Of a stretch of 64,000 nucleotides of DNA, positions 1 to 64,000 are shown one piece after another; positions within the stretch are counted from its first letter, which is position 1, and each line of letters opens with the position of its first letter. The position numbers and the translations under genes were made by a program. Where the stretch lies: the IMG/VR virus record IMGVR_UViG_3300005841_000939; one strand, given 5' to 3'. The stretch is from a virus (lineage: Duplodnaviria > Caudoviricetes). The notes under the pieces are model-generated. The model had not been told where the DNA came from and did no database searches. It saw nothing but the letters and a program-made list of their open reading frames with translations.

Positions 1-800
1 ACTTCGGTGCTCTTGGCAAGACGCATGCCGCGAGCAGTCATTTTGGTGATGAAAGCCTGCGCGGCTGATTCAAACCCCGGGACAGGAGAAGTGAGGTCAG
101 TGAGAAGAACAATCTTCTTCACGTAGTCGTCGTTGCCGAATGCATCAGCGAGGTCGATGACCGTATTCGCCACGCAGTGAGACAGTGCCTGACCAGCGAT
201 GAACAGATCATCGCAATCATTTTGCAGGGTGGTGACGAGGGGAACGTTCAGACCAGTCGAAGGATCCTCAGGATCGGGCACTTCAGCCTTGATGGCCGAA
301 TAGTGTTCGGTGAACATGTTGCTGCCTTTGGTGACCTTGTCCACCACATTACCAGCGACATCTTCCCAATCCGTAAGAGATTGGAGAACCGAAGTTTCCA
401 CACAAGCACCAGGGGTGCCGATGCGACAGTGAGGCGGCCAGATGCAGAGAGGATAGCGACCACCAGCTTTCAAGGCACGAGTGTATGCCAGAGCCTTCTT
501 GAACGTTGATGGAACAGAAACATTCCATATACCATTCACCACGTCCTCATCGGGGATGATCGTGAAAGGAACAGGATGGTTGCCGTTGCGATCCTTCCAG
601 AAGATCGGATGGGCGATGTCGAAATGATGATGCGAATCCAAGGTGACGTGAATATCAGCCAGACGATCACCGACACGTTTCACGAACGTTGCCGTACGGT
701 CGCAGTCATCGGGCGAACCTGCGACGAAAAGAGACCCTGCAGGATTGCAGAAATCCACTTGAGGATCGATCAACAGAAGATGTGGACGTGCGATAGCCAT
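1..800 (-). CDS. pncA: Nicotinamidase/pyrazinamidase (isochorismatase-family cysteine hydrolase); 3' end runs off the window
   Basis: Not in the ORF track. Manual translation from the ATG at 800 (AAGGA RBS upstream) gives MAIARPHLLLIDPQVDFC...TLDSHHHFDIAH...WPPHCRIGTPG...KGSNMFTEHYS...GQALSHCVANT, open to base 1. The catalytic Asp, Lys and Cys and the metal ligands match PncA. Confidence 0.85.
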   Translation of the reverse strand, partial: MAIARPHLLLIDPQVDFCNPAGSLFVAGSPDDCDRTATFVKRVGDRLADIHVTLDSHHHFDIAHPIFWKDRNGNHPVPFTIIPDEDVVNGIWNVSVPSTFKKALAYTRALKAGGRYPLCIWPPHCRIGTPGACVETSVLQSLTDWEDVAGNVVDKVTKGSNMFTEHYSAIKAEVPDPEDPSTGLNVPLVTTLQNDCDDLFIAGQALSHCVANTVIDLADAFGNDDYVKKIVLLTDLTSPVPGFESAAQAFITKMTARGMRLAKSTE

Positions 801-859
801 GTATGTTCCTTTGGAGGGTAGGAACTCACTCTAATGCATTACCACCTTAAGTCAATACG

Positions 860-1180
860 CTATTCCTTTTCCAATATTCCAATGAGGATTGCTCTATTAA
901 GTTCATCTTTTGTCCAATCAAGGCCAGTTTCTTTCTTCAAGGCAGCTAAAACCTCAACCGTCTGATTTCTTAGAACACCAAAAATTCTCTCTTGGAGGAT
1001 TTTATAAACCTCTTTTCCATTTACTCTTACAGATTTATATTCCTTTAAATCATCAGTATACAGATTATCAACAATGAGAAAATTCCAAGAAGTAGGTTTT
1101 ACTACTTTTTCAATTTTCTTTTTAACAGCTTTTTTCTTAGTAGGCATTTGTTCTTTCTTAAACCAAATCGCTTTGTTCAA
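860..1180 (-). CDS. Hypothetical protein
   Basis: 106-aa ORF in the co-directional gene string; no recognisable motif. Confidence 0.5.
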   Translation of the reverse strand: MNKAIWFKKEQMPTKKKAVKKKIEKVVKPTSWNFLIVDNLYTDDLKEYKSVRVNGKEVYKILQERIFGVLRNQTVEVLAALKKETGLDWTKDELNRAILIGILEKE

Positions 1181-1415
1181 TTTTTCTTTTGCGCAAACAG
1201 TTAGTGAAATTTTCTGGCTTTATGTTTCCATCAATTGCCTTCTCTACTTTTAAACGACAATCACCCAAATGCTTTTTTAATTCTTCAACTTTACTTTCAT
1301 CCATAGCCAAATTGAGATTCATTTTAAACACTTCAATATTTTCCATGAGAAATGGACGCCAAGCGCAACCATTACCATCAATTATTACATTTGCAGGATC
1401 TATTTTCCAAGTCAT
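1158..1415 (-). CDS. Hypothetical protein
   Basis: 85-aa ORF with an ATGA overlap to the upstream NUDIX stop. Confidence 0.55.
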   Translation of the reverse strand: MTWKIDPANVIIDGNGCAWRPFLMENIEVFKMNLNLAMDESKVEELKKHLGDCRLKVEKAIDGNIKPENFTNCLRKRKIEQSDLV

Positions 1416-1831
1416 TTTATATATTTCTGTTTTACAAAGTGTGATTGAGTCTCATGTATTCTATCAACTGCATCTTTAGGATCTATCATTTCCCATTTAT
1501 CAATTTCAAAATATCCTTTTTCAGTCTTTGTTGAACAAAGCAATTTTTCAACTTCTATAACAAATTTTACTTTAATCCAAAAAGCAATTAACTTTTTCTT
1601 TTTATGCCCGTAAGCTTTTTCTCCAAGCAATTCAAGCTCATCATGCGCCCAATTTAATTCTAAACCAGTTTCTTCTCGGGTTTCTCTTATTGCAGTTTCA
1701 ACATCAGTTTCACCTTCATTCTTTTTACCCTTTGGAATAGACCAACCAATACTATCTTTAATTCCATGCGGCCTACAAATCAATATTTTACCGGTTGCAT
1801 CTTCAATAATTATTCCACATGTTTTTATCAT
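1412..1831 (-). CDS. NUDIX hydrolase
   Basis: Nudix box GKKNEGETDVETAIRETREETGL (GX5EX7REUXEEXGU). Confidence 0.88.
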   Translation of the reverse strand: MIKTCGIIIEDATGKILICRPHGIKDSIGWSIPKGKKNEGETDVETAIRETREETGLELNWAHDELELLGEKAYGHKKKKLIAFWIKVKFVIEVEKLLCSTKTEKGYFEIDKWEMIDPKDAVDRIHETQSHFVKQKYIK

Positions 1832-1833
1832 AA

Positions 1834-2259
1834 TTACTTCACCGGTACGTGTTCCAATACTTCAAAATAACTAGCAAGATCATTCCATACATTTGCATAT
1901 TGCAAATTATTATACTTTTCTAAATAATAAACTTTTTTGATGTTATTTTGAAGAAGCAATCCCAAACATCTATGACATGGTTGTAATGTCACATAAATAC
2001 TGCAACCATTTGTATTAAACGGGCAAAAACTTATTGCATTTTCTTCTGCGTGCCGTACGTACTCATATTTAAGTGGTCGTTGCCATTTTTCAGCAGTTTC
2101 AATAATTCCTTTTGGAAAACCATTATATCCAGTTGAAAATTGATTATTATCAGGATGAACTATACATGCACCAACATGTGTTGATGGATCTTTACTCAGT
2201 CCTGATGCTGCTAATGCATATTTAAAATATGTATCATGTAGGAGTTGTTGTGTTGGCAT
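1834..2259 (-). CDS. dCMP deaminase
   Basis: SKDPSTHVGACIV, GYNGFP, HAEENAI and PCHRC zinc-deaminase motifs. Confidence 0.9.
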   Translation of the reverse strand: MPTQQLLHDTYFKYALAASGLSKDPSTHVGACIVHPDNNQFSTGYNGFPKGIIETAEKWQRPLKYEYVRHAEENAISFCPFNTNGCSIYVTLQPCHRCLGLLLQNNIKKVYYLEKYNNLQYANVWNDLASYFEVLEHVPVK

Positions 2260-2491
2260 TTTTGTTCTTTGATTCTACCCAATCTATACATTTTTGCAAA
2301 GTCCAGTTACTAGAAATATCCACACATTCGTAAACTACTTCTTTTTCATCGGGATCAATTATTTGAGAAAACCATGCGCCAGATTTCCATTGTCTAGGTT
2401 TAACAATAGCATAAACCTTTTTCTTTGGTGCTGGTGGAACTTCTTCTTGTTTTGGTGTCTCTTCGGGAACTGGAGGTACTTCGTCAGTCAT
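2234..2491 (-). CDS. Hypothetical protein
   Basis: 85-aa ORF with AGGAG upstream, coupled to its neighbours. Confidence 0.55.
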   Translation of the reverse strand: MTDEVPPVPEETPKQEEVPPAPKKKVYAIVKPRQWKSGAWFSQIIDPDEKEVVYECVDISSNWTLQKCIDWVESKNKNANTTTPT

Positions 2492-2688
2492 GAATGTCTT
2501 TCTCCTTCTTGAAAAATTAACATAGATGGTACCTCAATTATTTGATAGGTATCCATATATTGACAATGTGAACTATTTTTAAAAAACTCAAATGCCCAAC
2601 CTGGTGTTTCAAAATCACCACATAGATCATTAAACCCACCCTTTGAATCAGGTGAATTCCAAGCAAATAAATAATATCTTGTTTTCAC
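2488..2688 (-). CDS. Hypothetical protein
   Basis: 66-aa ORF with an ATGA overlap to the downstream gene. Confidence 0.5.
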   Translation of the reverse strand: MKTRYYLFAWNSPDSKGGFNDLCGDFETPGWAFEFFKNSSHCQYMDTYQIIEVPSMLIFQEGERHS

Positions 2689-2712
2689 ACTGCATATTAT
2701 AGTGAAAAATAA

Positions 2713-3387
2713 TTAAATAGCACCCAAATAATTAAGGTAATCTTCATCCTGACGAATTTCATCAAGAACATTAGCAGGAGTCATCGTTGCAGCGACATTC
2801 CATTTTTCGTTTTTAATTGCTACACGAAGCATGGTTGATGAAATATGCGGAATATCAGCATGAATAATTCGATGACGTTCTTCATCATAAAATGGACGCG
2901 ATTTCAATACATCAACAGATAATTTTTCACGATTGAGCACAACCAAATTTGTTGATGAAATAAGATTTTGCCAATTGTGCCACTTATCAAGATTGGCAAA
3001 ATTATCTCCACCAATAATAAGGGTTGGTCTATTAATTCCTTCATGCGAACGAAGTATGTTAACCAACCCTTCAGTTGTTCCGGCTAAGTTATTTAATTCC
3101 CAGCTACGAACATCAAGACGCCATTTACATGTGTCAGGTGCATTTCTAAAAAGAAGCTGCAATAATTTTGTTCTTAATTCAAAAAATGGAAGCTCACCTT
3201 TAAACTTATGTAAAGCAGCAGGTAAAAAAGAAACTCGCTGAACATGGCCATCAAGAATTAAACTTTTAGCTATTTCCAAGTGCGCAAATGTTGGTGGATT
3301 AAAAGCTCCACCAAAAAAAGCTAAATTTGTAGTTGTCGGAATTTTATTCGTCAGATTCGTCTGAAGTTTTTCGTCTGATACGTGCAT
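2713..3387 (-). CDS. nadD: Nicotinate/nicotinamide mononucleotide adenylyltransferase (NadD family)
   Basis: FFGGAFNPPTFAH (HxGH-like), IIGGDNFANLDKWHNW and ISSTMLR motifs. Confidence 0.85.
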   Translation of the reverse strand: MHVSDEKLQTNLTNKIPTTTNLAFFGGAFNPPTFAHLEIAKSLILDGHVQRVSFLPAALHKFKGELPFFELRTKLLQLLFRNAPDTCKWRLDVRSWELNNLAGTTEGLVNILRSHEGINRPTLIIGGDNFANLDKWHNWQNLISSTNLVVLNREKLSVDVLKSRPFYDEERHRIIHADIPHISSTMLRVAIKNEKWNVAATMTPANVLDEIRQDEDYLNYLGAI

Positions 3388-3592
3388 TTCTGATTAATCC
3401 TTCAAGTTTTATATCAATATATAAATTTAAGGCTATGACTATACACAGACCAGTGAAAAACACAACAGGTTGTTTATCGGCATGCAATCCAAGGTTGGCA
3501 GTTACTATTGCATATATAAAAGAACCAAGGAATACTAATAGCATAATTAAGCCTTGTTGAGAATTACCAAAACCTCGTTCCATGGCGAACAA
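3344..3592 (-). CDS. Small membrane protein (two hydrophobic segments)
   Basis: LIMLLVFLGSFIYAIV and VVFFTGLCIVIALNLY hydrophobic stretches. Confidence 0.5.
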   Translation of the reverse strand: MFAMERGFGNSQQGLIMLLVFLGSFIYAIVTANLGLHADKQPVVFFTGLCIVIALNLYIDIKLEGLIRNARIRRKTSDESDE

Positions 3593-3990
3593 TTCAAAGC
3601 CTCAATCATTTTTACTACATTGCGGCGAATAGATGGATCCTTGATTGGATTGTCCAATTTACCAATTTCCAAGATACGTTCAGGAGATCCTATAATTTCA
3701 ATCAAATGAGCATGCAAATGTTTGTGAGTAGTGGAACCCATTTTGATAAAATGATCAATGTTACGCTTCTCTTGTTTCAGCGTGACATTATCAGTACCTG
3801 ATTTTTCTTTCCAGTCATGAGGCTTCATGTCTGTGTGTGCAAATCGTTCGGTGATACTTTGTTCCAATCTTTCAGAGACTGTGACCCAGGCACCACCAGC
3901 AAGTTTCTGCATGAGGACTTCTTGTCCATCAGGCATCTTTACAGTTGAATATGAATTAAGGACAGTTGCAGTTGGATCAAAGTCTGGCAT
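3547..3990 (-). CDS. Hypothetical protein
   Basis: 147-aa ORF in the operon string. Confidence 0.55.
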   Translation of the reverse strand: MPDFDPTATVLNSYSTVKMPDGQEVLMQKLAGGAWVTVSERLEQSITERFAHTDMKPHDWKEKSGTDNVTLKQEKRNIDHFIKMGSTTHKHLHAHLIEIIGSPERILEIGKLDNPIKDPSIRRNVVKMIEALNCSPWNEVLVILNKA

Positions 3991-3992
3991 GA

Positions 3993-4256
3993 TTATTTGG
4001 TTTCTACCAATTTATTATCAATGTCAATATACTTTCCATCTTTATTAACTTTTACCCAATGTGTCGTACCAGATCCTACAATGCAACGTTCTTCATATCC
4101 ATTTTCAGCATAAAACCTAGTTTCTTTTATATTATAATCATAAATCAACCATGAAATTAAACCTACAGTTGAACATATTAAAAAAATAACTATGAGTAGA
4201 GTTGAGTCTTTCATAAAATAACCTTTATTTGCTTGCGTAAATGTATGGACAACCAT
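3993..4256 (-). CDS. Small single-TM membrane protein (true start probably the internal ATG, MKDSTLL)
   Basis: One hydrophobic segment, LLIVIFLICSTVGLISWLIY. Confidence 0.5.
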   Translation of the reverse strand: MVVHTFTQANKGYFMKDSTLLIVIFLICSTVGLISWLIYDYNIKETRFYAENGYEERCIVGSGTTHWVKVNKDGKYIDIDNKLVETK

Positions 4257-5178
4257 ACAGTGATTTCAAATCATTTCCACCAGAATATGAAATTGATGAT
4301 TGCAGGTCTTCTCTCAATTCCTTGATAAGCTTTTCCATTGGTCCTTTATAATCAACGAAAATTTTCTTACCTTCAACGTTCTTATATTCACCTTTATTTG
4401 TATCTGACGCTGAACCAAAATATGCTTTTTTCATATGGCCATTTATTTCCAACATCTCTCCTGCGGATTCTTCATATCCTGCAAATAGATTGCCAGCCAT
4501 GACCATGTGAGCACCAAGAGCCAAAGCCTTTGCAATATCACCATGATGTTGAATTCCACCATCTGCAATAATTGGAACTGTTGCGGCTTTTACACATTCT
4601 TGAACAGTACTTACCATAGGACGATGGAAACCAGTCTTAAACTTTGTTGTACAGACCGAACCACCAGCAATGCCAACTTTGATTGCTTGTGCTCCCCATT
4701 CTTCTAAATCAAATACTGCTTTGTCTGTTGCGACATTGCCTGCAATCAAAAATGTATTGGGAAGTGCATTGCGAATATACTTGATCATTTTCTCACCTTT
4801 TGAACACCATGCATTGGCAATATCAAGGGTGATGAATTCTGGTAATAGATTCTGTGCAATCATATTATTTATTTGTTCATATGATTCGTAATTTACACCA
4901 ATAGAAATACTAGCGATATGACCTTTATCATGCATTTCATCAATAAATTGACATGGATCAACTTCAAATCTGTGCATGGTATAAAACCATTTATTTTCAC
5001 AGAAAAAATCACATGTTCTATTATTAATAACAGACTTCATATTTGCAGCATAGACCGGCATCGCAAATTTATATTTGCCCAACTCTACCTCAGTATTACA
5101 ATCTTTTCTTGATTCAACAATTGTCTTTTGTGGAATCAAGTGAATATCAGAATAGTGAAACTCTTGTGTAATTGTCAT
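4225..5178 (-). CDS. guaC: GMP reductase
   Basis: DIHLIPQK, ANMKSVI, LDIANAW, GNVAT, KVGIAGGSVCTT (catalytic Cys), IIADGGI and GSAS motifs; short GuaC type without CBS domains. Confidence 0.92.
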   Translation of the reverse strand: MTITQEFHYSDIHLIPQKTIVESRKDCNTEVELGKYKFAMPVYAANMKSVINNRTCDFFCENKWFYTMHRFEVDPCQFIDEMHDKGHIASISIGVNYESYEQINNMIAQNLLPEFITLDIANAWCSKGEKMIKYIRNALPNTFLIAGNVATDKAVFDLEEWGAQAIKVGIAGGSVCTTKFKTGFHRPMVSTVQECVKAATVPIIADGGIQHHGDIAKALALGAHMVMAGNLFAGYEESAGEMLEINGHMKKAYFGSASDTNKGEYKNVEGKKIFVDYKGPMEKLIKELREDLQSSISYSGGNDLKSLYGCPYIYASK

Positions 5179-5852
5179 TGTTTTGGCTTTCTTCCTCTTT
5201 TTACAGTCTTCTTTTTTGCAATTGGTGCTTTAGCTTTTGGCTTTTTAACAACTGGTTTTTTTGATGACAAGCTTTTCTTTATTTGTCTGGAAGCTTGAGC
5301 TTTTACTTTGTCTTTTTTAATTCTGGTGTCTGCTGCTGCAATCTTTTTCATTATCTTTTTAGTAAAGACGAATGTGAAGTCACCACTAGGACCAATCGTT
5401 TTATCAAAGCGTAATTCAAAGATTCCTGCATCCATTAAGTCTTCACAAATTTTGAAGAAAATGTTACGGCAAATCTCATCAATTATTCTACCCCAAGCTA
5501 CATCAGTCAATATAAATGATTCTGCATCTTCCGACCAAGTTAAAGTACGCTTGATAATATCATAAACTTCCTCCATCATAATGACGGTATCCATCAATTC
5601 CTCAGTCCAACGTTTTGCCGATGGATCAATATTTCGTGGATCAAGTTTTACTTTATCTTTTTTGAACCTGGTATTGAATTCCCTAATTGAATCGCGCCGT
5701 AACTGTACCATGAACGCTTGAATATCGTTTATAGGAACACCACGTTTTAAAGCGTCTCTTATTTCATCTTCGCTAGGAAAATCATCTTCTTCGTCGTCGT
5801 TATTGAAAAAGTTATTTTTACTCATGTATGTTGTCTTTCGGACTCCACACAA
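5175..5852 (-). CDS. Hypothetical protein with a Lys-rich C-terminal tail (start probably MSKNNFF)
   Basis: Long ORF with an acidic N-terminus and a basic C-terminus. Confidence 0.55.
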   Translation of the reverse strand: MCGVRKTTYMSKNNFFNNDDEEDDFPSEDEIRDALKRGVPINDIQAFMVQLRRDSIREFNTRFKKDKVKLDPRNIDPSAKRWTEELMDTVIMMEEVYDIIKRTLTWSEDAESFILTDVAWGRIIDEICRNIFFKICEDLMDAGIFELRFDKTIGPSGDFTFVFTKKIMKKIAAADTRIKKDKVKAQASRQIKKSLSSKKPVVKKPKAKAPIAKKKTVKRGRKPKQ

Positions 5853-5886
5853 TTATATGTAAGTTTACTTCTGTTGCAAATTGAAG

Positions 5887-6444
5887 TTAGCGAGTACGCA
5901 CCTTGCGTTCAAATATCACATCATGATTTTTATCTGTAACAATATGATTCGTATAAATGAATTTCTTGTGATGAATCGCAGGATCAAATTTTGGTGCGGT
6001 TTCGTTCTCAACACCCTTAAACAAAGTAACGTGTGGTTTATAAGTAGGATATTCTGATGGGGGATAATCACCAACAGTTGTCATCCAAGAATTTATTTTA
6101 TTGAACCATTCATGCATACCTGGAGATTCTAATTCAGTGACAATGCATCCTTTATTGAATAGACTAAACTTTGAAGTAAACGCTTCAATTTCAGGTAATG
6201 GTAAACCATCCAACCATTCAACAAATCTTTCTGGATTTTGACCTGAAAGCATTTTCACATAACGAATAGTTGTATGGAAATGATCAGGTTCTTCTTTTTC
6301 TCCACCTTGCATAATTGGTGCTAATGCATTTTGTAATGCAAGAGCTTCACTGATGTATGGTTCTTCAAGGTAAAGCATGTAGCAAAATGTGGGAACTTTA
6401 TCTTCCTCATTAAGTAATACAAACTCATTAAATGGAGGGATCAT
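5887..6444 (-). CDS. 2H phosphoesterase, T4 gp57B/Acb1-like
   Basis: Two HxT motifs (FHTTIRY and YKPHVTL) spaced as in T4 57B (IHSTICY...YTPHITL), plus an N-terminal YxxxY strand. Confidence 0.72.
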   Translation of the reverse strand: MIPPFNEFVLLNEEDKVPTFCYMLYLEEPYISEALALQNALAPIMQGGEKEEPDHFHTTIRYVKMLSGQNPERFVEWLDGLPLPEIEAFTSKFSLFNKGCIVTELESPGMHEWFNKINSWMTTVGDYPPSEYPTYKPHVTLFKGVENETAPKFDPAIHHKKFIYTNHIVTDKNHDVIFERKVRTR

Positions 6445-6447
6445 GAA

Positions 6448-7080
6448 TTATTTTATTTCGTTCTCAGGCTTTTGTTTAAGTTTCTTTTCGGAGCCTGCGT
6501 CTGTATCAATCTTATGTTCTTTTCTTGCCTTATCAAGATTGTCTTTAGCTGCGGTATCACGGTCTGCATGTGGAGTATATTTTGCAGCAGCCTTCAATTC
6601 TTTTTCAGTCTCTTTACCAAATTGTTCCATCCAATCAAAGAGTTGACGAGCACCCTCTTCATCAGTGGTTTCCATTTTTGGATCTTTTGCAGCATTGCCA
6701 AGCATACCGAAGAACCAATATGGAACGGTATCCTTGATCTTTGTCCATTCAGAATTAATTAAATCTCTATCTTGTTTGGTTTTAGCAACATCTAATTCAG
6801 CTTTAATTTTTGCCAAACTTTCAAAGTATGCTGGAGGCAATTGAACTTTTTTGCCAAGTGCTTCCATTTTGTCAAAGTCAATAATACGTTCAACCATTTC
6901 ACCTGGATTCATTGAACCAAGTAACGCACGAATTTCATTGCGATATTTTTCTAATGGATGGTCAGCTTTCTTAACATCTTTAGCCTTTTCACGGTCTTGG
7001 ACATCATCATGCATCTTGCTGAGTGTTGGAAGATCCGCTGTGTATCCAAACTTTTCTTGAATAAGTTGCTTAATTGACAT
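6448..7080 (-). CDS. Hypothetical charged protein, probably late/virion-associated
   Basis: TATAAATA box 18 nt upstream; N-terminus MSIKQLIQE carries an IxE motif. Confidence 0.6.
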   Translation of the reverse strand: MSIKQLIQEKFGYTADLPTLSKMHDDVQDREKAKDVKKADHPLEKYRNEIRALLGSMNPGEMVERIIDFDKMEALGKKVQLPPAYFESLAKIKAELDVAKTKQDRDLINSEWTKIKDTVPYWFFGMLGNAAKDPKMETTDEEGARQLFDWMEQFGKETEKELKAAAKYTPHADRDTAAKDNLDKARKEHKIDTDAGSEKKLKQKPENEIK

Positions 7081-7097
7081 TTTTTAACTCCATTTCT

Positions 7098-7105
7098 TAT
7101 TTATA
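7098..7105 (-). promoter_or_regulatory. T4-late-type promoter TATAAATA (context AAAATATATAAATA)
   Basis: Exact match upstream of the start at 7080. Confidence 0.65.
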
Positions 7106-7131
7106 TATTTTATAACTTATCCAGGATTTAT

Positions 7132-7169
7132 GAAAACAAAGAAGCCCTGATGCTTTCGCACCAGAGCTT
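7132..7169 (-). terminator. Rho-independent terminator
   Basis: Minus strand reads AAGCTCTGGTGC-GAAA-GCATCAGGGCTT followed by CTTTGTTTT, directly after the stop at 7189. Confidence 0.7.
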
Positions 7170-7188
7170 TATGATTTTCAGCGTTGAA

Positions 7189-8076
7189 TCAGCCCTTGGA
7201 CAGGACGATTTTCTTGCTGAAAGCCTTTGCCTTGACAGTACTTGCGATAGCAAGCCCGGCTCTTTCCAGATTGGCAGCCGAGAGACGGAAGCCGCCGATG
7301 GCGCGACGATCACCAGCAGCACTTTCCTCGATAGTGATGGAATTCGGATGATACGTGATCATTACCAGTTCATCACGCAGGGCAGCAGCATCGATGATCT
7401 TGATGGGAATTTCCAGCTTACCATCATTGCGCTTGGAGATTACCGATTCATTGTCCAGAGCAGACGAAGTGCTCTTGGTAGCCTTTGGAGCAGCAGCCGA
7501 AGTCGTTGGCGCAGCCAGAGCAGGAGTTGCTGCGATGGATGGCGAACCAACAGGAGCAGCCTGCTGGCCAAGGGACAGCGCGACCTGGGCGCGATTCTGG
7601 TATGCAGCAGGATCGGTATTGTCAGGGTGATAGAGCAGCGCGCGGGCAGGGCCAGTTGGAGTCTGGACCGTGATTTCCGTGGACGTATATCCCCGACCGA
7701 CGATCATGCCATCAGCGATAGCGCGACCATCCTTGCGCACTTCGGAATGTCCGACGAAGCCATGCCCGTCAGACTTGACCTTGTTGCTGATGTCCAGCAT
7801 GGTGAACATGCCGAACTGATTGATGAAGTGGTTCAGAGCATCCGTGATGCGCTGGACGAGAGATGGGGTTGCGAGAGCGTTCATTGACTGGTCCTTGGGT
7901 TGATTTGGATCGAAAGGGATATCGGATTCGTAGATGATGTGTTCTTCGTGTTGATGAGATCGATTTATCGTGTATGGGATCTTTTTTTCATGAAGATATA
8001 AGAGGACTTTTTGTCCTGCTATTAGAGCCTTTGCTCCACCATTTCTTAAATCGATTTTGAAGATTTGTTGTGTCAT
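7189..8076 (-). CDS. Hypothetical protein (possible second start at 7884, MNALATP, with an AAGGA RBS)
   Basis: 295-aa ORF; the part downstream of about 7900 is markedly GC-rich; contains an Ala/Pro linker. Confidence 0.6.
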   Translation of the reverse strand: MTQQIFKIDLRNGGAKALIAGQKVLLYLHEKKIPYTINRSHQHEEHIIYESDIPFDPNQPKDQSMNALATPSLVQRITDALNHFINQFGMFTMLDISNKVKSDGHGFVGHSEVRKDGRAIADGMIVGRGYTSTEITVQTPTGPARALLYHPDNTDPAAYQNRAQVALSLGQQAAPVGSPSIAATPALAAPTTSAAAPKATKSTSSALDNESVISKRNDGKLEIPIKIIDAAALRDELVMITYHPNSITIEESAAGDRRAIGGFRLSAANLERAGLAIASTVKAKAFSKKIVLSKG

Positions 8077-8495
8077 CCGCTTGATGACATAGTATAGTAG
8101 ATTCCATCAGGAGCTACAAGCGAAAAACTGGCGGATGTTATTGAGAAGACTTGTTCAGTGATGTATCCAAAATAAACTCTTTCACCAGCGCGCAAATCAT
8201 CAAGGGCTCCGAAATAGCTTCCGTATGCTCCAGGCGCACTCCAATAAAATTTGAAGTTTGCGGAAATTCGTTCGCTAGTAGTATTCCTAGCCTCCATACT
8301 AATTACTGAATCGTAAGCATCACCATCCTGTTTGAACAGAGTTTGATGCAGCGTGAATGTTGCGACAGGAATACCTGAATCGCTATCATATAGCAGGATG
8401 TCAACAGACTTCACCTCTTGCGTATATTCAGGATCCTCGTGATGCAAACACCCTGACAGAAACAGAATAGCAAGAAGAGTGATGCAGTACTTCAT
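8073..8495 (-). CDS. Putative lipoprotein
   Basis: Signal peptide with lipobox: MKYCITLLAILFLSG-C. Confidence 0.6.
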   Translation of the reverse strand: MKYCITLLAILFLSGCLHHEDPEYTQEVKSVDILLYDSDSGIPVATFTLHQTLFKQDGDAYDSVISMEARNTTSERISANFKFYWSAPGAYGSYFGALDDLRAGERVYFGYITEQVFSITSASFSLVAPDGIYYTMSSSG

Positions 8496-8541
8496 ACCTT
8501 CAACTGTACGGAGCTATTCCTTATGTCAATGAAAATCTGAC

Positions 8542-8691
8542 CTACTTCGTCTTGCGTTTTGCAATGTGCTTTGAAGTGGTATCTTGCGGACCATAATTAA
8601 TGTTCTTTTTGCGTTCTGCAGGCCAGTTATCAACTCGGCGCGCAGCTTCATCAAGAATTTTGAAAAGCCAATTTGAGGAATTATGGGTCAT
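8542..8691 (-). CDS. Small hypothetical protein (49 aa, MTHNSSNW...)
   Basis: The ATG at 8691 overlaps the stop of 8681..9004; this is more plausible than the track start at 8832. Confidence 0.4.
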   Translation of the reverse strand: MTHNSSNWLFKILDEAARRVDNWPAERKKNINYGPQDTTSKHIAKRKTK

Positions 8692-9004
8692 ATTTAATTC
8701 CTTTGATTTTAGAATGTCTGAAAGAGTTGGCAAATTCGTAGCACACCCGTTCAGTGTACTTGTCAAGACGTTCCTGACTAACTCTGGAAAGATGATAGTC
8801 ATCCTTGTTTCCAACGACGGTCCACCAACCATTTCCTTCAGGATTATTGGTAAAACCTACTTCCCTTCTTTCGCTATGATTAAATCCAGCATACTTATAT
8901 TCCATAGGCCAACCACCAATCTTCTCTATATCATCATAGAGAGTTGCAGTTGCGTATTGCCCATACTGAAGTGATAGGCCAGGAATCATTTTCCTTTCGC
9001 TCAT
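8681..9004 (-). CDS. Hypothetical protein
   Basis: 107-aa ORF starting 4 nt after the PARP stop. Confidence 0.55.
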   Translation of the reverse strand: MSERKMIPGLSLQYGQYATATLYDDIEKIGGWPMEYKYAGFNHSERREVGFTNNPEGNGWWTVVGNKDDYHLSRVSQERLDKYTERVCYEFANSFRHSKIKGIKYDP

Positions 9005-9007
9005 AAA

Positions 9008-10411
9008 TTAACGTTCAACCTCGATGATATACTTAATGCTGTACTGATCAACAGTATAGACGATGAATTCGTCAAACGCCAATGAACGATATGAACCACC
9101 ATGCCCAGGCTTACCCCACGTTGAATCAAAACCTCCACGACGGGCTTCCTCGCGTTCACCACCATCGCCATAAGGCTTGATCAACTGCTTACCGAGTTTT
9201 GCATCAAGCACGAACAGGAAGCAATTGGTGGTATTTCGCTGATTCGGAAATGACAGCACGCTGTAATTCAGGCTCTTGGTACTGTGCGAAGCAGCATAGA
9301 GGCCTTTACCGAATGCATAGCCAGTCATGGGAGCTTCGGGAGGAGCGATTTTCAAACCACTCTTCAAGATACCGACGATGTTTGAATTACGGCTTCCATG
9401 CCACAATTCAGCCGGAGTTCCAAGCTTACACGCCTCAAAACGAGCACGTTCCGAAGGAATTACGACCTTGAGGATGTTCTTGACCTTGGTATTTACGTAG
9501 TGCGAATTGCCCTTAGTGGCTTGAACTTTCTTATCAAGACGAATCCATTCAGGATCAGTCTTTTCAAGATAGGAAAGCTGCACACCAAGTTCCTGATATT
9601 TCACCGCAGCACCAGAGACATACGAAGAACCGCCGACTTCAAGCGCATCATCCATCATTTGGAGGAGATCGAACTTGGTATCAACGATTTCGAGGGTGCT
9701 GAGAAGATCCGAATCCAGGATCTTTCTGCCGAGCTTGGTTGGAATGTGCGAATAGAACGCACTGGTCAGGATCTTGATTTGATCATCATCCTTTTTCTTG
9801 ATGGCTTTTGTCAAGTCACCAAGCACATCGCGACCTTTGGCGATTTGTGCGAATGTGAGGATACCAAGTGGAGTCTTCAAACCTTCACTGGTAATTTCAA
9901 TTGCAGAGTTGGATTGAATTGCGTTTGAGGAATCTGCAAACCACTGTTCGATAAGACGCTCCACAGTAGAATGGAGGACGACAGCCGGAGTCTTGGGATC
10001 CTTGGATTCGGTAATCTTCTTCTTTTTATCAGCCGGAACCTCAGCAGAATCAACACCCCAGCTTTTTTCACGCGCTTTGAGGGTGCCAACCGTGGGCTTG
10101 ACGAACTTGATTTCCTTGTACTTCTTTTCGCGAATCTTTTCCTTGCACTTGGATTCATATTCCGAGCGCATGTCTTGCTCATCGGAAGGTCCATAGTAAT
10201 CAAGGACACCATTATCGCCAACACGGCCATAATGGCACATGACCAGCCATTGACCATTTTTCAGCTTCAGGAGTTCAGCGGAGAAGTACTTGTTGTTATT
10301 GGCGATAGCATCCGTCTGATTACCGACGCGATGGGCGATCACCTCATATCCGGGAAAAGCAGCCTCCACACCTTCAAGGCCATCTTTGAACTTAACTGCT
10401 TTCCAAGCCAT
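9008..10411 (-). CDS. Poly(ADP-ribose) polymerase-like protein: WGR + helical regulatory + catalytic domains
   Basis: WGR-like HYGRVGDNG; regulatory FYSHIPTKLG...DLLQMMDD; catalytic LWHGSRNSNIVGILKSGLKIAPPEAPMTGYAFGKGLYAA...SLNY...FDEFIVY, matching PARP1 WHGS/GKGIYFA/YNEYIVY; GGAG RBS. Confidence 0.9.
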   Translation of the reverse strand: MAWKAVKFKDGLEGVEAAFPGYEVIAHRVGNQTDAIANNNKYFSAELLKLKNGQWLVMCHYGRVGDNGVLDYYGPSDEQDMRSEYESKCKEKIREKKYKEIKFVKPTVGTLKAREKSWGVDSAEVPADKKKKITESKDPKTPAVVLHSTVERLIEQWFADSSNAIQSNSAIEITSEGLKTPLGILTFAQIAKGRDVLGDLTKAIKKKDDDQIKILTSAFYSHIPTKLGRKILDSDLLSTLEIVDTKFDLLQMMDDALEVGGSSYVSGAAVKYQELGVQLSYLEKTDPEWIRLDKKVQATKGNSHYVNTKVKNILKVVIPSERARFEACKLGTPAELWHGSRNSNIVGILKSGLKIAPPEAPMTGYAFGKGLYAASHSTKSLNYSVLSFPNQRNTTNCFLFVLDAKLGKQLIKPYGDGGEREEARRGGFDSTWGKPGHGGSYRSLAFDEFIVYTVDQYSIKYIIEVER

Positions 10412-10456
10412 GATTTGCTCTCCGTGGCGTTGAATTTAATGATATAAGGTGATATG

Positions 10457-10738
10457 TCAAGCAAATAAATCTGTGATTGGCTCATCATTTGCAAGTTCAG
10501 CAAGGAAATCACAATGACATGATTGAGGAGAACACCAACATCCCAGGATCTTACCCTTTAATTCTGGAATTTTTGCCATCAATTCTTTATTTTGCAAAAG
10601 CCATTCGCGATGTTTTTTTATGACTTCTGTGCGATTGCCATCTTTACCAATCACAAAAGGATTTCCCCAAATAGAAGGTCGTCCACAATAAACATCATAT
10701 TTTTGATGCTTACAGTGGACGACCATCGGATGTCCCAT
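10457..10738 (-). CDS. DUF4326 family protein
   Basis: VVHCK...DVYCGRPSIWGNPF...LKGKILGCWCSPQSCHCDFL signature. Confidence 0.8.
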   Translation of the reverse strand: MGHPMVVHCKHQKYDVYCGRPSIWGNPFVIGKDGNRTEVIKKHREWLLQNKELMAKIPELKGKILGCWCSPQSCHCDFLAELANDEPITDLFA

Positions 10739-10741
10739 ATT

Positions 10742-12415
10742 TTACTTCAAGTCAGATTTAAGATTAATAGCTGCAACCAATGATTCTCCATCAACAGCGC
10801 GATTATCTTCTTTGCAAATACATTGGGTTAGACGTATTGCATTTTTAATTTCACGGCCATTCATATCAACCTTACTGAGTACTGCAATTGACTTTTCATC
10901 AATTTCCAATTCAGCAGCTTTGAGTAAATTCACCCAAACTTTTTGACGTGCAACATCATCAAGTGCATCATATTTAATAGTCAATGTGATACGACTGTGG
11001 AAAGCTTGATCAAGATTCTTGGCACGATTAGTTGTCAAGAAAATGATTCCTTGATGATATTCAAGTAGACGCAAGAAAATACTGACAAGAGCATTTCTTT
11101 CAATGTCATTGGCTGTTCTCTCTTCAAGGAAAAGATCAGCTTCATCAATCAATAGCACAGCATTCCATGATGAAACAATGTCAAGAACTTGAGTCAAATT
11201 TTCTTCAAGTTCTTTTGCATTTGTACCAAGTTCACCTACAGTGATTGGATACAAAGGACGCTTGAGATAATCTGCGACTGTTTCAGCAGTCAATGTCTTA
11301 CCAACACCTGGTGTACCATGCAGAAGGAAGATACAACCGCCACTCTTTTCAGCAATAATATCCTTGAAAGAACTATTATAGTGAGTGATCAATGATTTGA
11401 TAACCTTTTTCTTTTCAGGATCAAGAACAATTTTATCAAAATTCAATGGATTAAATTGAAATTCTGAAACTTGTTCAATGTTGATTAAACCCCAATCTTT
11501 TAACTTGTAACTGAAAGCTTCAATCCAAGGAATAATCATCCAACGTGAATCTTCAGAGATGTTCTTAATAACAGTTGAATCATCACTTGCTTGTCCGCGA
11601 GAAGAAATTTTGTCAAACCCAACCTTATCAATTTGAACTTTTTTACCAGCATTTCTGAAACGATCACCAAACCAGCTTTTGAAAAGCATTTCACCTGAAT
11701 ATGAAACATAATGATTGCCAATGCAATACTTTTCAAGTTTCAACCCTCTTTCATTGAGGTTATCTTTTTCTTCTGGTGAGAGGAATTGTACTGGTAATTC
11801 GTTTGGAGACACATTTCCCTTGAAAAGTGGTATTTCAACTTCTCCATTGGTTTCTAGGAAAGTTTTTCCATTGGAACCAATATTCTTGTAACTAATAACA
11901 AATCTTGTTCCACCCCAACCTGCAGCAACATGAGTTGATGTAATAATTCCACCACACTTCAAACCACTTTGCAAGAATACAATTTCTTTATCCTCTTTAA
12001 ACAAATATGGCAACAAGAAAAAACTTATCTTGTTCATTGAAGTAATATCTTGAATCAACTTATCACGATATTTGCCACATTCAGCAAAGAATGATTTGCA
12101 ATCAGGATATGATGATGTTTGAACGTTTTGAAAATCGTCTACATCAGAGAAAATTTCATAAATTGGAATTTTATAAATTTCTCTTTTTTTATATAAGGTT
12201 TCAAAACTGCAAACTTCACGAAGACGTGAAATTAATTTTGCATTTGAAACTACTGCATATGGAACGCCTTCATGAGTTTCAAATATAAAAGATTCTGTTT
12301 TTGCAGTTTCTTTAGATTTTGAAACCTTCTTTACTGCTTTCTTCGCAGGTACAGGCTTAACAGGTGCAGTGTTGGCTACTAATTTTTTTAAAGATGGTTT
12401 TGGCATATGCGCCAA
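10742..12415 (-). CDS. AAA+ ATPase
   Basis: Walker A GTPGVGKT, Walker B LLIDEAD, sensor TTNR and the AFHSRI arginine finger. The LLHG.PG.GKTLTAE/FLRLLEY style resembles a family common in fungi and some bacteria and viruses. Confidence 0.88.
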   Translation of the reverse strand: MAHMPKPSLKKLVANTAPVKPVPAKKAVKKVSKSKETAKTESFIFETHEGVPYAVVSNAKLISRLREVCSFETLYKKREIYKIPIYEIFSDVDDFQNVQTSSYPDCKSFFAECGKYRDKLIQDITSMNKISFFLLPYLFKEDKEIVFLQSGLKCGGIITSTHVAAGWGGTRFVISYKNIGSNGKTFLETNGEVEIPLFKGNVSPNELPVQFLSPEEKDNLNERGLKLEKYCIGNHYVSYSGEMLFKSWFGDRFRNAGKKVQIDKVGFDKISSRGQASDDSTVIKNISEDSRWMIIPWIEAFSYKLKDWGLINIEQVSEFQFNPLNFDKIVLDPEKKKVIKSLITHYNSSFKDIIAEKSGGCIFLLHGTPGVGKTLTAETVADYLKRPLYPITVGELGTNAKELEENLTQVLDIVSSWNAVLLIDEADLFLEERTANDIERNALVSIFLRLLEYHQGIIFLTTNRAKNLDQAFHSRITLTIKYDALDDVARQKVWVNLLKAAELEIDEKSIAVLSKVDMNGREIKNAIRLTQCICKEDNRAVDGESLVAAINLKSDLK

Positions 12416-12444
12416 ATCATACTTTCACCTATCGCATTTGAAAG

Positions 12445-15400
12445 TTATTTTTTCAAATACGAAACCTTATCATCTGAGAGTATTTCTTGTGCTTCTGGAT
12501 GTTCCTGACGGAATTTATCAGCAGCACTTTTAAATGTTGGTAGACGGAACACAGCCTTCTTTATCAAAGAATTAAAATTCTTATTTTGACGTTCCAATTC
12601 ACGATCATTCATTCTGTCTTTTTCACTGTAATGTGATGAATCAGGATTTTGTGTTGGTTCAGGCGCTGGTGTATCTACAGATGGTGCAGAAACTTCTGAT
12701 TGACCTACAGCAGGCTCAGTTGTGTGCGAAGCTGCATCCTTGGCAGTTTTCCAAACATCATAATCATGAACTAAGGTAGCTGATGTTGCTTCTGGAAATT
12801 TTGACAAACCTTGAAGAATTTTTATATTGGAAGCATAAGGAGCAAGTTCCTTCTTTACTTCATCTATCTTTGCAATGATCTTCTTCTTTTTATCAATTTC
12901 AGTTGAACTCTTGAATTGTTTATTTAGGTCTTCAAGTTGTGCTGATAATTGATCAGACATTTTTTTATTACGGACAATGTCTTGAATTGTCTTATCTGTG
13001 AAAACTGCATCTTTATTTTCTGTAGCAGCAGGAACAACTGGTGTTACGTTTTCCAATGGTTCAGCATCAGCAGGAATCTTATCCTTTGAAGGATATAGAC
13101 GATAGTTACCCTTTACCTTTGCTTTTACCCATGCTGGATTGTCTTTGATGAACTTATCTGCTTTGTTACCAAATTTCTTGCCAAAGGAAATAAATTCGCC
13201 ATTGTTCTTGTTGTAATTCTTGAGAATCTTTTCATCAGCAGTATGAATTGCTGTTGGTTCGGCTTCTGGTGCAGGTGGCGCTGATACATCAACTGGTGCA
13301 GGAGCGACTGATGTTGGTGCGGCGGGTGCATTCAATTGATCAGGTGTACCTGCGACTGCATTTGCAATATCTGAACTTACAGATTTTGCTGGTTCTTTAG
13401 GATCAGTAACTGGTGCACCTTTAGGAGTTTCAGCATCTTTAGGTTTATCATCTGCAAATGCTTTGAGAATTCTATCAATCTCATCTTTTTCAATTGGTGT
13501 TCCAGGATTTATTTTCTTGATTGGATCTAATGGCTCAGTTTTATGATTTACTTTTGTTGCAGGATACTCACCAGTTTCTGGCTTATCAATAGGCTCAGTT
13601 TCTGCGGGTGTATTCAAATTTACTTTATTGGTTGGTGTAGTATCAACATCATCATTAGGAAATGGACTTTCCTCGCTTGATGCATCGTCCATAGCTTTTT
13701 GAATTGTACCAATAAGATCCTTTGTCTTATTTCCAATCATTTCATCTTTTTTAATCTCTGGTTTTATTTCAGTATCAATTTCTTGCTTGATTTGATCAGC
13801 TTTGTCTTTGTTTGGCTCAAACAATGAAAAGTCATCAGCGTGATGTTTTACAGAATCATATGATTTTTGTTCTGCGGCAACTTCTGCTATGGCTTGATTG
13901 GTATAGTCAATCATTCCACGAAGTTTTTGTACTTCTGGACGCTTTTCAAAACGGGTACCTTGATAGTTTTTGAAATCTGCTTCTAACAACTCTTTTTGCA
14001 ACTTCAGTGATTGCAAACGATATTTGAAGTGCTTATCCAACGCTTTAATCATACGATTAAAAATACGTTCCAATTCTTTTGCATTCTTTTTTGGTGTTGC
14101 TTCAAGTTTAGCATCTGAAATTTTGGAGAAGAGATTTAATGCACCTTCTGCAACCATTTCTGGTTCTTCTTTTTCAGCTTCATCTTGTGAATCATCAATT
14201 TTTGCAAAACTTAAACGCAAATCAGTTTGTTTGACTTCATCATAAATTTCATGTGCTACATCACGATCATGCTCAATTGACGCAATTTGATTATCAAGCT
14301 CACTTACACGCGCATTGTCTTGATCAAGCTCTTGAGCAAATTCAGTAGCAGCTTTATATGCTTCCAATTGTGCATCATATTGTTTGATGACAGAATCCAA
14401 ATATTTAAGAGTCTTACCACGAACAGTCAATCCTGATGTTTTAAGAATCCAATCTTTTGCACCATTGAATTTTTCTTTCCAATCCTCTTCAAGTTGATAA
14501 GAAGGAAGTAATACTTTTTCGCGTTCATCTTCTTGACAATCTGTGCAACCATCTTCACCTGCTTCATTAACAACAATACTTTCAAACATTCTTGAAAGTT
14601 TACTTTCTTGAACACTATTTACTTGACCAGGGGGTTGTGAAACTGGTTTTTTAGTTTCTTCTGAATCACTTGGTTGTGGTGTTGGTGGTTGAGTTGGATC
14701 AGTCGCTTGGGCTGATGAATCGCCTTTCCATTTTGGAACTTTTTTACCATCAGCAGTATCCCAAGTCCATGTATCAAATACACGGAGATGTGTCACTGTA
14801 TTATCAGTCACAATTTCATATGTTTGATAATACAATGGAGCCTCTGTACCCAAGAAATTCGTATTTTCTTTACTAAGACTTTTTCCTGGTGCTGCTTGTG
14901 TATTATATTGATTAATTTGATTGAGTTTTGAACGACAGACTTTTATGACTGCGTTAACATCAAAAAGCAATTGTCCAGAATCAACTTTTGTTTCCAATAC
15001 GATACCGCCAACGGGTTCACCTTTATCAGCATCATAATCTGTTGCTAATTTCTTTGATTCAGACGCATTGGTTGTCCATGATGAAATAACATCTTGTGAA
15101 GCAAAATCTACTTGTGAACCAATTGCAGGAAGATTTTCAAATTGATCGCCACGACGAACTGGAAAACCTTTAAAAATTTTATATTCTTGTGCAAGTCCAA
15201 ATCCAACAAACTTACGGGCAGCAGCCGAACGTGAAAGAACATCTAAAACGTCCATTGTCAAGTCACGCTTTGATTTTGTGCCAGTACCTTTGACAATATC
15301 AGTCACTCTTGAAAGAATGATATTGATTTCACTAGGACGTATTGCCAACAATTGCATGAATTGTTGATCATTCATTTCCACACGTTCCAAGTGTAAATAT

Positions 15401-15462
15401 TGGCTTACTTGCTGAGCCTCAAAAATATTGATAAGGTCCATATTTATAATATCCCGTTCCAT
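12445..15462 (-). CDS. Large acidic, probably virion-internal protein with a possible N-terminal ADP-ribosyltransferase-like domain (alternative start at 15441, MDLINIFEAQ)
   Basis: TATAAATA box immediately upstream; IFE/MFE/VNE motifs; IFKG...ISSWTT...GGIVLE...QTYEIV pattern; long Pro/Asp/Glu/Lys low-complexity C-terminal half. Confidence 0.55.
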   Translation of the reverse strand: MERDIINMDLINIFEAQQVSQYLHLERVEMNDQQFMQLLAIRPSEINIILSRVTDIVKGTGTKSKRDLTMDVLDVLSRSAAARKFVGFGLAQEYKIFKGFPVRRGDQFENLPAIGSQVDFASQDVISSWTTNASESKKLATDYDADKGEPVGGIVLETKVDSGQLLFDVNAVIKVCRSKLNQINQYNTQAAPGKSLSKENTNFLGTEAPLYYQTYEIVTDNTVTHLRVFDTWTWDTADGKKVPKWKGDSSAQATDPTQPPTPQPSDSEETKKPVSQPPGQVNSVQESKLSRMFESIVVNEAGEDGCTDCQEDEREKVLLPSYQLEEDWKEKFNGAKDWILKTSGLTVRGKTLKYLDSVIKQYDAQLEAYKAATEFAQELDQDNARVSELDNQIASIEHDRDVAHEIYDEVKQTDLRLSFAKIDDSQDEAEKEEPEMVAEGALNLFSKISDAKLEATPKKNAKELERIFNRMIKALDKHFKYRLQSLKLQKELLEADFKNYQGTRFEKRPEVQKLRGMIDYTNQAIAEVAAEQKSYDSVKHHADDFSLFEPNKDKADQIKQEIDTEIKPEIKKDEMIGNKTKDLIGTIQKAMDDASSEESPFPNDDVDTTPTNKVNLNTPAETEPIDKPETGEYPATKVNHKTEPLDPIKKINPGTPIEKDEIDRILKAFADDKPKDAETPKGAPVTDPKEPAKSVSSDIANAVAGTPDQLNAPAAPTSVAPAPVDVSAPPAPEAEPTAIHTADEKILKNYNKNNGEFISFGKKFGNKADKFIKDNPAWVKAKVKGNYRLYPSKDKIPADAEPLENVTPVVPAATENKDAVFTDKTIQDIVRNKKMSDQLSAQLEDLNKQFKSSTEIDKKKKIIAKIDEVKKELAPYASNIKILQGLSKFPEATSATLVHDYDVWKTAKDAASHTTEPAVGQSEVSAPSVDTPAPEPTQNPDSSHYSEKDRMNDRELERQNKNFNSLIKKAVFRLPTFKSAADKFRQEHPEAQEILSDDKVSYLKK

Positions 15463-15464
15463 CG

Positions 15465-15472
15465 TATTTATA
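15465..15472 (-). promoter_or_regulatory. T4-late-type promoter TATAAATA (context AAAATATATAAATA)
   Basis: Exact match upstream of 15462/15441. Confidence 0.65.
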
Positions 15473-15505
15473 TATTTTACGATAGTTTATGGATATTATC
15501 AATTT

Positions 15506-15991
15506 TTATCTTGTTCCAGGCTTATATGTAGAAACATCTGGAACTGTCCATCCATGTGGTTGCAATGCAGCATTTACCGCCAAAAATATATCAGTAAATG
15601 AACAAGGTGGTTCACCAATGAATGTATAATCGTGATCATATGGAAGATCATTCCATAATGCTTGCTTTTTAACCATTAGGTATTCATACATTACTGCATT
15701 TTTCCATTTTTCAACAGCAGCAATCAAATCACATACCGGATGGTCTGGATATGCACTTTTCCAATCAACCATCTGAATAAATGCTGGTGGATCATAATAT
15801 GGAGTAATATAACCCCATGCCTCTTCCAATAAAGATTCTTGAATTACTTTCTTTTCAGCAATAACAATCCCTGAAGTATCTTCATTTATAGTGATAACAG
15901 TTGAATTATGTGTTTCTGCAAAACTATTTGCAACAGATTCATCTGAAAATTCAGTAGTTGTTTGGCCAACAGTTACGCTATATTTGATCAT
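15506..15991 (-). CDS. Hypothetical protein, possibly a tail-fibre assembly chaperone
   Basis: Last gene of the fibre cluster; the role is inferred from position only. Confidence 0.45.
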   Translation of the reverse strand: MIKYSVTVGQTTTEFSDESVANSFAETHNSTVITINEDTSGIVIAEKKVIQESLLEEAWGYITPYYDPPAFIQMVDWKSAYPDHPVCDLIAAVEKWKNAVMYEYLMVKKQALWNDLPYDHDYTFIGEPPCSFTDIFLAVNAALQPHGWTVPDVSTYKPGTR

Positions 15992-15999
15992 ACTAGTAA

Positions 16000-17010
16000 T
16001 TATATGCGAGTGGTTACATATTTGTTGTAAAAATAATCAAGATATAGTAAGTTTGCAGTAATACCAAGAGATTTATTGATAATAATACCAATTCCAGTAT
16101 ATCGTCCTGCACCAGTTGGAATGTTTGTTGTTACTGATCCAACAAAAATGTTATCAATATAATAATCAACTCTTGTTCCAGCAGCATTTACATAAATCCA
16201 AAAACTTGAGAATGCAGTTGCTTGTACAACTGTATTTGTTGTTGTTTTTGTTCTTGTACCATTACTTGCTGTACAAATACGCCAGTTAGGGGAAGTTGCA
16301 GTATCATATTCAAAATATGCACCGTCTGTCGGTTCAGCGTTTGTTGTTGAATCTATATATCCAACACGAACTTGATATGTTTGTAAAATTGTTGATAAAG
16401 CACTCAAAGCAAAACGCCAACGTTGGAAGAATTCGCCATAACCAAACAAAATAAGATCAGTACCAAGATTTAAATTAGCTCTTCCTGATAATGTTGTGCC
16501 AGTAGTGAATACAACAACACCATATGCTTTATTTGTAGAATCATAACCGAAGGTTGTTGTAACTGAACTACCTGCAGCAGTACCACTATTTACAGCAGCC
16601 CAACCTAAATCTCCAGCAACAGTTGATGAAATAAAATCATCACGAAATTCACTAATTTTGTTAATTGGATTTACTGCACCATAACAAAGAAAATCTGCAC
16701 CGGTAATGTTGTTGGCTCCGCCACTAACTACAACACTACCAGTAAATAATGCACCACCATCCGCATCCAAATCAGAAATAATTAAACCGTTATAATCTTT
16801 TAATTGAACAAGATTTGCAGATTGACCTGATAATCCAATAACTGAAAAAGGAACTTTTGTCGTGTCAGTAGATGTTATGATGGAACTACTTAACAGAGCA
16901 TTGTCTGATGAGATAGTACCAACAACGGATGGAGCATAAATGCTGGTGGTTACATTTAATGTATCCAATCCGTATATGGTGTTGTCTTGATAGTTAATTT
17001 CTACTGACAT
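16000..17010 (-). CDS. Tail fibre/receptor-binding-like protein with a beta-sandwich (lectin-like) C-terminal domain
   Basis: Thr/Gly/Ser-rich and beta-strand-rich; the N-terminus MSVEINYQD parallels MPIEINNQD of the neighbouring gene. Confidence 0.55.
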   Translation of the reverse strand: MSVEINYQDNTIYGLDTLNVTTSIYAPSVVGTISSDNALLSSSIITSTDTTKVPFSVIGLSGQSANLVQLKDYNGLIISDLDADGGALFTGSVVVSGGANNITGADFLCYGAVNPINKISEFRDDFISSTVAGDLGWAAVNSGTAAGSSVTTTFGYDSTNKAYGVVVFTTGTTLSGRANLNLGTDLILFGYGEFFQRWRFALSALSTILQTYQVRVGYIDSTTNAEPTDGAYFEYDTATSPNWRICTASNGTRTKTTTNTVVQATAFSSFWIYVNAAGTRVDYYIDNIFVGSVTTNIPTGAGRYTGIGIIINKSLGITANLLYLDYFYNKYVTTRI

Positions 17011-17019
17011 ATTATCCTA

Positions 17020-18798
17020 TTATACAGGGAATACTGTGACGTAAACTGCCCAATTAATTGTTTTACCGTTTTGTCCAGTTCCAGTGAATGTCAATGTTTT
17101 TGAAGTATTGTTTGCTGCACATGCACTATCCCATGCAACAGTATCTTCCGCAAGAACAGTCTTTGCAACGTTAACCATTGTAACTGTACCAGCAACGTTT
17201 CTAACTGCACCTTCATATTTGTAACCAGCACTTTCAGACCCTGAGTCTGTTCTACGTGCAAACATATATGCAACGAAACCATATGTTGTATTATTTGGAA
17301 CTACAACACGGTTACTATTCGCAGAATCACCGTTTACAAATAATTCTGTAACTGCATTGGTTGTTGTTGTTGCAGTCAATTTATATTTGTTTGCTGCCAA
17401 GGTATCAAGCGCACTATCTATGTCAACTGGTTGTGGATTCCAGTTTGCACTAATGTTTGGAACATATAAAATACTTCCTGGAGCAACATTCAAATTTCCA
17501 CTGATGTTTACTGCACCAGTAAATATTTTACTTCCAGCAATTACTTCAACACCAGTTTTGTGAACAACGTTAGCATCAAGAGCAAAAGATCCAGTAACAG
17601 ATGTCAATTGTGATAATGTTGCTTGTTGAGAAGCATCAACTACACCGTTTGCAGTAATTTGAGTTTGCAAACTACCAGTGATTGGTGCCAAATAAGCAGC
17701 GTTCAAGAATGAACCTGTTACTGATGTGATTTGCGCCAATGTACTTTGTTGTGCAACATCAACCGCAGTATTAACGTTTATTTGTCCTTGAAGATTAGCA
17801 GATACAGATGCAATCAATGCACTTGTTGCCAATGAACCAGTAATAGATGTCAATTGTGACAAAGTACCTTGTTGGGAAACATCAACAGCTTGAACTGCAG
17901 TAATTTGAGTTTGTAAACTACCTGTAATTGGTGCCAAGTAAGCAGCGTTCAAGAATGAACCTGTTACAGAAGTCAATTGTGATAATGTTGTTTGTTGCGC
18001 ACCAGTAATAGCGGCCAATTGAACAAAGGTTGTTTGTTGTGCGTTATTAACAGTTACAGCACTTGTGATTTGAGTTTGCAAACTACCAGTAATTGGTGCC
18101 AAGTAAGCAGCGTTCAAGAATGAACCTGTTACAGAAGTCAATTGTGATAATGTTGTTTGTTGACCAGCATTAACAGTTACAGCATTTGTAATTTGAGTTT
18201 GGAGATTACCAGTAATTGGTGCCAAGTAAGCAGCGTTCAAGAATGAACCTGTTACTGATGTGATTTGCGCCAATGTACTTTGTTGTGCAACATCAAGAAC
18301 ATTAATTGCTGTAATTTGTGTTTGTAAATTACCAGTCAATGATGCGATTAATGCACTTGTACCAAGAGAACCAGTAATACCTGCAATTTGAGCAAGAGTT
18401 GCTTGTTGTGCAGCATCAGTTGCATTAATAACAGTAATTTGTCCTTGCAAATTACCAGTCAAAGATGCAACCGCAGCACTTGTAATTTCTCCGGCATCTG
18501 AAGCAGACAATGCTTGAATAGCCGCAGATTGTAAAGCGTTTACTGCGCCAATATCTGCGATTTGTGCCGCTTGTGCAGCAGAAATAGAAGCCAATTGTGC
18601 ATTGGTTGCAGGGAAAAGATTACCTTCATGGTAAATCATGTAACTTCCACTTACTGTCGGAGTTACAGGGAAGTTAGGTTGAGCAAAACCAATACTTTGA
18701 ATATTGTTAATGATCAAATTTGCAGCAGAAATAGTATTTGTTGCTACGATGTTATCAAGATAGATTGAACCATCCTGGTTGTTAATCTCTATGGGCAT
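17020..18798 (-). CDS. Tail-fibre-like protein with 41-aa tandem repeats
   Basis: Repeats of LAPITGxLQTQIT...QQxTLxQxTSVTGSFLNAAY; VHKTGVEVIAGSKIF fibre motif. Confidence 0.65.
   Translation of the reverse strand: MPIEINNQDGSIYLDNIVATNTISAANLIINNIQSIGFAQPNFPVTPTVSGSYMIYHEGNLFPATNAQLASISAAQAAQIADIGAVNALQSAAIQALSASDAGEITSAAVASLTGNLQGQITVINATDAAQQATLAQIAGITGSLGTSALIASLTGNLQTQITAINVLDVAQQSTLAQITSVTGSFLNAAYLAPITGNLQTQITNAVTVNAGQQTTLSQLTSVTGSFLNAAYLAPITGSLQTQITSAVTVNNAQQTTFVQLAAITGAQQTTLSQLTSVTGSFLNAAYLAPITGSLQTQITAVQAVDVSQQGTLSQLTSITGSLATSALIASVSANLQGQINVNTAVDVAQQSTLAQITSVTGSFLNAAYLAPITGSLQTQITANGVVDASQQATLSQLTSVTGSFALDANVVHKTGVEVIAGSKIFTGAVNISGNLNVAPGSILYVPNISANWNPQPVDIDSALDTLAANKYKLTATTTTNAVTELFVNGDSANSNRVVVPNNTTYGFVAYMFARRTDSGSESAGYKYEGAVRNVAGTVTMVNVAKTVLAEDTVAWDSACAANNTSKTLTFTGTGQNGKTINWAVYVTVFPV
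17681..18300. repeat. Near-identical coding direct repeats (123-bp unit)
   Basis: The 26-mer GCAGCGTTCAAGAATGAACCTGTTAC occurs at 17696, 17942, 18107 and 18230. The spacings (246, 165 and 123 bp) are all in frame. Confidence 0.85.
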
Positions 18799-18821
18799 AA
18801 TCTTTTATTTTCTTCTTTTTA

Positions 18822-19520
18822 TTAAACGGTTAATGATTCAACTTCACATAGCCAATCTATAGTCTTTCCGTTTTCTCCGGTGACAAAAATATTGATTGCT
18901 TTATTTGTGTTGTCGGCCGCCGCTGTTACATCCCACGGCACTGAATCTTCGGCAACAACAGTTCTCAACAAAGAGCCTACTAGAGTTACAACTCCAGCAA
19001 CATTTTTTATAACACATTGAAGTGTGTAACCAGCACTCTCAGAACCCGAATCAGTTCTACGAGCAACAAGTTTTATGGAAAACATCTTAGTAGTATTTAT
19101 GACTATCCCGAGCCGATTATTCAACTCTCCGTTAATATAAATTTCTGTTATTGCATTAGTTGTGGTAGTCCCAAGTAAATATGTTTTTGTGCTTTGAATT
19201 CTATCTAAAGCAGCACTTACAGTAGTTGGAATAGGTGTTTGCCAATTAGATGAAACTGCCGGAGTGTAAATAAAATCTGGTGCATTTAAACTTCCAGAAA
19301 TGTTTACTGAATTTACAAACGTCTTAATTCCAGAAATATTTTCATTTCCAGTTTTATGAACAAAATTTGCATCAACATTTGCAGATGTAGCAAAAGAAGA
19401 AATTTGTACAGATGAAACTTGAACAATACCATTCGGATCAACCGAAAGAAGATTATTTTCATCATACCCTTTTAGGGAACCAATTAATAGACCGTTCTTG
19501 GTCTTGAACTCATTTGACAT
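18822..19520 (-). CDS. Tail-fibre-like protein, paralogous to the C-terminus of 17020..18798
   Basis: Shares FVHKTGNENISGIKTF, TTTTNAxTE, RRTDSGSESAGY and W-D segments with the neighbour. Confidence 0.6.
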   Translation of the reverse strand: MSNEFKTKNGLLIGSLKGYDENNLLSVDPNGIVQVSSVQISSFATSANVDANFVHKTGNENISGIKTFVNSVNISGSLNAPDFIYTPAVSSNWQTPIPTTVSAALDRIQSTKTYLLGTTTTNAITEIYINGELNNRLGIVINTTKMFSIKLVARRTDSGSESAGYTLQCVIKNVAGVVTLVGSLLRTVVAEDSVPWDVTAAADNTNKAINIFVTGENGKTIDWLCEVESLTV

Positions 19521-19563
19521 TTTCTTCTTTCACTTTCCAGAAGTTAAATGTCTATTAGAAACG

Positions 19564-21525
19564 TTAGAGAACCGTTCTAATAGACTTGACTACCCATCCA
19601 TTACTTGTTGCTGTTGCTTGCAAACGAATTAATCCATTTGAACCAACGTTATTATCTACAATCAATACTAAACCAGATGTATCACCAATATCCAAAGTTG
19701 AAACTTCTGTATATTCTACAGATGAACCAACCCAACATCCAATAACTTGTGATGTGCGTACATTTAAACCATTTCTTACAGAAACTGTCCACATTGCACC
19801 ATTGCCAATTGTATTATCAAACGCATCAATCAATTCAGTGCCAATATCTACTTGAGTATTTTCACCATATTTGATTGTTGCATTATCAACTTTAAGTTCA
19901 CCACCAACAATTTCAAGATTTGCACCAGTAATGTGCAAAGTTCCTGTCATTGTGTCGCCGGTGATATTTACAAAACGACTATCAAGATATGCACCAGCAT
20001 TATCAGGAGTCAAAATTGGTTGATCATCACCTTCAATCCCAATTGTCCATTGATCAGTTGTTTCATTCCAACGAATTTCAGCCTTTGGTTGATTTCCGCG
20101 TGAAACATTAATACCAGCATCAAGTACTGGTGCACCTGCAGTTACGTTTGAGTTTAATGTAATGAAGTTATCTTTAACGAGAACTTCAGATGTATTCAAG
20201 AATGTTGCAGAACCCGCAACAGTTAATGAACCAAGAATTACAACATTATCAATGAATGTCTTTTCGCCAGAAATTGTTTCAGTTCCGACCAAATGAACAA
20301 ATAAGGAATCAGATGTTGGCTTATCATAATAATTTGTTGCCAAATCAGTAACAACATCAGAAATTTGTGTTTGCAATTGTCCAGTCAAACTGGCAGTTTG
20401 TGCAAGTGTTGTGTAATTTGCAGTAATTGATTGAATTTGTGTTGATTGCAACGCATTAGTTGCTGTAATATCTGCAATTACTGATGATATTGGAAGATTG
20501 TTAAGTTGACCTTGCAAATATGCACTAATTGAAGCAGTAGTTGCGAGAGGAGTATATGTTGCAGAAATATCTTGAATAGCAGCAGATTGCAAACCATTGA
20601 CAATTTCCAAATCAAGAACTTGACCAGAAAGATCAGCAATTGCTAATGATTGAAGTCCGTTAACAACTTCTACATCAGTAACACGATTTTCAACACTTGT
20701 CAAACGACCAGTAATTGAATTTACTTGTGTTTGTAAAACATCATTTGAAGCTGAAAGGGATTGAATAGCAGCAGATTGTAAACCATTTACTGTTTCAACA
20801 TCTGTAATACGAATATCAAATGCGGAATCAGCAGCAGACAATGATTGTATTGCTGTTGATTGAAGTCCATTAACAACTTCTACATCGGTTACACGAACTT
20901 CAAGAGCACTTTCAGAAGCTGATAAAGATTGGATGGCAGTTGATTGTAAACCATTAACTATCTCAACATCTAACAGACGACCAGTAATTGCATCAACTTG
21001 TGATTGTATTGCACTATCGTCACCTGAAATTGCTTGAATTGCAGCAGATTGTAATGCATTGACAATTTCAACATCTGTAACACGATCTTCAAGGCTTGAT
21101 ATTCTGCCATCAAATACGACATCAGCAGCAGACAATGATTGTATTGCAGTTGATTGGAGAGAATTAACTACTTCAATATCAGCAATATGAGCAGTGATAT
21201 TAGCAATAGTTGAACTAACTGGAAGAGAATCCAATTGTGATTGCAAATATGCACTAATTGCGGCAGTAGTTGTAAGAGGAGTGTATGTCGCAGTAATACC
21301 AGCAATTTGCACTGATTGCAAAGTATTAATTGCACCTTCTTCATCTATTTGAGATTGGAACGCAGCAGTAATAGGAGCAAGTTGAGCAGGAGTAATGAAA
21401 CTTCCACTTGTGAACCCGGATGTAACAATTAATCCGTTTGAATCAACTGTTAAGAAGATATTTTCATTACCTTCTAAACTATTAATTTGAATAGATCCTT
21501 GACGAATTACATAATCATGTGACAT
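19564..21525 (-). CDS. Long coiled-coil tail-fibre/whisker-like protein
   Basis: Many RVxDVExVNxLQSxAIQxLS repeats; FVHLVGTETISGEKTF; VKDNFITLNS module. Confidence 0.65.
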   Translation of the reverse strand: MSHDYVIRQGSIQINSLEGNENIFLTVDSNGLIVTSGFTSGSFITPAQLAPITAAFQSQIDEEGAINTLQSVQIAGITATYTPLTTTAAISAYLQSQLDSLPVSSTIANITAHIADIEVVNSLQSTAIQSLSAADVVFDGRISSLEDRVTDVEIVNALQSAAIQAISGDDSAIQSQVDAITGRLLDVEIVNGLQSTAIQSLSASESALEVRVTDVEVVNGLQSTAIQSLSAADSAFDIRITDVETVNGLQSAAIQSLSASNDVLQTQVNSITGRLTSVENRVTDVEVVNGLQSLAIADLSGQVLDLEIVNGLQSAAIQDISATYTPLATTASISAYLQGQLNNLPISSVIADITATNALQSTQIQSITANYTTLAQTASLTGQLQTQISDVVTDLATNYYDKPTSDSLFVHLVGTETISGEKTFIDNVVILGSLTVAGSATFLNTSEVLVKDNFITLNSNVTAGAPVLDAGINVSRGNQPKAEIRWNETTDQWTIGIEGDDQPILTPDNAGAYLDSRFVNITGDTMTGTLHITGANLEIVGGELKVDNATIKYGENTQVDIGTELIDAFDNTIGNGAMWTVSVRNGLNVRTSQVIGCWVGSSVEYTEVSTLDIGDTSGLVLIVDNNVGSNGLIRLQATATSNGWVVKSIRTVL

Positions 21526-21570
21526 AATGTTTGTTCTCTCTTATTAGTGCTTTTGATATTTATCGCTTTT

Positions 21571-22533
21571 TTACAGTAATTTGCGACTTACTTTTATATT
21601 CCATATGCCAGAAATCACTGAAGCTCTTAATGCAATATCAGCATTTGAGTTTCTATATGATACTGCTAAACTTACACCTTCAGTTACACCAATACTTTCA
21701 GTTGAGGTTTCTACTAATTTTATTTCTAATGTTGAATTTTTCCAAATGGCAAATAATCTTGAAGCTCTCAAATTATCGCCAGCATCATCAGAAATTAAAA
21801 TATCCCAAAATACTGCTGTACCTTTAGTTGCAGAAAAAATGTCTAAAGTTGTATTTGTTGAAATATTGTTTGATTCTAATGTTGCGACATATGCGCCATT
21901 GATATTTACTTCACCATTGAATGTTGTATCATCAACGAAAGTTTTATTTCCACTGATTGATTCAGTTCCGGTTAAATGAACAAACTGATTTCCATCAGGT
22001 AAACCATCTTGAAGTGTTTCACCAATATACACATAACATGTAATTTTTGGAATTCCCCATCCAAGATCGGCAGGCGTATAACCAACTTCAAAGTGAACTA
22101 TACCTTGAAATGGATCAATGAACCAAACTCCATTACTTGGTGAAATAAAAGTGTTGTCACCTTTATAAAGTTTTGGTAAAAAACCATTTGATGGATTATT
22201 TGTTCCAACTTCTGGAATCAATGACGGTTGAAGTATTGGTTTTTGCCATGTTGTATCATTGATATACCATGATTGACCATTACTGCCAATAATTTCAGTT
22301 AAAGAAAATTGTGTATATTTTTTGACAATCGTTGGATTGGCAAACGCATAATTATCAGCATCTGTTTGTGTTGCACAATATGGAATTGTTGAAAGTAATA
22401 CATCTTTTGGAAAAACTACGTGTCCAGAAGAATAAGAACTATTAAAGGTGTATTGATTCTCTTCTGTTAAAGTTCTGCCAACAGAGTGAAAAAAACCATA
22501 ATTAGTTTTTAGATGATCTGTAGGCTGTGTCAT
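21571..22533 (-). CDS. Tail/baseplate-associated structural protein
   Basis: FVHLTGTESISGNKTF; the C-terminus is paralogous to that of 19564..21525. Confidence 0.55.
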   Translation of the reverse strand: MTQPTDHLKTNYGFFHSVGRTLTEENQYTFNSSYSSGHVVFPKDVLLSTIPYCATQTDADNYAFANPTIVKKYTQFSLTEIIGSNGQSWYINDTTWQKPILQPSLIPEVGTNNPSNGFLPKLYKGDNTFISPSNGVWFIDPFQGIVHFEVGYTPADLGWGIPKITCYVYIGETLQDGLPDGNQFVHLTGTESISGNKTFVDDTTFNGEVNINGAYVATLESNNISTNTTLDIFSATKGTAVFWDILISDDAGDNLRASRLFAIWKNSTLEIKLVETSTESIGVTEGVSLAVSYRNSNADIALRASVISGIWNIKVSRKLL

Positions 22534-23159
22534 CCTTTAAATACGCCTTTCCAGATTTTCTTATACCATGGTTCTTTATTTTTAATTATTTGTGTCTTAG
22601 CACTTTTTGAAGAATGTTCTTCTACAACTTTTGGATTTTCAATTTTATTATTGATTGCTGGAACTATTTTAGTTTTTCTTTGTCCAAAAGGAATATCTTC
22701 TTCGTCATCAATTACAATAACTTCATTATCATCACCAAATTCAATATTACATTTATGTAATATGTAAGAGACTTCATCATCAGTTGAATTATTTAAAAAA
22801 TTAATTACATCATTTTTATCAACAAATCTAGGTGTTAATCCATTATTTACGGTATAGTCAATATTCTTTTCTATAATTTTTACCTTTGGAACTTCAATGA
22901 CTATTGTTTTTTCTACAATTTTTACTTTTTCTTGTACAACTTCTTTTTCAATAATTTTTGGAATATATTTGATGATAACTTCATCTTCATCAACGTTACC
23001 TTCAATAGGTTCACCAAGAACATCACGCAATTCATTCATAAATTGACGAGCATCTTTATTGTTTATGACAACACCAACACTGTTATGATCGGTAACGTTT
23101 ACAATAACGCGATACCAACCATTACGACCATTCTTTTGTATTTGTATTTTTTCTGTCAT
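22530..23159 (-). CDS. Hypothetical protein with EKIV/EVPK-type low-complexity repeats
   Basis: PKIIEKEVVQEKVKIVEKTIVIEVPKVKIIEK. Confidence 0.5.
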   Translation of the reverse strand: MTEKIQIQKNGRNGWYRVIVNVTDHNSVGVVINNKDARQFMNELRDVLGEPIEGNVDEDEVIIKYIPKIIEKEVVQEKVKIVEKTIVIEVPKVKIIEKNIDYTVNNGLTPRFVDKNDVINFLNNSTDDEVSYILHKCNIEFGDDNEVIVIDDEEDIPFGQRKTKIVPAINNKIENPKVVEEHSSKSAKTQIIKNKEPWYKKIWKGVFKG

Positions 23160-23169
23160 GCGTTATCCT

Positions 23170-24837
23170 TTATGTCCAGTTACCAAACTCAATGTAATCA
23201 AGCAAAACACTTGAGGTGCTTGGCATACTTATTCTGAAATATATCCCCCATCCATCAGGCCCTGTCATTGCAGTAGTTGTTCCTAAAGGACCACTTCCCA
23301 ATGTAAATTCTATTGCAGGACTGCTATTGTTTAAATTAACACTATCTGAATTTATTCTACATCCACTACCGTCTGGCAATTGTCCTAATGTACCATCCCA
23401 ATCTTGTGAACAATCAAGCCAATTTATATTATCTAAACTTATTTCTATTGTCATTTCACCCGATGAAAATTGTGCTTCTGATAATCCATTCAAATATATT
23501 ATCCCATTTGAATGTGAAACGCCAGAATGTCTAAATCCACGATAAAACCATTGTGTTGCAGCACCAGTTGTATAGTTAGCTGAATTTGTTGGTTGATAAG
23601 TTGACCAATTTCCATATCGTGTAGATAATACATCGTTATTAACAAATAAATCAGTATTTGTTAATGCGGTTGAAGAATTCCATGCATTCCATGATGAATC
23701 AGTTCTTTGATTTTCATCACGAAAATCTTCAAGAATGTCACTTGAATTTGCTGTAAAAGTATCAATCAAATAATTTACACCAGATGAGCTTATTTCAGGA
23801 ATTATTGCTGACCAATCATAAGCTTGCGCTTTAATTTTTTGTGATGATGAAATAGAACGATATGATGGACGATTAATTGGTTTTATAGAAGCGTAGGTAG
23901 CATTGACATTATCCCATGCAGCAGTCCAATTTGATAATGCACTAACTGAAAGTGTATATGTATTTAAACCTACGTTTTTTCCATCAATTGTTATCACATT
24001 ATCAGGCCATGTTTCATTATTAATATTATCAATATCAGTAATACCAATCGTAAACGTATCACCCAAATCATAATAACGAACACCACTCAAATATTTTGAT
24101 GAATTGATGGTATTTTGTGATAGTGACAAACCTGAAATTGTTGGTGGAGTTAGATTAGCATCATAAAAGAATGGGCCATCAGTAAATGTACTTGTAGTTG
24201 TTCCATCTTGACCAGTGTAAATAGAAACTCTTCCACCATTTGGGATAATTGCAGAAATATCAATTTGAACAAAAACTCTAGCTTTAAAGCGATCATAATC
24301 ACCTTGCCAATTTGATACAACAATTCTGATGTTGTTTATTGTTGTATCACTGTTTCCTGTAACAGGAGAAAGTGAACGTTGTTTGATTATAGAAAATCCA
24401 TCGGCATCAAGAACTTTAACACGGAATGTTTCCATGTTAGTATTGAAACTAATCAGCCCAGGAGAATTATAATTAAGTAAAGTTGTATTAAACGCACCAT
24501 GAACAGTACTTGCTGTCCAATCACCAATTTTAAATGGTGTACCTTCTGTTGATGGTGCTGAAATATTTCTTGGAGTTGTTGGAAATGCTGAAATTGCATT
24601 TGTTCCCATGTTCCAATAAGGTACATACTGGACATCAGGAATATATATTTTTGCAATTGTCCCACTGAGACTAACAACTGTATTTGAAATAAAATCAATA
24701 CCAGTAGCTACAGAGGTAACTAAGCTACCATCGTCATAAATGATAATGGTATTATTTCCACTGCCGCCACCTGTTATTGGACCTGAACCACCACTAGAGC
24801 CGCGACCATCCGAATATATACCTGGGAATACTGGCAC
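23170..24837 (-). CDS. Structural (tail/baseplate) protein, first gene of the late fibre operon
   Basis: GTG start with AAGGA RBS and a TATAAATA box 20 nt upstream; Gly-rich N-terminus; Ser/Thr/Asn-rich beta composition. Confidence 0.55.
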   Translation of the reverse strand: MPVFPGIYSDGRGSSGGSGPITGGGSGNNTIIIYDDGSLVTSVATGIDFISNTVVSLSGTIAKIYIPDVQYVPYWNMGTNAISAFPTTPRNISAPSTEGTPFKIGDWTASTVHGAFNTTLLNYNSPGLISFNTNMETFRVKVLDADGFSIIKQRSLSPVTGNSDTTINNIRIVVSNWQGDYDRFKARVFVQIDISAIIPNGGRVSIYTGQDGTTTSTFTDGPFFYDANLTPPTISGLSLSQNTINSSKYLSGVRYYDLGDTFTIGITDIDNINNETWPDNVITIDGKNVGLNTYTLSVSALSNWTAAWDNVNATYASIKPINRPSYRSISSSQKIKAQAYDWSAIIPEISSSGVNYLIDTFTANSSDILEDFRDENQRTDSSWNAWNSSTALTNTDLFVNNDVLSTRYGNWSTYQPTNSANYTTGAATQWFYRGFRHSGVSHSNGIIYLNGLSEAQFSSGEMTIEISLDNINWLDCSQDWDGTLGQLPDGSGCRINSDSVNLNNSSPAIEFTLGSGPLGTTTAMTGPDGWGIYFRISMPSTSSVLLDYIEFGNWT

Positions 24838-24856
24838 GAAGTTTTCCTTCGTTCAG

Positions 24857-24864
24857 TATTTATA
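24857..24864 (-). promoter_or_regulatory. T4-late-type promoter TATAAATA (context AAAAATCTATAAATA)
   Basis: Exact match heading the structural gene block. Confidence 0.65.
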
Positions 24865-24876
24865 GATTTTTACAGC

Positions 24877-25104
24877 TTAGGCTGGGGATTTATACAACAC
24901 TCTAATCTCATCATTTTCTGTAAATAGTCCAGTTGCATACATTAAATGTGAAAATTGTTGTTTATCTGATCCAGGTTTTAAATAAATGATTACTACCGCA
25001 TCAGTTTCATCCCAATCGGTACCAACAAAAAGATTTTTAACTAAATCCGAAAAATAAAGTAATGCTTTATCTATACGTTTTAAAATGTCATCTTTGTTAG
25101 CCAT
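24877..25104 (-). CDS. Hypothetical protein
   Basis: 75-aa ORF. Confidence 0.5.
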   Translation of the reverse strand: MANKDDILKRIDKALLYFSDLVKNLFVGTDWDETDAVVIIYLKPGSDKQQFSHLMYATGLFTENDEIRVLYKSPA

Positions 25105-25139
25105 AATAATCTCGGAATAAATAGGTTAGATACCTCTAT

Positions 25140-25727
25140 TTATTTGACTAATGGCTCTTTTATTTTATAACCTAGATGTTTTTCTATTTCAATAATCACT
25201 GCATCAATAGATTCTCTGTTTTTTGTTGCAGTAATATAGGGCAATTGTTCTTTATCTAAGAATGTTTGAATGTTATTATCAATCTGTTTTGATTGCTCAA
25301 GAGTTTGTGTTCTACCAGCTTGTTGATATTTTCCATGCATTCTCTCAATCAAAATATTGAGATTATTTTTACGCTTGTATGTTTCTAGAACTAAGGTTTT
25401 AAATGCATCATCAATTGCTTGAGCAATTGGCTTGTAATAAAACAAACCAATTAAGATTGGACTATCGGTAATAATGATGTCAACTTTACCTTCCAAACGA
25501 TCCTGGCGATATAATTGATTGGCGGTTGTATAAAATTGATTATTTAAGGCACACCAATTCTCTTCCCATGTAAAATCTTTAGCTACCTCAGTAACTAATT
25601 CACAATTTACACCTAAAGTCTTCAATTTATGAAATAATCCTGCCGAAAAAGTAGACTTTCCAGCATTTGGACCTCCATAACAGTTAATAATCAATGGTGT
25701 TTTAGCAATAATAGGTTTGTCTGTCAT
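25140..25727 (-). CDS. P-loop kinase, NadR/AAA_28-like
   Basis: INCYGGPNAGKST Walker A, ELVTEVAK and IITDSPIL motifs of the phage NadR-type nucleotide kinase family. Confidence 0.7.
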   Translation of the reverse strand: MTDKPIIAKTPLIINCYGGPNAGKSTFSAGLFHKLKTLGVNCELVTEVAKDFTWEENWCALNNQFYTTANQLYRQDRLEGKVDIIITDSPILIGLFYYKPIAQAIDDAFKTLVLETYKRKNNLNILIERMHGKYQQAGRTQTLEQSKQIDNNIQTFLDKEQLPYITATKNRESIDAVIIEIEKHLGYKIKEPLVK

Positions 25728-25805
25728 AGCTTTTATTATAAACCATAAAAACGCAGATTAAAAGAGAAACTCCTCTATTGCTTTTACAAGATTATCCCCA
25801 AAATC

Positions 25806-25813
25806 TATAAATA
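25806..25813 (+). promoter_or_regulatory. T4-late-type promoter TATAAATA (context AAAATCTATAAATA)
   Basis: Exact match at the start of the plus-strand block. Confidence 0.65.
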
Positions 25814-25832
25814 CGAATATATAGCTACCACT

Positions 25833-25937
25833 ATGAAACAGCTTACCATTAACTACGACAAGCCATGGAAAAAGAATAGGGAAGAACTTGTTAAAAAAGT
25901 TCTCAATCCTAAAATAAAGAAAGATAATAAAAAGTGA
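25833..25937 (+). CDS. Small basic hypothetical protein (34 aa)
   Basis: MKQLTINYDKPWKKNREELVKKVLNPKIKKDNKK; lies 19 nt after the late box; GTGA overlap with the next gene. Confidence 0.4.
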   Translation: MKQLTINYDKPWKKNREELVKKVLNPKIKKDNKK

Positions 25938-26239
25938 ACATCCTATTTTTCAATATGAAAGGCTGTCAATGGTGCAAACGTCAAGAATCAGTTCTTCAAC
26001 GTTTTCCTCCATCTGCTATTACAGTAATCCCTATTGAAAGAAAAGATATTTCACCACGTTGGAAGATTTCTAGATTTCCTACTCTAGTATTTACAGATGA
26101 TTCTGTTGTACATCCAAAAGAGTTGGCTAGACTTGTTGGCTTCCAAGATGAGCAACAAATACGTCAAACTCTTAACAAACTTGCCATGAGACAAAAGATT
26201 ATGGAATCATGGAAGCGAATTAAGAATTTAGGCGATTAA
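25934..26239 (+). CDS. Thioredoxin/glutaredoxin-like protein
   Basis: CQWC active site and the cis-Pro motif FPTLVF. Confidence 0.75.
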   Translation: MNILFFNMKGCQWCKRQESVLQRFPPSAITVIPIERKDISPRWKISRFPTLVFTDDSVVHPKELARLVGFQDEQQIRQTLNKLAMRQKIMESWKRIKNLGD

Positions 26240-26241
26240 TC

Positions 26242-26269
26242 TTGCAAATCGGTTAGACTAATATATAAT
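26242..26269 (+). promoter_or_regulatory. Sigma70-like promoter
   Basis: TTGCAA-16 nt-TATAAT upstream of the QueD-like gene. Confidence 0.45.
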
Positions 26270-27198
26270 TGTACAAAAGGTATCTTATGAAAGATGTTTT
26301 CTCACTATTCATCGAGGATTTAACTATTCTCGATTGCGCAATCTGGCACCCTGCAAGAGGAGCGATTGGTTATTCCTGGACGGTTGGCATAGAATTTATT
26401 GGTGCCACAACTGGTGAAGGCGTTGTCTTTGATTTTTCGTTAGCTAAGAAATTTGCTAAGAAAGTCATTGATGAAACTGCTGATCACGGTTTTATTGTTC
26501 CAAAAAAATATACACATAAAATGAGTGATACTCATTTGATTTTTGCAAAAGATGATTTCACTTATAGTGCCCCTGAACATGCTTTTTACGTTTTGGATAC
26601 AGTATCAACAGAATCAATCGCAACACATCTTCAAGAAAAAATATTGAAAAAATGTCAAGAAGAAAAAGATTGTGGATCACTTGATTCTGTTGTAATTTAT
26701 TTGAAATCTGAACATGATCTTAATCAAAAATATTTTAATTATATTCATGGATTAAAGCAGCACTATGGTAATTGCCAACGTTTGATTCATGGTCATAGAT
26801 CAACACTTAAAGTGTGGATTAATGAATCAAGACATTCAGGATACGAAAGTCATCTTATTGAATTATTTCATGATAAACAATTAGCCATACATGAAAATGC
26901 AACGTTTAATGAATCAGGTACAGAATGCGAATTGAAATATACCAGTAAACAAGGTGAATTCAGAGCAACAATTGATCCTAGAAAAGTATTGATTATGCCT
27001 TATGAGACTACTATTGAAAATATTAGTAAATTCGCAGCAACTACCTTAAAGAATGATTTTAAAGAATTGAAAAATTCGGTCGTTACTGTTGCAGTATATG
27101 AAGGTATAGGCAAGGGTAGTAAGTTCACTCTTGACCAGACATATCAAACAGCAAAATTAGAACAGAAATTAATGGAAGAAACATGCCACACATTCTAG
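26269..27198 (+). CDS. 6-carboxytetrahydropterin synthase-like protein (double T-fold QueD-like; start probably the ATG at 26287)
   Basis: LFIEDLTILD, DF..AKK...DHG, HGLKQHYGNCQRLIHGH, TTIENIS and YEGIGKG motifs of the long QueD-like family. Confidence 0.75.
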   Translation: MYKRYLMKDVFSLFIEDLTILDCAIWHPARGAIGYSWTVGIEFIGATTGEGVVFDFSLAKKFAKKVIDETADHGFIVPKKYTHKMSDTHLIFAKDDFTYSAPEHAFYVLDTVSTESIATHLQEKILKKCQEEKDCGSLDSVVIYLKSEHDLNQKYFNYIHGLKQHYGNCQRLIHGHRSTLKVWINESRHSGYESHLIELFHDKQLAIHENATFNESGTECELKYTSKQGEFRATIDPRKVLIMPYETTIENISKFAATTLKNDFKELKNSVVTVAVYEGIGKGSKFTLDQTYQTAKLEQKLMEETCHTF

Positions 27199-27374
27199 AA
27201 ACCATCCAGGCTGAATGCGAGACTATCAAAAAAAGACTCAAGGTTAATTATGGTCCTGCCCTTGGTAAGCAATTGATTGCCGGTGCTGAAGAATCGGTTG
27301 ATTATTCATATCAAGCCGAAAGAAATGTTGAATGGTGGGTAAAATATCGTTCAGCATTAGAGGAAAGATTATAA
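27183..27374 (+). CDS. Hypothetical protein
   Basis: 63-aa ORF coupled to the next gene by a TAATG overlap. Confidence 0.5.
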   Translation: MPHILETIQAECETIKKRLKVNYGPALGKQLIAGAEESVDYSYQAERNVEWWVKYRSALEERL

Positions 27375-27865
27375 TGGGAATGACGACATTTGCTAAATTC
27401 ATGGAAAATAAAAATACACCAGTAAAGTATATTTTCCTTGACCTAGATGGTACCTTGCGTGAACATGGTACAGAAGGAATGGCACCTCATACAATTGAAG
27501 CAATAAAAGTTTTTCCTTGGGTTCAAGCACGAATTGCAGAAGCTATTAGAAATGGTTTCAAACCTGTCGGAGCAACCAATCAAGCGCGATCCTGTGAGTT
27601 GTTTGGAAGCAAAGTTGTTGAGCAATGTATTGCTGAAACTCTTCGTCAAATTGGAATTGATTTTCCAGTAATTTATGCCGAGACAAGAGAGCAATGTAAA
27701 CCTAATACATATATGCTTGATCGTGCAGAAGAGTTATTCGGTCCAGCAGATAAGGATCATAGCATCTTTGTTGGTGATGACTTACAAAAAGATAAAGTGG
27801 CAGCCGAAAAGTTTGGAATTAAATGGATTTCACCTGAACAATTTAGAGATTCAGGCACTAAGTGA
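27374..27865 (+). CDS. HAD-superfamily phosphatase (GmhB/polynucleotide 3'-phosphatase-like, subclass IIIA)
   Basis: FLDLDGTLR, TNQ, KP and FVGDD motifs. The start is placed at the TAATG overlap. Confidence 0.8.
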   Translation: MGMTTFAKFMENKNTPVKYIFLDLDGTLREHGTEGMAPHTIEAIKVFPWVQARIAEAIRNGFKPVGATNQARSCELFGSKVVEQCIAETLRQIGIDFPVIYAETREQCKPNTYMLDRAEELFGPADKDHSIFVGDDLQKDKVAAEKFGIKWISPEQFRDSGTK

Positions 27866-27874
27866 TATAATTAC

Positions 27875-28549
27875 TTGGTTATGAAACCAAGAACCTTGGC
27901 ACGTTTGGCACTTCAAAAAATTGAAGACGGAACATTTATTTTTGACTCGGAGGAGAGAAAAAAAGAATCAATCCGCCAAATGAAAAGAATAATTGCTGGA
28001 AGACCTAGTTTCAAAAACGATGGTGATGATCCAATTATTGAAATTCATATCTCAGTATATACTCCAAATTTTGATTATCCTGTAGTACCAATCAAAGAGA
28101 ATGAACCTTTTGTATGGAAAGAAGATAGTTTATATATTGTTCCTGGTTTTGGTACACATACAGTCAGAGCTATGAGTTTAAATGGTAATTTCTATAATCT
28201 ACAATTTTGTGATTCATTGGCTCCATTTAGATCATCAATTATCAAAGTAGACAAATATACTGATCCTATTAGAGCAGCCCACGCACTTGTTTGCACTGCA
28301 TCTAAAATAATCAATAAGAAAGAATATCGTAAAAATGCTGTAATGGATTCTCAGTTATGTCTTTCTGATGAATTATTGTTGACGCATTGGGATTCTATAC
28401 CAAATAAGAAAGAATTTGAAGATAAACAGAAGCATTTGTATGTTAAATGGCTTCAAAAGTGGATTTCTTTCTATCATAAGAGCCCTGAAACACATATGAA
28501 AGTGCTCAAAGTAACAAAAGATACAAAAGAAAATATAAATACCCACTGA
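27875..28549 (+). CDS. Hypothetical protein
   Basis: 224-aa ORF; no motif recognised. Confidence 0.55.
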   Translation: MVMKPRTLARLALQKIEDGTFIFDSEERKKESIRQMKRIIAGRPSFKNDGDDPIIEIHISVYTPNFDYPVVPIKENEPFVWKEDSLYIVPGFGTHTVRAMSLNGNFYNLQFCDSLAPFRSSIIKVDKYTDPIRAAHALVCTASKIINKKEYRKNAVMDSQLCLSDELLLTHWDSIPNKKEFEDKQKHLYVKWLQKWISFYHKSPETHMKVLKVTKDTKENINTH

Positions 28550-28608
28550 ATCATACAGATTCGTTGGTAGGATCCACCAACTGAACATCTTTCCTTAAGG
28601 AGAAACAA

Positions 28609-28953
28609 ATGGCCGAGAAACCAAAAGAAACCCCATCAGAAACAAAGCCATTTTCGGCTCTTGGCGCTGAACGTACTGAATCTAATATCAAGAAGAAGTC
28701 ATGGGAGCGCGAAGAACCATTCCAAGGTAAAAAGGGTGGTTATAATGCAGTTGGCACAAAGAGTAAGCAAAACGGTACTGGTGCCGAAAGATCAGAATCA
28801 GCATACCGCAAAGGGGAGCCAACAAAGGCAGAACCATTCATGGGCGGAAAAAATGAAGGTTACAAGCATGTTGGAACCAAATCAAAATCTGGTGGCGATG
28901 GCAAGGAACGCACAGAAAGTGCAATTCCTAAGAAGAGTCCATGGCGTAATTGA
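28609..28953 (+). CDS. Small basic Gly/Lys-rich repeat protein
   Basis: Strong TAAGGAG RBS; about 2.5 copies of EPFxGxKxxGYxxVGTKSKxxGxGxERxES; followed by a terminator. Confidence 0.7.
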   Translation: MAEKPKETPSETKPFSALGAERTESNIKKKSWEREEPFQGKKGGYNAVGTKSKQNGTGAERSESAYRKGEPTKAEPFMGGKNEGYKHVGTKSKSGGDGKERTESAIPKKSPWRN

Positions 28954-28968
28954 AGTAATTCAATGCTT

Positions 28969-29000
28969 AAACCCAAGATCAAAAGTCTTGGGTTTTTTGT
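28969..29000 (+). terminator. Rho-independent terminator
   Basis: AAACCCAAGA-loop-TCTTGGGTTT followed by a T-run. Confidence 0.75.
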
Positions 29001-29031
29001 TAAAGTTATAGGGACTTCTATCTTGTAAGCA

Positions 29032-29039
29032 TATAAATA
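29032..29039 (+). promoter_or_regulatory. T4-late-type promoter TATAAATA
   Basis: Exact match 6 nt before the endonuclease ATG. Confidence 0.5.
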
Positions 29040-29045
29040 TAAAGT

Positions 29046-30011
29046 ATGAAATATGACTTTAATGAAATTTATGCCGATTATGAATCAGGCTTAACTAAAA
29101 AACAACTATGTAAAAAATTTAAAATTAGTAATAAAACAATAAACAAGCTGTTTAAAGTTAATAATAAATCTTTACGTAATCCTGGATATAATTCTGGTTC
29201 ATATCATCACAAAGATAAACGTAAAGCTGATTTATACTACAAATTAGAAGAAAATTATCAATATATTGTTGATCAATATGCAAATGGAAAAACATCTGTT
29301 GAATTGGCTAAAGAATTCTATTGTAAACCGACATATATCATTGCATTCTTGCACAGAAAAAATATAGTCTTAAATGGACCTAATGAGATAAGACAAAAAG
29401 AACTTAAAGAAAAATTAGAATTAAACAAAGAAAAAATTATTGACCTTTATGTTAATCAACAAAAAAGAATTCAAGACATAGAAAAACAATTTAATCTATC
29501 AAGAGGAGTTGTAAGAAGATTTTTAAAAGAACATAATATATTAAGAACAAGAGCACAATCACGAAAAATATATCGAGGTGGTTTTTTAAATTTTTTCGAC
29601 AAAATGACTAAAGAAGAAAAGCAAGAATATTTTTGGAAAAATATATGTGTTAACAATCCAAATTCACAAGCAAATAAAACTTTCTTAATTCTTAAGGAAT
29701 TATTTCCAAACGTTATAATTGAGCCAGAAAAAATTTTCATTGTTGATGGAAAGAGAATGAGGGGAGACTTCTACTTTGAATGGAATGAAGAAAAATTTCT
29801 TGTTGAGTATAATGGAATTCAACACTACAAGCCAGTAAAGTTTCCTGGCATGGATGATGAGGCTGCAAAAGCTAAATTTGAATATCAAACAAACCGCGAT
29901 GAAAGATTACGATCTTATTGCGCTGAACAAGGTATTCTACTTATAGAAATTGATTGCAGAATCGCAAGAAAAAGTGGTTTACGAGAAACAATATTGGATC
30001 AGTTTAAATGA
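29046..30011 (+). mobile_element. Free-standing homing-endonuclease-like gene (repeated HTH modules + C-terminal PD-(D/E)XK/Vsr-like nuclease)
   Basis: Three HTH-like repeats (YESGLTKKQLCKKF, YANGKTSVELAKEF, YVNQQKRIQDIEKQF) followed by GDFY...VEYNGIQHY...RD...ILLIEID; very AT-rich. Confidence 0.7.
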
Positions 30012-30484
30012 CAGAAGATTATGTAACATTAACAATTACTGACATGAAAAAATTGATTGATGGGGTTATTGACTCAAACATATCATTATTTGCATCAATT
30101 GATTCATCAAAACTTCCATTATTGAAAAAATATCTTTTTGTCATTGTGGATGGATCAGGTGATGCAGATTTATGTTTTTTAAATAAAAGTAAAGTAAAAA
30201 CCCCGGGTCTTATTCATTATGAATTATTAGTAGAAAAATCTCAAAATTGTTTGTTTATCATAGACATGCCGCAGTGGATAAAATGTGATCCTGAAATAGC
30301 ATTCACGACCAAACCCACATCTATATTTATTTTTAATAAAATGTTTATAGGATCAGTTAATACTAAAGGTGAATTGAGAAAACTCATTAAACACCTTGGT
30401 TATACTAAGCATTATTTTAATGAATCGTATCCAATTGATTATGTAAGGAAACCTTTACAAAAAACTAAGAATCACAAGTCTTGA
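30008..30484 (+). CDS. Hypothetical protein
   Basis: 158-aa ORF with an ATGA-type overlap. Confidence 0.5.
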   Translation: MTEDYVTLTITDMKKLIDGVIDSNISLFASIDSSKLPLLKKYLFVIVDGSGDADLCFLNKSKVKTPGLIHYELLVEKSQNCLFIIDMPQWIKCDPEIAFTTKPTSIFIFNKMFIGSVNTKGELRKLIKHLGYTKHYFNESYPIDYVRKPLQKTKNHKS

Positions 30485-30541
30485 GGTTTTTTGTTTATAG
30501 GATTAGTTTGCAAATTATTTTTAATATTTTAAAATGATAAG

Positions 30542-31279
30542 ATGACAGCATGGATACAAATAGATAAAGATGGTATACCTAGAACAAGAAATCATTACGA
30601 ACTATATCATGGATTTCTTGAAATAGGAGAAGAAGTTAAAACTTACCATTTTGAAGATTTATTTTCTGGCAAATTAGATAATATTACAGTTGATGATATT
30701 TTTGTTGGTACAATTGAATCAACCAATAAAGCATTACAAATTCTTGGCAAAAAAGTTCCAGATTTGACATGCTATCCTGATGAATTGATGCATTTATATG
30801 GACGTAAAATTTGGTCATCAACAGTTGGAAAAATTCGTAAAGATGTCATTGACCCACAATTCACAGCAACATTTATAAAACCAAAAAAGACAAAAAAATT
30901 TGATGGTTTCATTCTTCGTAATTCATCAGAAGTTTTTAAATTAGATGAATGTGATGATACAACTGAAATATGGTGCAATGAATTAATTGATATGCAGTCT
31001 GAATTCAGATTTTATGTTCATAATCACAATGTTATAGGTGCATATCGGTATACCGGTGATTATAAAATTGCACCAAATATAGATGAAAGAATTTTCTTAG
31101 AACCATTATATTCAATTAAAAAACCACCAACATTTTATTCTGTTGATATTGCTTTCCTTAATCATAAAGATTGGGTAGTAATTGAAATGAATGATGGGTA
31201 TGCATTAGGTAATTACACACTATCGCCACGCAAATATGCATATGCTTGCCGTGATAGATGGTATGAAATGGTTGTATAA
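30542..31279 (+). CDS. ATP-grasp domain protein (DUF4343/R2K-like)
   Basis: FIKP, SEFRFYV, YSVDIA and VIEMNDGYALGNY motifs. Confidence 0.75.
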   Translation: MTAWIQIDKDGIPRTRNHYELYHGFLEIGEEVKTYHFEDLFSGKLDNITVDDIFVGTIESTNKALQILGKKVPDLTCYPDELMHLYGRKIWSSTVGKIRKDVIDPQFTATFIKPKKTKKFDGFILRNSSEVFKLDECDDTTEIWCNELIDMQSEFRFYVHNHNVIGAYRYTGDYKIAPNIDERIFLEPLYSIKKPPTFYSVDIAFLNHKDWVVIEMNDGYALGNYTLSPRKYAYACRDRWYEMVV

Positions 31280-31298
31280 TAGATTATCAGGAGAATCT

Positions 31299-32042
31299 AT
31301 GAAAGGTGTTATACTTGCCGGGGGATTCGGAACTCGCTTACGTCCATTCACAAAGAAGCTAAATAAAGGCTTAGCACCAATTTACACGCCTCAAGGTGCA
31401 ATTCCTCAATTAGTTTTTCCATTGAAAACTTTGACTAATTCTGGTATTACAGAAATAATGATTATTACTTCACAAGAACATTGTGGACAAATAGTTGAAA
31501 TATTCGGTGATGGCGAAGAATATGATTGCAGAATTACATATAAAATCCAAAACATGTATCCTAAAGATGGAATAGTTGGAATTGCTCAAGCATTGAAACT
31601 TTCTCAAGGATTTGTTGGTGTAGATGATTTTTCCGTTATTCTTGGCGATAATTTCTATGGTGATACCTTCAAAAGAGAGTTCAATGATTTTGAAATGAAC
31701 CCAAATATTCAAAAAGCAGCTATCTTTTTGAAAGAAGTTGATGATCCTGAAAGATTTGGTGTTGCAACTTTAGATTCAGATGGAAATGTTAAGTACATTG
31801 TAGAAAAGCCTGAGAAGCCAGAAACAAATTTTGCCGTATCTGGTCTTTATTGTTTTTCACCAGACTGTTTTGCAATTCTTCCAACACTCAAACCAAGTAG
31901 AAGAAAAGAATTGGAAATAACTGATTTAAATAATCATTATGCAAGATCAGGATGTATGAAAAGTTATACATTAGTTGGAGAGTGGTCTGATATGGGTTTA
32001 CCAGAATCAGCATTGAAAGTTTCAAATTATTTGAGTAAATAA
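31299..32042 (+). CDS. rmlA: Glucose-1-phosphate thymidylyltransferase (RmlA/RfbA family)
   Basis: MKGVILAGGFGTRLRP, GIAQA, ILGDN, PERFGV, EKPEKP and ELEITDLN; AGGAG RBS before the ATG at 31299. Confidence 0.85.
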   Translation: MKGVILAGGFGTRLRPFTKKLNKGLAPIYTPQGAIPQLVFPLKTLTNSGITEIMIITSQEHCGQIVEIFGDGEEYDCRITYKIQNMYPKDGIVGIAQALKLSQGFVGVDDFSVILGDNFYGDTFKREFNDFEMNPNIQKAAIFLKEVDDPERFGVATLDSDGNVKYIVEKPEKPETNFAVSGLYCFSPDCFAILPTLKPSRRKELEITDLNNHYARSGCMKSYTLVGEWSDMGLPESALKVSNYLSK

Positions 32043-32044
32043 TT

Positions 32045-32467
32045 ATGCCAAAATATACAAATACAAAACAATTCATTCAGCCAATCATGATTGAAGGAAA
32101 GAGATTGTTGGTTAGACCCAATCAAACAATTCAAACTTCTAAGGCAATTGATTTGTCAATTTATTCTTTTCTTGAATTAGCGCCAGATGATCGTGAAATA
32201 AGCAATGTTGCTGAAAGTAAAAATCAATTAGTTGTTGATAAAGCTAAAGAAGATCAAATTGCAGAATTAAAAACACATATTGAAAATCTTACGAAGAAGG
32301 TAGAAGAACCAGTCGTTTCTCAAGATATATTACAGCGCCTAGAAACTGTAGAAAAAAGACAAAAAGTTTTGAAAGATGCTATAGATACGTTAAATACTGC
32401 ATTGTCAAACCTTGAAAGTGAAGTATACTTTAATGGTACCTTCGTAATTGAAGATGAAAATAAATAA
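32045..32467 (+). CDS. Hypothetical protein with a coiled-coil C-terminus
   Basis: 140-aa ORF with a heptad-like C-terminal half. Confidence 0.55.
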   Translation: MPKYTNTKQFIQPIMIEGKRLLVRPNQTIQTSKAIDLSIYSFLELAPDDREISNVAESKNQLVVDKAKEDQIAELKTHIENLTKKVEEPVVSQDILQRLETVEKRQKVLKDAIDTLNTALSNLESEVYFNGTFVIEDENK

Positions 32468-32634
32468 TGTACGACGCAAAATATCAAAAACGAATTGATT
32501 CATTCACTACATTTCTATTTGGCAATGTACCTGAACGACCAATTGATTCACCTGATGATTTACCAAATCATGTAAAAACTGATAGAGAGTCAATGATGCC
32601 ACATATCAATCAAATTGACGAGGATAAAAAATAA
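32467..32634 (+). CDS. Small hypothetical protein (55 aa)
   Basis: MYDAKYQKRIDSF...EDKK fills the gap exactly and has a TAATG overlap with the PAAR gene. Confidence 0.5.
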   Translation: MYDAKYQKRIDSFTTFLFGNVPERPIDSPDDLPNHVKTDRESMMPHINQIDEDKK

Positions 32635-32927
32635 TGGCTGCAACAATTCTTACAGTTGGATGTCAAAGCGATCACGGTGGAACAATTATTACAGGTGATC
32701 CTTTGTTGACCATTAATGGTAAACCAGTTGCAAGAATTGGTGATTTACACTCATGTCCTCAGTTTTGGGTTTTAGTTCCACACTCAATTACTCCTATTGT
32801 AGCATCAAACCCTTGTCCATATCGTCCAAATATAAAAGGTAGATTAGCTGCAATATCTGGTGATACAACAGGTTGTGGAGCACGCCTTTTGCCATGCGCG
32901 GATCTTGGTACAATTCCAAGTTGCTGA
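32634..32927 (+). CDS. PAAR-repeat tail spike tip protein
   Basis: DHGG, INGKPVARIGDLHSCP, H, GRLAAISGDTTGCGA motifs (Zn-binding His/Cys). Confidence 0.88.
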   Translation: MAATILTVGCQSDHGGTIITGDPLLTINGKPVARIGDLHSCPQFWVLVPHSITPIVASNPCPYRPNIKGRLAAISGDTTGCGARLLPCADLGTIPSC

Positions 32928-32978
32928 TTGAATTTTCTTCTATACAATAGAAGTGAATTCATTTAAGAAAGAAAAATA

Positions 32979-33545
32979 ATGACACCAAAAATTTATGTTA
33001 AAGAATCAGCACGCACCGATGCTCCTACTGATAAAGTAGAAGAAAGATTGAAAACTATTCCTGGTTTGGATATTGTTCTTACATCAAATCTTAGAACTTT
33101 CGTGTCAGAAGGTGAAGATTTAGATAAGCTGAAGAAACTTATCTTTTATGGTAAGGGTGAATTGAGTGAAAAAGAATACGAAGGCAATACATTCTCAGAA
33201 GGTCGTTTAGTTGACGAAAAATTTGCTAAAACATTGCATGGTATTCTTGGTATTGCTACTGAATCAGGTGAACTTGTTGAAGCTTTGTTAAACAACATTA
33301 CATCAAATGAAAAAGTTGATGAAAATACAGTTCTTAAGGAAATTGATTCCGTAAACTTAGAAGAAGAAATCGGTGATCTATTCTGGTACATCGCTTTACT
33401 TTGCAGAACTTATAATTTTGACATTGAAAAGCTCATGCAAAAGAATATTGATAAACTCAAGTTGAGATTTCCTAACAAGTTCTCAGAAGAAAAGGCTATC
33501 AATCGTAACGTAGAAAAAGAACGTGTAGTATTGGAAGAAAAGTAA
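32979..33545 (+). CDS. MazG-like nucleotide pyrophosphohydrolase
   Basis: LHGILGIATESGELVE...NLEEEIGDLFWY...NIDKLKLRFP (ExxE...ExxD). Confidence 0.85.
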   Translation: MTPKIYVKESARTDAPTDKVEERLKTIPGLDIVLTSNLRTFVSEGEDLDKLKKLIFYGKGELSEKEYEGNTFSEGRLVDEKFAKTLHGILGIATESGELVEALLNNITSNEKVDENTVLKEIDSVNLEEEIGDLFWYIALLCRTYNFDIEKLMQKNIDKLKLRFPNKFSEEKAINRNVEKERVVLEEK

Positions 33546-34480
33546 TGGCAAAACCAATAAAAATCGTAGTTCACAATGATCTAGATGGTGGAGGTTCTGC
33601 CATCTGCATTGTGAACTATATTAATCAAAAATATGGTAAAGGTCATCCTTACGATATTTGGTTTGGTGGTTATGACAAGGTCAACCAATATGTTGAACGT
33701 GTCATGGATTGGCCAGACAAATATGAAGAAGTGATTATTGCTGATATTTCTACAAACGTTGAATTAGCTAAAGACTTTCCATCAAATTTCTTGACGTTGG
33801 ATCATCACGATTCAGCAGCAAAGTTGAATGGTATTGGTAATTGTATTATTGATACATCAGGCAATCATTGTGGTGCATCATTATGCTATAAGCATTTGTT
33901 GATGGATAATAACTATGAGTTCAAGCATCTTACAAATTTGGTAAAAATTTGTATTGATTATGACTTGTATCATTTAAAGCTTCCAAAGAATATTGCCAAG
34001 AATTTAAATTTCTTGTATTACTACTATTGGGGTGAAAAGTTTATTGCTAGATTCCTAAATGGATTTGATAAGTTCACTGACACTGAAAAGATTTTCTTGA
34101 AATCAAAATGGGCTGATATTGAAAAACAAATTGCTGATGCAGAGATTATTGATTTATTGCAAGAGGAACCTGGTAAAAAGGGTAAATTTGGAATATTCAT
34201 TATAAAAAGTGGGCAAGATGCAATTAATGATATTTGTGAAAATGCAATAAATGTCCTAGGATACGATATAATCATAGCCGCAAATCCAAATAAAGGTAAG
34301 ATTAGTGTTCGTGCATCAACACATGCAGAAGAAAAAGGTATGCACGTTGGCATGTTACATGAATCTTTAGGTATTGGTGGTGGACACCCTAAAGCTGGCG
34401 GCGCTCAATATGGTTCAGATGACGAACTGGAAAAGATTACTGAAGCTTATGCAAATCGGATTTTAGAACTAGAAATATAA
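33545..34480 (+). CDS. DHH/DHHA1 phosphoesterase
   Basis: HNDLDG, IADIS, DHHDS and GGGHPKAGG motifs. Confidence 0.85.
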   Translation: MAKPIKIVVHNDLDGGGSAICIVNYINQKYGKGHPYDIWFGGYDKVNQYVERVMDWPDKYEEVIIADISTNVELAKDFPSNFLTLDHHDSAAKLNGIGNCIIDTSGNHCGASLCYKHLLMDNNYEFKHLTNLVKICIDYDLYHLKLPKNIAKNLNFLYYYYWGEKFIARFLNGFDKFTDTEKIFLKSKWADIEKQIADAEIIDLLQEEPGKKGKFGIFIIKSGQDAINDICENAINVLGYDIIIAANPNKGKISVRASTHAEEKGMHVGMLHESLGIGGGHPKAGGAQYGSDDELEKITEAYANRILELEI

Positions 34481-34483
34481 ATA
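34476..34483 (+). promoter_or_regulatory. T4-late-type promoter TATAAATA
   Basis: Overlaps the DHH stop, upstream of 34510. Confidence 0.45.
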
Positions 34484-34509
34484 AATCCGATTTCGCATAT
34501 ACTTATGAA

Positions 34510-34728
34510 ATGCGATTAAGCAGAGACGAATTTTATGGTCATGTCAGGATTCAAAAGCTTGCCACGGCCATAAATAAAAAGACTAAAGAGAAACAAAATA
34601 ATCTTCTTGTAAAAGAGCCAGTCCTCATTCAACTATTAAAAGAGAATGAAGACTGGCTTGATTATATTGGTTTGAAATTAGACCTTAAAAATAAAAAGAG
34701 CATTTACCTAAGATGGGATATTGAATAA
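34510..34728 (+). CDS. Hypothetical protein
   Basis: 72-aa ORF coupled to the next gene by a TAATG overlap. Confidence 0.5.
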   Translation: MRLSRDEFYGHVRIQKLATAINKKTKEKQNNLLVKEPVLIQLLKENEDWLDYIGLKLDLKNKKSIYLRWDIE

Positions 34729-35054
34729 TGGCTTCTTCACCAAAGAAAAAGAAATTTGAGATTTTAGAAGATTCAACATCAGGTTTACGACTTCCGCTTG
34801 ATTTGCTGCTAATACATGATGTTGAAGATTTAGAAGATTCTTTATCCGCCAAATGGGTTGTAGAATCTGATGGAGCAATAACATTTCATAAAACAGATTA
34901 TGATTTAGAACTATTCGTTGAAGATTTAGATGAATTCAAATATTACCAATTAGATGATATTGAACATGATCGTATTCACGCTGCTATTGAATTACTAAAT
35001 AAAGCAGAAGATGATAATTTCTTAGATCATATTCTCAATCGTTTAGTTAGATAA
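34728..35054 (+). CDS. Hypothetical acidic protein
   Basis: 108-aa ORF. Confidence 0.55.
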   Translation: MASSPKKKKFEILEDSTSGLRLPLDLLLIHDVEDLEDSLSAKWVVESDGAITFHKTDYDLELFVEDLDEFKYYQLDDIEHDRIHAAIELLNKAEDDNFLDHILNRLVR

Positions 35055-35100
35055 TTACGTAATTTTGGTTCTCCTGGATTTATTATATAATGATAAAAGT

Positions 35101-35108
35101 TATAAATA
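35101..35108 (+). promoter_or_regulatory. T4-late-type promoter TATAAATA
   Basis: Exact match 25 nt upstream of 35134, with a GGAG RBS in between. Confidence 0.65.
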
Positions 35109-35133
35109 GTCTTTAATCTCACGGAGTGACCTA

Positions 35134-37980
35134 ATGCCAGTATCCTTTGTTTCAAAAGATCATGAAAAAGAATGGGACAAAGCCAAAGAAATAGCAACGG
35201 AACGCTTTGGTAGTCAAAAACATAAGTCGTTTTGGGCATTCACTAATTGGATGTATCATAAACTTGTAGGCGAACCATTGTCAGAAACATGGGATCATGA
35301 AAAGCCTATTGCAAAAGACAAACGCGTTTTCCCAACATCATATTATGGATGTTGGAAAGAAATGGAACGTTATATTAATCGCCATCCAGTTTATTCAACT
35401 CTTTCAGAAGATGATAAAGATGAATTGGCACATAATTGGTTCACTAACAATGAAGATCACACAAAATACGAAGTAACCAAACTCAATGAATTTATCAGTA
35501 CATATGGTAACGCAACATATGGAAATAATGGTTTATATGGCGGTGTAACACCTTTTGGTGGTGGACGTGATGAATCTCCCCGTGGTCCAATTGTTTATGG
35601 TTTTCCTGAACCAGGTACTCCATTGAATGGTAGCGGTGGAAGTGGCAATTATGGTTCAACTGTTGGATCAACTATTTCAAATGGAGTTGGAAATGTTCAA
35701 GATGCTGGTGGCCCAAGTGGAGGTGATCCAGCAATTGTAAATATCCCTCCAAAAGAATCAAATTACAAGCCATGGGAAACCACATTAGATAAAGATGGTA
35801 ATGTAGTTTCTGACATTGAACGTAAACAAGTAACACAAGCTGAAACAGATGCTTGGAATGGTCCATTAGGTGATGTTATTACATCATTGGAAGATAATGG
35901 TTTAAATGTTGAAGAATTCAATGACATGACAGAAGAACAGATTGAAGATGCAATTCTTCGTGCTCTGAAAAAAGAAAAATCAAAGCATGATTCACAAAAT
36001 ATGAATCAAAATGTTAATCAAATTCCCGGCACTATTCAAAATAAATTACAAGAAGCTTTTTCTTGGATGTCAGAAGAAGATATGCTTGATGAAGCAAAAC
36101 GTGAAAAGGGAGCAATTCCAAAAGCACGCGATTTGTTATCAAGTAAGTTTGGTGTAAAAAATGCCAAAGATAAAGATGAAAATGGTAGAAAATACGTTTT
36201 GAGTCGCAATGAAATTGAAAAAATAATGCGACAAAAAGGTTTAAATTATGACCCTCAATCAGGCCGTTGGCTTGAAAAGGGTGGTAAAGATCCAGAAGAA
36301 AAAGAAGACGTTGTTGTTGATCCAGAGTCTCCAGCAAAAGATGAAAAAGAAGATCCAGATGCACCTGAATTCACAAAGAAGGTTATTCCTAACGATCCAA
36401 ATCCATTACACAATCTTGAAATAATCGCAAAGATTAAAGATTATGAAGCTAGATACTTGCTTGGATTAGCACATGATGATCAATTGGCAGGTACATATAT
36501 CACTGATCCAAAAACAAATGAAAAGCTACCTCAAATTGATGGTGCAAGCATCCTTGCAAAATTAGAATTGTTGAAATACACTTGGCAACCTGATAAGACA
36601 ATATGGTTGAATCACCAATTGAGTCTTCCACCAGCAGTATTTGCCAATGGAGAAGACCGCCAATTTGTTTCTGGACGTGCAATTCTTTCCGCTATTACCA
36701 ACAATCCAAAATGGATTCAAGTCAATTCAGATGACAGTATGCCAGTTGAGCCTAAAGAATACGTTGCTCAAGAATTAGAGAAGAATGGTTATACTTGGGA
36801 TCCGAATTCATTGCAATGGTCATGGAAACCTGTAACAACACCTCAAACTATGAATGAATCATTTTTGGCAGAAGCAAATGACAATAAGAAAAACGTTGCC
36901 ATTAAGCAAGGTCAAGGTCGTTTCTTATATGACATTGATTCTGTAAACAATGCAAATGATAAAGAACAAATTAAAGATATTTTAAATCGTGCTTCAACAA
37001 AGAAGACTGATGAAAAGAATGTTGCAGTTGATTATCCACACGTTGAAAACTATTTGGATGATAAAGGATTTACTTTTGATCGCAGATTCAATATGTGGGT
37101 TGATCGTGATGGAACATTCCCAGCATCATTAGAAGATTTGGGTGAAACACCAGAAAGTTTTATTGGTCGTGGTATTCTTTATGCAAATGGTGATGAAAGT
37201 GCTATTGCTGTAGAAAATCAAAAAGATTCAACCAAGCGTGCTCCAAGAAAACGCGAAAAAAGCGTTATTGAAGATATGCAAGATCATGGATATTATTTTG
37301 ATGAAAATAGTGGTTGGAAAAAGAAAGAATCTATCCGAACAGAAGATGGACGTGAAATTTCTGAACCTCAAGAAGTTGCAGAATATAAAAAGCAACAACA
37401 AGAAAAGAAACAAGCTGAAATTGCTGCTAAAGAACAAGCAAAACAATTGAAGTTACAGCAACAACAAGCCAAGCAAGCAGAATTAGATAAAGCAAAAGCT
37501 GGCCAAGCACAATCGCAAAGTGAAGCTAGACTTCTTGATGCAAATTATGATCTTTTGAGTCCACAAGACAAACAAGCATATGATGATATGATTCTCAAAA
37601 AATCAGCTATGAAATCTATGGGAATGCAAACCTGGCCAACTGATGAAGAACAACAAAAGAAGGCAATTAAAGATTTCAGAAAATATCACAAGCAAGTTAT
37701 TGACCCAGCAACTGGAAAGAAAACTTGGATCAATCGCAATTCTGATATGAAGAAATTTGTTGAACCAAAATCTCCATTTAGACGTGCATTATCATCTATT
37801 ATAAAAAATACTGGAAGACTAGGTGCCGCAGCAGGAACTGGTTTAGGTGCAGCTTTATGGAATCTTGCAAGAGATAACGTACATGCTGCGGCTTATGCAG
37901 TAAATCCTTGGAATGTTGCCAAGAATGTGCAAAAGCCCGAAAATCTAAGAGCACCACATCCAAAATCAGATTTTAACTAA
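35134..37980 (+). CDS. Large acidic, probably virion-internal/ejected protein
   Basis: Late box; LNE/LQE/MNE/LAE motifs; five G(Y/F/L)x(W/F/Y)Dxxxxx W-like repeats; C-terminal Gly/Ala zipper. Confidence 0.6.
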   Translation: MPVSFVSKDHEKEWDKAKEIATERFGSQKHKSFWAFTNWMYHKLVGEPLSETWDHEKPIAKDKRVFPTSYYGCWKEMERYINRHPVYSTLSEDDKDELAHNWFTNNEDHTKYEVTKLNEFISTYGNATYGNNGLYGGVTPFGGGRDESPRGPIVYGFPEPGTPLNGSGGSGNYGSTVGSTISNGVGNVQDAGGPSGGDPAIVNIPPKESNYKPWETTLDKDGNVVSDIERKQVTQAETDAWNGPLGDVITSLEDNGLNVEEFNDMTEEQIEDAILRALKKEKSKHDSQNMNQNVNQIPGTIQNKLQEAFSWMSEEDMLDEAKREKGAIPKARDLLSSKFGVKNAKDKDENGRKYVLSRNEIEKIMRQKGLNYDPQSGRWLEKGGKDPEEKEDVVVDPESPAKDEKEDPDAPEFTKKVIPNDPNPLHNLEIIAKIKDYEARYLLGLAHDDQLAGTYITDPKTNEKLPQIDGASILAKLELLKYTWQPDKTIWLNHQLSLPPAVFANGEDRQFVSGRAILSAITNNPKWIQVNSDDSMPVEPKEYVAQELEKNGYTWDPNSLQWSWKPVTTPQTMNESFLAEANDNKKNVAIKQGQGRFLYDIDSVNNANDKEQIKDILNRASTKKTDEKNVAVDYPHVENYLDDKGFTFDRRFNMWVDRDGTFPASLEDLGETPESFIGRGILYANGDESAIAVENQKDSTKRAPRKREKSVIEDMQDHGYYFDENSGWKKKESIRTEDGREISEPQEVAEYKKQQQEKKQAEIAAKEQAKQLKLQQQQAKQAELDKAKAGQAQSQSEARLLDANYDLLSPQDKQAYDDMILKKSAMKSMGMQTWPTDEEQQKKAIKDFRKYHKQVIDPATGKKTWINRNSDMKKFVEPKSPFRRALSSIIKNTGRLGAAAGTGLGAALWNLARDNVHAAAYAVNPWNVAKNVQKPENLRAPHPKSDFN

Positions 37981-38612
37981 ATGGTTTGAAAAAAATCATC
38001 CCATTTAGTTTCATTTATTTCAAACCCTGATGTAACCAATACATTTTTAAATTCAATGGCATTATTGTCAGGATTATCAAATACCTGTATTTCTACAGGA
38101 TCGTAGATAAATTGAAACCAATAATTATAGTCTTTTTTAAGCCACAATTTTTTACTTAAATCAATAAAGTCTTGCAGAGTGTTACACTCTAAAATACCTC
38201 TATTAACTGTATGAATATTTCCTTTAACGGATTTTCTTTTAGTAATGAGTCGTAAACGTCTCATTTCAATAAATTTAAATAATTTTGCAGCTAAACTATT
38301 TTCAATATCACCTTGTGTAGAATCATTATAAACGCTAAATGGAATTACCTCATTAAAATGAGAATAATTTTGCATCGTATAGACTTTGTTGGTTATAAAA
38401 TCAACAACAGTTAATCCATAACCATCAGGATATAATGACTTGGTTCTAAATTTTAAATATTTATTTTCTTTTACAATTTCTGGAATATATTTTTCGTCTT
38501 TGGCAATTAAACCTGGATGTTCTACCATCCATTTCATGCCACCAGTGTATGCCTCAAAAAATAAAACTTCGCCCTTAGTATTTCTAAAAGCGAAGTTACA
38601 AGGTCCACCCAT
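37977..38612 (-). CDS. Hypothetical protein
   Basis: 211-aa ORF with a GGAG RBS; converges on 35134..37980. Confidence 0.55.
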   Translation of the reverse strand: MGGPCNFAFRNTKGEVLFFEAYTGGMKWMVEHPGLIAKDEKYIPEIVKENKYLKFRTKSLYPDGYGLTVVDFITNKVYTMQNYSHFNEVIPFSVYNDSTQGDIENSLAAKLFKFIEMRRLRLITKRKSVKGNIHTVNRGILECNTLQDFIDLSKKLWLKKDYNYWFQFIYDPVEIQVFDNPDNNAIEFKNVLVTSGFEINETKWDDFFQTI

Positions 38613-38644
38613 GGTTTATCTCCAGGGCTACATTGTATTATTTT

Positions 38645-39049
38645 TTATTGATCTGTCCAGCTTACTTCGTAAACGCCAAAACCAGCTTCCTTGATGTAAT
38701 TGATCTTAGGGCGTTTTTCGTTTTCAAACAATGTACACATTTTCAAAAGTACCAAATTTTCTGGACCTTTGAACTTCTTTGCTTGTGTTTCAGCCTTGTA
38801 TTTTTCAGTTAAGAATTTCTTAGCACGACGACTATCAAATTGACCATTAGGTTCTTCTTCAGTTGACTTTTCAAATGTATCAACCTTTGGACGATTTGAT
38901 GCAGGAGCTGCTGTTTCCTGAATTACTTTTCTATTTTGTTGCTGTGGTTGCTTTTGGCCACCATTTTGATTCATCATTGCACGCCAACCCGCTGTTACTT
39001 TGCGTGTTTCGTCTGATGCGCCACCGCCCGAGGGAGTAATAACTGACAT
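38645..39049 (-). CDS. Hypothetical protein (IQE/LTE/LFE motifs, virion-like)
   Basis: 134-aa ORF. Confidence 0.55.
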   Translation of the reverse strand: MSVITPSGGGASDETRKVTAGWRAMMNQNGGQKQPQQQNRKVIQETAAPASNRPKVDTFEKSTEEEPNGQFDSRRAKKFLTEKYKAETQAKKFKGPENLVLLKMCTLFENEKRPKINYIKEAGFGVYEVSWTDQ

Positions 39050-39051
39050 AA

Positions 39052-39819
39052 TTAGATACCTTTCTTTCCTACATGAATAACCATACCTTCATTAACATCT
39101 CCTGGGAGAATAATTTCTTGACGTGCTCTTGCACGACGCAAAACATTGTTTTGAGGTTCCATGACTTTACCTCCCATTATAAGAGATTCCATCATCTTAG
39201 TAAATGCTGGAACATAAAGTAAAGTCTTATCTGGACTAACCTTAGTTTCCATAATATAATGATCTTCAAAGTTTTCTGCCAAATTATTTGCAGAATGTTT
39301 TTCCACATGCCAAATCTTGGGAGCATCGCCACTACGCTTTGCTACTTTACCAATTTCTTCATCAAATTGTTCTCTAATGGCATAGACGGGGAAATGCCCC
39401 TTTGGCAAATGATTGATAGATTCTTGTTGAACCCAACGCTTTAATTGAGGATAATCTTCCATCAAATCTAAAGCTTCAGTCAAGTGTTTAACCTTATTTT
39501 CATTAAGATAATCAACTATATGTTTTAGGAAAGTTTCTTTTAAAGAAAGACGATATTCACCCTGCATGAATTCGCGAGGATCTTCTTCAATAATTTCCTC
39601 ATCTTTACCTGTTTTTGACTTATTACGCTTATCACCTTGTCGTTCTTTACGTTTACGTATTTTATCTCGTAAACGAGTCAACCCAGGAGTTTCTGTTACT
39701 CCTGGGTTGAATCCGGTTGTACCACCAAAGCCTTCTAAAAAGACTTCTTGAAGTCGTTCCTTAAGAGTTTTGGGCTTCTGCTCCATTGATAGCTCCAAGA
39801 ACACCCTTTTGGGTGTCAT
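39052..39819 (-). CDS. Hypothetical protein (LQE/FLE/LNE/LTE motifs, virion-like)
   Basis: Long ORF; the true start may be MEQKPK. Confidence 0.55.
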   Translation of the reverse strand: MTPKRVFLELSMEQKPKTLKERLQEVFLEGFGGTTGFNPGVTETPGLTRLRDKIRKRKERQGDKRNKSKTGKDEEIIEEDPREFMQGEYRLSLKETFLKHIVDYLNENKVKHLTEALDLMEDYPQLKRWVQQESINHLPKGHFPVYAIREQFDEEIGKVAKRSGDAPKIWHVEKHSANNLAENFEDHYIMETKVSPDKTLLYVPAFTKMMESLIMGGKVMEPQNNVLRRARARQEIILPGDVNEGMVIHVGKKGI

Positions 39820-40252
39820 CAGAACTATTTATAGCATTTCCTGGCGAAAACTCTTGTTCGATCACATCCTTGAAGTAATCACGGAACTTTTCGTAACCAA
39901 TGGTGTTCATGATTTCTTCAGGAGCCATGTGATCCAAATAGAATGGCTTTACCGTTGCCCATGGCAGATGATCCAAAAGAAGCAATTCGTCGTAACATTC
40001 AGTCAAAGTTTCAATACCAATAACCTTGCACAGGAATTTCTTGGTGTTGGTGTCATTGATGAATTCGTAAATCAATTCCGAAGTCATGGCCTGCTTGATG
40101 AATTCAATAGCAGAGCATTCAATCTTGATGTACTTGAAGCCATCCTTGTCAAATGTATTCAAGATTTCTGCTGGAAGATGGATACGCATATTGCCTTCCT
40201 TCTTCTCATCAGTTGTTTTGGTGTCTTGTTTGGTATCTGATGTATCAGACAT
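39761..40252 (-). CDS. Hypothetical acidic protein
   Basis: The ATG at 40252 (MSDTSD) has an AAAAGGA RBS; the body is GC-richer than its neighbours. Confidence 0.55.
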   Translation of the reverse strand: MSDTSDTKQDTKTTDEKKEGNMRIHLPAEILNTFDKDGFKYIKIECSAIEFIKQAMTSELIYEFINDTNTKKFLCKVIGIETLTECYDELLLLDHLPWATVKPFYLDHMAPEEIMNTIGYEKFRDYFKDVIEQEFSPGNAINSSDDTQKGVLGAINGAEAQNS

Positions 40253-40254
40253 AT

Positions 40255-41727
40255 TTATTCCTTTTCTAGGCAAACATCACATTTGCCGCATGGTTTTGTT
40301 AATGATCTATCACCGAAGTATGTAAGAACTTGCAGAAGACGACAGTCTGACCTATTGTCTACTAAATTCACCATATCTTGTAGAAGTTTGATTTTATGGT
40401 TTTTTCTCTTTTGTAAAGTATCAAATTTTGGATGATTTTCATCAATACGGTCTACATATTTAACCTTATACATACCTTTACCTTCAGTCTCAACAATACC
40501 AAACAGCTTTAATGCTGTGATTGATCCACTGATGAAGTCGCCTTTTATTTCAGCTTCTTCGGCCATTTGTGCTTGTGTCTTATTGACAATTGACCCATGT
40601 TTAGCTTCAAAATTCAAATATTCCCATAACTTGATAATAGTATCCTTATCAGGGAATCTCATATTGATGAAAAGATTTTGCAGATACATATCCTGGCCCA
40701 TATTCACAAACGTATCGCAATATGATTCTGCGCCATCACGGCCCGCTCTACCAATTTCTTGATACCATGCTTCAATCGTTCCTGGCATACCAGCATGAAT
40801 TACATAACGAACATCCGATTTATCTACACCCATGCCAAATGAACATGTTGCAATAATTGGACCACCTACTTCAAACCAATCATTCTGAATCTGTTCACGC
40901 TCTTTTGACCCTAAACCAGCATGATAAACTCTAGCATGTGTACCAAATCGTTTTATTCCCATCGCAATATCTTCTGCGTTATTTCTTGTACCAGAATAAA
41001 TGATTCCAGTGGGCATACCCTTTTCTACATAATCTATAGCTTGACGAATTACTGTATTATCTCGTTCACCTTTACCTTTTAAAGATGTTATATTAATATT
41101 TAAATTTGACCTGAAGAATCCTTGAACAAATTTCTTTGCATTATGAATTCCAAGTTGAATGACAATATCTTGCTGAACAGTTTTAGTTGCAGTTGCTGTT
41201 ACTGCGATGACTTGTTTTGGTTTTAAACGTTTTATTACTTCACCCAACTTACGATATGTTGGACGAAAATCTTGACCGTATTGTGAAATGCAGTGACTTT
41301 CATCAACTGCGAAAATATTAATTCCAGTTTCTGCAAGCATTGTCAAAAATGCTTCATCTTCAAATCTTTCAGGAGCAACATATAAAATATCAACAATTCC
41401 AAAAAGAATTCCGGCTCGTACCGATTCTTTTTCTTTTGCATTCATTGATGAATTATAGTATTGAGCACTAACACCTTTTCTCTTCAATGTATCAACTTGA
41501 TCTTGCATCAAAGAAATAAGTGGTGAAATAACAATGCTTAATCCTTCCATCATTAACGATGGAATCTGAAATAGTAAACTTTTACCCTTGCCTGTTGGAA
41601 GAATTGCCAATATACCTTTATTTGTTTCATAATCTAGAGCAGCGTCAATAATTTCGCCCTGCCCCTCTCTAAAAGTTTCGTATTTAAAAACTTCTGTTAA
41701 TACTTCTTCTTTTGTTTTATAAGCCAT
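40255..41727 (-). CDS. recQ: RecQ-family DNA helicase
   Basis: PTGKGKSLLFQ, SPLISLMQDQV, VDESHCISQYGQDFRP, ATAT, YHAGL, FGMGVDK, QEIGRAGRDG and a Zn-binding CR...CGKCDVC; no HRDC domain. Confidence 0.92.
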   Translation of the reverse strand: MAYKTKEEVLTEVFKYETFREGQGEIIDAALDYETNKGILAILPTGKGKSLLFQIPSLMMEGLSIVISPLISLMQDQVDTLKRKGVSAQYYNSSMNAKEKESVRAGILFGIVDILYVAPERFEDEAFLTMLAETGINIFAVDESHCISQYGQDFRPTYRKLGEVIKRLKPKQVIAVTATATKTVQQDIVIQLGIHNAKKFVQGFFRSNLNINITSLKGKGERDNTVIRQAIDYVEKGMPTGIIYSGTRNNAEDIAMGIKRFGTHARVYHAGLGSKEREQIQNDWFEVGGPIIATCSFGMGVDKSDVRYVIHAGMPGTIEAWYQEIGRAGRDGAESYCDTFVNMGQDMYLQNLFINMRFPDKDTIIKLWEYLNFEAKHGSIVNKTQAQMAEEAEIKGDFISGSITALKLFGIVETEGKGMYKVKYVDRIDENHPKFDTLQKRKNHKIKLLQDMVNLVDNRSDCRLLQVLTYFGDRSLTKPCGKCDVCLEKE

Positions 41728-41737
41728 TCATTTGATT

Positions 41738-42463
41738 TTATCCATGAGCTAACGCTAAACAATACGCAGTTTTCTTGATTTCAGCGTGCAGATTAGCTCT
41801 TGCCTTTGATTCAAATGGCTTGAAGGCATCAGTACGATATAAGGAAGTTCTCTTATCTAATTGATTGAGAAAATCAAGTCTTCCAGTATATAATGCTTTA
41901 GGTTCATAAAGATCAGAAAATTCAGCAATAATTGCTTTATTCATTTCATCAAAATCTTCTGTATCCGCAGCAAATCCAGCAAGGTCAATATCCATCAAAA
42001 GATTGACATTTTGTTTATGAACGCCTTGGTCATCCCACCAAGCACACAGCGTGTCCTTGAGATGTTCAGATGTTGCTGAAATATAATTGTAAAGATAAAT
42101 TCCTTCCTGTTTAGAAATAAATTTATCCATAATTGCAATTGCAAAGTTAGCTGAATTCTCTTCATTCTTTTTATTTCCAGGGATATAGATGGCATCGTGG
42201 AATAAGAATGCTAATCCAACTTCTTTATTAACATCAATTTTGTTTTTATTGCAAAAATCAACACACCATGCAAGATGCGCAACGGTATGATAATGAACAT
42301 TATCATGATTCATTGAAAATGTCACCAAGTCAACAATCCACGCTATATAAACTTCATCAATTTTATATTCATCTAAAACGTTTCCAAAAAAATTAAGTAT
42401 TATAAGCCTTGTGTTATCAAAATCCGAAGAATCTTGAGTATCATGAATATCGTAAAATTTCAT
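41738..42463 (-). CDS. HD-superfamily metal-dependent phosphohydrolase
   Basis: YHTVAHL, FHDAIY, NEENSA and MDIDLA motifs. Confidence 0.8.
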   Translation of the reverse strand: MKFYDIHDTQDSSDFDNTRLIILNFFGNVLDEYKIDEVYIAWIVDLVTFSMNHDNVHYHTVAHLAWCVDFCNKNKIDVNKEVGLAFLFHDAIYIPGNKKNEENSANFAIAIMDKFISKQEGIYLYNYISATSEHLKDTLCAWWDDQGVHKQNVNLLMDIDLAGFAADTEDFDEMNKAIIAEFSDLYEPKALYTGRLDFLNQLDKRTSLYRTDAFKPFESKARANLHAEIKKTAYCLALAHG

Positions 42464-42466
42464 AAG

Positions 42467-42967
42467 TCACTTAAATTTATAAATGGTTGTGGGGATGTCG
42501 TTATTGATCCAAATTTCTTGGATCAAGGCTTCAAGGATATTCCAATCGCCACCAGCTAAACCAGCACCAAACATAGGAGCATGAATTGATCCTCCATTTT
42601 TTGATACTACTTTACGAACACGGTCCATAGCTTGAGCAACAGCCAAATATCTGATTGGAGCATTACCCTTTTCATCTTGCCCCATCATATGCTGGCCGAT
42701 CATATTGCAGATGATTGTATTTTTAGGTTCTACTTGAACGTATTGGACTTGACCCAAGGCAAATGGAATGCTGGTATCACCGACTTTCCAAATCTTGTCG
42801 CTATGCCATTTCTTATAGTTTACCCTGGGAGCATCCCAACGGGCATTTAAAGCAGCAACAAACCCACTTCCATAACCACCAATATCATTGCAAACATGGG
42901 GAATGAATTTAAGTCCTTCAACGACTGATTCTAAACAGTCTCCTTCAACATAATTGATGATGCTCAT
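42467..42967 (-). CDS. Macrodomain protein (TARG1/DarG-like ADP-ribose hydrolase)
   Basis: YVEGD, HVCNDIGGYGSGFVAAL, NMIGQH and PMFGAGLAGGDW motifs. Confidence 0.85.
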   Translation of the reverse strand: MSIINYVEGDCLESVVEGLKFIPHVCNDIGGYGSGFVAALNARWDAPRVNYKKWHSDKIWKVGDTSIPFALGQVQYVQVEPKNTIICNMIGQHMMGQDEKGNAPIRYLAVAQAMDRVRKVVSKNGGSIHAPMFGAGLAGGDWNILEALIQEIWINNDIPTTIYKFK

Positions 42968-43194
42968 GGAAAAAATTGCCAATTCTCATCAGGACTGTAT
43001 TCACCTGCTTCAGCATCAAAGCCTGGTTGATTAAAACCAAACTCATGAAGTTTTTTCAAATCTTCTTCTGAAACCGGCTTTTGGGTAGCGTAGACGTATA
43101 TAATATCGTGATCAGCATCAACGTGATGGTCATCAGGATTATCATAATACTTTTGAAGGATTTTTAGACCTTCAATTATCTCATTGAGTTTCAT
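42964..43194 (-). CDS. Hypothetical acidic protein
   Basis: 76-aa ORF with ATGA overlaps to its neighbours. Confidence 0.55.
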   Translation of the reverse strand: MKLNEIIEGLKILQKYYDNPDDHHVDADHDIIYVYATQKPVSEEDLKKLHEFGFNQPGFDAEAGEYSPDENWQFFP

Positions 43195-43748
43195 AGCCCA
43201 AATTGCTTTGTTAATTCTGCGATTGTTGGGAGGAATTTATCTTTCAACCGCTCATCATCAATTTTGAAAATTTGCAGGACGAATATACCGTGATTGATTT
43301 CTTTTTGCTTGATCTTTCTTTTTGATGTCACCAATGTCATATTATATTGGTGTGCAACTTGAGATAGACCGGCCATCATGGTCATATCCTTATTCATGGA
43401 AAGTGGCCACCAGAATAAATCAACGAAGATACGTTCCTGAGTCTCTATGGTATTGTATTGGTTCATACGACGCACGGCATCGCTGTTCAAAAAATCATCC
43501 CAAAATTCATCACTATCAATGAATTTGTCACCCATTTCAGCTTTGAACAAGCCAACACAACTATTCCAATGAACGCTTAATTCAAAATTTGCAAAAGCAA
43601 CAGCCTCATTCAAGAGTTTTTCAAGAGGACTTACCGGGATTTGGGAGAAGTCGCTAATTGGTTCATTTTCCTGATACTCATGATTATCTTGCATATGGGT
43701 GGCTTTCTGATTCGCTTTTGATGATAGTCGTTCAAAACGCACTGTCAA
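43191..43748 (-). CDS. Hypothetical protein (start possibly MQDNHE)
   Basis: Long ORF with GC-richer codon usage. Confidence 0.5.
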   Translation of the reverse strand: MTVRFERLSSKANQKATHMQDNHEYQENEPISDFSQIPVSPLEKLLNEAVAFANFELSVHWNSCVGLFKAEMGDKFIDSDEFWDDFLNSDAVRRMNQYNTIETQERIFVDLFWWPLSMNKDMTMMAGLSQVAHQYNMTLVTSKRKIKQKEINHGIFVLQIFKIDDERLKDKFLPTIAELTKQFGL

Positions 43749-43817
43749 ATAGTGTCCTGTTGCACTTTAAAATGCAACACATCATGCAACTGACACATTT
43801 GAAACAGACTAAACCAT

Positions 43818-43857
43818 TAAAAAAGAAAACCCTTGACAAATTTCTCTGTCAAGGGTT
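43818..43857 (-). terminator. Rho-independent terminator after the tRNA cluster
   Basis: AACCCTTGACA-loop-TGTCAAGGGTT followed by a T-run on the minus strand. Confidence 0.7.
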
Positions 43858-43862
43858 CTTTA

Positions 43863-43940
43863 TGGAGCGTTTACCGGGATTTGAACCCGGACCGTCAGCT
43901 TGGAAGGCTGTAATGCTAGCCGTTAAAACACCATAAACGC
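43863..43940 (-). tRNA. tRNA-Gly(TCC)
   Basis: GCGTTTA...CAGCC-TTCCAA-GCTG...GGTTCAAATCC...TAAACGC-T-CCA cloverleaf with encoded CCA. Confidence 0.92.
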
Positions 43941-43945
43941 ACACT

Positions 43946-44021
43946 TGGTAGCCCCAGGGGGATTTGAACCCCCGTATCATGACTGAAAATCATGCGTACT
44001 AGGCCGCTGTACGATGGGGCC
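43946..44021 (-). tRNA. tRNA-Glu(TTC)
   Basis: GGCCCCA...CATGA-TTTTCAG-TCATG...GGTTCAAATCC...TGGGGCT-A-CCA. Confidence 0.92.
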
Positions 44022-44094
44022 ATAATAATCTCAACAAAGTTTGCTCAAGTTATATTTTTTAGCGATGTAAACTTGTGCTGCATTTGAGATTAAA

Positions 44095-44171
<77 letters not shown>

Positions 44172-44235
44172 TTGGGAATTTAATTTGCGTTCATGTCTCA
44201 GTTGTCAAAATCTCACCATTACTGGCTTGATGGTA

Positions 44236-44243
44236 TATTTATA
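44236..44243 (-). promoter_or_regulatory. T4-late-type promoter TATAAATA upstream of the tRNA cluster
   Basis: Exact match overlapping the stop of 44239..44472, about 65 nt before tRNA-Met. Confidence 0.4.
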
Positions 44244-44472
44244 CCAGATTTACATCATATGTCAACTGGCTTTTATTCTCTAATCGTTCACCCAATAAAT
44301 GATGTAAGGTACCCATGTCCTCAACAGTAGCATCGCGCCATGTCTTATAAGGTCTTCCAGGTGAGCAATCATCGTAACAATCCAAAGTTGAGGTTTCATA
44401 TTCAACTTGAAGGATTAAAACCTTGCTGAAAGGCCAACGACTTTTTCTAAAACGAAGTTTTCCAGTCATCAT
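44239..44472 (-). CDS. Small hypothetical protein, TGxxR...LQVE...WxDA family copy 1
   Basis: TGKLRFR...LILQVEY...WRDATVEDM. Confidence 0.6.
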   Translation of the reverse strand: MMTGKLRFRKSRWPFSKVLILQVEYETSTLDCYDDCSPGRPYKTWRDATVEDMGTLHHLLGERLENKSQLTYDVNLV

Positions 44473-44768
44473 ACTATTTGTCTCTTTAGCTTATTTATTT
44501 CTTCTTTGAAAAAAACGATTCTACGCCTAATATCAGCATTATGCATCTTAATAGCTTCTTTTTTCGTCTTTGCAAAATATCTTGTAATTGAACTTTTATC
44601 AATCAAATGCGATATGCGACCATCAGGCCAATGTACATCAAAACAATCTTCAAGCATGATTGATTGTGTTGTACGAACTTTTACTAGTTTTTCTGAATCA
44701 TAAAGTATCATAATGTTGTACCTAAAAATATTTGTGAAATGGTAGAAATTGTTGTGTCTTTCCACCAA
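44469..44768 (-). CDS. Hypothetical protein
   Basis: ORF coupled to its neighbours; the true start is probably internal (MILYD). Confidence 0.45.
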   Translation of the reverse strand: MVERHNNFYHFTNIFRYNIMILYDSEKLVKVRTTQSIMLEDCFDVHWPDGRISHLIDKSSITRYFAKTKKEAIKMHNADIRRRIVFFKEEINKLKRQIV

Positions 44769-45091
44769 TAAACGTGTTCACTAACAAAACCACCATATTT
44801 AGTCAATTCATGTTGAACAACTAATTTACCAAAAGATTCCCTAACCCTAACATTACCAGTTATGCATGTCGCTATTCCAGAGCCATTTCCGAATTTATAT
44901 TTCGGAAGTCTTTTCATCACATCGTTTAAATGTTCAACTTTTGCATCTTCCCAACGAGTAGAATTAAGAATGTCATTATCAACAGGAATTGAGGTTTCAT
45001 ACTTTGTGCCAATTTCAATTTGCACAATCACTTTCTTAAAAAGACCTAGTCTTTTTACATTAAATCTAAAATTTCCTGTCAAATATTCCAT
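44708..45091 (-). CDS. Hypothetical protein containing two copies of the TGxxR...Q.E...WxD domain
   Basis: TGNFRF...IVQIEI...WEDAKVEHL and TGNVRVR...LVVQHEL...WKDTTI. Confidence 0.6.
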   Translation of the reverse strand: MEYLTGNFRFNVKRLGLFKKVIVQIEIGTKYETSIPVDNDILNSTRWEDAKVEHLNDVMKRLPKYKFGNGSGIATCITGNVRVRESFGKLVVQHELTKYGGFVSEHVYWWKDTTISTISQIFLGTTL

Positions 45092-46314
45092 CAGCGAATA
45101 TCAATCCTAAATAACGATTTTTTACCATGACGAATAACAATGCTATTTTTCACAATATCGTTATCAGTCACAATGTATGTCATATCATTGATTTTTACAT
45201 CGTTGACAGAAATTGAATTTTCCTTGATCATTCTCTGACCTTCTGAATTTGATTGGGCAATTCCAATCTCTCTCAGTAACATTTTTAATTGTATACCAGT
45301 TTTAATGTCTTCAATTGAAATTACCTTACTTGGAATATTTTCTCCAGTCACATCTCCTGATTTTTTAAATCCTGATTTAATATCATACATTGTCCGACGG
45401 GCAGTAGGTTCACTGCGAACCATTGAGGTTACATCATATGCCAAAATTTCTTTAGCATGATTGATGTCAGTAGAAACCATTTCACTAATTTCTTTCAAAG
45501 GACGCATCGTTAAAAAACGTAGAAGTTTTTCAACATCTTTATCTGGCACATTGCGCCAGAATTGGAAGAAATCAAAATTAGAAGTCAGTTTTTCATCCAA
45601 CCAAATGTTTCCAGTTTCACTTTTTCCAAACTTCTTTCCATTTGATTGAGTAAGCAATGGAAATGTCAATCCGTATGTACGTTGAGAAAACTTTTTACGA
45701 ATCAAATCAATTCCCATAATGATATTACCCCATTGATCTTGACCACCTATTTGAATCGTACAACCATGCATAAAATTCAAATAATAAAAATCATATGCTT
45801 GCATCAACATATAATTGAATTCAAGTGCAGTCAAACCTGTACTCAGACGACTTTTAACTGAATCCATACTAAGCATATGAGCAACACTGAAATGCGGCCC
45901 AATAATTCGTAACATATCAACCCATGGAACTTTATTAAGCCATCCACTATTATTTAAGAAAAAATGATAATATGGATTTTCAACATCATAACAATCGCGC
46001 AATTGTCTTTCAATGAGTTGCGCATTCGTATCAACCTCCTCAACAGTAAGCATCTTTCTAGATTCTGATTTTCCAGAAGGATCACCAATTAAGGCAGTTG
46101 CTCCACCAATAAGAGAAATAGTCCTATGATTGCATTTTTGTAACCATTTCATACACATGATAGGAACAAGACTACCAACATGCAAACTGGATGCAGTAGG
46201 ATCAAATCCACAATATGCAGTAATTTGTTTATTAACTTCAAAATATTCTCGTAAATTATCATCAGTGGTCTGAAAAATCAAACCACGTTCAGCCATAATA
46301 TCATAAAAATTCAT
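45091..46314 (-). CDS. tyrS: Tyrosine--tRNA ligase
   Basis: YCGFDPTASSLHVGS (HIGH-like), GGATALIGDPSGK, QAYDF, QIGGQDQWGNI, KFGKS and a C-terminal S4-like domain. Confidence 0.95.
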   Translation of the reverse strand: MNFYDIMAERGLIFQTTDDNLREYFEVNKQITAYCGFDPTASSLHVGSLVPIMCMKWLQKCNHRTISLIGGATALIGDPSGKSESRKMLTVEEVDTNAQLIERQLRDCYDVENPYYHFFLNNSGWLNKVPWVDMLRIIGPHFSVAHMLSMDSVKSRLSTGLTALEFNYMLMQAYDFYYLNFMHGCTIQIGGQDQWGNIIMGIDLIRKKFSQRTYGLTFPLLTQSNGKKFGKSETGNIWLDEKLTSNFDFFQFWRNVPDKDVEKLLRFLTMRPLKEISEMVSTDINHAKEILAYDVTSMVRSEPTARRTMYDIKSGFKKSGDVTGENIPSKVISIEDIKTGIQLKMLLREIGIAQSNSEGQRMIKENSISVNDVKINDMTYIVTDNDIVKNSIVIRHGKKSLFRIDIR

Positions 46315-46319
46315 AAAGA

Positions 46320-46520
46320 TTATTCTTTCGGATTAAGCATTTCTAACAAATTCAATTCTGTCAAATCTTCAATAGATGCATCACACCACACCGGAGATTG
46401 GAAGATTTGCACCACTAAAACTATTTTATCATAATCAGGCTGTTGCACTCCTGGAATTTTTCCTCCAGGAACTTTAATTGTTTGCGGACGAAGTCTGAAT
46501 TTAGCGGCCATAACGTCCAC
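46320..46520 (-). CDS. Small hypothetical protein, divergent copy of the ...LVVQ...WxDAxxED family
   Basis: KFRLR...LVVQIF...WCDASIEDL; start probably the ATG at 46511. Confidence 0.5.
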   Translation of the reverse strand: MDVMAAKFRLRPQTIKVPGGKIPGVQQPDYDKIVLVVQIFQSPVWCDASIEDLTELNLLEMLNPKE

Positions 46521-47742
46521 TCCTGTTGAATGGGTTTAGAGGATGATATGATTCCCGTCTACCATCTTTATCCCAGGGATTCAGAAGACAGATTGGAACG
46601 TAAATGCCAATATACACAACCTGGATGAGAATCAACCACCAAGCTTTTTCCATTGGAATTTCAGGATCAAGATAATCAAACTTCTTCCAATTCTTGATCG
46701 CATAATTAGTTTCAATTTCTTTTTGAATCGCTGGAAGGGTCTTATCAGTCAACCCATATTTTAAAACATAGGTCTGAATGTTTACTTTCATCAAATCGGA
46801 TTCAGTCCACCCAAAAACTCTGCACCAATCAGGCTTTGCTGAATCTTTTCCTCCAGTTACAATGACAACATCGTTCTTTTTACCGCCAAACCATTTGGTT
46901 TCCAAATCTTGAGAAAGTGAACTGTCGCCATCAAATCCAACAAGAATTAAATTACAATGCTTCTGCGGCCCAATGATAGCATTGACCTGAGACAGCTTCC
47001 AAGAATTAACTTGAACAGTTCCCAGCACACGATTATTACTAAATTGATCAGTTGGCATTGGATAATCAAACAATGCAGGGTTCTTTTGGATTGTTTCCGA
47101 ATATTTGAAAACTGATGAACATGCTTTAACTCGGTTTTCCCAAGTCTTGATAGTTGTCGTCGGATAAACGTAATTATTTGCATTGATAGCAAAATAATCG
47201 TTTGGATCACCAGCAATCATTCTGCTGTTGTGCTCGGTTGTTCTACGATCTCCTGGACGAGCATCTTCGTGGCCGAACTTTGCCAAAATATTTTGATACC
47301 GAGAAGAATCAGTATCATGAGAACCTTCTAAGGTGTCCCAATAATACCAAGAATCGCCATGCCATCGTGTGGTAGGTTCCCAATGATCAAAAACTTTGGT
47401 TTCCCGACGCTCTTTATGCGATCCTGATTTGTATCTACGTCCTTTTGAATCAATTGAATAATCGGCAACATCTTCGTAATAATATTCGGTTCTATAAACC
47501 GCATATTCATAATATTCTTTCCACTTCGGAATAAATTGTGCTTGTGTTACTTGGCCCGACCAAACTTCTTGATCTTCTGTTGCGAAATAAACGCAAGCCT
47601 TATAGAAACAGAAGCTGATTACGATTGAAAGAACTGATGAAATCAGTGCCTCAAGAATATGCATTTTCTTGGTAAAGAGAAAAAGAAACACTGCTACCGA
47701 AATTGGTAGCAGTGCCAGAAACATGCACATCCACATGGACAT
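46501..47742 (-). CDS. Membrane protein with a possible TPM-like soluble domain
   Basis: Two N-terminal and one C-terminal TM segments; CNLILV...WFGGKKNDVVIV motif. Confidence 0.6.
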   Translation of the reverse strand: MSMWMCMFLALLPISVAVFLFLFTKKMHILEALISSVLSIVISFCFYKACVYFATEDQEVWSGQVTQAQFIPKWKEYYEYAVYRTEYYYEDVADYSIDSKGRRYKSGSHKERRETKVFDHWEPTTRWHGDSWYYWDTLEGSHDTDSSRYQNILAKFGHEDARPGDRRTTEHNSRMIAGDPNDYFAINANNYVYPTTTIKTWENRVKACSSVFKYSETIQKNPALFDYPMPTDQFSNNRVLGTVQVNSWKLSQVNAIIGPQKHCNLILVGFDGDSSLSQDLETKWFGGKKNDVVIVTGGKDSAKPDWCRVFGWTESDLMKVNIQTYVLKYGLTDKTLPAIQKEIETNYAIKNWKKFDYLDPEIPMEKAWWLILIQVVYIGIYVPICLLNPWDKDGRRESYHPLNPFNRSGRYGR

Positions 47743-47748
47743 GATATT

Positions 47749-48336
47749 TTACTTTTCGATAGTGGTTTTCTTGGGGGACAATCCAAGGTCAGTATCATTA
47801 TCCTGACCTGTAGTGAACGCTTCTTGAGTCGCAGCCGAAGTTACAATCCAATGACTGATATCCTGTTTCTTTCTGCCAAACATGGAAAGAACCAATCCGC
47901 TTGGCTGAACATCAAACATATTGTCATGTTGCAAATTCACATCAACCAATTCCTTCTGAACTCGGTTGAACGTATCACGCTTGGCATTGACAATGTTCAT
48001 CAATTGTTTGAAACTCAGTTCAGGCAGAGTAGGACACGCTTCCTTCACCATCGTTACCAACGTTCCTCCATTTTTACCGCGAGCATTTGAATTGCCAACG
48101 ATAATGTTTGCGATGGCATCTGCCTCAGCCTGCGAAACTTGGGCAGACTGCTTGATGCTCTTGGACATATTATCATGTTCGGACTTGTTGGCTTCCACCT
48201 TGGCCAGAACTTGATTGTTGAGAACTGCTTCCTTGTTGAGGACACCAAGCCCCCACATGAAAACACCAATGAGGATGAGAATGCCGAGAACAGCAATCCC
48301 AAGCCCACATAGCAGCAGAATCTTATTCATTGACAT
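47749..48336 (-). CDS. LemA-like membrane-anchored protein
   Basis: N-terminal TM, helical bundle (KEACP...F..L...R..F...Q..L...H...P...FG), AAGGAG RBS. Confidence 0.55.
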   Translation of the reverse strand: MSMNKILLLCGLGIAVLGILILIGVFMWGLGVLNKEAVLNNQVLAKVEANKSEHDNMSKSIKQSAQVSQAEADAIANIIVGNSNARGKNGGTLVTMVKEACPTLPELSFKQLMNIVNAKRDTFNRVQKELVDVNLQHDNMFDVQPSGLVLSMFGRKKQDISHWIVTSAATQEAFTTGQDNDTDLGLSPKKTTIEK

Positions 48337-48400
48337 GAAAGGGTCTCCTTGTTATGTGGGCTATCTTAGAATGTCTAGGCTTATGTCAATATATTTTTTA

Positions 48401-49240
48401 TTAACCTTCAAATTTCTTTTTAAGCTCAATATACTTGGAATATTCCTCAGTCTCGGTTGATGATGCTAATCCTTGAAGATTGAATTTGAATATTGAGGAA
48501 ATTACACCTTCACCATAAAAATTGGTTTCAACAAATTGTTGATTGCTCTTTGTACCTTCAACAGTCGCACCAGATTCCAAAGAACGTGGAGTAGGGACAG
48601 AATAACTACAAGGAATACAATTGTTTTGTGCAGAATATTCAGAATTCAATGATTTTGTTTTTCCATCTGAACAAATTGATGCACCAAATGTAATGTTATT
48701 TAAATCATCACCAGCCCAATTTACATTTTGATGCTGAATTTGACCACCAATCAATGTAGTTTGATCAAAAATTGTTGATGGTTGTCTGTATGGAGTGTTC
48801 CAATAACTTCCATTTGGATAAACGCCACCATAAACGTTGTGCCATGGATCATAAACTTTAACAGGTTGTGAAAATAATTTTCTAGCTTTTTCAACTTCAA
48901 ATACAATTGAACCATTATCCTTTGAAGTTGGATCAGAAACAGCTTCATGTGCTTTGCGAACAAATTTGAACTTTTTATCACTATTCAAAAAACGTTCAAG
49001 ATTTACATTTTGGAATGCATTAACAATGAATCCATCACCGAAAATATCAGTACCATCAATTGAAAGCTTCAATTTAATGGCAACATCATTCATATTTTTA
49101 ATTAAGAATTTATATTCCGAATCAAATGGTAAAACTACACGACAACTGCGGGTTTTATCATTTTTAGCAACATCATATTCACGATATGCTGAGCCTGTAT
49201 TACTTAGAACGGAAATAACCGTATCATTTATGTGCATCAT
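48401..49240 (-). CDS. Hypothetical protein
   Basis: 279-aa ORF with an AAAGGAG RBS. Confidence 0.6.
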   Translation of the reverse strand: MMHINDTVISVLSNTGSAYREYDVAKNDKTRSCRVVLPFDSEYKFLIKNMNDVAIKLKLSIDGTDIFGDGFIVNAFQNVNLERFLNSDKKFKFVRKAHEAVSDPTSKDNGSIVFEVEKARKLFSQPVKVYDPWHNVYGGVYPNGSYWNTPYRQPSTIFDQTTLIGGQIQHQNVNWAGDDLNNITFGASICSDGKTKSLNSEYSAQNNCIPCSYSVPTPRSLESGATVEGTKSNQQFVETNFYGEGVISSIFKFNLQGLASSTETEEYSKYIELKKKFEG

Positions 49241-49371
49241 TTTGTCTCCTTTGTTTTAATCCGAACGATTAGCGGATGGGTTATTTAAATCGTTAGACAA
49301 ATGCAATTTTTCAAATGGCAGTCCATAAGACAACCATGCACCAATTATATATAAAAAATTTATTTCTTCAA

Positions 49372-50538
49372 TTATTTGTTTTTATCGCGAATCATATTGC
49401 GATATGAATCAATATAATCTTTTGTTTCCTGAGGGGCAGCTTTTCTAATCCAAGCACTACCATACCGTTTCCATGCATTGGCAACCTTTGCCGGACCCCA
49501 ATTGTATGCCCCAAGAACCGTCTCATAAGTAATAGGTGTCTTGTATGCTTTCAGCATTTCAGGAATACGTGTGTTGAAGTAATATTTGCATATTTCTTCA
49601 CTATTATTTTTAATGTGATTCCAATCATCAAAATCATAATCTTTTTTCAAACCCTTAATAGCATCTTCCCAAGCACCAGCACGCAATTGAAATTTTCCGC
49701 GCGCATCCGTTCCTTCGTTATGAGCAGAATGATCGTTTTTACTTTCAATAGTTCCAATAATTTTTACATCAATTGTTTTGGGAATAACAAATGCTGGTTT
49801 AGGAGTAATAGCTGGTGGACGAACGATTGGAAGACTTGGTGCTACTTGACGGATTGGAATTGAGAAAATTTTATTTTCTACGAGGGTTGATTCATTACCA
49901 CCAATCGTAGGTGGCATCATTACCGCAAGAGCCATTATCAATGCCGCACTTCCAAACTTGGCAGTGTTTCTAACTTTCTCAGAAAGCACAGAGAAGTCCT
50001 TGATAATAATAAATCTCATATCGGCATTCGCTAATTGGTTAATATCACAATGATCGAATGATTCTAGTTTGGCATTGTATAGTGTCAATGATCCCTTGTT
50101 GGAAATATGATTTTTCCATAAACCAAGTGATAGATTGAACTTACCTAGTTCAGTAAATAATGTATCACCGCTAACAAGGACACCATGACGTTCTATCATA
50201 GCCTCGTAAAGCTGTAATCCATATCCTTTACTTCTTTCGTTTTTTTCAGTACATACCATTTCAACAAATGGAATCACTGAACCATCTTTAAATATTTCAC
50301 CATTACCTTTTTTATATTTTATTTCACATGCAGAAATGCAATCTTCAGGATAACATTTATTGGTTTTAAACAAACCATAAATCATAAATCCATCTTGTTG
50401 ATCAACTCCAAAATATAATTCACCAATTTGTTTTATAAAAACTGGCCAATGCCAGCCAAAATCTTTTGGTGATGAAAAAAATGTGGAAGTATCTTCTGAA
50501 TTAAGATTACTTTTTTCCACTACCTTTATTATTGGCAC
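49372..50538 (-). CDS. Fusion of a GNAT-like N-terminal domain, a hydrophobic segment and a lytic transglycosylase (SLT/lysozyme-like) domain
   Basis: VEMVCTEKNERSKGYGLQLYE (R/Q-x-x-G-x-G motif A); IES...ARGKFQL...YNWG...ETKDY (SLT motifs I-III). Confidence 0.72.
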   Translation of the reverse strand: MPIIKVVEKSNLNSEDTSTFFSSPKDFGWHWPVFIKQIGELYFGVDQQDGFMIYGLFKTNKCYPEDCISACEIKYKKGNGEIFKDGSVIPFVEMVCTEKNERSKGYGLQLYEAMIERHGVLVSGDTLFTELGKFNLSLGLWKNHISNKGSLTLYNAKLESFDHCDINQLANADMRFIIIKDFSVLSEKVRNTAKFGSAALIMALAVMMPPTIGGNESTLVENKIFSIPIRQVAPSLPIVRPPAITPKPAFVIPKTIDVKIIGTIESKNDHSAHNEGTDARGKFQLRAGAWEDAIKGLKKDYDFDDWNHIKNNSEEICKYYFNTRIPEMLKAYKTPITYETVLGAYNWGPAKVANAWKRYGSAWIRKAAPQETKDYIDSYRNMIRDKNK

Positions 50539-51115
50539 GTTTTGTTCTCTTTGACTCTAAGAGTCTGCGTCCTTCAAAATACGCTGCTTTAGCTTGATCA
50601 GCGGTAATTGGTTGGGCTTGTGTTGGATCTACTTCAACTTCTGTATCAACAACGTCTATACCTTCTGGTTCTTGTCCATTTTGTGGCAATTCATCTTGTG
50701 GTGCAGGAAGTGCATTTTGAATTTGTCCAAAATTTGTATTAATATAACCAACAACTTCACTTGTATTGAATTTGTCGCTTACAATACCCTTACTTTGAAG
50801 AATATAACCAATAGTAATTAACAAACTACTAATTTCAGCGTGAGCATCTTCAATTTCATTTTGATTGCCGTCAGTTGATGACGCTTCAACATCTGAACGT
50901 GGTTCATCAATAGGTGTTGTATCACCATTTGTTACTGTAGTTTGTGCAGTACTATCAGGAACAACACCATTAACAATACCACCACCTACACTGGTATCAT
51001 CATTTACATCATCAACAGTTTGACCTGGAATTTCTTCAGTTGGAATACCATAAACAGGATATCCGAAAGATTGTTCAGCTAATTTGCGCAGGCGTGATTG
51101 AAATGATTTGTCCAT
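50507..51115 (-). CDS. Acidic late protein, scaffold/internal-head-like
   Basis: Late box 15 nt upstream; Asp/Glu/Pro-rich; RLRKLA and LLE motifs. Confidence 0.55.
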   Translation of the reverse strand: MDKSFQSRLRKLAEQSFGYPVYGIPTEEIPGQTVDDVNDDTSVGGGIVNGVVPDSTAQTTVTNGDTTPIDEPRSDVEASSTDGNQNEIEDAHAEISSLLITIGYILQSKGIVSDKFNTSEVVGYINTNFGQIQNALPAPQDELPQNGQEPEGIDVVDTEVEVDPTQAQPITADQAKAAYFEGRRLLESKRTKRANNKGSGKK

Positions 51116-51130
51116 GTTACCCTCATCTCA

Positions 51131-51138
51131 TATTTATA
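51131..51138 (-). promoter_or_regulatory. T4-late-type promoter TATAAATA (context AAAATATATAAATA)
   Basis: Exact match upstream of 51115. Confidence 0.65.
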
Positions 51139-51162
51139 TATTTTATGAGCGAATATAACTTT

Positions 51163-51687
51163 TTATGCCTTTCGGCTAACAATCCAGACTCCACCCTTTT
51201 CTTCAACATTGGCAATGTCTTTGATAATTTCTGTAACTTTCTTGACAACTTCAACACAACGGTATTGATGTTTCATTTCTCTACCGCGCAATTTGAATGA
51301 AAGTGTAACTTTACTACCTTCTTCAATAAATTCTTGAATTTTCTTGACCTTTACTTCAAGATCAGCAATTTCAATATTTGGCGTTAGACGAATTTCTTTA
51401 TCATCCGGTGCTTTATGCGTATTATCTTTAACTTTTTTCTTTTGTTCAAAGACATACTTGCCATAATCCATGATTTTTGCAACTGGTGGGTTTGCCTCTG
51501 GAGCAATTTCCACCAAATCAAGACCTACTTCTCTTGATTTCTGCAACGCTTCTTTGTTTCCTATCACTCCAACATTTTCACCATTTTGATCAATCAGACG
51601 GACTTTCCAAGCCTTTATCTGATCATTAATTCGCAATCCATTTGCGGCTTGCTGTGGCTGTTCTCTGAAACTCTTTTTAGGAAACAA
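51163..51687 (-). CDS. infC: Translation initiation factor IF-3
   Basis: RINDQI..VRLIDQNG..GLDLVEIAPEANPPVAKIMDYGKY..KEIRL..KV...GRE; TTG start 8 nt after AGGAG. Confidence 0.95.
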   Translation of the reverse strand: MFPKKSFREQPQQAANGLRINDQIKAWKVRLIDQNGENVGVIGNKEALQKSREVGLDLVEIAPEANPPVAKIMDYGKYVFEQKKKVKDNTHKAPDDKEIRLTPNIEIADLEVKVKKIQEFIEEGSKVTLSFKLRGREMKHQYRCVEVVKKVTEIIKDIANVEEKGGVWIVSRKA

Positions 51688-51767
51688 ACGTGTAACTCCT
51701 GACCATTGGGTCTGAATAGTTGATAGCTTATATACTACTTACTTTATCTACAGCGTCAAATAAAGAA

Positions 51768-52526
51768 TTATTTAACAACTTCTGCATTAGGATTTGCTGG
51801 AGCAGCAGGATTCAAATCTTTTTGAACCTCTTCTTCCATTTGCCATCCAGCATTGAAACCTTCCATCCAGCGAGTAACGTGAGAATAAGATTCCTTACTC
51901 AATTCACTTTCTGCCATTTGGCGAGCCATGTTCTTTGGATTTTCACCAGCTTTAAAACGCTTACGTGCTTCTGCAAAACCTTTTTCAAATGAACTTGTTG
52001 GGCCAGTTTGACCTGGATGTGGAGTGTCAATAATTGCTGATGCACCTTTTACTGGAGCTTCACAAGTTGAACCTGATGTGGTTGGTGCAGCATCATCATC
52101 AACTGCGTCTTCATCAATCTTTTGTTCGCATGGTGCTGTACCAGGAACTTCTTCTTCCAATTTTGGAACTTCTGCAATTACTGCATTTTCTTTAAGAACC
52201 AAAGCAAAAGCTTTTACTGATTCAACGATTTTTTCAAGTTTCTTTTCTGTTTCATATGAAACAACTGATTCTGAAAGCTTGGCAATACCTTCTTCAATTG
52301 GTTGCTTAGGATGAACTGTAGCAATTTGCTTTAATGATTCATTGGCTTTTTTAATATCTTCATAACCACTTATATCATTTGATCTTAGCTTAGATGTACC
52401 GTCTCTAAATAGTTTAACGGCTGTTTCCCAAGTCTCTAAAGCACTACTTTCTATCAAAACTCTTTGATAGTCACTATATTTTGCTTGTGGGGCTTTGAAA
52501 AACTTTGAAAATTCGATTTTTGACAT
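51768..52526 (-). CDS. Acidic late protein, probably virion-internal
   Basis: Late box at 52552; N-terminus MSKIEFSKFF; LIE/LSE motifs. Confidence 0.55.
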   Translation of the reverse strand: MSKIEFSKFFKAPQAKYSDYQRVLIESSALETWETAVKLFRDGTSKLRSNDISGYEDIKKANESLKQIATVHPKQPIEEGIAKLSESVVSYETEKKLEKIVESVKAFALVLKENAVIAEVPKLEEEVPGTAPCEQKIDEDAVDDDAAPTTSGSTCEAPVKGASAIIDTPHPGQTGPTSSFEKGFAEARKRFKAGENPKNMARQMAESELSKESYSHVTRWMEGFNAGWQMEEEVQKDLNPAAPANPNAEVVK

Positions 52527-52550
52527 GCCAAGAACTCCTAAATCTTGACA

Positions 52551-53906
52551 TTATTTATACTTTTTTTCTTTAAAATGTTCTATCAGACGATCAGGCGTAA
52601 TTTCATACTTATAATCTTGTAAAAAACGACCATGTTGAATGTCATGAGCCAATGATGCAAAAATCTTTGAAAAATCTTTGTATGGAACTGGAACTTTCAT
52701 ATCCGTGAACGCTTTAATTAAGCTATCACCTGAAACTCTCAATATCCATGTATGAGCATAGGTGTCATTCAAATGAAATAATGGCTTATCGAAAATATCA
52801 ATTATTTCTTTATTTGCTTGATGCACATGCAAGCACAAATCAACATACTCTGAAATTGATTCTTGAACTTTTCTAGCGGAACTATGTACTCGCTCCATGT
52901 TCTCTTTTGATTTGTCGTAAAAATAAATGTGCAAGCATTGGTGGCAATGCATTAACGCCTTCCATTCATTCTTATCAGTTATTTTTGTAAAATCTCCACC
53001 ATTGAAGAATAATGCTGGCAACCATACTTTTTCCATTGAAGGAAATTCAGAATCGTCATCATCCTTATTGATGATGATCGGCTTGAAATCATCACCAAAC
53101 AATTCTTTGTCAATTCCATGATCCTTCATGCAATTGACGAATGTGTTATAGTCGCCAGACACACATCCTTTATAAAATTCGGCTTCAAATCTTTCTTTAC
53201 TAATGTTATGCAGTAAAGGAGCATTCCTCTTCATTGCTTGTGAAGTTTTAGGATCAATCTTCAACTTATACCGAGCAACAAATTGCAACGCCCTCAAAAT
53301 TCTTAGAGGATCTTCTGCAAAACGATCATCTGCATTACCAACAGCTTTTAAAATCTTTTTCTTGCCATCGTTCTCTGCTGTTTTATTTGGAGCAATGATA
53401 CGTTGAGGCTGTGCAATTTCAATTGCAAATGCATTGATGGTAAAATCTCTACGCTGCAAATCTTTTTCAATTGGAATTGAAGGATCTACTGACACGACAT
53501 TTCTATCAGTGTCAAAACGAGGAATACTAATCTGACATTCTTTTGTCAAGAAATTATTAATCATCAAAATACCAAACGATTTACCAACCTCATCAATCTT
53601 TAAATTAAAAGTTGCAATCTCTTTTATTATTTCTGTAATTTTTTCATATGCCAATCCAGCCACACAAAAATCATAATCAATTTTCTTCGTTGAATTATAA
53701 TAGTAATATGGTTGATTTTTTGATAATCCTAGGATATAATCCCGAACCATACCACCAACAAAATACAGAGTGCCACCAGCAGCCTGAACAGCAGCACCCA
53801 ACAACAAGATTCGTTCATAATCTCCGATATTAGGAACGAATGACAAGTGAGGATGTCTGTTTGATTTAAGGGCGTCAAAAATCTGGAGATATGGTTGCTG
53901 GGTCAT
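52551..53906 (-). CDS. cca: tRNA nucleotidyltransferase (CCA-adding)/poly(A) polymerase family
   Basis: YFVGGMVRD, DYDF, DLQRRDFTINA and EDPLRILRA motifs. Confidence 0.88.
   Translation of the reverse strand: MTQQPYLQIFDALKSNRHPHLSFVPNIGDYERILLLGAAVQAAGGTLYFVGGMVRDYILGLSKNQPYYYYNSTKKIDYDFCVAGLAYEKITEIIKEIATFNLKIDEVGKSFGILMINNFLTKECQISIPRFDTDRNVVSVDPSIPIEKDLQRRDFTINAFAIEIAQPQRIIAPNKTAENDGKKKILKAVGNADDRFAEDPLRILRALQFVARYKLKIDPKTSQAMKRNAPLLHNISKERFEAEFYKGCVSGDYNTFVNCMKDHGIDKELFGDDFKPIIINKDDDDSEFPSMEKVWLPALFFNGGDFTKITDKNEWKALMHCHQCLHIYFYDKSKENMERVHSSARKVQESISEYVDLCLHVHQANKEIIDIFDKPLFHLNDTYAHTWILRVSGDSLIKAFTDMKVPVPYKDFSKIFASLAHDIQHGRFLQDYKYEITPDRLIEHFKEKKYK
52552..52559 (-). promoter_or_regulatory. 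T4-late-type promoter TATAAATA
   Basis: Overlaps the CCA-enzyme stop, 26 nt upstream of 52526. Confidence 0.55.
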
Positions 53907-53943
53907 AAAATAAAAAAGTAGAGTGCTTTAAGACACTCTACTT
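53907..53943 (-). terminator. Rho-independent terminator
   Basis: AAGTAGAGTG-loop-CACTCTACTT followed by TTTTATTTT, downstream of TROVE. Confidence 0.75.
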
Positions 53944-53969
53944 CTTCAATTTACAGAATCAAGAAGTTT

Positions 53970-55661
53970 TTAGGACTTCTTCTTGATGGCCTTCTTGACA
54001 CCAGCCTTCGCAGCATCAACCACTGGACTTGTTTCCAGGGTAATAGTGTCAATCAACTTCACGAAGTCACCACCATTGTATGTTCCATTGGCGAACAGGT
54101 CAATAACAGTGAAGCAATCATCCGAGAAACCACCGATGTACAATACATCAGTTCCAGTCTTCACTTGTTGTGAAGTGTTAGGAGTCACGTCAATTGAAAC
54201 GAAACGTGCCTTAGGATTGCGACTCTTGAACTTCAACCATTCCGCGTGAGCCGAAGTGCCGTAGTCATTTGACATGTCGCGCCATGATTCATTGTCAGAA
54301 ACCATGATGATCAAGTCACCCTTGGCATTATCACGGTTCAACTTGCGGATTGGCGCACTGCATGAGGTTCCACCTGATGGCAAATGGGCGATGACATTTG
54401 AATTTGATACAACTGAATCACGAGGATTCAAGCGGCATGGAACAACATCATCACTGAAACAGATTACCTCTGCATCTGGATTCTTGCGCAAAACAGCCGA
54501 AGCCACCAATGCAGCAACATCGCGACAAGACACCTTTGAAGAAGTATTGCCACGGTTTCCAGTCACAGGAGAACCCATTGAACCTGACACGTCAACGCAT
54601 ACATACACCTTACCTGCGAAGGTTGGAATATTCTCGGTTGAGATTTCCAATGCGTCTTGCAACGCATTAGTGATTTGCGAAGGAATTCCTTCCTCAACAT
54701 TCTTGTATGCTGCCAAGAGTTGGTAAGGGAATACCTTACTCTTCTCAATTGATGCGCGATCACGGAGCTTATCCGAAACAGTGCCAATCATCTTGGAATC
54801 GTTGAAAACTCCTTGACGCAAGAAAGTATTCAAGTTCATGCGAGTTGCATGCCAAGGAGCATTCTTCGCAATTGCAGTCCACTCGGGTGTTCCGAGATTC
54901 AATGCAGTCAGAAGACGGAATTCCACATCAGGAATTTCTGAAATGTTGGCCTTACCAGAAAGAACAGAAGTCTTGAACTTCTCGTACTTTTGCACAGTTT
55001 CAGGAAGTTCTGACAAAAGGACAGTGGTTGCACGCCCGTGCTTGTCATTAACCATATCACTCTTGCGAGTAACAACCTTCTTGCCGATGAGATATGCGAA
55101 CAATGCAGCTTGCACACTATCACGAGGAGCAGGGTGAGCCATCTTGATCACGTCAGCAATTGATGGATCATTACCAACTGAATCCTTGAAGAGGGAATCA
55201 TCACGACGGGTCTTGAACCATGCATTGATGAGCTTCTTCACACTGGTACCGAAAGACTTACGTCCAACCTTACCAGAACGGATGATTTGACAGAAGTTAC
55301 GCAACATCTTACCGTTGTCGATAACTTGAGGGAACACTACCTTCAAAACACTCACATCCTTAGATGCGAGAATTGCACATAGAAGTGCAGGAGTGTCCTT
55401 CATGAAAGAGTGCTTGCGTGCGTAGATTGCAGTACGACCGATGAAAGTCGCAGGAACCTTGTTGCAGAGCGAGATGATTTCTGCAAGTTGATCACCAGCA
55501 GAAGTATAGAAGGTATTTCCCAAAGTACCAACGATGGCCATTTGCGCCAGCTTTTCGCGGTCGCCGAGGTCATACGCAGCCCCGCCAGCGTGGTTTACCA
55601 CAGTGGCAACGGGAGACTTGGACTTAGGAGTTGAGGAACCGAAGAGATTCTTATTAGCCAT
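53970..55661 (-). CDS. Ro60/Rsr TROVE + vWA RNA-binding protein
   Basis: NHAGGAAY, LAQMA..GT..TFY, MKDTPA, NGKMLRNF, HP.P, RMNLNT, PYQLLAAY, VCVDVSGSM, GGT and SDNESW; AAGGA RBS before MANKNLF at 55661. Confidence 0.92.
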   Translation of the reverse strand: MANKNLFGSSTPKSKSPVATVVNHAGGAAYDLGDREKLAQMAIVGTLGNTFYTSAGDQLAEIISLCNKVPATFIGRTAIYARKHSFMKDTPALLCAILASKDVSVLKVVFPQVIDNGKMLRNFCQIIRSGKVGRKSFGTSVKKLINAWFKTRRDDSLFKDSVGNDPSIADVIKMAHPAPRDSVQAALFAYLIGKKVVTRKSDMVNDKHGRATTVLLSELPETVQKYEKFKTSVLSGKANISEIPDVEFRLLTALNLGTPEWTAIAKNAPWHATRMNLNTFLRQGVFNDSKMIGTVSDKLRDRASIEKSKVFPYQLLAAYKNVEEGIPSQITNALQDALEISTENIPTFAGKVYVCVDVSGSMGSPVTGNRGNTSSKVSCRDVAALVASAVLRKNPDAEVICFSDDVVPCRLNPRDSVVSNSNVIAHLPSGGTSCSAPIRKLNRDNAKGDLIIMVSDNESWRDMSNDYGTSAHAEWLKFKSRNPKARFVSIDVTPNTSQQVKTGTDVLYIGGFSDDCFTVIDLFANGTYNGGDFVKLIDTITLETSPVVDAAKAGVKKAIKKKS

Positions 55662-55700
55662 GATGCATTTTCCTTTCAGGAAACAATTGGTTGGCGAGTT

Positions 55701-55728
55701 AGTATAGAGATAAATTTTAAAGTGACAA
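55701..55728 (-). promoter_or_regulatory. Sigma70-like promoter for TROVE
   Basis: TTGTCA-16 nt-TATACT. The TTATCTCTATACT segment is repeated upstream of 56411. Confidence 0.5.
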
Positions 55729-55763
55729 GTGTTAATTGTCACCAAAGAATATACCTATTATAC

Positions 55764-56411
55764 TTAAATAATTATTTTTTCAACTACGGTACTATCATCA
55801 ATGATGACTGCACCAAGTTGACCGTTACCATCCGATTTACCGCATTGTAAATCCACACAATATGCGTTTGGCTCAACGTCAATAACATGTGAATGAATGT
55901 GGCCGAAGATAACCGGTTTATCGCTGGTTTCACCAGGATATTTTTCTGATAATTTCATCCGAATTGGTTTACCCTCAGCATCAAAACCAGCAACCCATCC
56001 ATAGAAGAATCGGTCAAAAGGAACATTGTCCCAATCATGTTGAAATAGGGCAGCCGGGGCATGTGAAATTCCGACGTGTTCGGTTTTGAAATAATGGCGC
56101 TGCTTGTCTCGGGTATCACCAACACAGTTGAGAAGGGCAGTTTTAAATGCCTCAAAGTCACGATCAGTCAATTGTTCCGGAAAAACACGCTTCTCTTTGC
56201 GAATCTTTTTCAGATAAGCAAATTCGTGATTTCCAACTAGACGAATGCTGTTAGGAACTGATGCACAATAATTTAAAACATCAATTGGCTGAGGACCACG
56301 GTCAACGTAATCACCAACGAAAACGACCAGATCAACTTTTGAGAAATATGAATCAAGTTGACGAACCTTGTCGTAAACTCCGTGAATGTCACCAACAGCT
56401 AAGATACGCAT
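55764..56411 (-). CDS. Calcineurin-like metallophosphoesterase (Pnkp-phosphatase/PPP-like)
   Basis: GDIHG, GDYVDRGP, GNHE, HAP and FGHIH; the GFDAEGKPIR segment recalls the bacterial Pnkp phosphatase domain. Confidence 0.85.
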   Translation of the reverse strand: MRILAVGDIHGVYDKVRQLDSYFSKVDLVVFVGDYVDRGPQPIDVLNYCASVPNSIRLVGNHEFAYLKKIRKEKRVFPEQLTDRDFEAFKTALLNCVGDTRDKQRHYFKTEHVGISHAPAALFQHDWDNVPFDRFFYGWVAGFDAEGKPIRMKLSEKYPGETSDKPVIFGHIHSHVIDVEPNAYCVDLQCGKSDGNGQLGAVIIDDSTVVEKIII

Positions 56412-56515
56412 GATGTATCAAGTATAGAGATAAGGTGTAAAAATCAATCATTACCTTGAATGCTACTTTATAGATAATTCATTGAATATGCATGCGCTTA
56501 TGGTATAAAGCAATA

Positions 56516-56635
56516 ATGCTCAAGAAGATTTCTATTGGTTTTATGGTTATTTTAGGTATGTTCCTGATTACAGGATGTTCATGCAGAATAAAAGAACATA
56601 CCTACAATACACTGACATTAGAAATTGGTCAGTAA
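56516..56635 (+). CDS. Very small lipoprotein (39 aa), opposite strand to all neighbours
   Basis: Not in the ORF track. Translates to MLKKISIGFMVILGMFLITG-C-SCRIKEHTYNTLTLEIGQ (basic n-region, hydrophobic core, lipobox). TTGAAT-16-TATAAA with an extended -10 lies just upstream. Confidence 0.55.
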   Translation: MLKKISIGFMVILGMFLITGCSCRIKEHTYNTLTLEIGQ

Positions 56636-56886
56636 TCTTTGCGACGATTTGTAACTTCATGTGAAGTTAATTTAGATAAACATTCACGTTCTTCATTGGT
56701 CAACGTTTGAAGAAGTGCGCCAGGCAATAAATCTGCTGGAATTTCTTTTCCACTACGAAAACATTCTTTTAAACGATCGGGATCAGGTGATCCAACCATA
56801 TACCTGCGCATAATAGCTTGATCAATTAATTTCTGAAAAACATCAAGTGGTTGCATTACGATTCTTCCCAAGGAAAAACTAACCAA
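56629..56886 (-). CDS. Hypothetical protein (start probably the ATG at 56856)
   Basis: ORF coupled to the PRTase stop. Confidence 0.45.
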   Translation of the reverse strand: MVSFSLGRIVMQPLDVFQKLIDQAIMRRYMVGSPDPDRLKECFRSGKEIPADLLPGALLQTLTNEERECLSKLTSHEVTNRRKDY

Positions 56887-57317
56887 CCTTCTGGTTTTCT
56901 ACTACCAATATATTTATTTTTACTTATTTTCTTTGCATATAAAGCTGCAATAGAATAATTTTCAACATTATTTTTTGTTAAAACTTTTTCCAGCCATTTA
57001 ATTGTTCGTCCACTATCAATTAGATCATCAACAAACAATACATGTTCAACTTCCCAATTGAAAAGCTGTGCCAATTCGTTTTCAGAAATGCTATCTGAAC
57101 TTATTTTTGTTTGAATATCAGTACCTTTGTAAAAACTTATACGAATATCAGAATAAGGTACATCCAGTAGCAAAGCAATTCGCTTGGCTGGTATGACACC
57201 ACCATTGCGAATACCCACAACTCGGGTAAAACGCTCTGTACCTGCTTCAATCTGTTTAACAATTGCATCTGTTTGTACAAATATGTCTTGCCATCTTAAA
57301 ATAACTTTTTCTGTCAT
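56856..57317 (-). CDS. Type I phosphoribosyltransferase (Gpt/xanthine-guanine PRT-like)
   Basis: GIRNGGVIPA, LFVDDLIDSGRT (PRPP-binding) and WLVFPWE. Confidence 0.85.
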   Translation of the reverse strand: MTEKVILRWQDIFVQTDAIVKQIEAGTERFTRVVGIRNGGVIPAKRIALLLDVPYSDIRISFYKGTDIQTKISSDSISENELAQLFNWEVEHVLFVDDLIDSGRTIKWLEKVLTKNNVENYSIAALYAKKISKNKYIGSRKPEGWLVFPWEES

Positions 57318-58312
57318 TTTAATTCCGATTTAATATTCTTACCTTCAAAAGTTTTAATCAATTCATCAAAAGTAAGATTGCACACTTCATCAATCCAATC
57401 ACCTACAAAATACAATTTAGTGCTACCGTTAATAACACCAAATAAAATTGGATCTTTTTTCTTAGCAAGTATTTCAGCTTCTTCTTGCTTTGTATGTTTG
57501 AAAGCAGTAACAGAAGGATCATAATGAAGGATGACATAATTGTCAAACGCCATCAATTCATCAACAAGCAATTTCTTTTTAATAATATCATATGGAATTT
57601 CACGATGAAAATTCTTAATGTAATCCAAACGTAGACCTTTTTCAGATTCTGCAACAAACGATGCAACATCTGATTCATCCAAATATTTGACATTGTTGGA
57701 TGCAAACAAACGAGCCTCAAATTCAGCAACATCACGTTGATTTTCGTATGTTTCTTTCAACGAAGTTTGTCCAGCAATCTTTGCTTTTTCAATCATTTCT
57801 TGAATAAGTTTTACCTTATTATCATATTTCTTTAAATCAACCAATCCTGACTTTATAATATGGAAAAGTTGTTGTGCATCGTATTTTGGAACAACATCAA
57901 CTTCTTTTACCGCTTTAGCTTGCTTCCCATAATCATTTTCTTCTCGCCAATATAGAATTGCAGATTTAATGACAGAAAATAGTGAACGCTTATGAGGTTG
58001 ATAATTTATTATTCCCAAGGAATCTACTGCATTAAATCTTTGAAAAGCTGAGGTTTGATTTGTAAAACCATTTCCTTCTATTTGATTGAATACAGGACGC
58101 ATAACGATTTCACCCGATGATGTTGGTGCATCTTTATCCATACTATTTCTATCTTCAACAAATTTTTTCCATTTAGGTAATTCTCTATCAATAGAAATAC
58201 CACCATTCATATCTTCAAATATTGCAAGGTGCCATTTGCCAGAGGAATCTTTAAAAATCATAGTCGTTGAATTATAGCGTCCAATATGACGTGTCAAATT
58301 GTCCTTGGTCAA
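57314..58312 (-). CDS. Conserved-looking phage hypothetical protein
   Basis: 332-aa ORF with a C-terminal DPILFG...LYFVGDW.DE.C motif. Confidence 0.55.
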   Translation of the reverse strand: MTKDNLTRHIGRYNSTTMIFKDSSGKWHLAIFEDMNGGISIDRELPKWKKFVEDRNSMDKDAPTSSGEIVMRPVFNQIEGNGFTNQTSAFQRFNAVDSLGIINYQPHKRSLFSVIKSAILYWREENDYGKQAKAVKEVDVVPKYDAQQLFHIIKSGLVDLKKYDNKVKLIQEMIEKAKIAGQTSLKETYENQRDVAEFEARLFASNNVKYLDESDVASFVAESEKGLRLDYIKNFHREIPYDIIKKKLLVDELMAFDNYVILHYDPSVTAFKHTKQEEAEILAKKKDPILFGVINGSTKLYFVGDWIDEVCNLTFDELIKTFEGKNIKSELK

Positions 58313-58796
58313 CTTTATTGAGTTCTTCTTTCAATTTATCCCATGTAGGAAATAGATGTTGACTCTTAACAAGGACTGGAACCCAAAAATTGAACTTATC
58401 CAATTGACTGCGATCATATTTAAGAAGGACAGGTTTCTTTTGAATATGCGAGGCCATAACTACTTCGTGCCAGGTCCCAACTGTTGGAATTTCAGGATTG
58501 TAATTCACAATGATGAAATCGCTTTTATCAACCGAACGCAAATCCCAACGCGCAACAGGCCAAAACAATTTTTTGTGTTCTTCCCATTTTTCTTGCATGA
58601 TCAAATCTTTAAAGCGTTGGCGTTCCTCTGGTGTTTCTGCAAGACCCTCTTTATCTTTCTTCAATGGATCCAATACATTCACACCAAGATCAGCAAGGAA
58701 TGGCTTTATTCCTTCTCGCCAATTACTCATTTCAGTACTTGATGCTGCTGCAATTGGACCGCAGAGATAGCAAGTTTTACCTTTGAGATATTCCAT
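58272..58796 (-). CDS. Nucleoside 2'-deoxyribosyltransferase/NMP glycosidase-like protein
   Basis: YLCGPI, DP, WDLRSVDKSD and GTWHE (catalytic Glu) motifs. Confidence 0.75.
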   Translation of the reverse strand: MEYLKGKTCYLCGPIAAASSTEMSNWREGIKPFLADLGVNVLDPLKKDKEGLAETPEERQRFKDLIMQEKWEEHKKLFWPVARWDLRSVDKSDFIIVNYNPEIPTVGTWHEVVMASHIQKKPVLLKYDRSQLDKFNFWVPVLVKSQHLFPTWDKLKEELNKVDQGQFDTSYWTL

Positions 58797-59143
58797 TAGT
58801 GAGATTCTCCGCCACCATTACGATTTGGAATAACTGGCTCAGGACAAACATCAACTTTTGGTATATTTTGAAGTTCGGGATAAATGCTTGTTGTATCGCC
58901 ATTCTTTTCAATACAAGTATCTTCATATCCTGCAACTTGGCGACGATATAATTCAATTTTAGAGCATTCTAATGCGCCAATTACTTCGTTGAGAACTGCA
59001 TAACTAACACCCTTCTTACGAATGTATGCATGAACCATTTCAGTAATTGCATAATTTAAATCACCAGCAACAGTTGCTTCCTTAGCAATCGCTTGTGCAT
59101 GATCAAAATATTTACTGCGATTTTCTTGTTTAATATAAGGCAT
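58796..59143 (-). CDS. Helical phage hypothetical protein (GxLNY family)
   Basis: MPYI..R, AGDLNYAIT and LECSKIELYRR...YED...NGD motifs. Confidence 0.6.
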   Translation of the reverse strand: MPYIKQENRSKYFDHAQAIAKEATVAGDLNYAITEMVHAYIRKKGVSYAVLNEVIGALECSKIELYRRQVAGYEDTCIEKNGDTTSIYPELQNIPKVDVCPEPVIPNRNGGGESH

Positions 59144-59355
59144 TAGTGTTCAACCTCCAAAATAGCAACTATTTCATTACCATTATCAACATCATTAAGG
59201 GCAGAATTCAATTGTGCGGATGTCGGCTTTTTATCAAAACCAACAGTAAATGATGAACCGTCAATAGAATCTACGAAAACAACTACATATGTTTTCTTAA
59301 ATTTTTTGTCTTCTTTTTGTTTTATTATTTTAAATGGTACAAGCTTCGTTTTCAT
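59143..59355 (-). CDS. Hypothetical protein
   Basis: 70-aa ORF with a TAATG overlap. Confidence 0.5.
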   Translation of the reverse strand: MKTKLVPFKIIKQKEDKKFKKTYVVVFVDSIDGSSFTVGFDKKPTSAQLNSALNDVDNGNEIVAILEVEH

Positions 59356-59387
59356 ACCAACGATTTTATCGTTTTATAGAAACAAAA

Positions 59388-59696
59388 TCAAGAATTTTTC
59401 TTAGCAACTATTTCATCTATTTCTGCATAGGAATAGACAATTTTAATCAATTTATCTACGCCTAATGCCTTCAATATATTTAAAGCTCTTGTTGTTGGAT
59501 TCAATAATGCAATTACTCGGCCATTGCTGAAGTTAATAAACGAAATAAATGTTGAATTAACAACATGTAAAGCTGACATATCAAAAACAATCCATTTTTC
59601 TTTAATCAATGATTCATCAATTAGTTCAAGATCATGTAAATCATTAAGAGAACGAATTTCTATGATCTTGTACATTTGGCTTGTTATGCTACTCAT
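59388..59696 (-). CDS. STAS-domain protein (anti-sigma-factor antagonist-like)
   Basis: IVFDMSALHVVNST...LLNP..RALNILKALGVDKLIKIV pattern of SpoIIAA/RsbV. Confidence 0.65.
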   Translation of the reverse strand: MSSITSQMYKIIEIRSLNDLHDLELIDESLIKEKWIVFDMSALHVVNSTFISFINFSNGRVIALLNPTTRALNILKALGVDKLIKIVYSYAEIDEIVAKKNS

Positions 59697-59719
59697 ATTT
59701 TTATTAACCTCAACAAATT

Positions 59720-60505
59720 TTATACATGCTTCTTAACAAATGCATCTGCTCCAACATCATCAACTGCCAAATATCCACCTTTAGTCTTAATATTCTTTTT
59801 CATTTCAGTGATCAAGTTTGAAACATCATCTTGATAACCTAAATCATGTTGTGCATCACTTAGAACTGATTTAGCCCAATCAACAGGATCTTTACCACCA
59901 CATTGTGCTTTCAATTTTTCTTTTGCGTCAGGATCTAAGGCACTAAATACATCATCAAAATTACTCAAAAGAACATCAACAGATGTAATTGCACCAACAG
60001 CAGCCTTTTTGTTTGCATCGTAATTTGGTAAGCAGCGTTGTGCTACCATTTGAATTGATGAACCAATGATATTAAATGGTGGACCCATAAATTTACCAAC
60101 AAAACCTGCAGCCATAGCACCAAATCCAAGAATAGAAGCCCATCCTATAGCACCAAACCCTTGTGGACCTTGACTAACAAAGTTTGAAATTTTAACTAAT
60201 TCAGTATTTTGTTGACCTGGTTGCTTTATCTTTTCAGCATCAACAATTTGTTGTGCAGTTGATGTTGCTTGTATTTCATGATCGGGATCAATTTTATTAG
60301 CCGCTGCATCTGATGTATATGCAATGAAACGCAATGCATCATCTGGCGATACACCACCAGGATATTGTGCTGATTTAGCAACTTCACTATCGTTACGTAA
60401 CTGCTTAATTGCATATTCTTCACTTGAAGAACGTAAACAACCACTTGTAACAAATATGCTTACAATTAAAAAGACTTGAAGAGAATATTTATACAAGATG
60501 TTCAT
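59720..60505 (-). CDS. Late lipoprotein/membrane protein
   Basis: Lipobox VTSG-C, a Gly-rich TM segment GAIGWASILGFGAMAAGFVG, and a late box upstream. Confidence 0.55.
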   Translation of the reverse strand: MNILYKYSLQVFLIVSIFVTSGCLRSSSEEYAIKQLRNDSEVAKSAQYPGGVSPDDALRFIAYTSDAAANKIDPDHEIQATSTAQQIVDAEKIKQPGQQNTELVKISNFVSQGPQGFGAIGWASILGFGAMAAGFVGKFMGPPFNIIGSSIQMVAQRCLPNYDANKKAAVGAITSVDVLLSNFDDVFSALDPDAKEKLKAQCGGKDPVDWAKSVLSDAQHDLGYQDDVSNLITEMKKNIKTKGGYLAVDDVGADAFVKKHV

Positions 60506-60526
60506 AGTAGTTGCTCCTACTACGAC

Positions 60527-60534
60527 TATTTATA
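60527..60534 (-). promoter_or_regulatory. T4-late-type promoter TATAAATA
   Basis: Exact match 21 nt upstream of 60505, inside the palindrome TATTTATAAATA. Confidence 0.55.
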
Positions 60535-60544
60535 AATATTTTTA

Positions 60545-61609
60545 CTAAATACGGTTTCCTGTGAAGTAATACGCCAAACTTACATCATATCCTTCACTCT
60601 TTTCATTCTTGCTGTCATATGCAATTATTGAGAATGTGTGAACATCATTAGTCAATTCAGTTGTTAGAATTGAACCATTTAATCCTGGATTTTGTGCATA
60701 AGATTTATTCCATAAATCAATGAGCCAAGCCTGTTTACCACCATCAATTGATACTGCTATTTTTCCTGAACTCTTTGTTGATAACCAATACAATCCAAAC
60801 ACACTTCCTCTAAAAATACCAAATAATGGAACACCCTTTTGGAACGATTCAAACAAATTGAACTCGCGATTTCCATAATCGTTCCAAGGTATCTTTTTCC
60901 ATCCACCAGTTGGAGAAAATTCATTGGTACGAGGAGTATCTATTAAAAAATTACCATCAATACGTGCTGGTACTGATTTGTGCTCAATTGCAAAAATATT
61001 CTCTTCAATAAAATCTGTCAATGCTTTAGCATATGCCGCATGTCCAAAATTATTTGGATGCCAACGGGCATCTTGCATCAAATCATCAATTGCCCATTTT
61101 GAAAGTTGTTCACCTTTCCAGAGATATTGTCCAACATCTATTGTTGGAATACCATATGTATTCATAATTGGACGATACCATTTATCTAATTGATGACGTT
61201 CTAAACCCTGATAATGCTTCGTTAAGAAACCACCATATGGATATATATTGAAAATAAATGTTGATGGCAAATGCGTTCTAATCAAACGAATTGCAGTTTC
61301 TAACCACATTCTACCCGATTCTGATGGTAGATGCCAATCTTCACCCGCAATCTCTAATAATAAAATATCTGGCTTTTCTTTTAAAATAGCCTCCATGAAA
61401 TATACTGATAAATGAATTGATGAGTTTCTAGGATATCCTAGATTCATTTCAATTACTTGAGAATTTACAAATTTATCAGAAAACCAATTGCAAAATAATC
61501 TTGAAAAGCGTTCATCATCAGGATTAGCTAAACCAAATCCCTCAGTAATGCAACTACCAACAAATGCTATTTTTACAGGTTTACCAGCAAAATCACTAAT
61601 TAGATCCAT
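60545..61609 (-). CDS. SGNH/GDSL hydrolase-like protein with a C-terminal beta-sandwich
   Basis: FVGSCITEG (block I-like) and DARWHPNNFGH (block V). Confidence 0.7.
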   Translation of the reverse strand: MDLISDFAGKPVKIAFVGSCITEGFGLANPDDERFSRLFCNWFSDKFVNSQVIEMNLGYPRNSSIHLSVYFMEAILKEKPDILLLEIAGEDWHLPSESGRMWLETAIRLIRTHLPSTFIFNIYPYGGFLTKHYQGLERHQLDKWYRPIMNTYGIPTIDVGQYLWKGEQLSKWAIDDLMQDARWHPNNFGHAAYAKALTDFIEENIFAIEHKSVPARIDGNFLIDTPRTNEFSPTGGWKKIPWNDYGNREFNLFESFQKGVPLFGIFRGSVFGLYWLSTKSSGKIAVSIDGGKQAWLIDLWNKSYAQNPGLNGSILTTELTNDVHTFSIIAYDSKNEKSEGYDVSLAYYFTGNRI

Positions 61610-61640
61610 TCACCCATTATAGAATGGGTGGACCAAATTA

Positions 61641-62450
61641 TCAATCGTTTTTCAAATTATACTTACGGAGCAGCTTATGACCAATCTGTTCCTTCTTATA
61701 TCCATATGCAAATGGACTACCATAAACACGGATACGATCCTGTCTAGCATCTGATCTAATAACACTTCTGTTAAATTCACGAATTTTCCAGTCAATGTTA
61801 GAAATACGTGAAAAATCCAGAAGAACATCACCATATTCAAAATCATACATACGATGACGAATATGAATCATGTACCAAATGCCCTTAATTTTGTGCAATT
61901 GGTGTTCATCATCAATCTCTACACGTTCATAGCTTGATTTGGAAACTACTCTTTTTTCAGGCGCATCAAGCATCGCCATCAATTCATTAGTTTCGGGATG
62001 AACCCACGCCAAATAACTATATCTGGACTTATAAATTGGTGAAAAGCCAGCGGCCCTATATTCTGCCACTTGATGAGGAATATTATCAATCATCACAACA
62101 TTCAATGCAACGTATTGCAATGCGTGTTCACGAACATGATTCTGCACTACAGAATTGCTATTGTTCTTCTCACAAATTTCAGCAAAAACATTATCCCACT
62201 TCTTACCAATTTTGCTTTTGATAAATCTTTTCAGAGGAGAAAGATGATCAGAAAGCGTACGCTTATTATAACCAAATTTACGGGTATTGCTTTGATAATG
62301 AGGAAGATCATCAACATCATCCCCATCCTCAAATTCTGATTTCCATTTGGAACGCAAACGACTTTCATAATATGCGGCTGATTTCTCTCCGCATTCATAG
62401 CATCCACGCCTAGAACTCTCAACAATCACTTTGTCCATATCATCGCGCAT
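61641..62450 (-). CDS. Hypothetical basic protein
   Basis: 269-aa Arg/Lys-rich ORF with a DHLSPLKRFI...WD.V...H..H motif. Confidence 0.55.
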   Translation of the reverse strand: MRDDMDKVIVESSRRGCYECGEKSAAYYESRLRSKWKSEFEDGDDVDDLPHYQSNTRKFGYNKRTLSDHLSPLKRFIKSKIGKKWDNVFAEICEKNNSNSVVQNHVREHALQYVALNVVMIDNIPHQVAEYRAAGFSPIYKSRYSYLAWVHPETNELMAMLDAPEKRVVSKSSYERVEIDDEHQLHKIKGIWYMIHIRHRMYDFEYGDVLLDFSRISNIDWKIREFNRSVIRSDARQDRIRVYGSPFAYGYKKEQIGHKLLRKYNLKND

Positions 62451-62505
62451 AATATAATCTCTTTGTTAAGGTTAATTGTATCCTGAGCGATGATATGTCA
62501 AGCGT

Positions 62506-63285
62506 TTACTTGCTATATCTGCCCTTGTTGTCTCTTGGTTGATTTGCCCAATGTGGCAATGAACCTTGGACGTTCACTTGTACTTGAACTGATGCAGGAG
62601 TTGGTGTAGGAGCTGACAATGATTTTTGTACAGGTGCTGCAAGAGAATTGTTATATTCTGTTACATCTTGATCAGTGAATGCAGCCTTACTACCAAATGA
62701 ACGTGAACGGGTAACACTCTTACCTAATGTATCAATGGCACTCTTTGTACCCGCAGATGATCCTGCGTAAGTCATTGATGAACCCTTAGCAATACCAATT
62801 CGTTGAGCACTCAAAATTGCATCTTGATTAGCACCCAAAAATACAAATTCCCAATTATAAACTTCTTCTTGATGTCTGATCTTTTCAGCAATCGTCTTTG
62901 CTGTAGCCGTTCTACTCATATTTTCTTCACCGTCAGTCAAGATGGCAACGATAACCTTTGATGGACGATCCCATTCATTCATTTGTGATAGCTTTCTACC
63001 AATGGAATCAATTGTTTCATTGATGGCATCATACAAAGCAGTATTTCCATTTGGATAATAATGCTTTTGATATTCTAATGTTGGAATAGTGTTGATATTT
63101 ACGAAATCAAATAATGATCTAACGGAGTCACTAAATTTATTAAGAGTGAAGCTGACTTCACCTTGCAAATTCTTTTGTTCAGTGATGAATTGGTTTAATC
63201 CACCAACAGTGTCTGATGCAACGCGCCCCATTGATGAACTTTCATCTAGAACTATTGCGATTGCTGCGTAATTTTGTTTTGTCAT
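62506..63285 (-). CDS. von Willebrand factor A domain protein
   Basis: MIDAS motif VLDESSSM, GNTALYDAI, ILTDGEEN and FLGANQDA. Confidence 0.85.
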   Translation of the reverse strand: MTKQNYAAIAIVLDESSSMGRVASDTVGGLNQFITEQKNLQGEVSFTLNKFSDSVRSLFDFVNINTIPTLEYQKHYYPNGNTALYDAINETIDSIGRKLSQMNEWDRPSKVIVAILTDGEENMSRTATAKTIAEKIRHQEEVYNWEFVFLGANQDAILSAQRIGIAKGSSMTYAGSSAGTKSAIDTLGKSVTRSRSFGSKAAFTDQDVTEYNNSLAAPVQKSLSAPTPTPASVQVQVNVQGSLPHWANQPRDNKGRYSK

Positions 63286-64000
63286 TTTATTTTCTCTAGT
63301 TTGTGTCCAAATCTATTAGCAAGTTTTTCAAGGTTTAAAACTTCTTGAGCAATGATTGGAACTGGTTTATTGGACTCAATTTTATTTTGTTTTCCTTGAG
63401 TTGCAACTGGTTTTTTAATTGAAACTTTCTTTAAATTAGTACTAACAGCATTAAAATTTTTATTTTTAAAGGTTTCAATCATTTTTAGTAAAGTCTTAGA
63501 ACATCTATCAATCACGTTTTGATCATGGATTGCCAACTCATTAACATAAATTACTTCAATTCCAGATACTTTAGAAAAACTGATGTTAACGTTATTTTTT
63601 TTCTTACGGAATGTCTTTTCAAGAACAAACTCATGCATAGGTTTTCCGTCTCGGAACATATCCAAATAATATCCAGCAACCATAGCAACCAAGAAATCCT
63701 GAGTATATAGTGGGAAAACAATATATGGATTGTCGCGAATATATTGTTCGCGTTTATCAGCATCCATTCCATTTAACATACAATCTCCAAATTTTTCAGA
63801 AATATTTTTATTGTCTAACGTATTAGTTTTAATTTCACCAAAAATTGGTTTATTATCATTTATTTCAATAATGCAATCATAGTTTGTTTCATATTCGTCA
63901 GGATACATCTTAGTTGCCCCTAGAATATCTGCCAAAACAAATGCTGTATGTGTTTCCTTTACACCAGCTTGTGAATTATTTCTAAGAAGAAGTTTTGCAG
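63282..64000 (-). CDS. Hypothetical protein, 5' end outside the window
   Basis: The frame stays open from 63935 to the window end (AKLLLRNNSQAGVKETHTAFVLADILG). Confidence 0.55.
   Translation of the reverse strand, partial: AKLLLRNNSQAGVKETHTAFVLADILGATKMYPDEYETNYDCIIEINDNKPIFGEIKTNTLDNKNISEKFGDCMLNGMDADKREQYIRDNPYIVFPLYTQDFLVAMVAGYYLDMFRDGKPMHEFVLEKTFRKKKNNVNISFSKVSGIEVIYVNELAIHDQNVIDRCSKTLLKMIETFKNKNFNAVSTNLKKVSIKKPVATQGKQNKIESNKPVPIIAQEVLNLEKLANRFGHKLEKIK

Follow-up and report, generated by a model that had tools for sequence, protein, structure and literature searches.

The constant companion of PARP in the phage clade considered here is a small winged-helix/MraZ-like protein, predicted to bind DNA, and not the NAD genes. 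It is probable, and we hold this with moderate confidence, that the genome carries a PARP-centred module alongside separately organised, host-dependent NAD/ADP-ribose genes. The core module, as shown by synteny, is comprised of PARP, its partner gene and a terminator-like hairpin, and in the closer relatives it extends upstream to a divergent ART-like protein with a long disordered tail.

The window, the whole stretch of 64,000 nucleotides that was analysed, is the minus strand of G000:C1:102471-166470, part of a soil phage record in IMG/VR of 262,529 bp which is 97% complete. An earlier note on this DNA had read eight of its genes as a possible self-contained ADP-ribosylation circuit. All of the listed genes were found where the note had placed them, seven of the eight inside one 25.7-kb co-directional block; six of the calls are firm (PARP, DUF4326, macrodomain, nicotinamidase, NadD and NUDIX) and two are soft (the "second ART" and the "NadR-like kinase"). 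A looser functional link between the genes survives the analysis, but a self-contained, coordinated circuit does not, since the NAD+ route is incomplete, the NUDIX protein resembles decapping, Ap4A and MutT enzymes and not ADP-ribose pyrophosphatases, the macrodomain lies 32 kb off and the adjacency of DUF4326 and PARP is unique to this phage among those compared. On balance, PARP, the macrodomain, the nicotinamidase and the NAD-building enzyme seem to form a loose, host-dependent set and not a closed circuit. Gene sets of this kind have already been described for giant or jumbo phages (PMC7824862, PMC9503650, PMC11662467), and the concept is therefore not new.

The PARP locus

The genes and the signal at the PARP locus, all on the minus strand, are as follows.

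5887..6444 (-): 2H phosphoesterase (LigT/Acb1-like) in which H-x-T occurs twice
7142..7169 (-): terminator-like hairpin, 12-bp stem and T tract, from a consensus scan only
7189..8076 (-): PARP partner P0142, 295 aa, in which a Pro/Thr/Ala-rich linker joins a winged-helix domain (~70-155) to a double-hairpin domain of MraZ/AbrB-like type (~208-295)
9008..10411 (-): PARP of 467 aa, made up of WGR, helical regulatory and catalytic domains, the H-Y-E triad intact
10457..10738 (-): DUF4326 protein, 93 aa (Pfam 1.7e-28, 99.5 bits against a cut-off of 25)
10742..12415 (-): 557-aa AAA+ ATPase that begins with a DUF7025 domain
12445..15462 (-): protein of 1005 aa, divergent ART-like over its first ~250 residues (about 14713-15462), low-complexity/coiled-coil beyond them

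The identification of the gene at 9008 as PARP was borne out by three Pfam profiles, each above its gathering score (PF00644, 1.1e-27; PARP_reg PF02877, 3.8e-13; WGR PF05406, 9e-09), and by the triad H338, Y372 and E448, which is invariant among 26 related sequences. The order of the WGR, helical regulatory and catalytic domains is that of the DNA-dependent PARPs (the PARP1-3 clade), with which the phage enzyme also shares the H-Y-E triad, and its nearest non-phage homologues are labelled PARP2/3-like by their sources; identity to the PARP2-like homologues is ~25-33%. Unlike the DNA-dependent PARPs, however, the enzyme lacks N-terminal extensions, zinc fingers and BRCT domains, comes from a phage gene and is accompanied by a small neighbour of its own that is predicted to bind DNA. 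Among 50,697 GenBank phage records, 15 have a PARP match.

Wherever the partner family, which has no Pfam or PHROG match, can be detected, it lies directly downstream of PARP in the same orientation; there are 16 such loci (G000-G004, L002, L003, L007, L070-L073, LR756511, G010, G019 and G032), and the PARPs at these loci are just 31-53% identical to that of this phage. Of 11 more IMG/VR genomes with a PARP, 8 gave no match to it, nor was it detected behind the PARPs of Xoo-sp13, RAS14, FBKp34 and phi17:2; the family is therefore either clade-specific or too divergent to detect there. The terminator-like hairpin lies 20 nt past the stop codon of the partner gene, and the 2H phosphoesterase gene belongs to the backbone downstream of PARP that is common to the relatives.

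DUF4326 does indeed stand immediately upstream of PARP, with a gap of 45 nt, as had been claimed; however, it and the AAA+ ATPase are an insertion of two genes that separates PARP from the ART-like gene and is carried by no relative compared. The two genes adjoin PARP in this phage only, and the adjacency of DUF4326 and PARP is thus not conserved. The ART-like gene itself is also found upstream of PARP in four relatives (G001, G002, L002 and L003).

The suggestion of a second ART domain at 12445..15462 is tenable for the first ~250 residues at most and not for the rest of the 1005 aa, residues ~1-250 being the only folded domain of the ORF. The model of this domain has a pLDDT of 87, and its fold matches are weak but consistent: ADP-ribosyltransferases dominate both fold-search lists, and the atlas search gives DRAT. 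R103, an S-x-W129-T-T motif and E216 vary little or not at all among 18 sequences, and in the model these sit on strands as in the R-S-E transferases (Alt/VIP2/DraT-like), Arg lying on strand 1, Ser/Thr on strand 2 just ahead of a helix, and Glu where strand 5 begins. The second residue, acidic or Gln, of a Q/E-x-E motif is not conserved.

NAD+ genes and the NUDIX hydrolase

Four further genes named in the earlier note are these.

3..800 (-): divergent nicotinamidase (PncA-like), full ORF 269 aa, ending 10 nt beyond window position 1
1412..1831 (-): small NUDIX hydrolase, 139 aa (PF00293, 2e-13)
2713..3387 (-): NadD-type, predicted nicotinate mononucleotide adenylyltransferase (TIGR00482, 1.2e-26)
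25140..25727 (-): stand-alone AAA_28 (NadR/Ttd14-type) P-loop protein (PF13521, 32.6 bits against a cut-off of 27)

The nicotinamidase represents a divergent branch, although its active site is intact. Its profile scores are low and stay below the curated family cut-offs (27 bits for PF00857, where it scores 19, and 174 for NF008623, where it scores 23.5). All of 24 relatives keep the catalytic Asp12/Lys158/Cys209 and the metal-binding Asp55/His57/His124, and the active-site motifs (Asp/Lys/Cys, D-x-H and WPPHC) align with those of the Mycobacterium tuberculosis PncA, yeast Pnc1 and Leishmania enzymes (PDB 3pl1, 2h0r and 3r2j). The family is large, with 5516 metagenomic proteins and 203 IMG/VR contigs; its members are mostly unnamed, and relatives carry the JGI name "nicotinamidase-related amidase".

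The call of NadD at 2713 was upheld as NadD-type. The match to TIGR00482 (93.9 bits) falls under the cut-off of 112.45, and 12 PDB matches were obtained, of which all the named ones are bacterial NadD (3h05 being uncharacterised), the best being the Bacillus subtilis NaMN adenylyltransferase 1kam (3.3e-08). In the Preiss-Handler route PncA takes step 1 and NadD step 3. No PncB/NAPRTase-family enzyme, NadE or NadV was found in the 97%-complete genome, PncB and NadE having been sought both with profiles and in tblastn searches that used proteins of relatives; the relatives G001-G003 do encode the two. NAD+ can therefore not be rebuilt without the host, and the proposed self-sufficiency of NAD+ recycling falls.

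The so-called NadR-like kinase belongs to the AAA_28 family, and anything beyond family membership, such as NadR kinase activity, is not supported. Its atlas neighbours are all AAA_28, PHROGs labels it thymidylate kinase, it has no solved relative, and no NMNAT domain is fused or adjacent to it. A similar narrowing applies to the NUDIX protein, for which the fold was confirmed but a similarity to ADP-ribose pyrophosphatases was not, nothing pointing to ADP-ribose cleavage. Its best solved relatives are Dcp2, Ap4A hydrolase, MutT-like and RppH, with NudE reaching only E 0.004; the gene adjoins a dCMP deaminase (1834-2259), and no NUDIX homologue was found near PARP in the relatives compared.

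The macrodomain and its RecQ neighbourhood

The macrodomain belongs to a separate transcription block, 32 kb from PARP and beside RecQ.

40255..41727 (-): RecQ-family helicase
41738..42463 (-): 241-aa protein between macrodomain and RecQ, labelled "phosphohydrolase" by PHROG 19425
42467..42982 (-): ALC1-like macrodomain of the SCO6735/Bt_1257 subclass, likely start at the ATG of residue 6

It has no Pfam match; it does match SCO6735 (PDB 5e3b) at 1.9e-39 over 164 residues and 2fg1 at 1.2e-36. The equivalents of His24-Val25-x-Asn27, Gln85 and Gly128 of SCO6735 (for residue roles see PMC9411070) are all identical in the phage protein, which thus belongs to the SCO6735/TARG1/DarG class with the listed catalytic residues kept, in agreement with the TARG1/DarG-like assignment first made. 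As in SCO6735, a Gln takes the place of the TARG1/DarG lysine and the phosphate-loop Gly is present, whereas the mobile loop keeps one lysine instead of two; unlike SCO6735, Bt_1257, DarG and TARG1, the phage macrodomain is phage-encoded and adjoins RecQ. SCO6735, which of the characterised proteins is nearest to it, takes ADP-ribose off DNA and off glutamate that a PARP has modified (PMC5087735, PMC9411070). The macrodomain-RecQ neighbourhood recurs in G002, where the two genes are directly adjacent. No PARG, ARH or NADAR was found in the 97%-complete genome.

Comparison with known phage systems

Surveys of jumbo phages (Iyer, Anantharaman, Krishnan, Burroughs and Aravind, 2021, PMC7824862; Iyer, Burroughs, Anantharaman and Aravind, 2022, PMC9503650) have reported PARP/PART and other ARTs, often near morphogenesis genes, together with Macro, Nudix, 2H, DUF4326 and NAD+ synthesis genes, and have proposed that the components act as writer/eraser "toggles" and in counter-defence. 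The parts list of these NAD+-ADPr networks is the same as that of our phage. The 2022 survey makes no mention of nicotinamidase, PncA or NadD, and no mention was found in it of the winged-helix/MraZ-like PARP partner or of the ART-like family (PMC9503650).

The "NAD-jumbo phages" (Microbiome, 2024) carry nadD, pncA, pncB and nadE in addition to NAD consumers including PARP, and were read as capable of independent NAD+ synthesis and use (PMC11662467). Their definition needs a complete salvage or Preiss-Handler route; with PncA and NadD only, the present phage does not qualify, and relatives G001-G003 are nearer to that group than it is. The phage pathways NARP1, NARP2 and NARP3, which rebuild NAD+ from breakdown products during infection, are an established counter-defence (10.1101/2024.02.11.579819; PMC13464706). 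Of the enzymes that define them, a NAPRTase-family enzyme, needed for the nicotinamide-to-NMN step of NARP2, and a bifunctional NadR were sought, and neither was found in this genome; the route here differs from NARP1-3 in that it starts with nicotinamide deamidation and needs host PncB and NadE.

Co-occurrence and alternative explanations

In the model we favour, a PARP-centred module with host-dependent NAD/ADP-ribose genes organised apart from it, the WGR domain would sense DNA ends or nicks arising in infection and PARP would then attach ADP-ribose to itself, to the DNA-binding partner, to further proteins bound to DNA or to DNA ends. The nicotinamidase may clear the nicotinamide produced by PARP, the ART-like enzyme and host NADases, which could both relieve product inhibition and supply nicotinate to host PncB, the phage NadD perhaps accelerating the next step before host NadE completes the pathway. 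The macrodomain beside RecQ would remove mono-ADP-ribose from DNA thymidine, such as a DarT-type attack would leave, and might likewise take off ADP-ribose that PARP had linked to Glu/Asp, whilst DUF4326 and the AAA ATPase are presumably a lineage-specific insertion and the NUDIX protein a putative general nucleotide or RNA-cap hydrolase.

The rival reading that grew out of the earlier note takes the PARP/ART writers, the macrodomain eraser, NUDIX and DUF4326 as ADP-ribose cleaners and PncA, NadD and the NadR-like protein as NAD+ resynthesis to be one coordinated, self-sufficient, reversible signalling or counter-defence system, which now appears improbable. In its favour, all the genes exist and seven of the eight are co-directional, macrodomains of this class are able to take off ADP-ribose that a PARP has put on Glu (PMC5087735), a published prediction has DUF4326 processing ADP-ribose phosphates (PMC9503650), and the complete phage G024 has PARP, a macro-like gene and the nicotinamidase in an unbroken row on one strand. 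The co-occurrence across phages on which the proposal depended was found only in part. The G024 array and the presence of PARP in 9/25 (36%) of the large phage contigs bearing the nicotinamidase family speak for a looser functional link, but the macrodomain was found in 3/9 PARP-positive and 3/16 PARP-negative contigs of one sample (p=0.36, not significant), and no relative has DUF4326, the AAA ATPase or a NUDIX homologue near PARP. Further points against coordination are the dependence on the host for NAD+ in a phage without PncB, NadE and NadV, a NUDIX unlike ADP-ribose pyrophosphatases, a kinase that is known only as an AAA_28 family member, and a macrodomain that is placed in another block with RecQ and is missing from G004, a PARP-bearing relative 91% complete. 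It is possible, though we lean against it, that the genes are altogether uncoupled, with an anti-DarT macrodomain working with RecQ, PncA and NadD boosting host salvage, much as NARP1-3 do, against defences that deplete NAD+, PARP and the ART-like protein serving host takeover, and their joint presence reflecting a high base rate. Indeed, 56% of jumbo phages have a Macro domain, >40% an ART and 85% at least one NAD-ADPr component (PMC9503650), phage NAD+ reconstitution is an established counter-defence (10.1101/2024.02.11.579819; PMC13464706), macrodomain and RecQ have stayed neighbours in G002 too, SCO6735 rescues cells from DarT (PMC9411070), GenBank phage records with the macrodomain class number about 300 whereas those with a PARP match number 15, and the macrodomain-PARP test gave the p value above. 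Set against this are the 36% of nicotinamidase contigs with PARP, compared with 15/50,697 GenBank phage records, the contiguous G024 array, Klebsiella phage FBKp34, whose PARP has a macrodomain of this class 2.4 kb upstream, and macro-like genes in 8 of 10 PARP-selected phage genomes. The association of PARP with the nicotinamidase should be considered with caution, as against a small control of related contigs it was not significant (10/26 against 1/9, p=0.13), and shared ancestry or genome size may be its cause.

Human PARP2/3 can ADP-ribosylate phosphorylated DNA ends in vitro. A nucleic-acid variant, in which PARP would cap phosphorylated phage or host DNA ends under the direction of its partner and the DNA-active macrodomain by RecQ would uncap them, is consistent with the WGR-HD-ART architecture, which matches PARP2/3, with the two DNA-binding folds of the partner and with a macrodomain subclass that is most active on ADP-ribosylated DNA (PMC9411070) and adjoins a helicase. 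It is nevertheless purely inferential, SCO6735 was assayed on thymidine-linked and not phosphate-linked ADP-ribose, and some PARP-bearing relatives are without the macrodomain; we regard it as quite unlikely. Less unlikely, though still on the improbable side, is the idea that PARP and the winged-helix/MraZ-like protein are a dedicated phage DNA-end/DNA-damage signalling pair, to which some lineages add an eraser macrodomain and a product-clearing nicotinamidase (as in G024), the upstream ART-like family being a previously unrecognised branch of ADP-ribosyltransferases. If true, this would provide the first defined working partner, and a physiological logic, for a non-eukaryotic PARP.

The pattern of phage NAD+/ADP-ribose gene sets, already described, gains one more jumbo phage, whilst the claim of self-containment fails. 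The conserved partner gene behind this clade of phage PARPs offers a tangible way into the question of which proteins work together with PARPs in the bacterial world, and the large nicotinamidase family, which appears enriched in PARP-bearing phages, suggests product clearance or an entry point to the Preiss-Handler route, a strategy distinct from NARP1-3. The small family of ART-like domains beside PARP is a further by-product of value.

PARP and its partner gene

The window corresponds to 102471-166470, minus strand, of a single-contig IMG/VR phage record of 262,529 bp, estimated to be 97% complete, whose PARP region found no match among GenBank phages by megablast. From eight genes of the window an earlier note had proposed a self-contained ADP-ribosylation circuit, comprising writers, an eraser and NAD+ recycling. 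The features discussed here are as follows.

3-800 (-), divergent nicotinamidase, 269 aa after a 10-nt extension past the window
1412-1831 (-), NUDIX hydrolase (2e-13)
2713-3387 (-), NadD (TIGR00482, 1.2e-26)
7189-8076 (-), partner gene, a 295-aa ORF downstream of PARP
9008-10411 (-), PARP; WGR, PARP_reg and catalytic domains each above the Pfam threshold
10457-10738 (-), DUF4326 (1.7e-28)
10742-12415 (-), AAA+ ATPase with N-terminal DUF7025, inserted together with DUF4326
12445-15462 (-), 1005-aa ORF with a putative N-terminal ART domain
25140-25727 (-), P-loop protein of Pfam AAA_28 (NadR/Ttd14), just above threshold
42467-42982 (-), macrodomain (SCO6735, PDB 5e3b, 1.9e-39)

The stretch from 25727 down to 3 is coded on the minus strand and 25934-37980 on the plus strand, after which minus-strand coding resumes at 37977; seven of the eight genes form one co-directional block, and the macrodomain gene lies in a separate block adjoining three tRNA genes.

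The identification of PARP is unambiguous, as besides its three domains the residues His338, Tyr372 and Glu448 are invariant in 26 relatives. PARP relatives were gathered from metagenomes and IMG/VR, where a scan with the single PARP sequence found nothing and an alignment query was needed. Synteny was compared in four whole phage records (G001-G004) and six metagenomic contigs, the PARPs of which are 31-53% identical to that of the window. The only constant neighbour of PARP in this sample is the 295-aa partner, a homologue of which closely follows PARP in the same orientation in every record and contig, with gaps as short as those of G003 (10 bp) and G004 (11 bp); in the window phage its stop codon is followed by a 12-bp terminator-like hairpin. 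Homologues also lie behind PARP in the 595-kb phage LR756511 and three more IMG/VR genomes. Word-indexed searching recovered a single relative of the partner, and tblastn against GenBank phages one weak match, at the LR756511 PARP locus. The family is not universal among PARP phages, since no member was detected in 8 of 11 additional IMG/VR genomes with PARP, and its HMM gave no match behind PARP in the cultured phages Xoo-sp13, RAS14, FBKp34 and phi17:2 or in LR756500. In G024, a complete 205-kb phage, a 301-aa gene follows PARP by 4 bp; its hhalign match to the partner family (probability 12%, E 0.0023, 60 columns in the winged-helix region) is only a hint of relationship. The pair tolerates insertions, as homing-endonuclease-like genes (DUF723; faint NUMOD3) stand on the opposite strand between PARP and partner in two contigs (L070, 9440-10606; L072, 5765-6592). 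Collectively, the results support a PARP module whose dedicated partner is a predicted DNA-binding protein, and a looser, lineage-dependent association of PARP with nicotinamidase and an eraser.

A 2H phosphoesterase at 5887-6444 (-), with two H-x-T motifs and weak matches to Acb1 (anti-CBASS) and LigT, is conserved in G002 and L070 and, by Pfam, in L002, in each case within a few genes on the downstream side of PARP; its substrate could be cyclic nucleotides or ADP-ribose cyclic phosphate. In L073, a contig of 114 kb whose PARP is more distantly related, genes for an ADP-ribosylglycohydrolase (ARH) and an NAD-dependent DNA ligase (2275-5834) precede PARP by 4-8 kb.

Genes upstream of PARP

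DUF4326 ends 45 nt before the start of PARP, directly upstream as had been reported, and with the AAA+/DUF7025 ATPase it makes up an insertion of two genes, found only in the window phage, that separates PARP from the ART-like gene. The G002 copy of DUF4326, 60% identical to that of the window, is ~59 kb from PARP. The ATPase has no homologue in any of four related phage genomes and matches the anti-phage ATPase IteA weakly (52 bits; cut-off 510).

The ART-like gene, upstream of PARP only in G001, G002, L002 and L003 among the relatives compared, had been put forward as a second transferase. In its N-terminal ~250 residues the first core strand ends in an invariant Arg and the next in a Ser-x-Trp-Thr-Thr motif that precedes a helix, while a later strand begins with an invariant Glu, a placement which resembles that of R-S-E transferases. 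Sequence profiles lend no support: the domain profile matched no ART among all PDB chains, a Pfam scan of all 18 family members gave nothing relevant, and PHROGs and NCBIfam gave no match to the gene. On balance we regard an ART fold for this N-terminal domain as the somewhat likelier reading. The last 750 residues are low-complexity. The genes just upstream have weak tail-like matches, which fits the published phage pattern of ARTs encoded beside morphogenesis genes (PMC9503650).

NAD+ metabolism

The nicotinamidase scores poorly against profiles (PF00857, 19 bits; PncA equivalog, 23.5 bits against a cut-off of 174); local alignments to M. tuberculosis PncA, yeast Pnc1 and the Leishmania enzyme span the catalytic Asp/Lys/Cys and the metal ligands, all invariant in 24 relatives, and we accept the ORF as a divergent nicotinamidase. 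The name NadD is probably correct, the named solved relatives of the protein being bacterial NaMN adenylyltransferases. The NUDIX hydrolase is real. It most resembles Dcp2, Ap4A hydrolases, MutT and RppH, its gene abuts a dCMP deaminase, and nothing indicates ADP-ribose specificity. As for the NadR-like kinase, membership of AAA_28 stands, but the PHROG label is thymidylate kinase; its relatives are a family of stand-alone phage proteins and searches found no solved relative. Near this gene, a 309-aa protein at 26269-27198 (+) carries two 6-pyruvoyl-tetrahydropterin synthase (QueD-like) stretches and is probably a member of the deazaguanine pathway.

Recycling of NAD+ is not self-contained. 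Profile searches and tblastn with relatives' proteins found neither an NAPRTase-family enzyme (PncB/NadV) nor an NAD synthase in this genome, so that the phage, as judged by its predicted genes, contributes no more than steps 1 and 3 of the Preiss-Handler route and depends on host PncB and NadE. G001, G002 and G003 each carry both enzymes, the two genes being adjacent in G001 and G002. These Preiss-Handler clusters (G001:107611-110457; G002:255633-258877) consist of a glutamine-type NadE of ~555 aa and PncB, and the G001 pair is adjoined by a weak nicotinamidase-like gene. Genes just past the window start do not complete the pathway: in that stretch (L069, 1492-10257; genome 166492-175257) a VWA-domain gene directly follows the nicotinamidase, and beyond it lie unknowns along with the genes of a PP2C phosphatase and a Ser/Thr kinase-like protein. 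G024 has nicotinamidase and VWA genes paired in the same way, again with a PP2C close by.

The macrodomain as a possible eraser

The macrodomain ORF matches no Pfam family, yet its description as TARG1/DarG-like proved correct, with matches to Streptomyces SCO6735 and Bacteroides Bt_1257 (1.2e-36). It is identical to SCO6735 at the important residues His24, Val25, Asn27, Gln85 (in place of the TARG1/DarG lysine) and Gly128 (PMC9411070). Of its characterised relatives SCO6735 is the closest, and this enzyme takes ADP-ribose off both thymidine modified by DarT and glutamate modified by PARP (PMC9411070, PMC5087735). The gene is 32 kb from PARP in the window phage and 22 kb in G002, where it lies beside RecQ, its neighbour in the window phage too; in Klebsiella phage FBKp34 it is 2.4 kb upstream of PARP. 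Given the dual activity of SCO6735 and the RecQ linkage, protection of phage DNA against DarT-type defence is at least as likely a primary role for the macrodomain as removal of marks made by the phage itself.

Between macrodomain and RecQ lies a 241-aa protein (41738-42463, -) which matches PHROG 19425 ('phosphohydrolase', 1.7e-26) and no Pfam family; the gene is missing from G002, where the macrodomain is directly beside RecQ. PARG (PF10021), ARH (PF03747) and NADAR (PF08719), sought as alternative erasers, gave no match in this genome. In the huge phages G003 and G004 a NADAR gene lies ~7 kb downstream of PARP (G003:412500-412949; G004:189048-189491) and one of the two has no macrodomain of the SCO6735 class. 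NADAR may be the alternative eraser there.

Co-occurrence with PARP

Of ten phage genomes selected for PARP (five IMG/VR and five GenBank lineages), eight carry a macro-like gene related to the window macrodomain. Comparison with a Macro base rate of 56% in jumbo phages (PMC9503650) yields p=0.11, falling to p=0.04 when only complete genomes are counted; the lineages are not independent. Among 25 large contigs chosen solely for the nicotinamidase family, a macrodomain was present in 3 of the 9 that have PARP and in 3 of the 16 that lack it (p=0.36), and ~300 GenBank phage records have an SCO6735-class macrodomain as against only 15 with a PARP match. The nicotinamidase gives the stronger signal. 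Its family comprises 5516 metagenomic proteins and occurs on 203 IMG/VR contigs, whereas just four GenBank phage records have it. Nine of the 25 contigs encode PARP, as do two of the three huge GenBank phages with nicotinamidase. This rate is significant against baselines of 2-10% but not against related, mostly incomplete contigs (10/26 versus 1/9, p=0.13), a control of 10 GMP-reductase-selected contigs, most 44-84% complete, which is too small and fragmentary to be decisive. In G024 an uninterrupted run of five same-strand genes comprises PARP, the 301-aa gene, a macro-like gene, nicotinamidase and a VWA-like gene, the last two being the same pair as at the window edge.

Possible mechanism and relation to known systems

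Nicotinamide is a product inhibitor of PARPs. It is reasonable to suppose that a DNA break or end would trigger ADP-ribosylation of DNA-bound targets, that the nicotinamidase would remove nicotinamide, and that the resulting nicotinate would pass through host PncB to phage NadD. A closed, self-fuelling circuit is not supported, as the NAD+ route is incomplete and the macrodomain lies in a separate block 32 kb away.

PARPs, ARTs, Macro, Nudix and 2H domains and NAD+ synthesis have been catalogued in phages, DUF4326 has been predicted to process ADP-ribose phosphate, and such components have been read as toggles and counter-defence (PMC7824862, PMC9503650). Jumbo phages with nadD, pncA, pncB, nadE and PARP have been described as capable of independent NAD+ synthesis and use (PMC11662467); the window phage, with nadD and pncA but neither pncB nor nadE, falls outside that 'NAD-jumbo phage' definition, and its gene set is, in the light of these catalogues, an incomplete instance of an already described type. 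We found in those three studies no mention of the PARP partner family, of the ART-like family or of how large the phage nicotinamidase family is. In GenBank Streptomyces phages (H20, H27, H43, H46) macrodomain homologues adjoin genes annotated as Sir2/NAD-dependent deacetylase or ADP-ribosyltransferase, by annotation a different writer-eraser pairing with the same macrodomain class.

Follow-up and report, generated by a model that had tools for sequence, protein, structure and literature searches.

Known phage and bacterial PARPs

PARPs are already known as a kind of phage protein. Aeromonas phage Aeh1 and Cellulophaga phage phi4:1 were described as carrying one (PMC4245714), as were jumbo phages, for example XacN1 (BBA65562.1; PMC7824862), and PART/PARP is among the most frequent viral ADP-ribosyltransferase (ART) families (PMC9503650). 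These sequence-based reports date from 2014, 2021 and 2022. Phage-encoded PARP-family ARTs, several of them in jumbo phages, are also found in Xoo-sp13, in Stenotrophomonas phages, in Klebsiella phages FBKp34 and 05F01 and in Cellulophaga phage phi17:2, and a PHROG family (phrog_23333) exists. An earlier note on the DNA described here had stated that PARPs are known only sporadically outside eukaryotes, and in view of these reports the novelty that it implied is overstated. The literature searched yielded no experiments on a phage PARP, and for bacterial PARPs both target and function are still given as unknown (PMC8120803). What the present locus adds is a partner gene that looks co-transcribed with the PARP gene, the conservation of that pairing, and an adjacent DUF4326 gene.

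Two bacterial enzymes, HaPARP from Herpetosiphon aurantiacus and CdPARP from Clostridioides difficile CD160, are poly-ARTs that depend on DNA for activity in vitro (PMC5966428, PMC8120803). They share with the phage protein a compact WGR-PARP_reg-PARP layout, the H-Y-E triad and a Y/W-G-R motif, whereas they are only about 30% identical to it, fall on a different major branch of the tree, and come from bacteria that have PARG, which the phage genome lacks. The C-terminal module of human PARP1, together with human PARP2 and PARP3, matches the phage protein in its three domains and their order, and the phage donor loop is of PARP1 length; however, identity to the human proteins is 22-26%, and the phage PARP has no zinc fingers, BRCT domain or basic N-terminal tail. 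T4 Alt, ModA and ModB are likewise phage ADP-ribosyltransferases that modify host macromolecules with NAD+, but these members of the R-S-E clade act as mono-ARTs or RNAylating enzymes and lack a WGR/HD sensor module (PMC9503650, PMC8120803).

A three-domain PARP in a jumbo phage

The PARP gene is carried by a 262.5-kb record of an uncultured rhizosphere jumbo phage that is about 97% complete. Coordinates refer to the window, that is, the whole 64,000-nucleotide stretch that was analysed, and every feature given below with its coordinates lies on the minus strand. The gene (P0001; 9008..10411) starts with ATG and encodes a WGR-HD-ART ADP-ribosyltransferase of 467 aa, and its boundaries agree exactly with those first read from the sequence. 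An HMM search recovered all three domains that had been claimed, each above its Pfam gathering cut-off: the WGR domain at aa 31-101 (10109..10321; PF05406, 35.8 bits against a cut-off of 22), the helical regulatory (HD or PARP_reg) domain at aa 146-255 (9647..9976; PF02877, 50.1 bits against 26.8) and the ART catalytic domain at aa 290-466 (9014..9544; PF00644, 97.3 bits against 26.7, E = 1.1e-27).

Every motif on which the earlier note had relied is present. YGRVG supplies Y61-G62-R63, which aligns with the WGR motif of PARP1; the YGR form, at aa 61-63, is the one reported to be commonest in bacterial PARPs (PMC5966428). FYSHIP lies inside the HD, where PLGxL and FYxxIP line up with their PARP1 counterparts. 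In the catalytic domain, WHGS contains H338-G339-S340, Y372 closes GKGLY, and E448 falls within DEFIVY, the PARP1 counterparts by alignment being LWHGSR, GKGIY and YNEYIVY. The H-Y-E triad is thus intact, and its codons were verified in the DNA (H338 at window positions 9398-9400, Y372 at 9296-9298 and E448 at 9068-9070). Among 26 homologs (38-60% identity) the three triad residues do not vary, nor do G339, S340, K379, S380 and Y383, a set that includes the Gly, Ser and Tyr of the nicotinamide site, and Y61, G62 and R63 are almost invariant among 26 clade members.

Structure prediction, which had been proposed as a check, gave a full-length AF2 model with a pLDDT of 87.1 and a pTM of 0.85. In this model the HD helices (148-167, 187-205, 209-222 and 240-259) form a helical bundle of high model confidence, and a Lys-rich disordered linker at aa ~126-140 joins the WGR domain to the HD. 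The best Foldseek matches (7s6h, 4opx, 4dqy and 6x0l; E 1e-27 to 1e-29, TM 0.6-0.7, ~500 columns) include PARP1 WGR-HD-ART on a DNA break and PARP2/HPF1, and the fold fits these DNA-bound enzymes over its whole length. Searches with phmmer against human PARPs gave E values of about 1e-30. The phage protein is a genuine three-domain WGR-HD-ART PARP of the class that comprises PARP1-3 and the bacterial PARPs ('clade 1'). The R-S-E signature of the T4 Alt/Mod type was not found: the Pfam and PHROG matches are to the PARP family only and the motif is H-Y-E, in keeping with the view that the protein is unrelated to Alt and ModA/B.

Probable DNA activation and the nature of the product

The best reading of the phage PARP is that it is probably a DNA-activated ADP-ribosyltransferase, since the WGR and HD motifs are conserved and bacterial homologs have been tested. 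The WGR domain would bind a DNA end or nick, this binding would lift the autoinhibition exerted by the helical domain, and the ART domain, using NAD+, would then ADP-ribosylate the enzyme itself and DNA-associated acceptors. The identity of the acceptor, reversal by DUF4326 and the choice between a chain and a single unit as product are all points that we infer.

As for the product, the donor loop (IAPPEAPxTGYxFGKG) aligns with the PARP1 loop without gaps and with almost the same sequence, and it has PARP1/2 length, which favours polymer, whereas the stretch ahead of the strand that bears the catalytic Glu (aa 385-438) is 16 residues shorter than in PARP1 by alignment. In PARP3 the donor loop is shorter. 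The residue linked to chain elongation in the earlier note, E448, is indeed present and necessary, but it is insufficient for polymer, as PARP3 and PARP4 retain H-Y-E yet only mono-ADP-ribosylate (PMC9189837). It is rather unlikely that the phage enzyme is a PARP3-like mono-ADP-ribosyltransferase acting mainly on DNA, where it would cap phosphorylated phage or host termini with single ADP-ribose units and so perhaps shield them from nucleases or mark them, with DUF4326 processing the phosphate-linked adduct. PARP1-3 do modify terminal DNA phosphates in vitro, with an adduct that guards the ends against phosphatase (PMC8385414), and the existence of mono-ARTs with an H-Y-E triad, the shortened acceptor-side stretch and the lack of a PAR-specific glycohydrolase in the genome are all consistent with such an activity. 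The length and near-identical sequence of the donor loop argue against it, as does the finding that the tested bacterial homologs of the same architecture make polymer (PMC5966428).

DUF4326, erasers and NAD+ genes

Directly upstream of the PARP gene is a gene for a 93-aa DUF4326 protein (10457..10738; PF14216, E = 1.7e-28), and a 557-aa protein with DUF7025 and an AAA ATPase domain (10742..12415) ends 3 nt before the DUF4326 start. DUF4326 proteins have a predicted role in ADP-ribose processing (PMC9503650, PMC7824862). The gene adjoining the PARP is the single DUF4326 copy in the genome, and its product is the only candidate there for removing or processing the modification, its function being a predicted one. 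The orthologous slot in a related locus, L011, is occupied by NADAR. Adjacency of DUF4326 to a PARP was seen in this genome alone, with none of the 15 related loci containing DUF4326. A general linkage of the two genes was rejected on that count (0/15), the NADAR slot swap in L011 being its sole support. The AAA ATPase is 43% identical to its L011 ortholog, which there precedes NADAR; it was considered as a PARP partner and set aside, as it is missing from most loci and is taken to reflect synteny rather than functional coupling. An AAA ATPase also occurs near the PARPs of Xanthomonas phages.

Searches of the 262.5-kb record found no PARG of either type, Macro, ARH or NADAR protein (PF05028, PF10021, PF01661, PF03747, PF08719); controls were positive for four of the five families, and PF05028 matched no control genome, so that its negative is weak. 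The record holds no recognised ADP-ribosyl hydrolase that would make up, with the PARP, a complete PAR cycle, and the missing eraser is hard to reconcile with a reversible PAR cycle, unless that task falls to DUF4326 or to host enzymes. A Nudix gene is present in the phage genome.

NAD+ salvage genes of the NAPRTase/NAMPT kind are absent from the phage genome, and a gene for a NadD-like NMN adenylyltransferase lies 6 kb from the PARP, which suggests NAD+ supply rather than depletion. A possible nicotinamidase at the edge of the window was discarded, since even the full-length protein scored only 19 bits for isochorismatase, below the cut-off of 27. Activated PARPs use up NAD+ fast, as is established for PARP1, and lytic phages in general rely on host NAD+. 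The earlier suggestion that the enzyme serves to drain NAD+ found no support, and it is most improbable that the phage PARP is primarily an NAD+-consuming effector that depletes the host pool for host shut-off, superinfection exclusion or abortive infection, with modification as an incidental effect: although NAD+ is a central phage-host battleground (PMC9503650), a simple NADase needs neither a regulated WGR-HD sensor nor a conserved DNA-binding partner, and both the general reliance of lytic phages on host NAD+ and the NadD-like gene speak against depletion.

A predicted PARP-to-partner transcription unit

The PARP gene has its own GGAG ribosome-binding site (10421..10424), located 8 nt ahead of the ATG (CACGGAGAGCAAATCATG), as had been noticed before. 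The 45-nt gap ahead of the gene also holds a sigma-70-like promoter candidate (10433..10460; TTGACA-16 nt-TAAATT) with 10/12 consensus matches; promoter-like sites in the region number 37 against 26.5 +/- 5.4 in shuffles, and a single candidate is weak when taken alone. Downstream, orf107 (8681..9004), for which no homolog was found in related loci, starts 3 nt past the PARP stop. It is followed by orf140 (8073..8495), which has a lipoprotein-like N-terminus (…LSGC) and overlaps the start of the next gene by 4 nt (ATGA); homologs of orf140 occupy the same position in L011 and in a second related locus, L010. The last gene (7189..8076) encodes the PARP partner, a 295-aa protein predicted to consist of a winged helix, a disordered linker and an MraZ/AbrB-like domain. 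An intrinsic-terminator-like hairpin (7142..7169) with a 12-bp stem, 6 GC pairs and a T-rich tail lies 20 nt past the partner stop. The promoter and terminator were called from consensus matches only. Because a promoter-like site, tight or overlapping spacing, a strong terminator-like hairpin after the partner and a common raised GC3 coincide, promoter, PARP, orf107, orf140, partner and terminator appear to form one predicted unit.

The base composition of the gene was correctly noted as unusual, at 47.1% GC (GC3 0.50) against 35.3% for the remaining window, which places it at the 92nd percentile of the 241 ORFs of the genome. The anomaly is not, however, confined to the PARP but spans the whole PARP-to-partner unit, with GC3 of 0.50-0.54 against about 0.2-0.3 in the flanking genes.

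Phage origin and phylogeny

That the PARP is phage-encoded is confirmed by the near-complete virus record and by synteny. The PARP slot is syntenic across related phage contigs, in which the order PARP, partner, p210, Acb1-like and GMP reductase is repeated; this excludes the host or eukaryotic contamination that had been named as a concern. Xanthomonas phages likewise have GMP reductase on the downstream side of the PARP, at a distance of a few kb. The nearest relative, at 60% identity, is the PARP of L010, a locus of phage type that also has orf140 and the partner and whose contig has 47% GC. A megablast of the 5-kb region against GenBank phages gave no match; GenBank phages are matched only at the protein level, and the earlier annotated phage PARPs, at about 25% identity, form a separate well-supported clade.

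In the tree, which was midpoint-rooted, built by a quick search and sampled for eukaryotes mainly through PARP2-like sequences, the phage PARP falls within a monophyletic clade of 28 phage and metagenomic rows (100% SH-aLRT). Seventeen named eukaryotic and four metagenomic sequences make up one other clade (100% SH-aLRT) on a stem of length 1.4, and the phage PARP is not nested among eukaryotic sequences. The description 'eukaryote-like' thus holds for the architecture, but not for the position of the protein, which is in a phage/metagenomic clade outside the monophyletic eukaryotes. The tree contains few named bacterial references because a profile of the clade, run against 185,579 species genomes, gave only two loci. 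Two rhizosphere runs, possibly the source samples themselves, contain 0.99-1.00 of the words of the 3.5-kb stretch; it was not in any RNA run searched.

It is barely credible that the gene is a recent capture from a eukaryotic or bacterial host or an assembly chimera, for although the raised GC3 of the PARP-to-partner unit might mark a foreign segment, the same syntenic slot recurs in related phage contigs, the L010 relative with its GC, orf140 and partner is consistent with an exchange of cassettes among related phages, a long stem sets the eukaryotic PARPs apart as a clade of their own, and the two rhizosphere runs hold the stretch almost entire. We consider it probable, on the whole, that this is a catalytically competent WGR-HD-ART ADP-ribosyltransferase, DNA-activated by homology, whose lineage has descended vertically within a group of uncultured jumbo phages and which appears to share one transcription unit with a predicted DNA-binding partner.

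The predicted winged-helix partner

The partner gene follows 0.9 kb downstream of the PARP gene, both being on one strand, and its product carries a winged-helix signature, FTxxDxS…LYxP. In the AF2 model, the winged helix (aa ~70-165) is connected by a disordered P/A/T-rich linker to the MraZ/AbrB-like domain (aa ~205-295). VIA-align matched the winged helix of SSV1 F-112 (Z 6.6) and MraZ 1n0e (Z 6.5), Foldseek gave MraZ at probability 1.0 and E 0.017 with none at E < 0.001, the Atlas neighbours are MazE/SymE, and a partner homolog, P0269, carries PF04014. The fold is assigned because the Foldseek probabilities, VIA-align, the Atlas neighbours and this one precomputed Pfam match agree; the matches are of middling strength, and the protein is predicted to bind DNA. 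No description of the partner was found in the literature searched.

Homologs of the partner are found downstream of the PARP in every locus of the clade. Outside the Xanthomonas/Klebsiella/Cellulophaga phage group, the partner N-domain occurs at most 4 kb downstream of the PARP in 25/25 other loci, which include a 737-kb cellular contig and seven Chloroflexota genomes of ~6 Mb; HMM matches to this domain lie beside the PARPs in L022, L024-L026 and L029-L035, and the same HMM has only one match in the whole 262-kb genome. In Chloroflexota, a gene whose product contains this winged-helix domain comes after the PARP genes of the ~439-aa type, and the phage partner differs from these products in its additional MraZ/AbrB-like C-terminal domain. 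The winged-helix partner was not detected beside the PARPs of the Xanthomonas, Klebsiella and Cellulophaga phages, for three of which the flank covered was 1.5 kb. A word-indexed search yielded a partner family of 5 proteins only, a size on which little weight is placed.

We infer that the partner is a DNA-targeting subunit, a regulator or the main acceptor of the PARP. A broader and more tentative proposal, which may well prove wrong, is that the winged-helix protein that follows phage and bacterial PARPs is a functional part of an ancient two-gene ADP-ribosylation module, as DNA-bound acceptor or as targeting or regulatory subunit, in a role that would loosely resemble that of histones or HPF1 for PARP1/2. 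The partner would have gained its MraZ/AbrB-like second DNA-binding domain in this lineage, and interchangeable processing genes (DUF4326 here, NADAR in the relative) would sit alongside, so that the module might, when triggered by DNA ends, mark DNA-protein complexes of the phage or the host in a reversible way.

Significance

The locus is a compact, testable system made up of a 467-aa enzyme whose catalytic features are complete, a predicted DNA-binding partner and a candidate processing enzyme, and the apparently co-transcribed partner gene may indicate what the PARP modifies. If the partner is neither acceptor nor cofactor, the locus adds an ordinary, if well-documented, phage PARP to those on record. 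If it is one or the other, it would give a first handle on the targets of prokaryotic and viral PARPs and would bear on the origin of the eukaryotic DNA-damage PARP system.

Domain architecture and fold

The open reading frame at 9008-10411 on the minus strand begins with ATG and encodes 467 aa, exactly where the earlier note had located it, and the three-domain architecture proposed there is borne out by profile searches, in which every domain exceeds its Pfam gathering cut-off: WGR at aa 31-101 (35.8 bits), the helical domain (HD, PARP_reg) at aa 146-255 (50.1 bits) and the PARP catalytic domain at aa 290-466 (97.3 bits, E = 1.1e-27). The best matches among PDB sequences (phmmer) are WGR-CAT constructs of PARP1 (E ~2e-30) and PARP2 (~6e-29), with PARP3 and PARP4 ranking below them in score. 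The phmmer alignment sets LWHGSR, GKGLY and FDEFIVY opposite LWHGSR, GKGIY and YNEYIVY of PARP1 and, because these motifs align, the H-Y-E triad, reported to be intact, is indeed present as H338 (codon 9398-9400), Y372 (9296-9298) and E448 (9068-9070), all on the minus strand. Across an alignment of 26 sequences the triad is invariant together with the NAD+-site residues G339, S340, K379, S380 and Y383, and Y61-G62-R63 is nearly so. This invariance within the clade argues for a conserved enzymatic function.

Structure prediction, which had been proposed as a check, gives a consistent picture. The AlphaFold2 model, built with 26 homologs as input, has a mean pLDDT of 87.1 and a pTM of 0.85, with disorder confined to two places, the Lys-rich linker at aa 132-139 and a short loop at 438-441. 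Foldseek matches it to full-length WGR-HD-ART chains of human PARP1 on a DNA double-strand break (7s6h, 4opx, 4dqy) and to PARP2/HPF1 on a bridged break (6x0l), with E-values of 1e-27 to 1e-29 and TM scores of 0.6-0.7.

Genomic setting

One virus record of 262,529 bp, with 35.9% GC and a completeness rating of 97%, contains the window. The PARP stretch is present in rhizosphere metagenome runs, no near relative was found at the DNA level among GenBank phages, and the source is an uncultured jumbo phage of soil. Genes for translation and RNA quality of the kind typical of large phages are present in the window: a tyrosyl-tRNA synthetase (45091-46314, minus strand; phrog_9270, E = 4e-116), a CCA-adding tRNA nucleotidyltransferase (52551-53906, minus) and a Ro-like RNA-binding protein (53970-55745, minus; phrog_850). 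The window also encodes a helicase and many uncharacterised ORFs. That the segment might be a contaminant, a possibility raised in the earlier note, is ruled out by the synteny of the PARP surroundings, whose gene order is kept in related contigs. On the upstream side this order comprises a large protein of low complexity as well as a DUF7025-AAA ATPase, 43% identical in the related locus L011; downstream are homologs of the 295-aa and 210-aa ORFs of the window, an Acb1-like 2H phosphoesterase (48% identical) and GMP reductase (4225-5178, minus; NF003966, 438 bits), which also lies a few kb 3' of PARP in the Xanthomonas jumbo phages XacN1 and Xoo-sp13. The window 2H phosphoesterase (5887-6444, minus; 185 aa, two HxT motifs) is 48% identical to the L011 protein, which exceeds the Pfam cut-off for the anti-CBASS nuclease Acb1, while the window copy falls below it (21.6 bits); the gene is syntenic ~2.5-5 kb 3' of PARP in loci L011, L012 and L018. 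Locus L016 carries an overlapping pair of PP2C phosphatase and Ser/Thr protein-kinase-like genes just outside the window, past its start (9773-12258 of L016, or 172,772-175,257 of the 262.5-kb record), and a VWA-domain protein (3493-4236 of L016); XacN1 likewise has a VWA protein directly 3' of PARP.

The gene has its own ribosome-binding site, GGAG 8 nt 5' of the ATG, and is GC-richer than its surroundings (47.1% against 35.3% in the remaining window), both as first described. The raised GC spans the entire unit from PARP to the 295-aa ORF, with GC3 of 0.50-0.54 against ~0.2-0.3 in the flanking genes, and the nearest relative (60% identity) lies on a contig of 47% GC (L010) with the same 140-aa and 295-aa ORFs. 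This unit is best read as a cassette that related phages have exchanged at one fixed position. Composition is mosaic elsewhere too: a ~40-kb block outside the window (~200,000-240,000 of the record) is at 41-52% GC where the genome as a whole has 36%, and individual genes there reach 63% GC and a GC3 of 0.76. Smaller GC-rich islands occur at window positions 1-1000 and 54,000-56,000. An identical copy of the 295-aa protein (P0268) occurs on four contigs, the longest of 379,560 bp, so that the phage genome may be larger than the record rated 97% complete.

Relatives of the phage PARP

Large protein databases hold ~25 proteins of the same architecture (460-483 aa, 38-60% identity), every one metagenomic; beyond these, identity to other prokaryotic and viral short PARPs and to eukaryotic PARP2-like proteins drops to ~30%. 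Five more copies, two of them close and three less so, come from IMG/VR contigs 119-424 kb in length. In a maximum-likelihood tree of 102 sequences (quick search, midpoint root, eukaryotes mainly PARP2-like), the clade that holds the window's PARP (26 + 2 rows) comes out as monophyletic with 100% SH-aLRT, the eukaryotic PARPs make up a separate clade with a long stem (100%), and the GenBank phage PARPs (Xanthomonas XacN1 and Xoo-sp13, Stenotrophomonas CM1, Klebsiella 05F01 and Cellulophaga phi4:1) fall in another well-supported clade. Since the tree separates the window's PARP from those of eukaryotes, the description 'eukaryote-like' holds for architecture but not for phylogeny. The phage protein shares with bacterial PARPs the YGR variant of the WGR motif, the commonest form reported in them (PMC5966428). 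Sequence-based reports of phage PARPs go back to 2014 and cover Aeh1 and phi4:1 (PMC4245714), jumbo phages (PMC7824862) and a viral PART family (PMC9503650), and a PHROG family already exists; no experimental study of these proteins came up in a literature search. The window gene thus belongs to a distinct jumbo-phage clade of a type already known from sequence.

A predicted DNA-binding partner

The most consistent neighbour of PARP is the 295-aa ORF at 7189-8076 (minus), which has no Pfam or PHROG match. Its model shows two domains of high confidence with a disordered P/A/T-rich linker between them. The first (aa ~70-165) is a winged helix, with SSV1 F-112 as the top VIA-align match (Z 6.6, 68/70 residues aligned) and many PadR, Fur and TFIIE-type proteins among the further matches. 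The second (aa ~205-295) resembles MraZ, a tandem AbrB/SpoVT fold (VIA-align Z 6.5; Foldseek probability 1.0, E 0.017), its Atlas neighbours are MazE and SymE families, and one homolog carries a precomputed PF04014 match. No match is strong singly, but the four lines agree on a predicted two-domain DNA-binding protein.

In each of the ten other loci of the clade a homolog lies directly 3' of PARP or within ~3 kb, and so it does at the three distant loci from IMG/VR, where PARP has only 32% identity to the window's. An HMM of the winged-helix domain, whose sole match in the 262-kb genome is the 7189-8076 ORF, also finds a gene adjacent to PARP on a 737-kb cellular contig (L024; E = 2e-20), genes 1.4 kb and 2.3 kb 3' of PARP on phage-like contigs of 138 kb and 503 kb, and two tandem matches after PARP in a Chloroflexota MAG. 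Out of 401 genomes searched, the seven Chloroflexota genomes bearing PARP (~6 Mb each) all have a winged-helix gene immediately 3' of a 439-aa PARP; these matches score 16-23 bits but share the motif mFTxxDIxxA…H..VR…Y. In total, outside the group of GenBank phages, the pairing is present at 25/25 loci besides the window, which are not all independent but whose surrounding genes are entirely different. The neighbour was seen at none of the five GenBank phage PARP loci, three of which offer just 1.5 kb of flank. The reviews on bacterial PARPs that were searched do not mention a partner, and give target and function as unknown.

On L024 (737,476 bp), WGR-HD-PARP (6001-7341) and its adjoining partner stand in a clearly cellular context, with a TrmB-family regulator, ammonium transporter, P-II, glutamine synthetase, PIN and rubrerythrin. 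If archaeal, this contig would be notable, as PARPs have been reported absent from archaea (PMC4245714).

A promoter-like site (TTGACA-16-TAAATT, 10460-10433, minus) fills the 45-nt gap 5' of PARP. A 107-aa ORF (8681-9004, minus) starts 3 nt past the PARP stop, a 140-aa ORF (8073-8495, minus), its N-terminus lipoprotein-like, shares 4 nt with the start of the partner gene, and a GC-rich hairpin with a 12-bp stem and a T-tail (7169-7142, minus) follows 20 nt 3' of the partner stop. This layout, of which promoter and hairpin are pattern matches, and the shared GC3 suggest that PARP and partner are made together.

ADP-ribose processing and NAD+

Searches of the 262.5-kb genome for PARG (eukaryotic and microbial type), Macro, ARH, NADAR and NAPRTase/NAMPT found none. 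Its single DUF4326 gene (10457-10738, minus; E = 1.7e-28) lies 3 nt from the upstream AAA ATPase (10742-12415, minus) and 45 nt from PARP. DUF4326 has been placed in the rhodanese-phosphatase superfamily, occurs in viruses fused to Macro, NADAR and SLOG domains, and is predicted to process phosphates linked to ribose in ADP-ribose derivatives (Aravind group; PMC9503650, PMC7824862). In L011 a NADAR protein (PF08719, E = 1.9e-26) replaces it directly after the orthologous AAA ATPase, and NADAR lies within 8 kb of PARP in loci L019-L021. One slot swap and predicted functions are suggestive of a writer-plus-processor arrangement. A different megaphage has a fuller writer/eraser set, since its 503-kb contig (L026, 503-3355) encodes ARH and an NAD+-dependent DNA ligase 3-5 kb 5' of a phage-type PARP with winged-helix partner, ARH being the one at 5 kb.

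Some 6-9 kb 3' of PARP lie genes for a NadD-like NMN/NaMN adenylyltransferase (2713-3387, minus; TIGR00482, E = 1.2e-26, below cut-off), a dCMP/cytidine deaminase (1834-2259, minus) and a Nudix hydrolase (1412-1831, minus). The NadD-like enzyme and Nudix hydrolase are more in keeping with a supply of NAD+ than with its deliberate exhaustion, and any phage NAD+ pathway would be partial because NAMPT and NAPRTase were not found.

Proposed mechanism

Architecture, residues, fold and partner pairing are observed features of this PARP, and the best-supported reading is of an ADP-ribosyltransferase that a DNA end or nick would activate and that would work with its DNA-binding partner; activation by DNA we infer from tested bacterial homologs (PMC5966428, PMC8120803). 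Polymer synthesis is favoured by the behaviour of HaPARP and CdPARP and by a donor loop of PARP1/2 type, the stretch GLKIAPPEAPMTGYAFGKG aligning to PARP1 without gaps (phmmer). Mono-ADP-ribosylation, including modification of DNA terminal phosphates, as PARP1-3 perform in vitro (PMC8385414), is a possible alternative: the acceptor-side stretch just ahead of the E448-bearing strand (aa 385-438) has 16 residues fewer than PARP1 in the same alignment, PARG is missing from the phage genome, and PARP3 and PARP4 provide a precedent in which H-Y-E is not sufficient for polymer (PMC9189837). What the analysis adds for this phage PARP is the putatively co-transcribed winged-helix/MraZ-like partner and the DUF4326/NADAR slot, which turn an annotation into a testable system.
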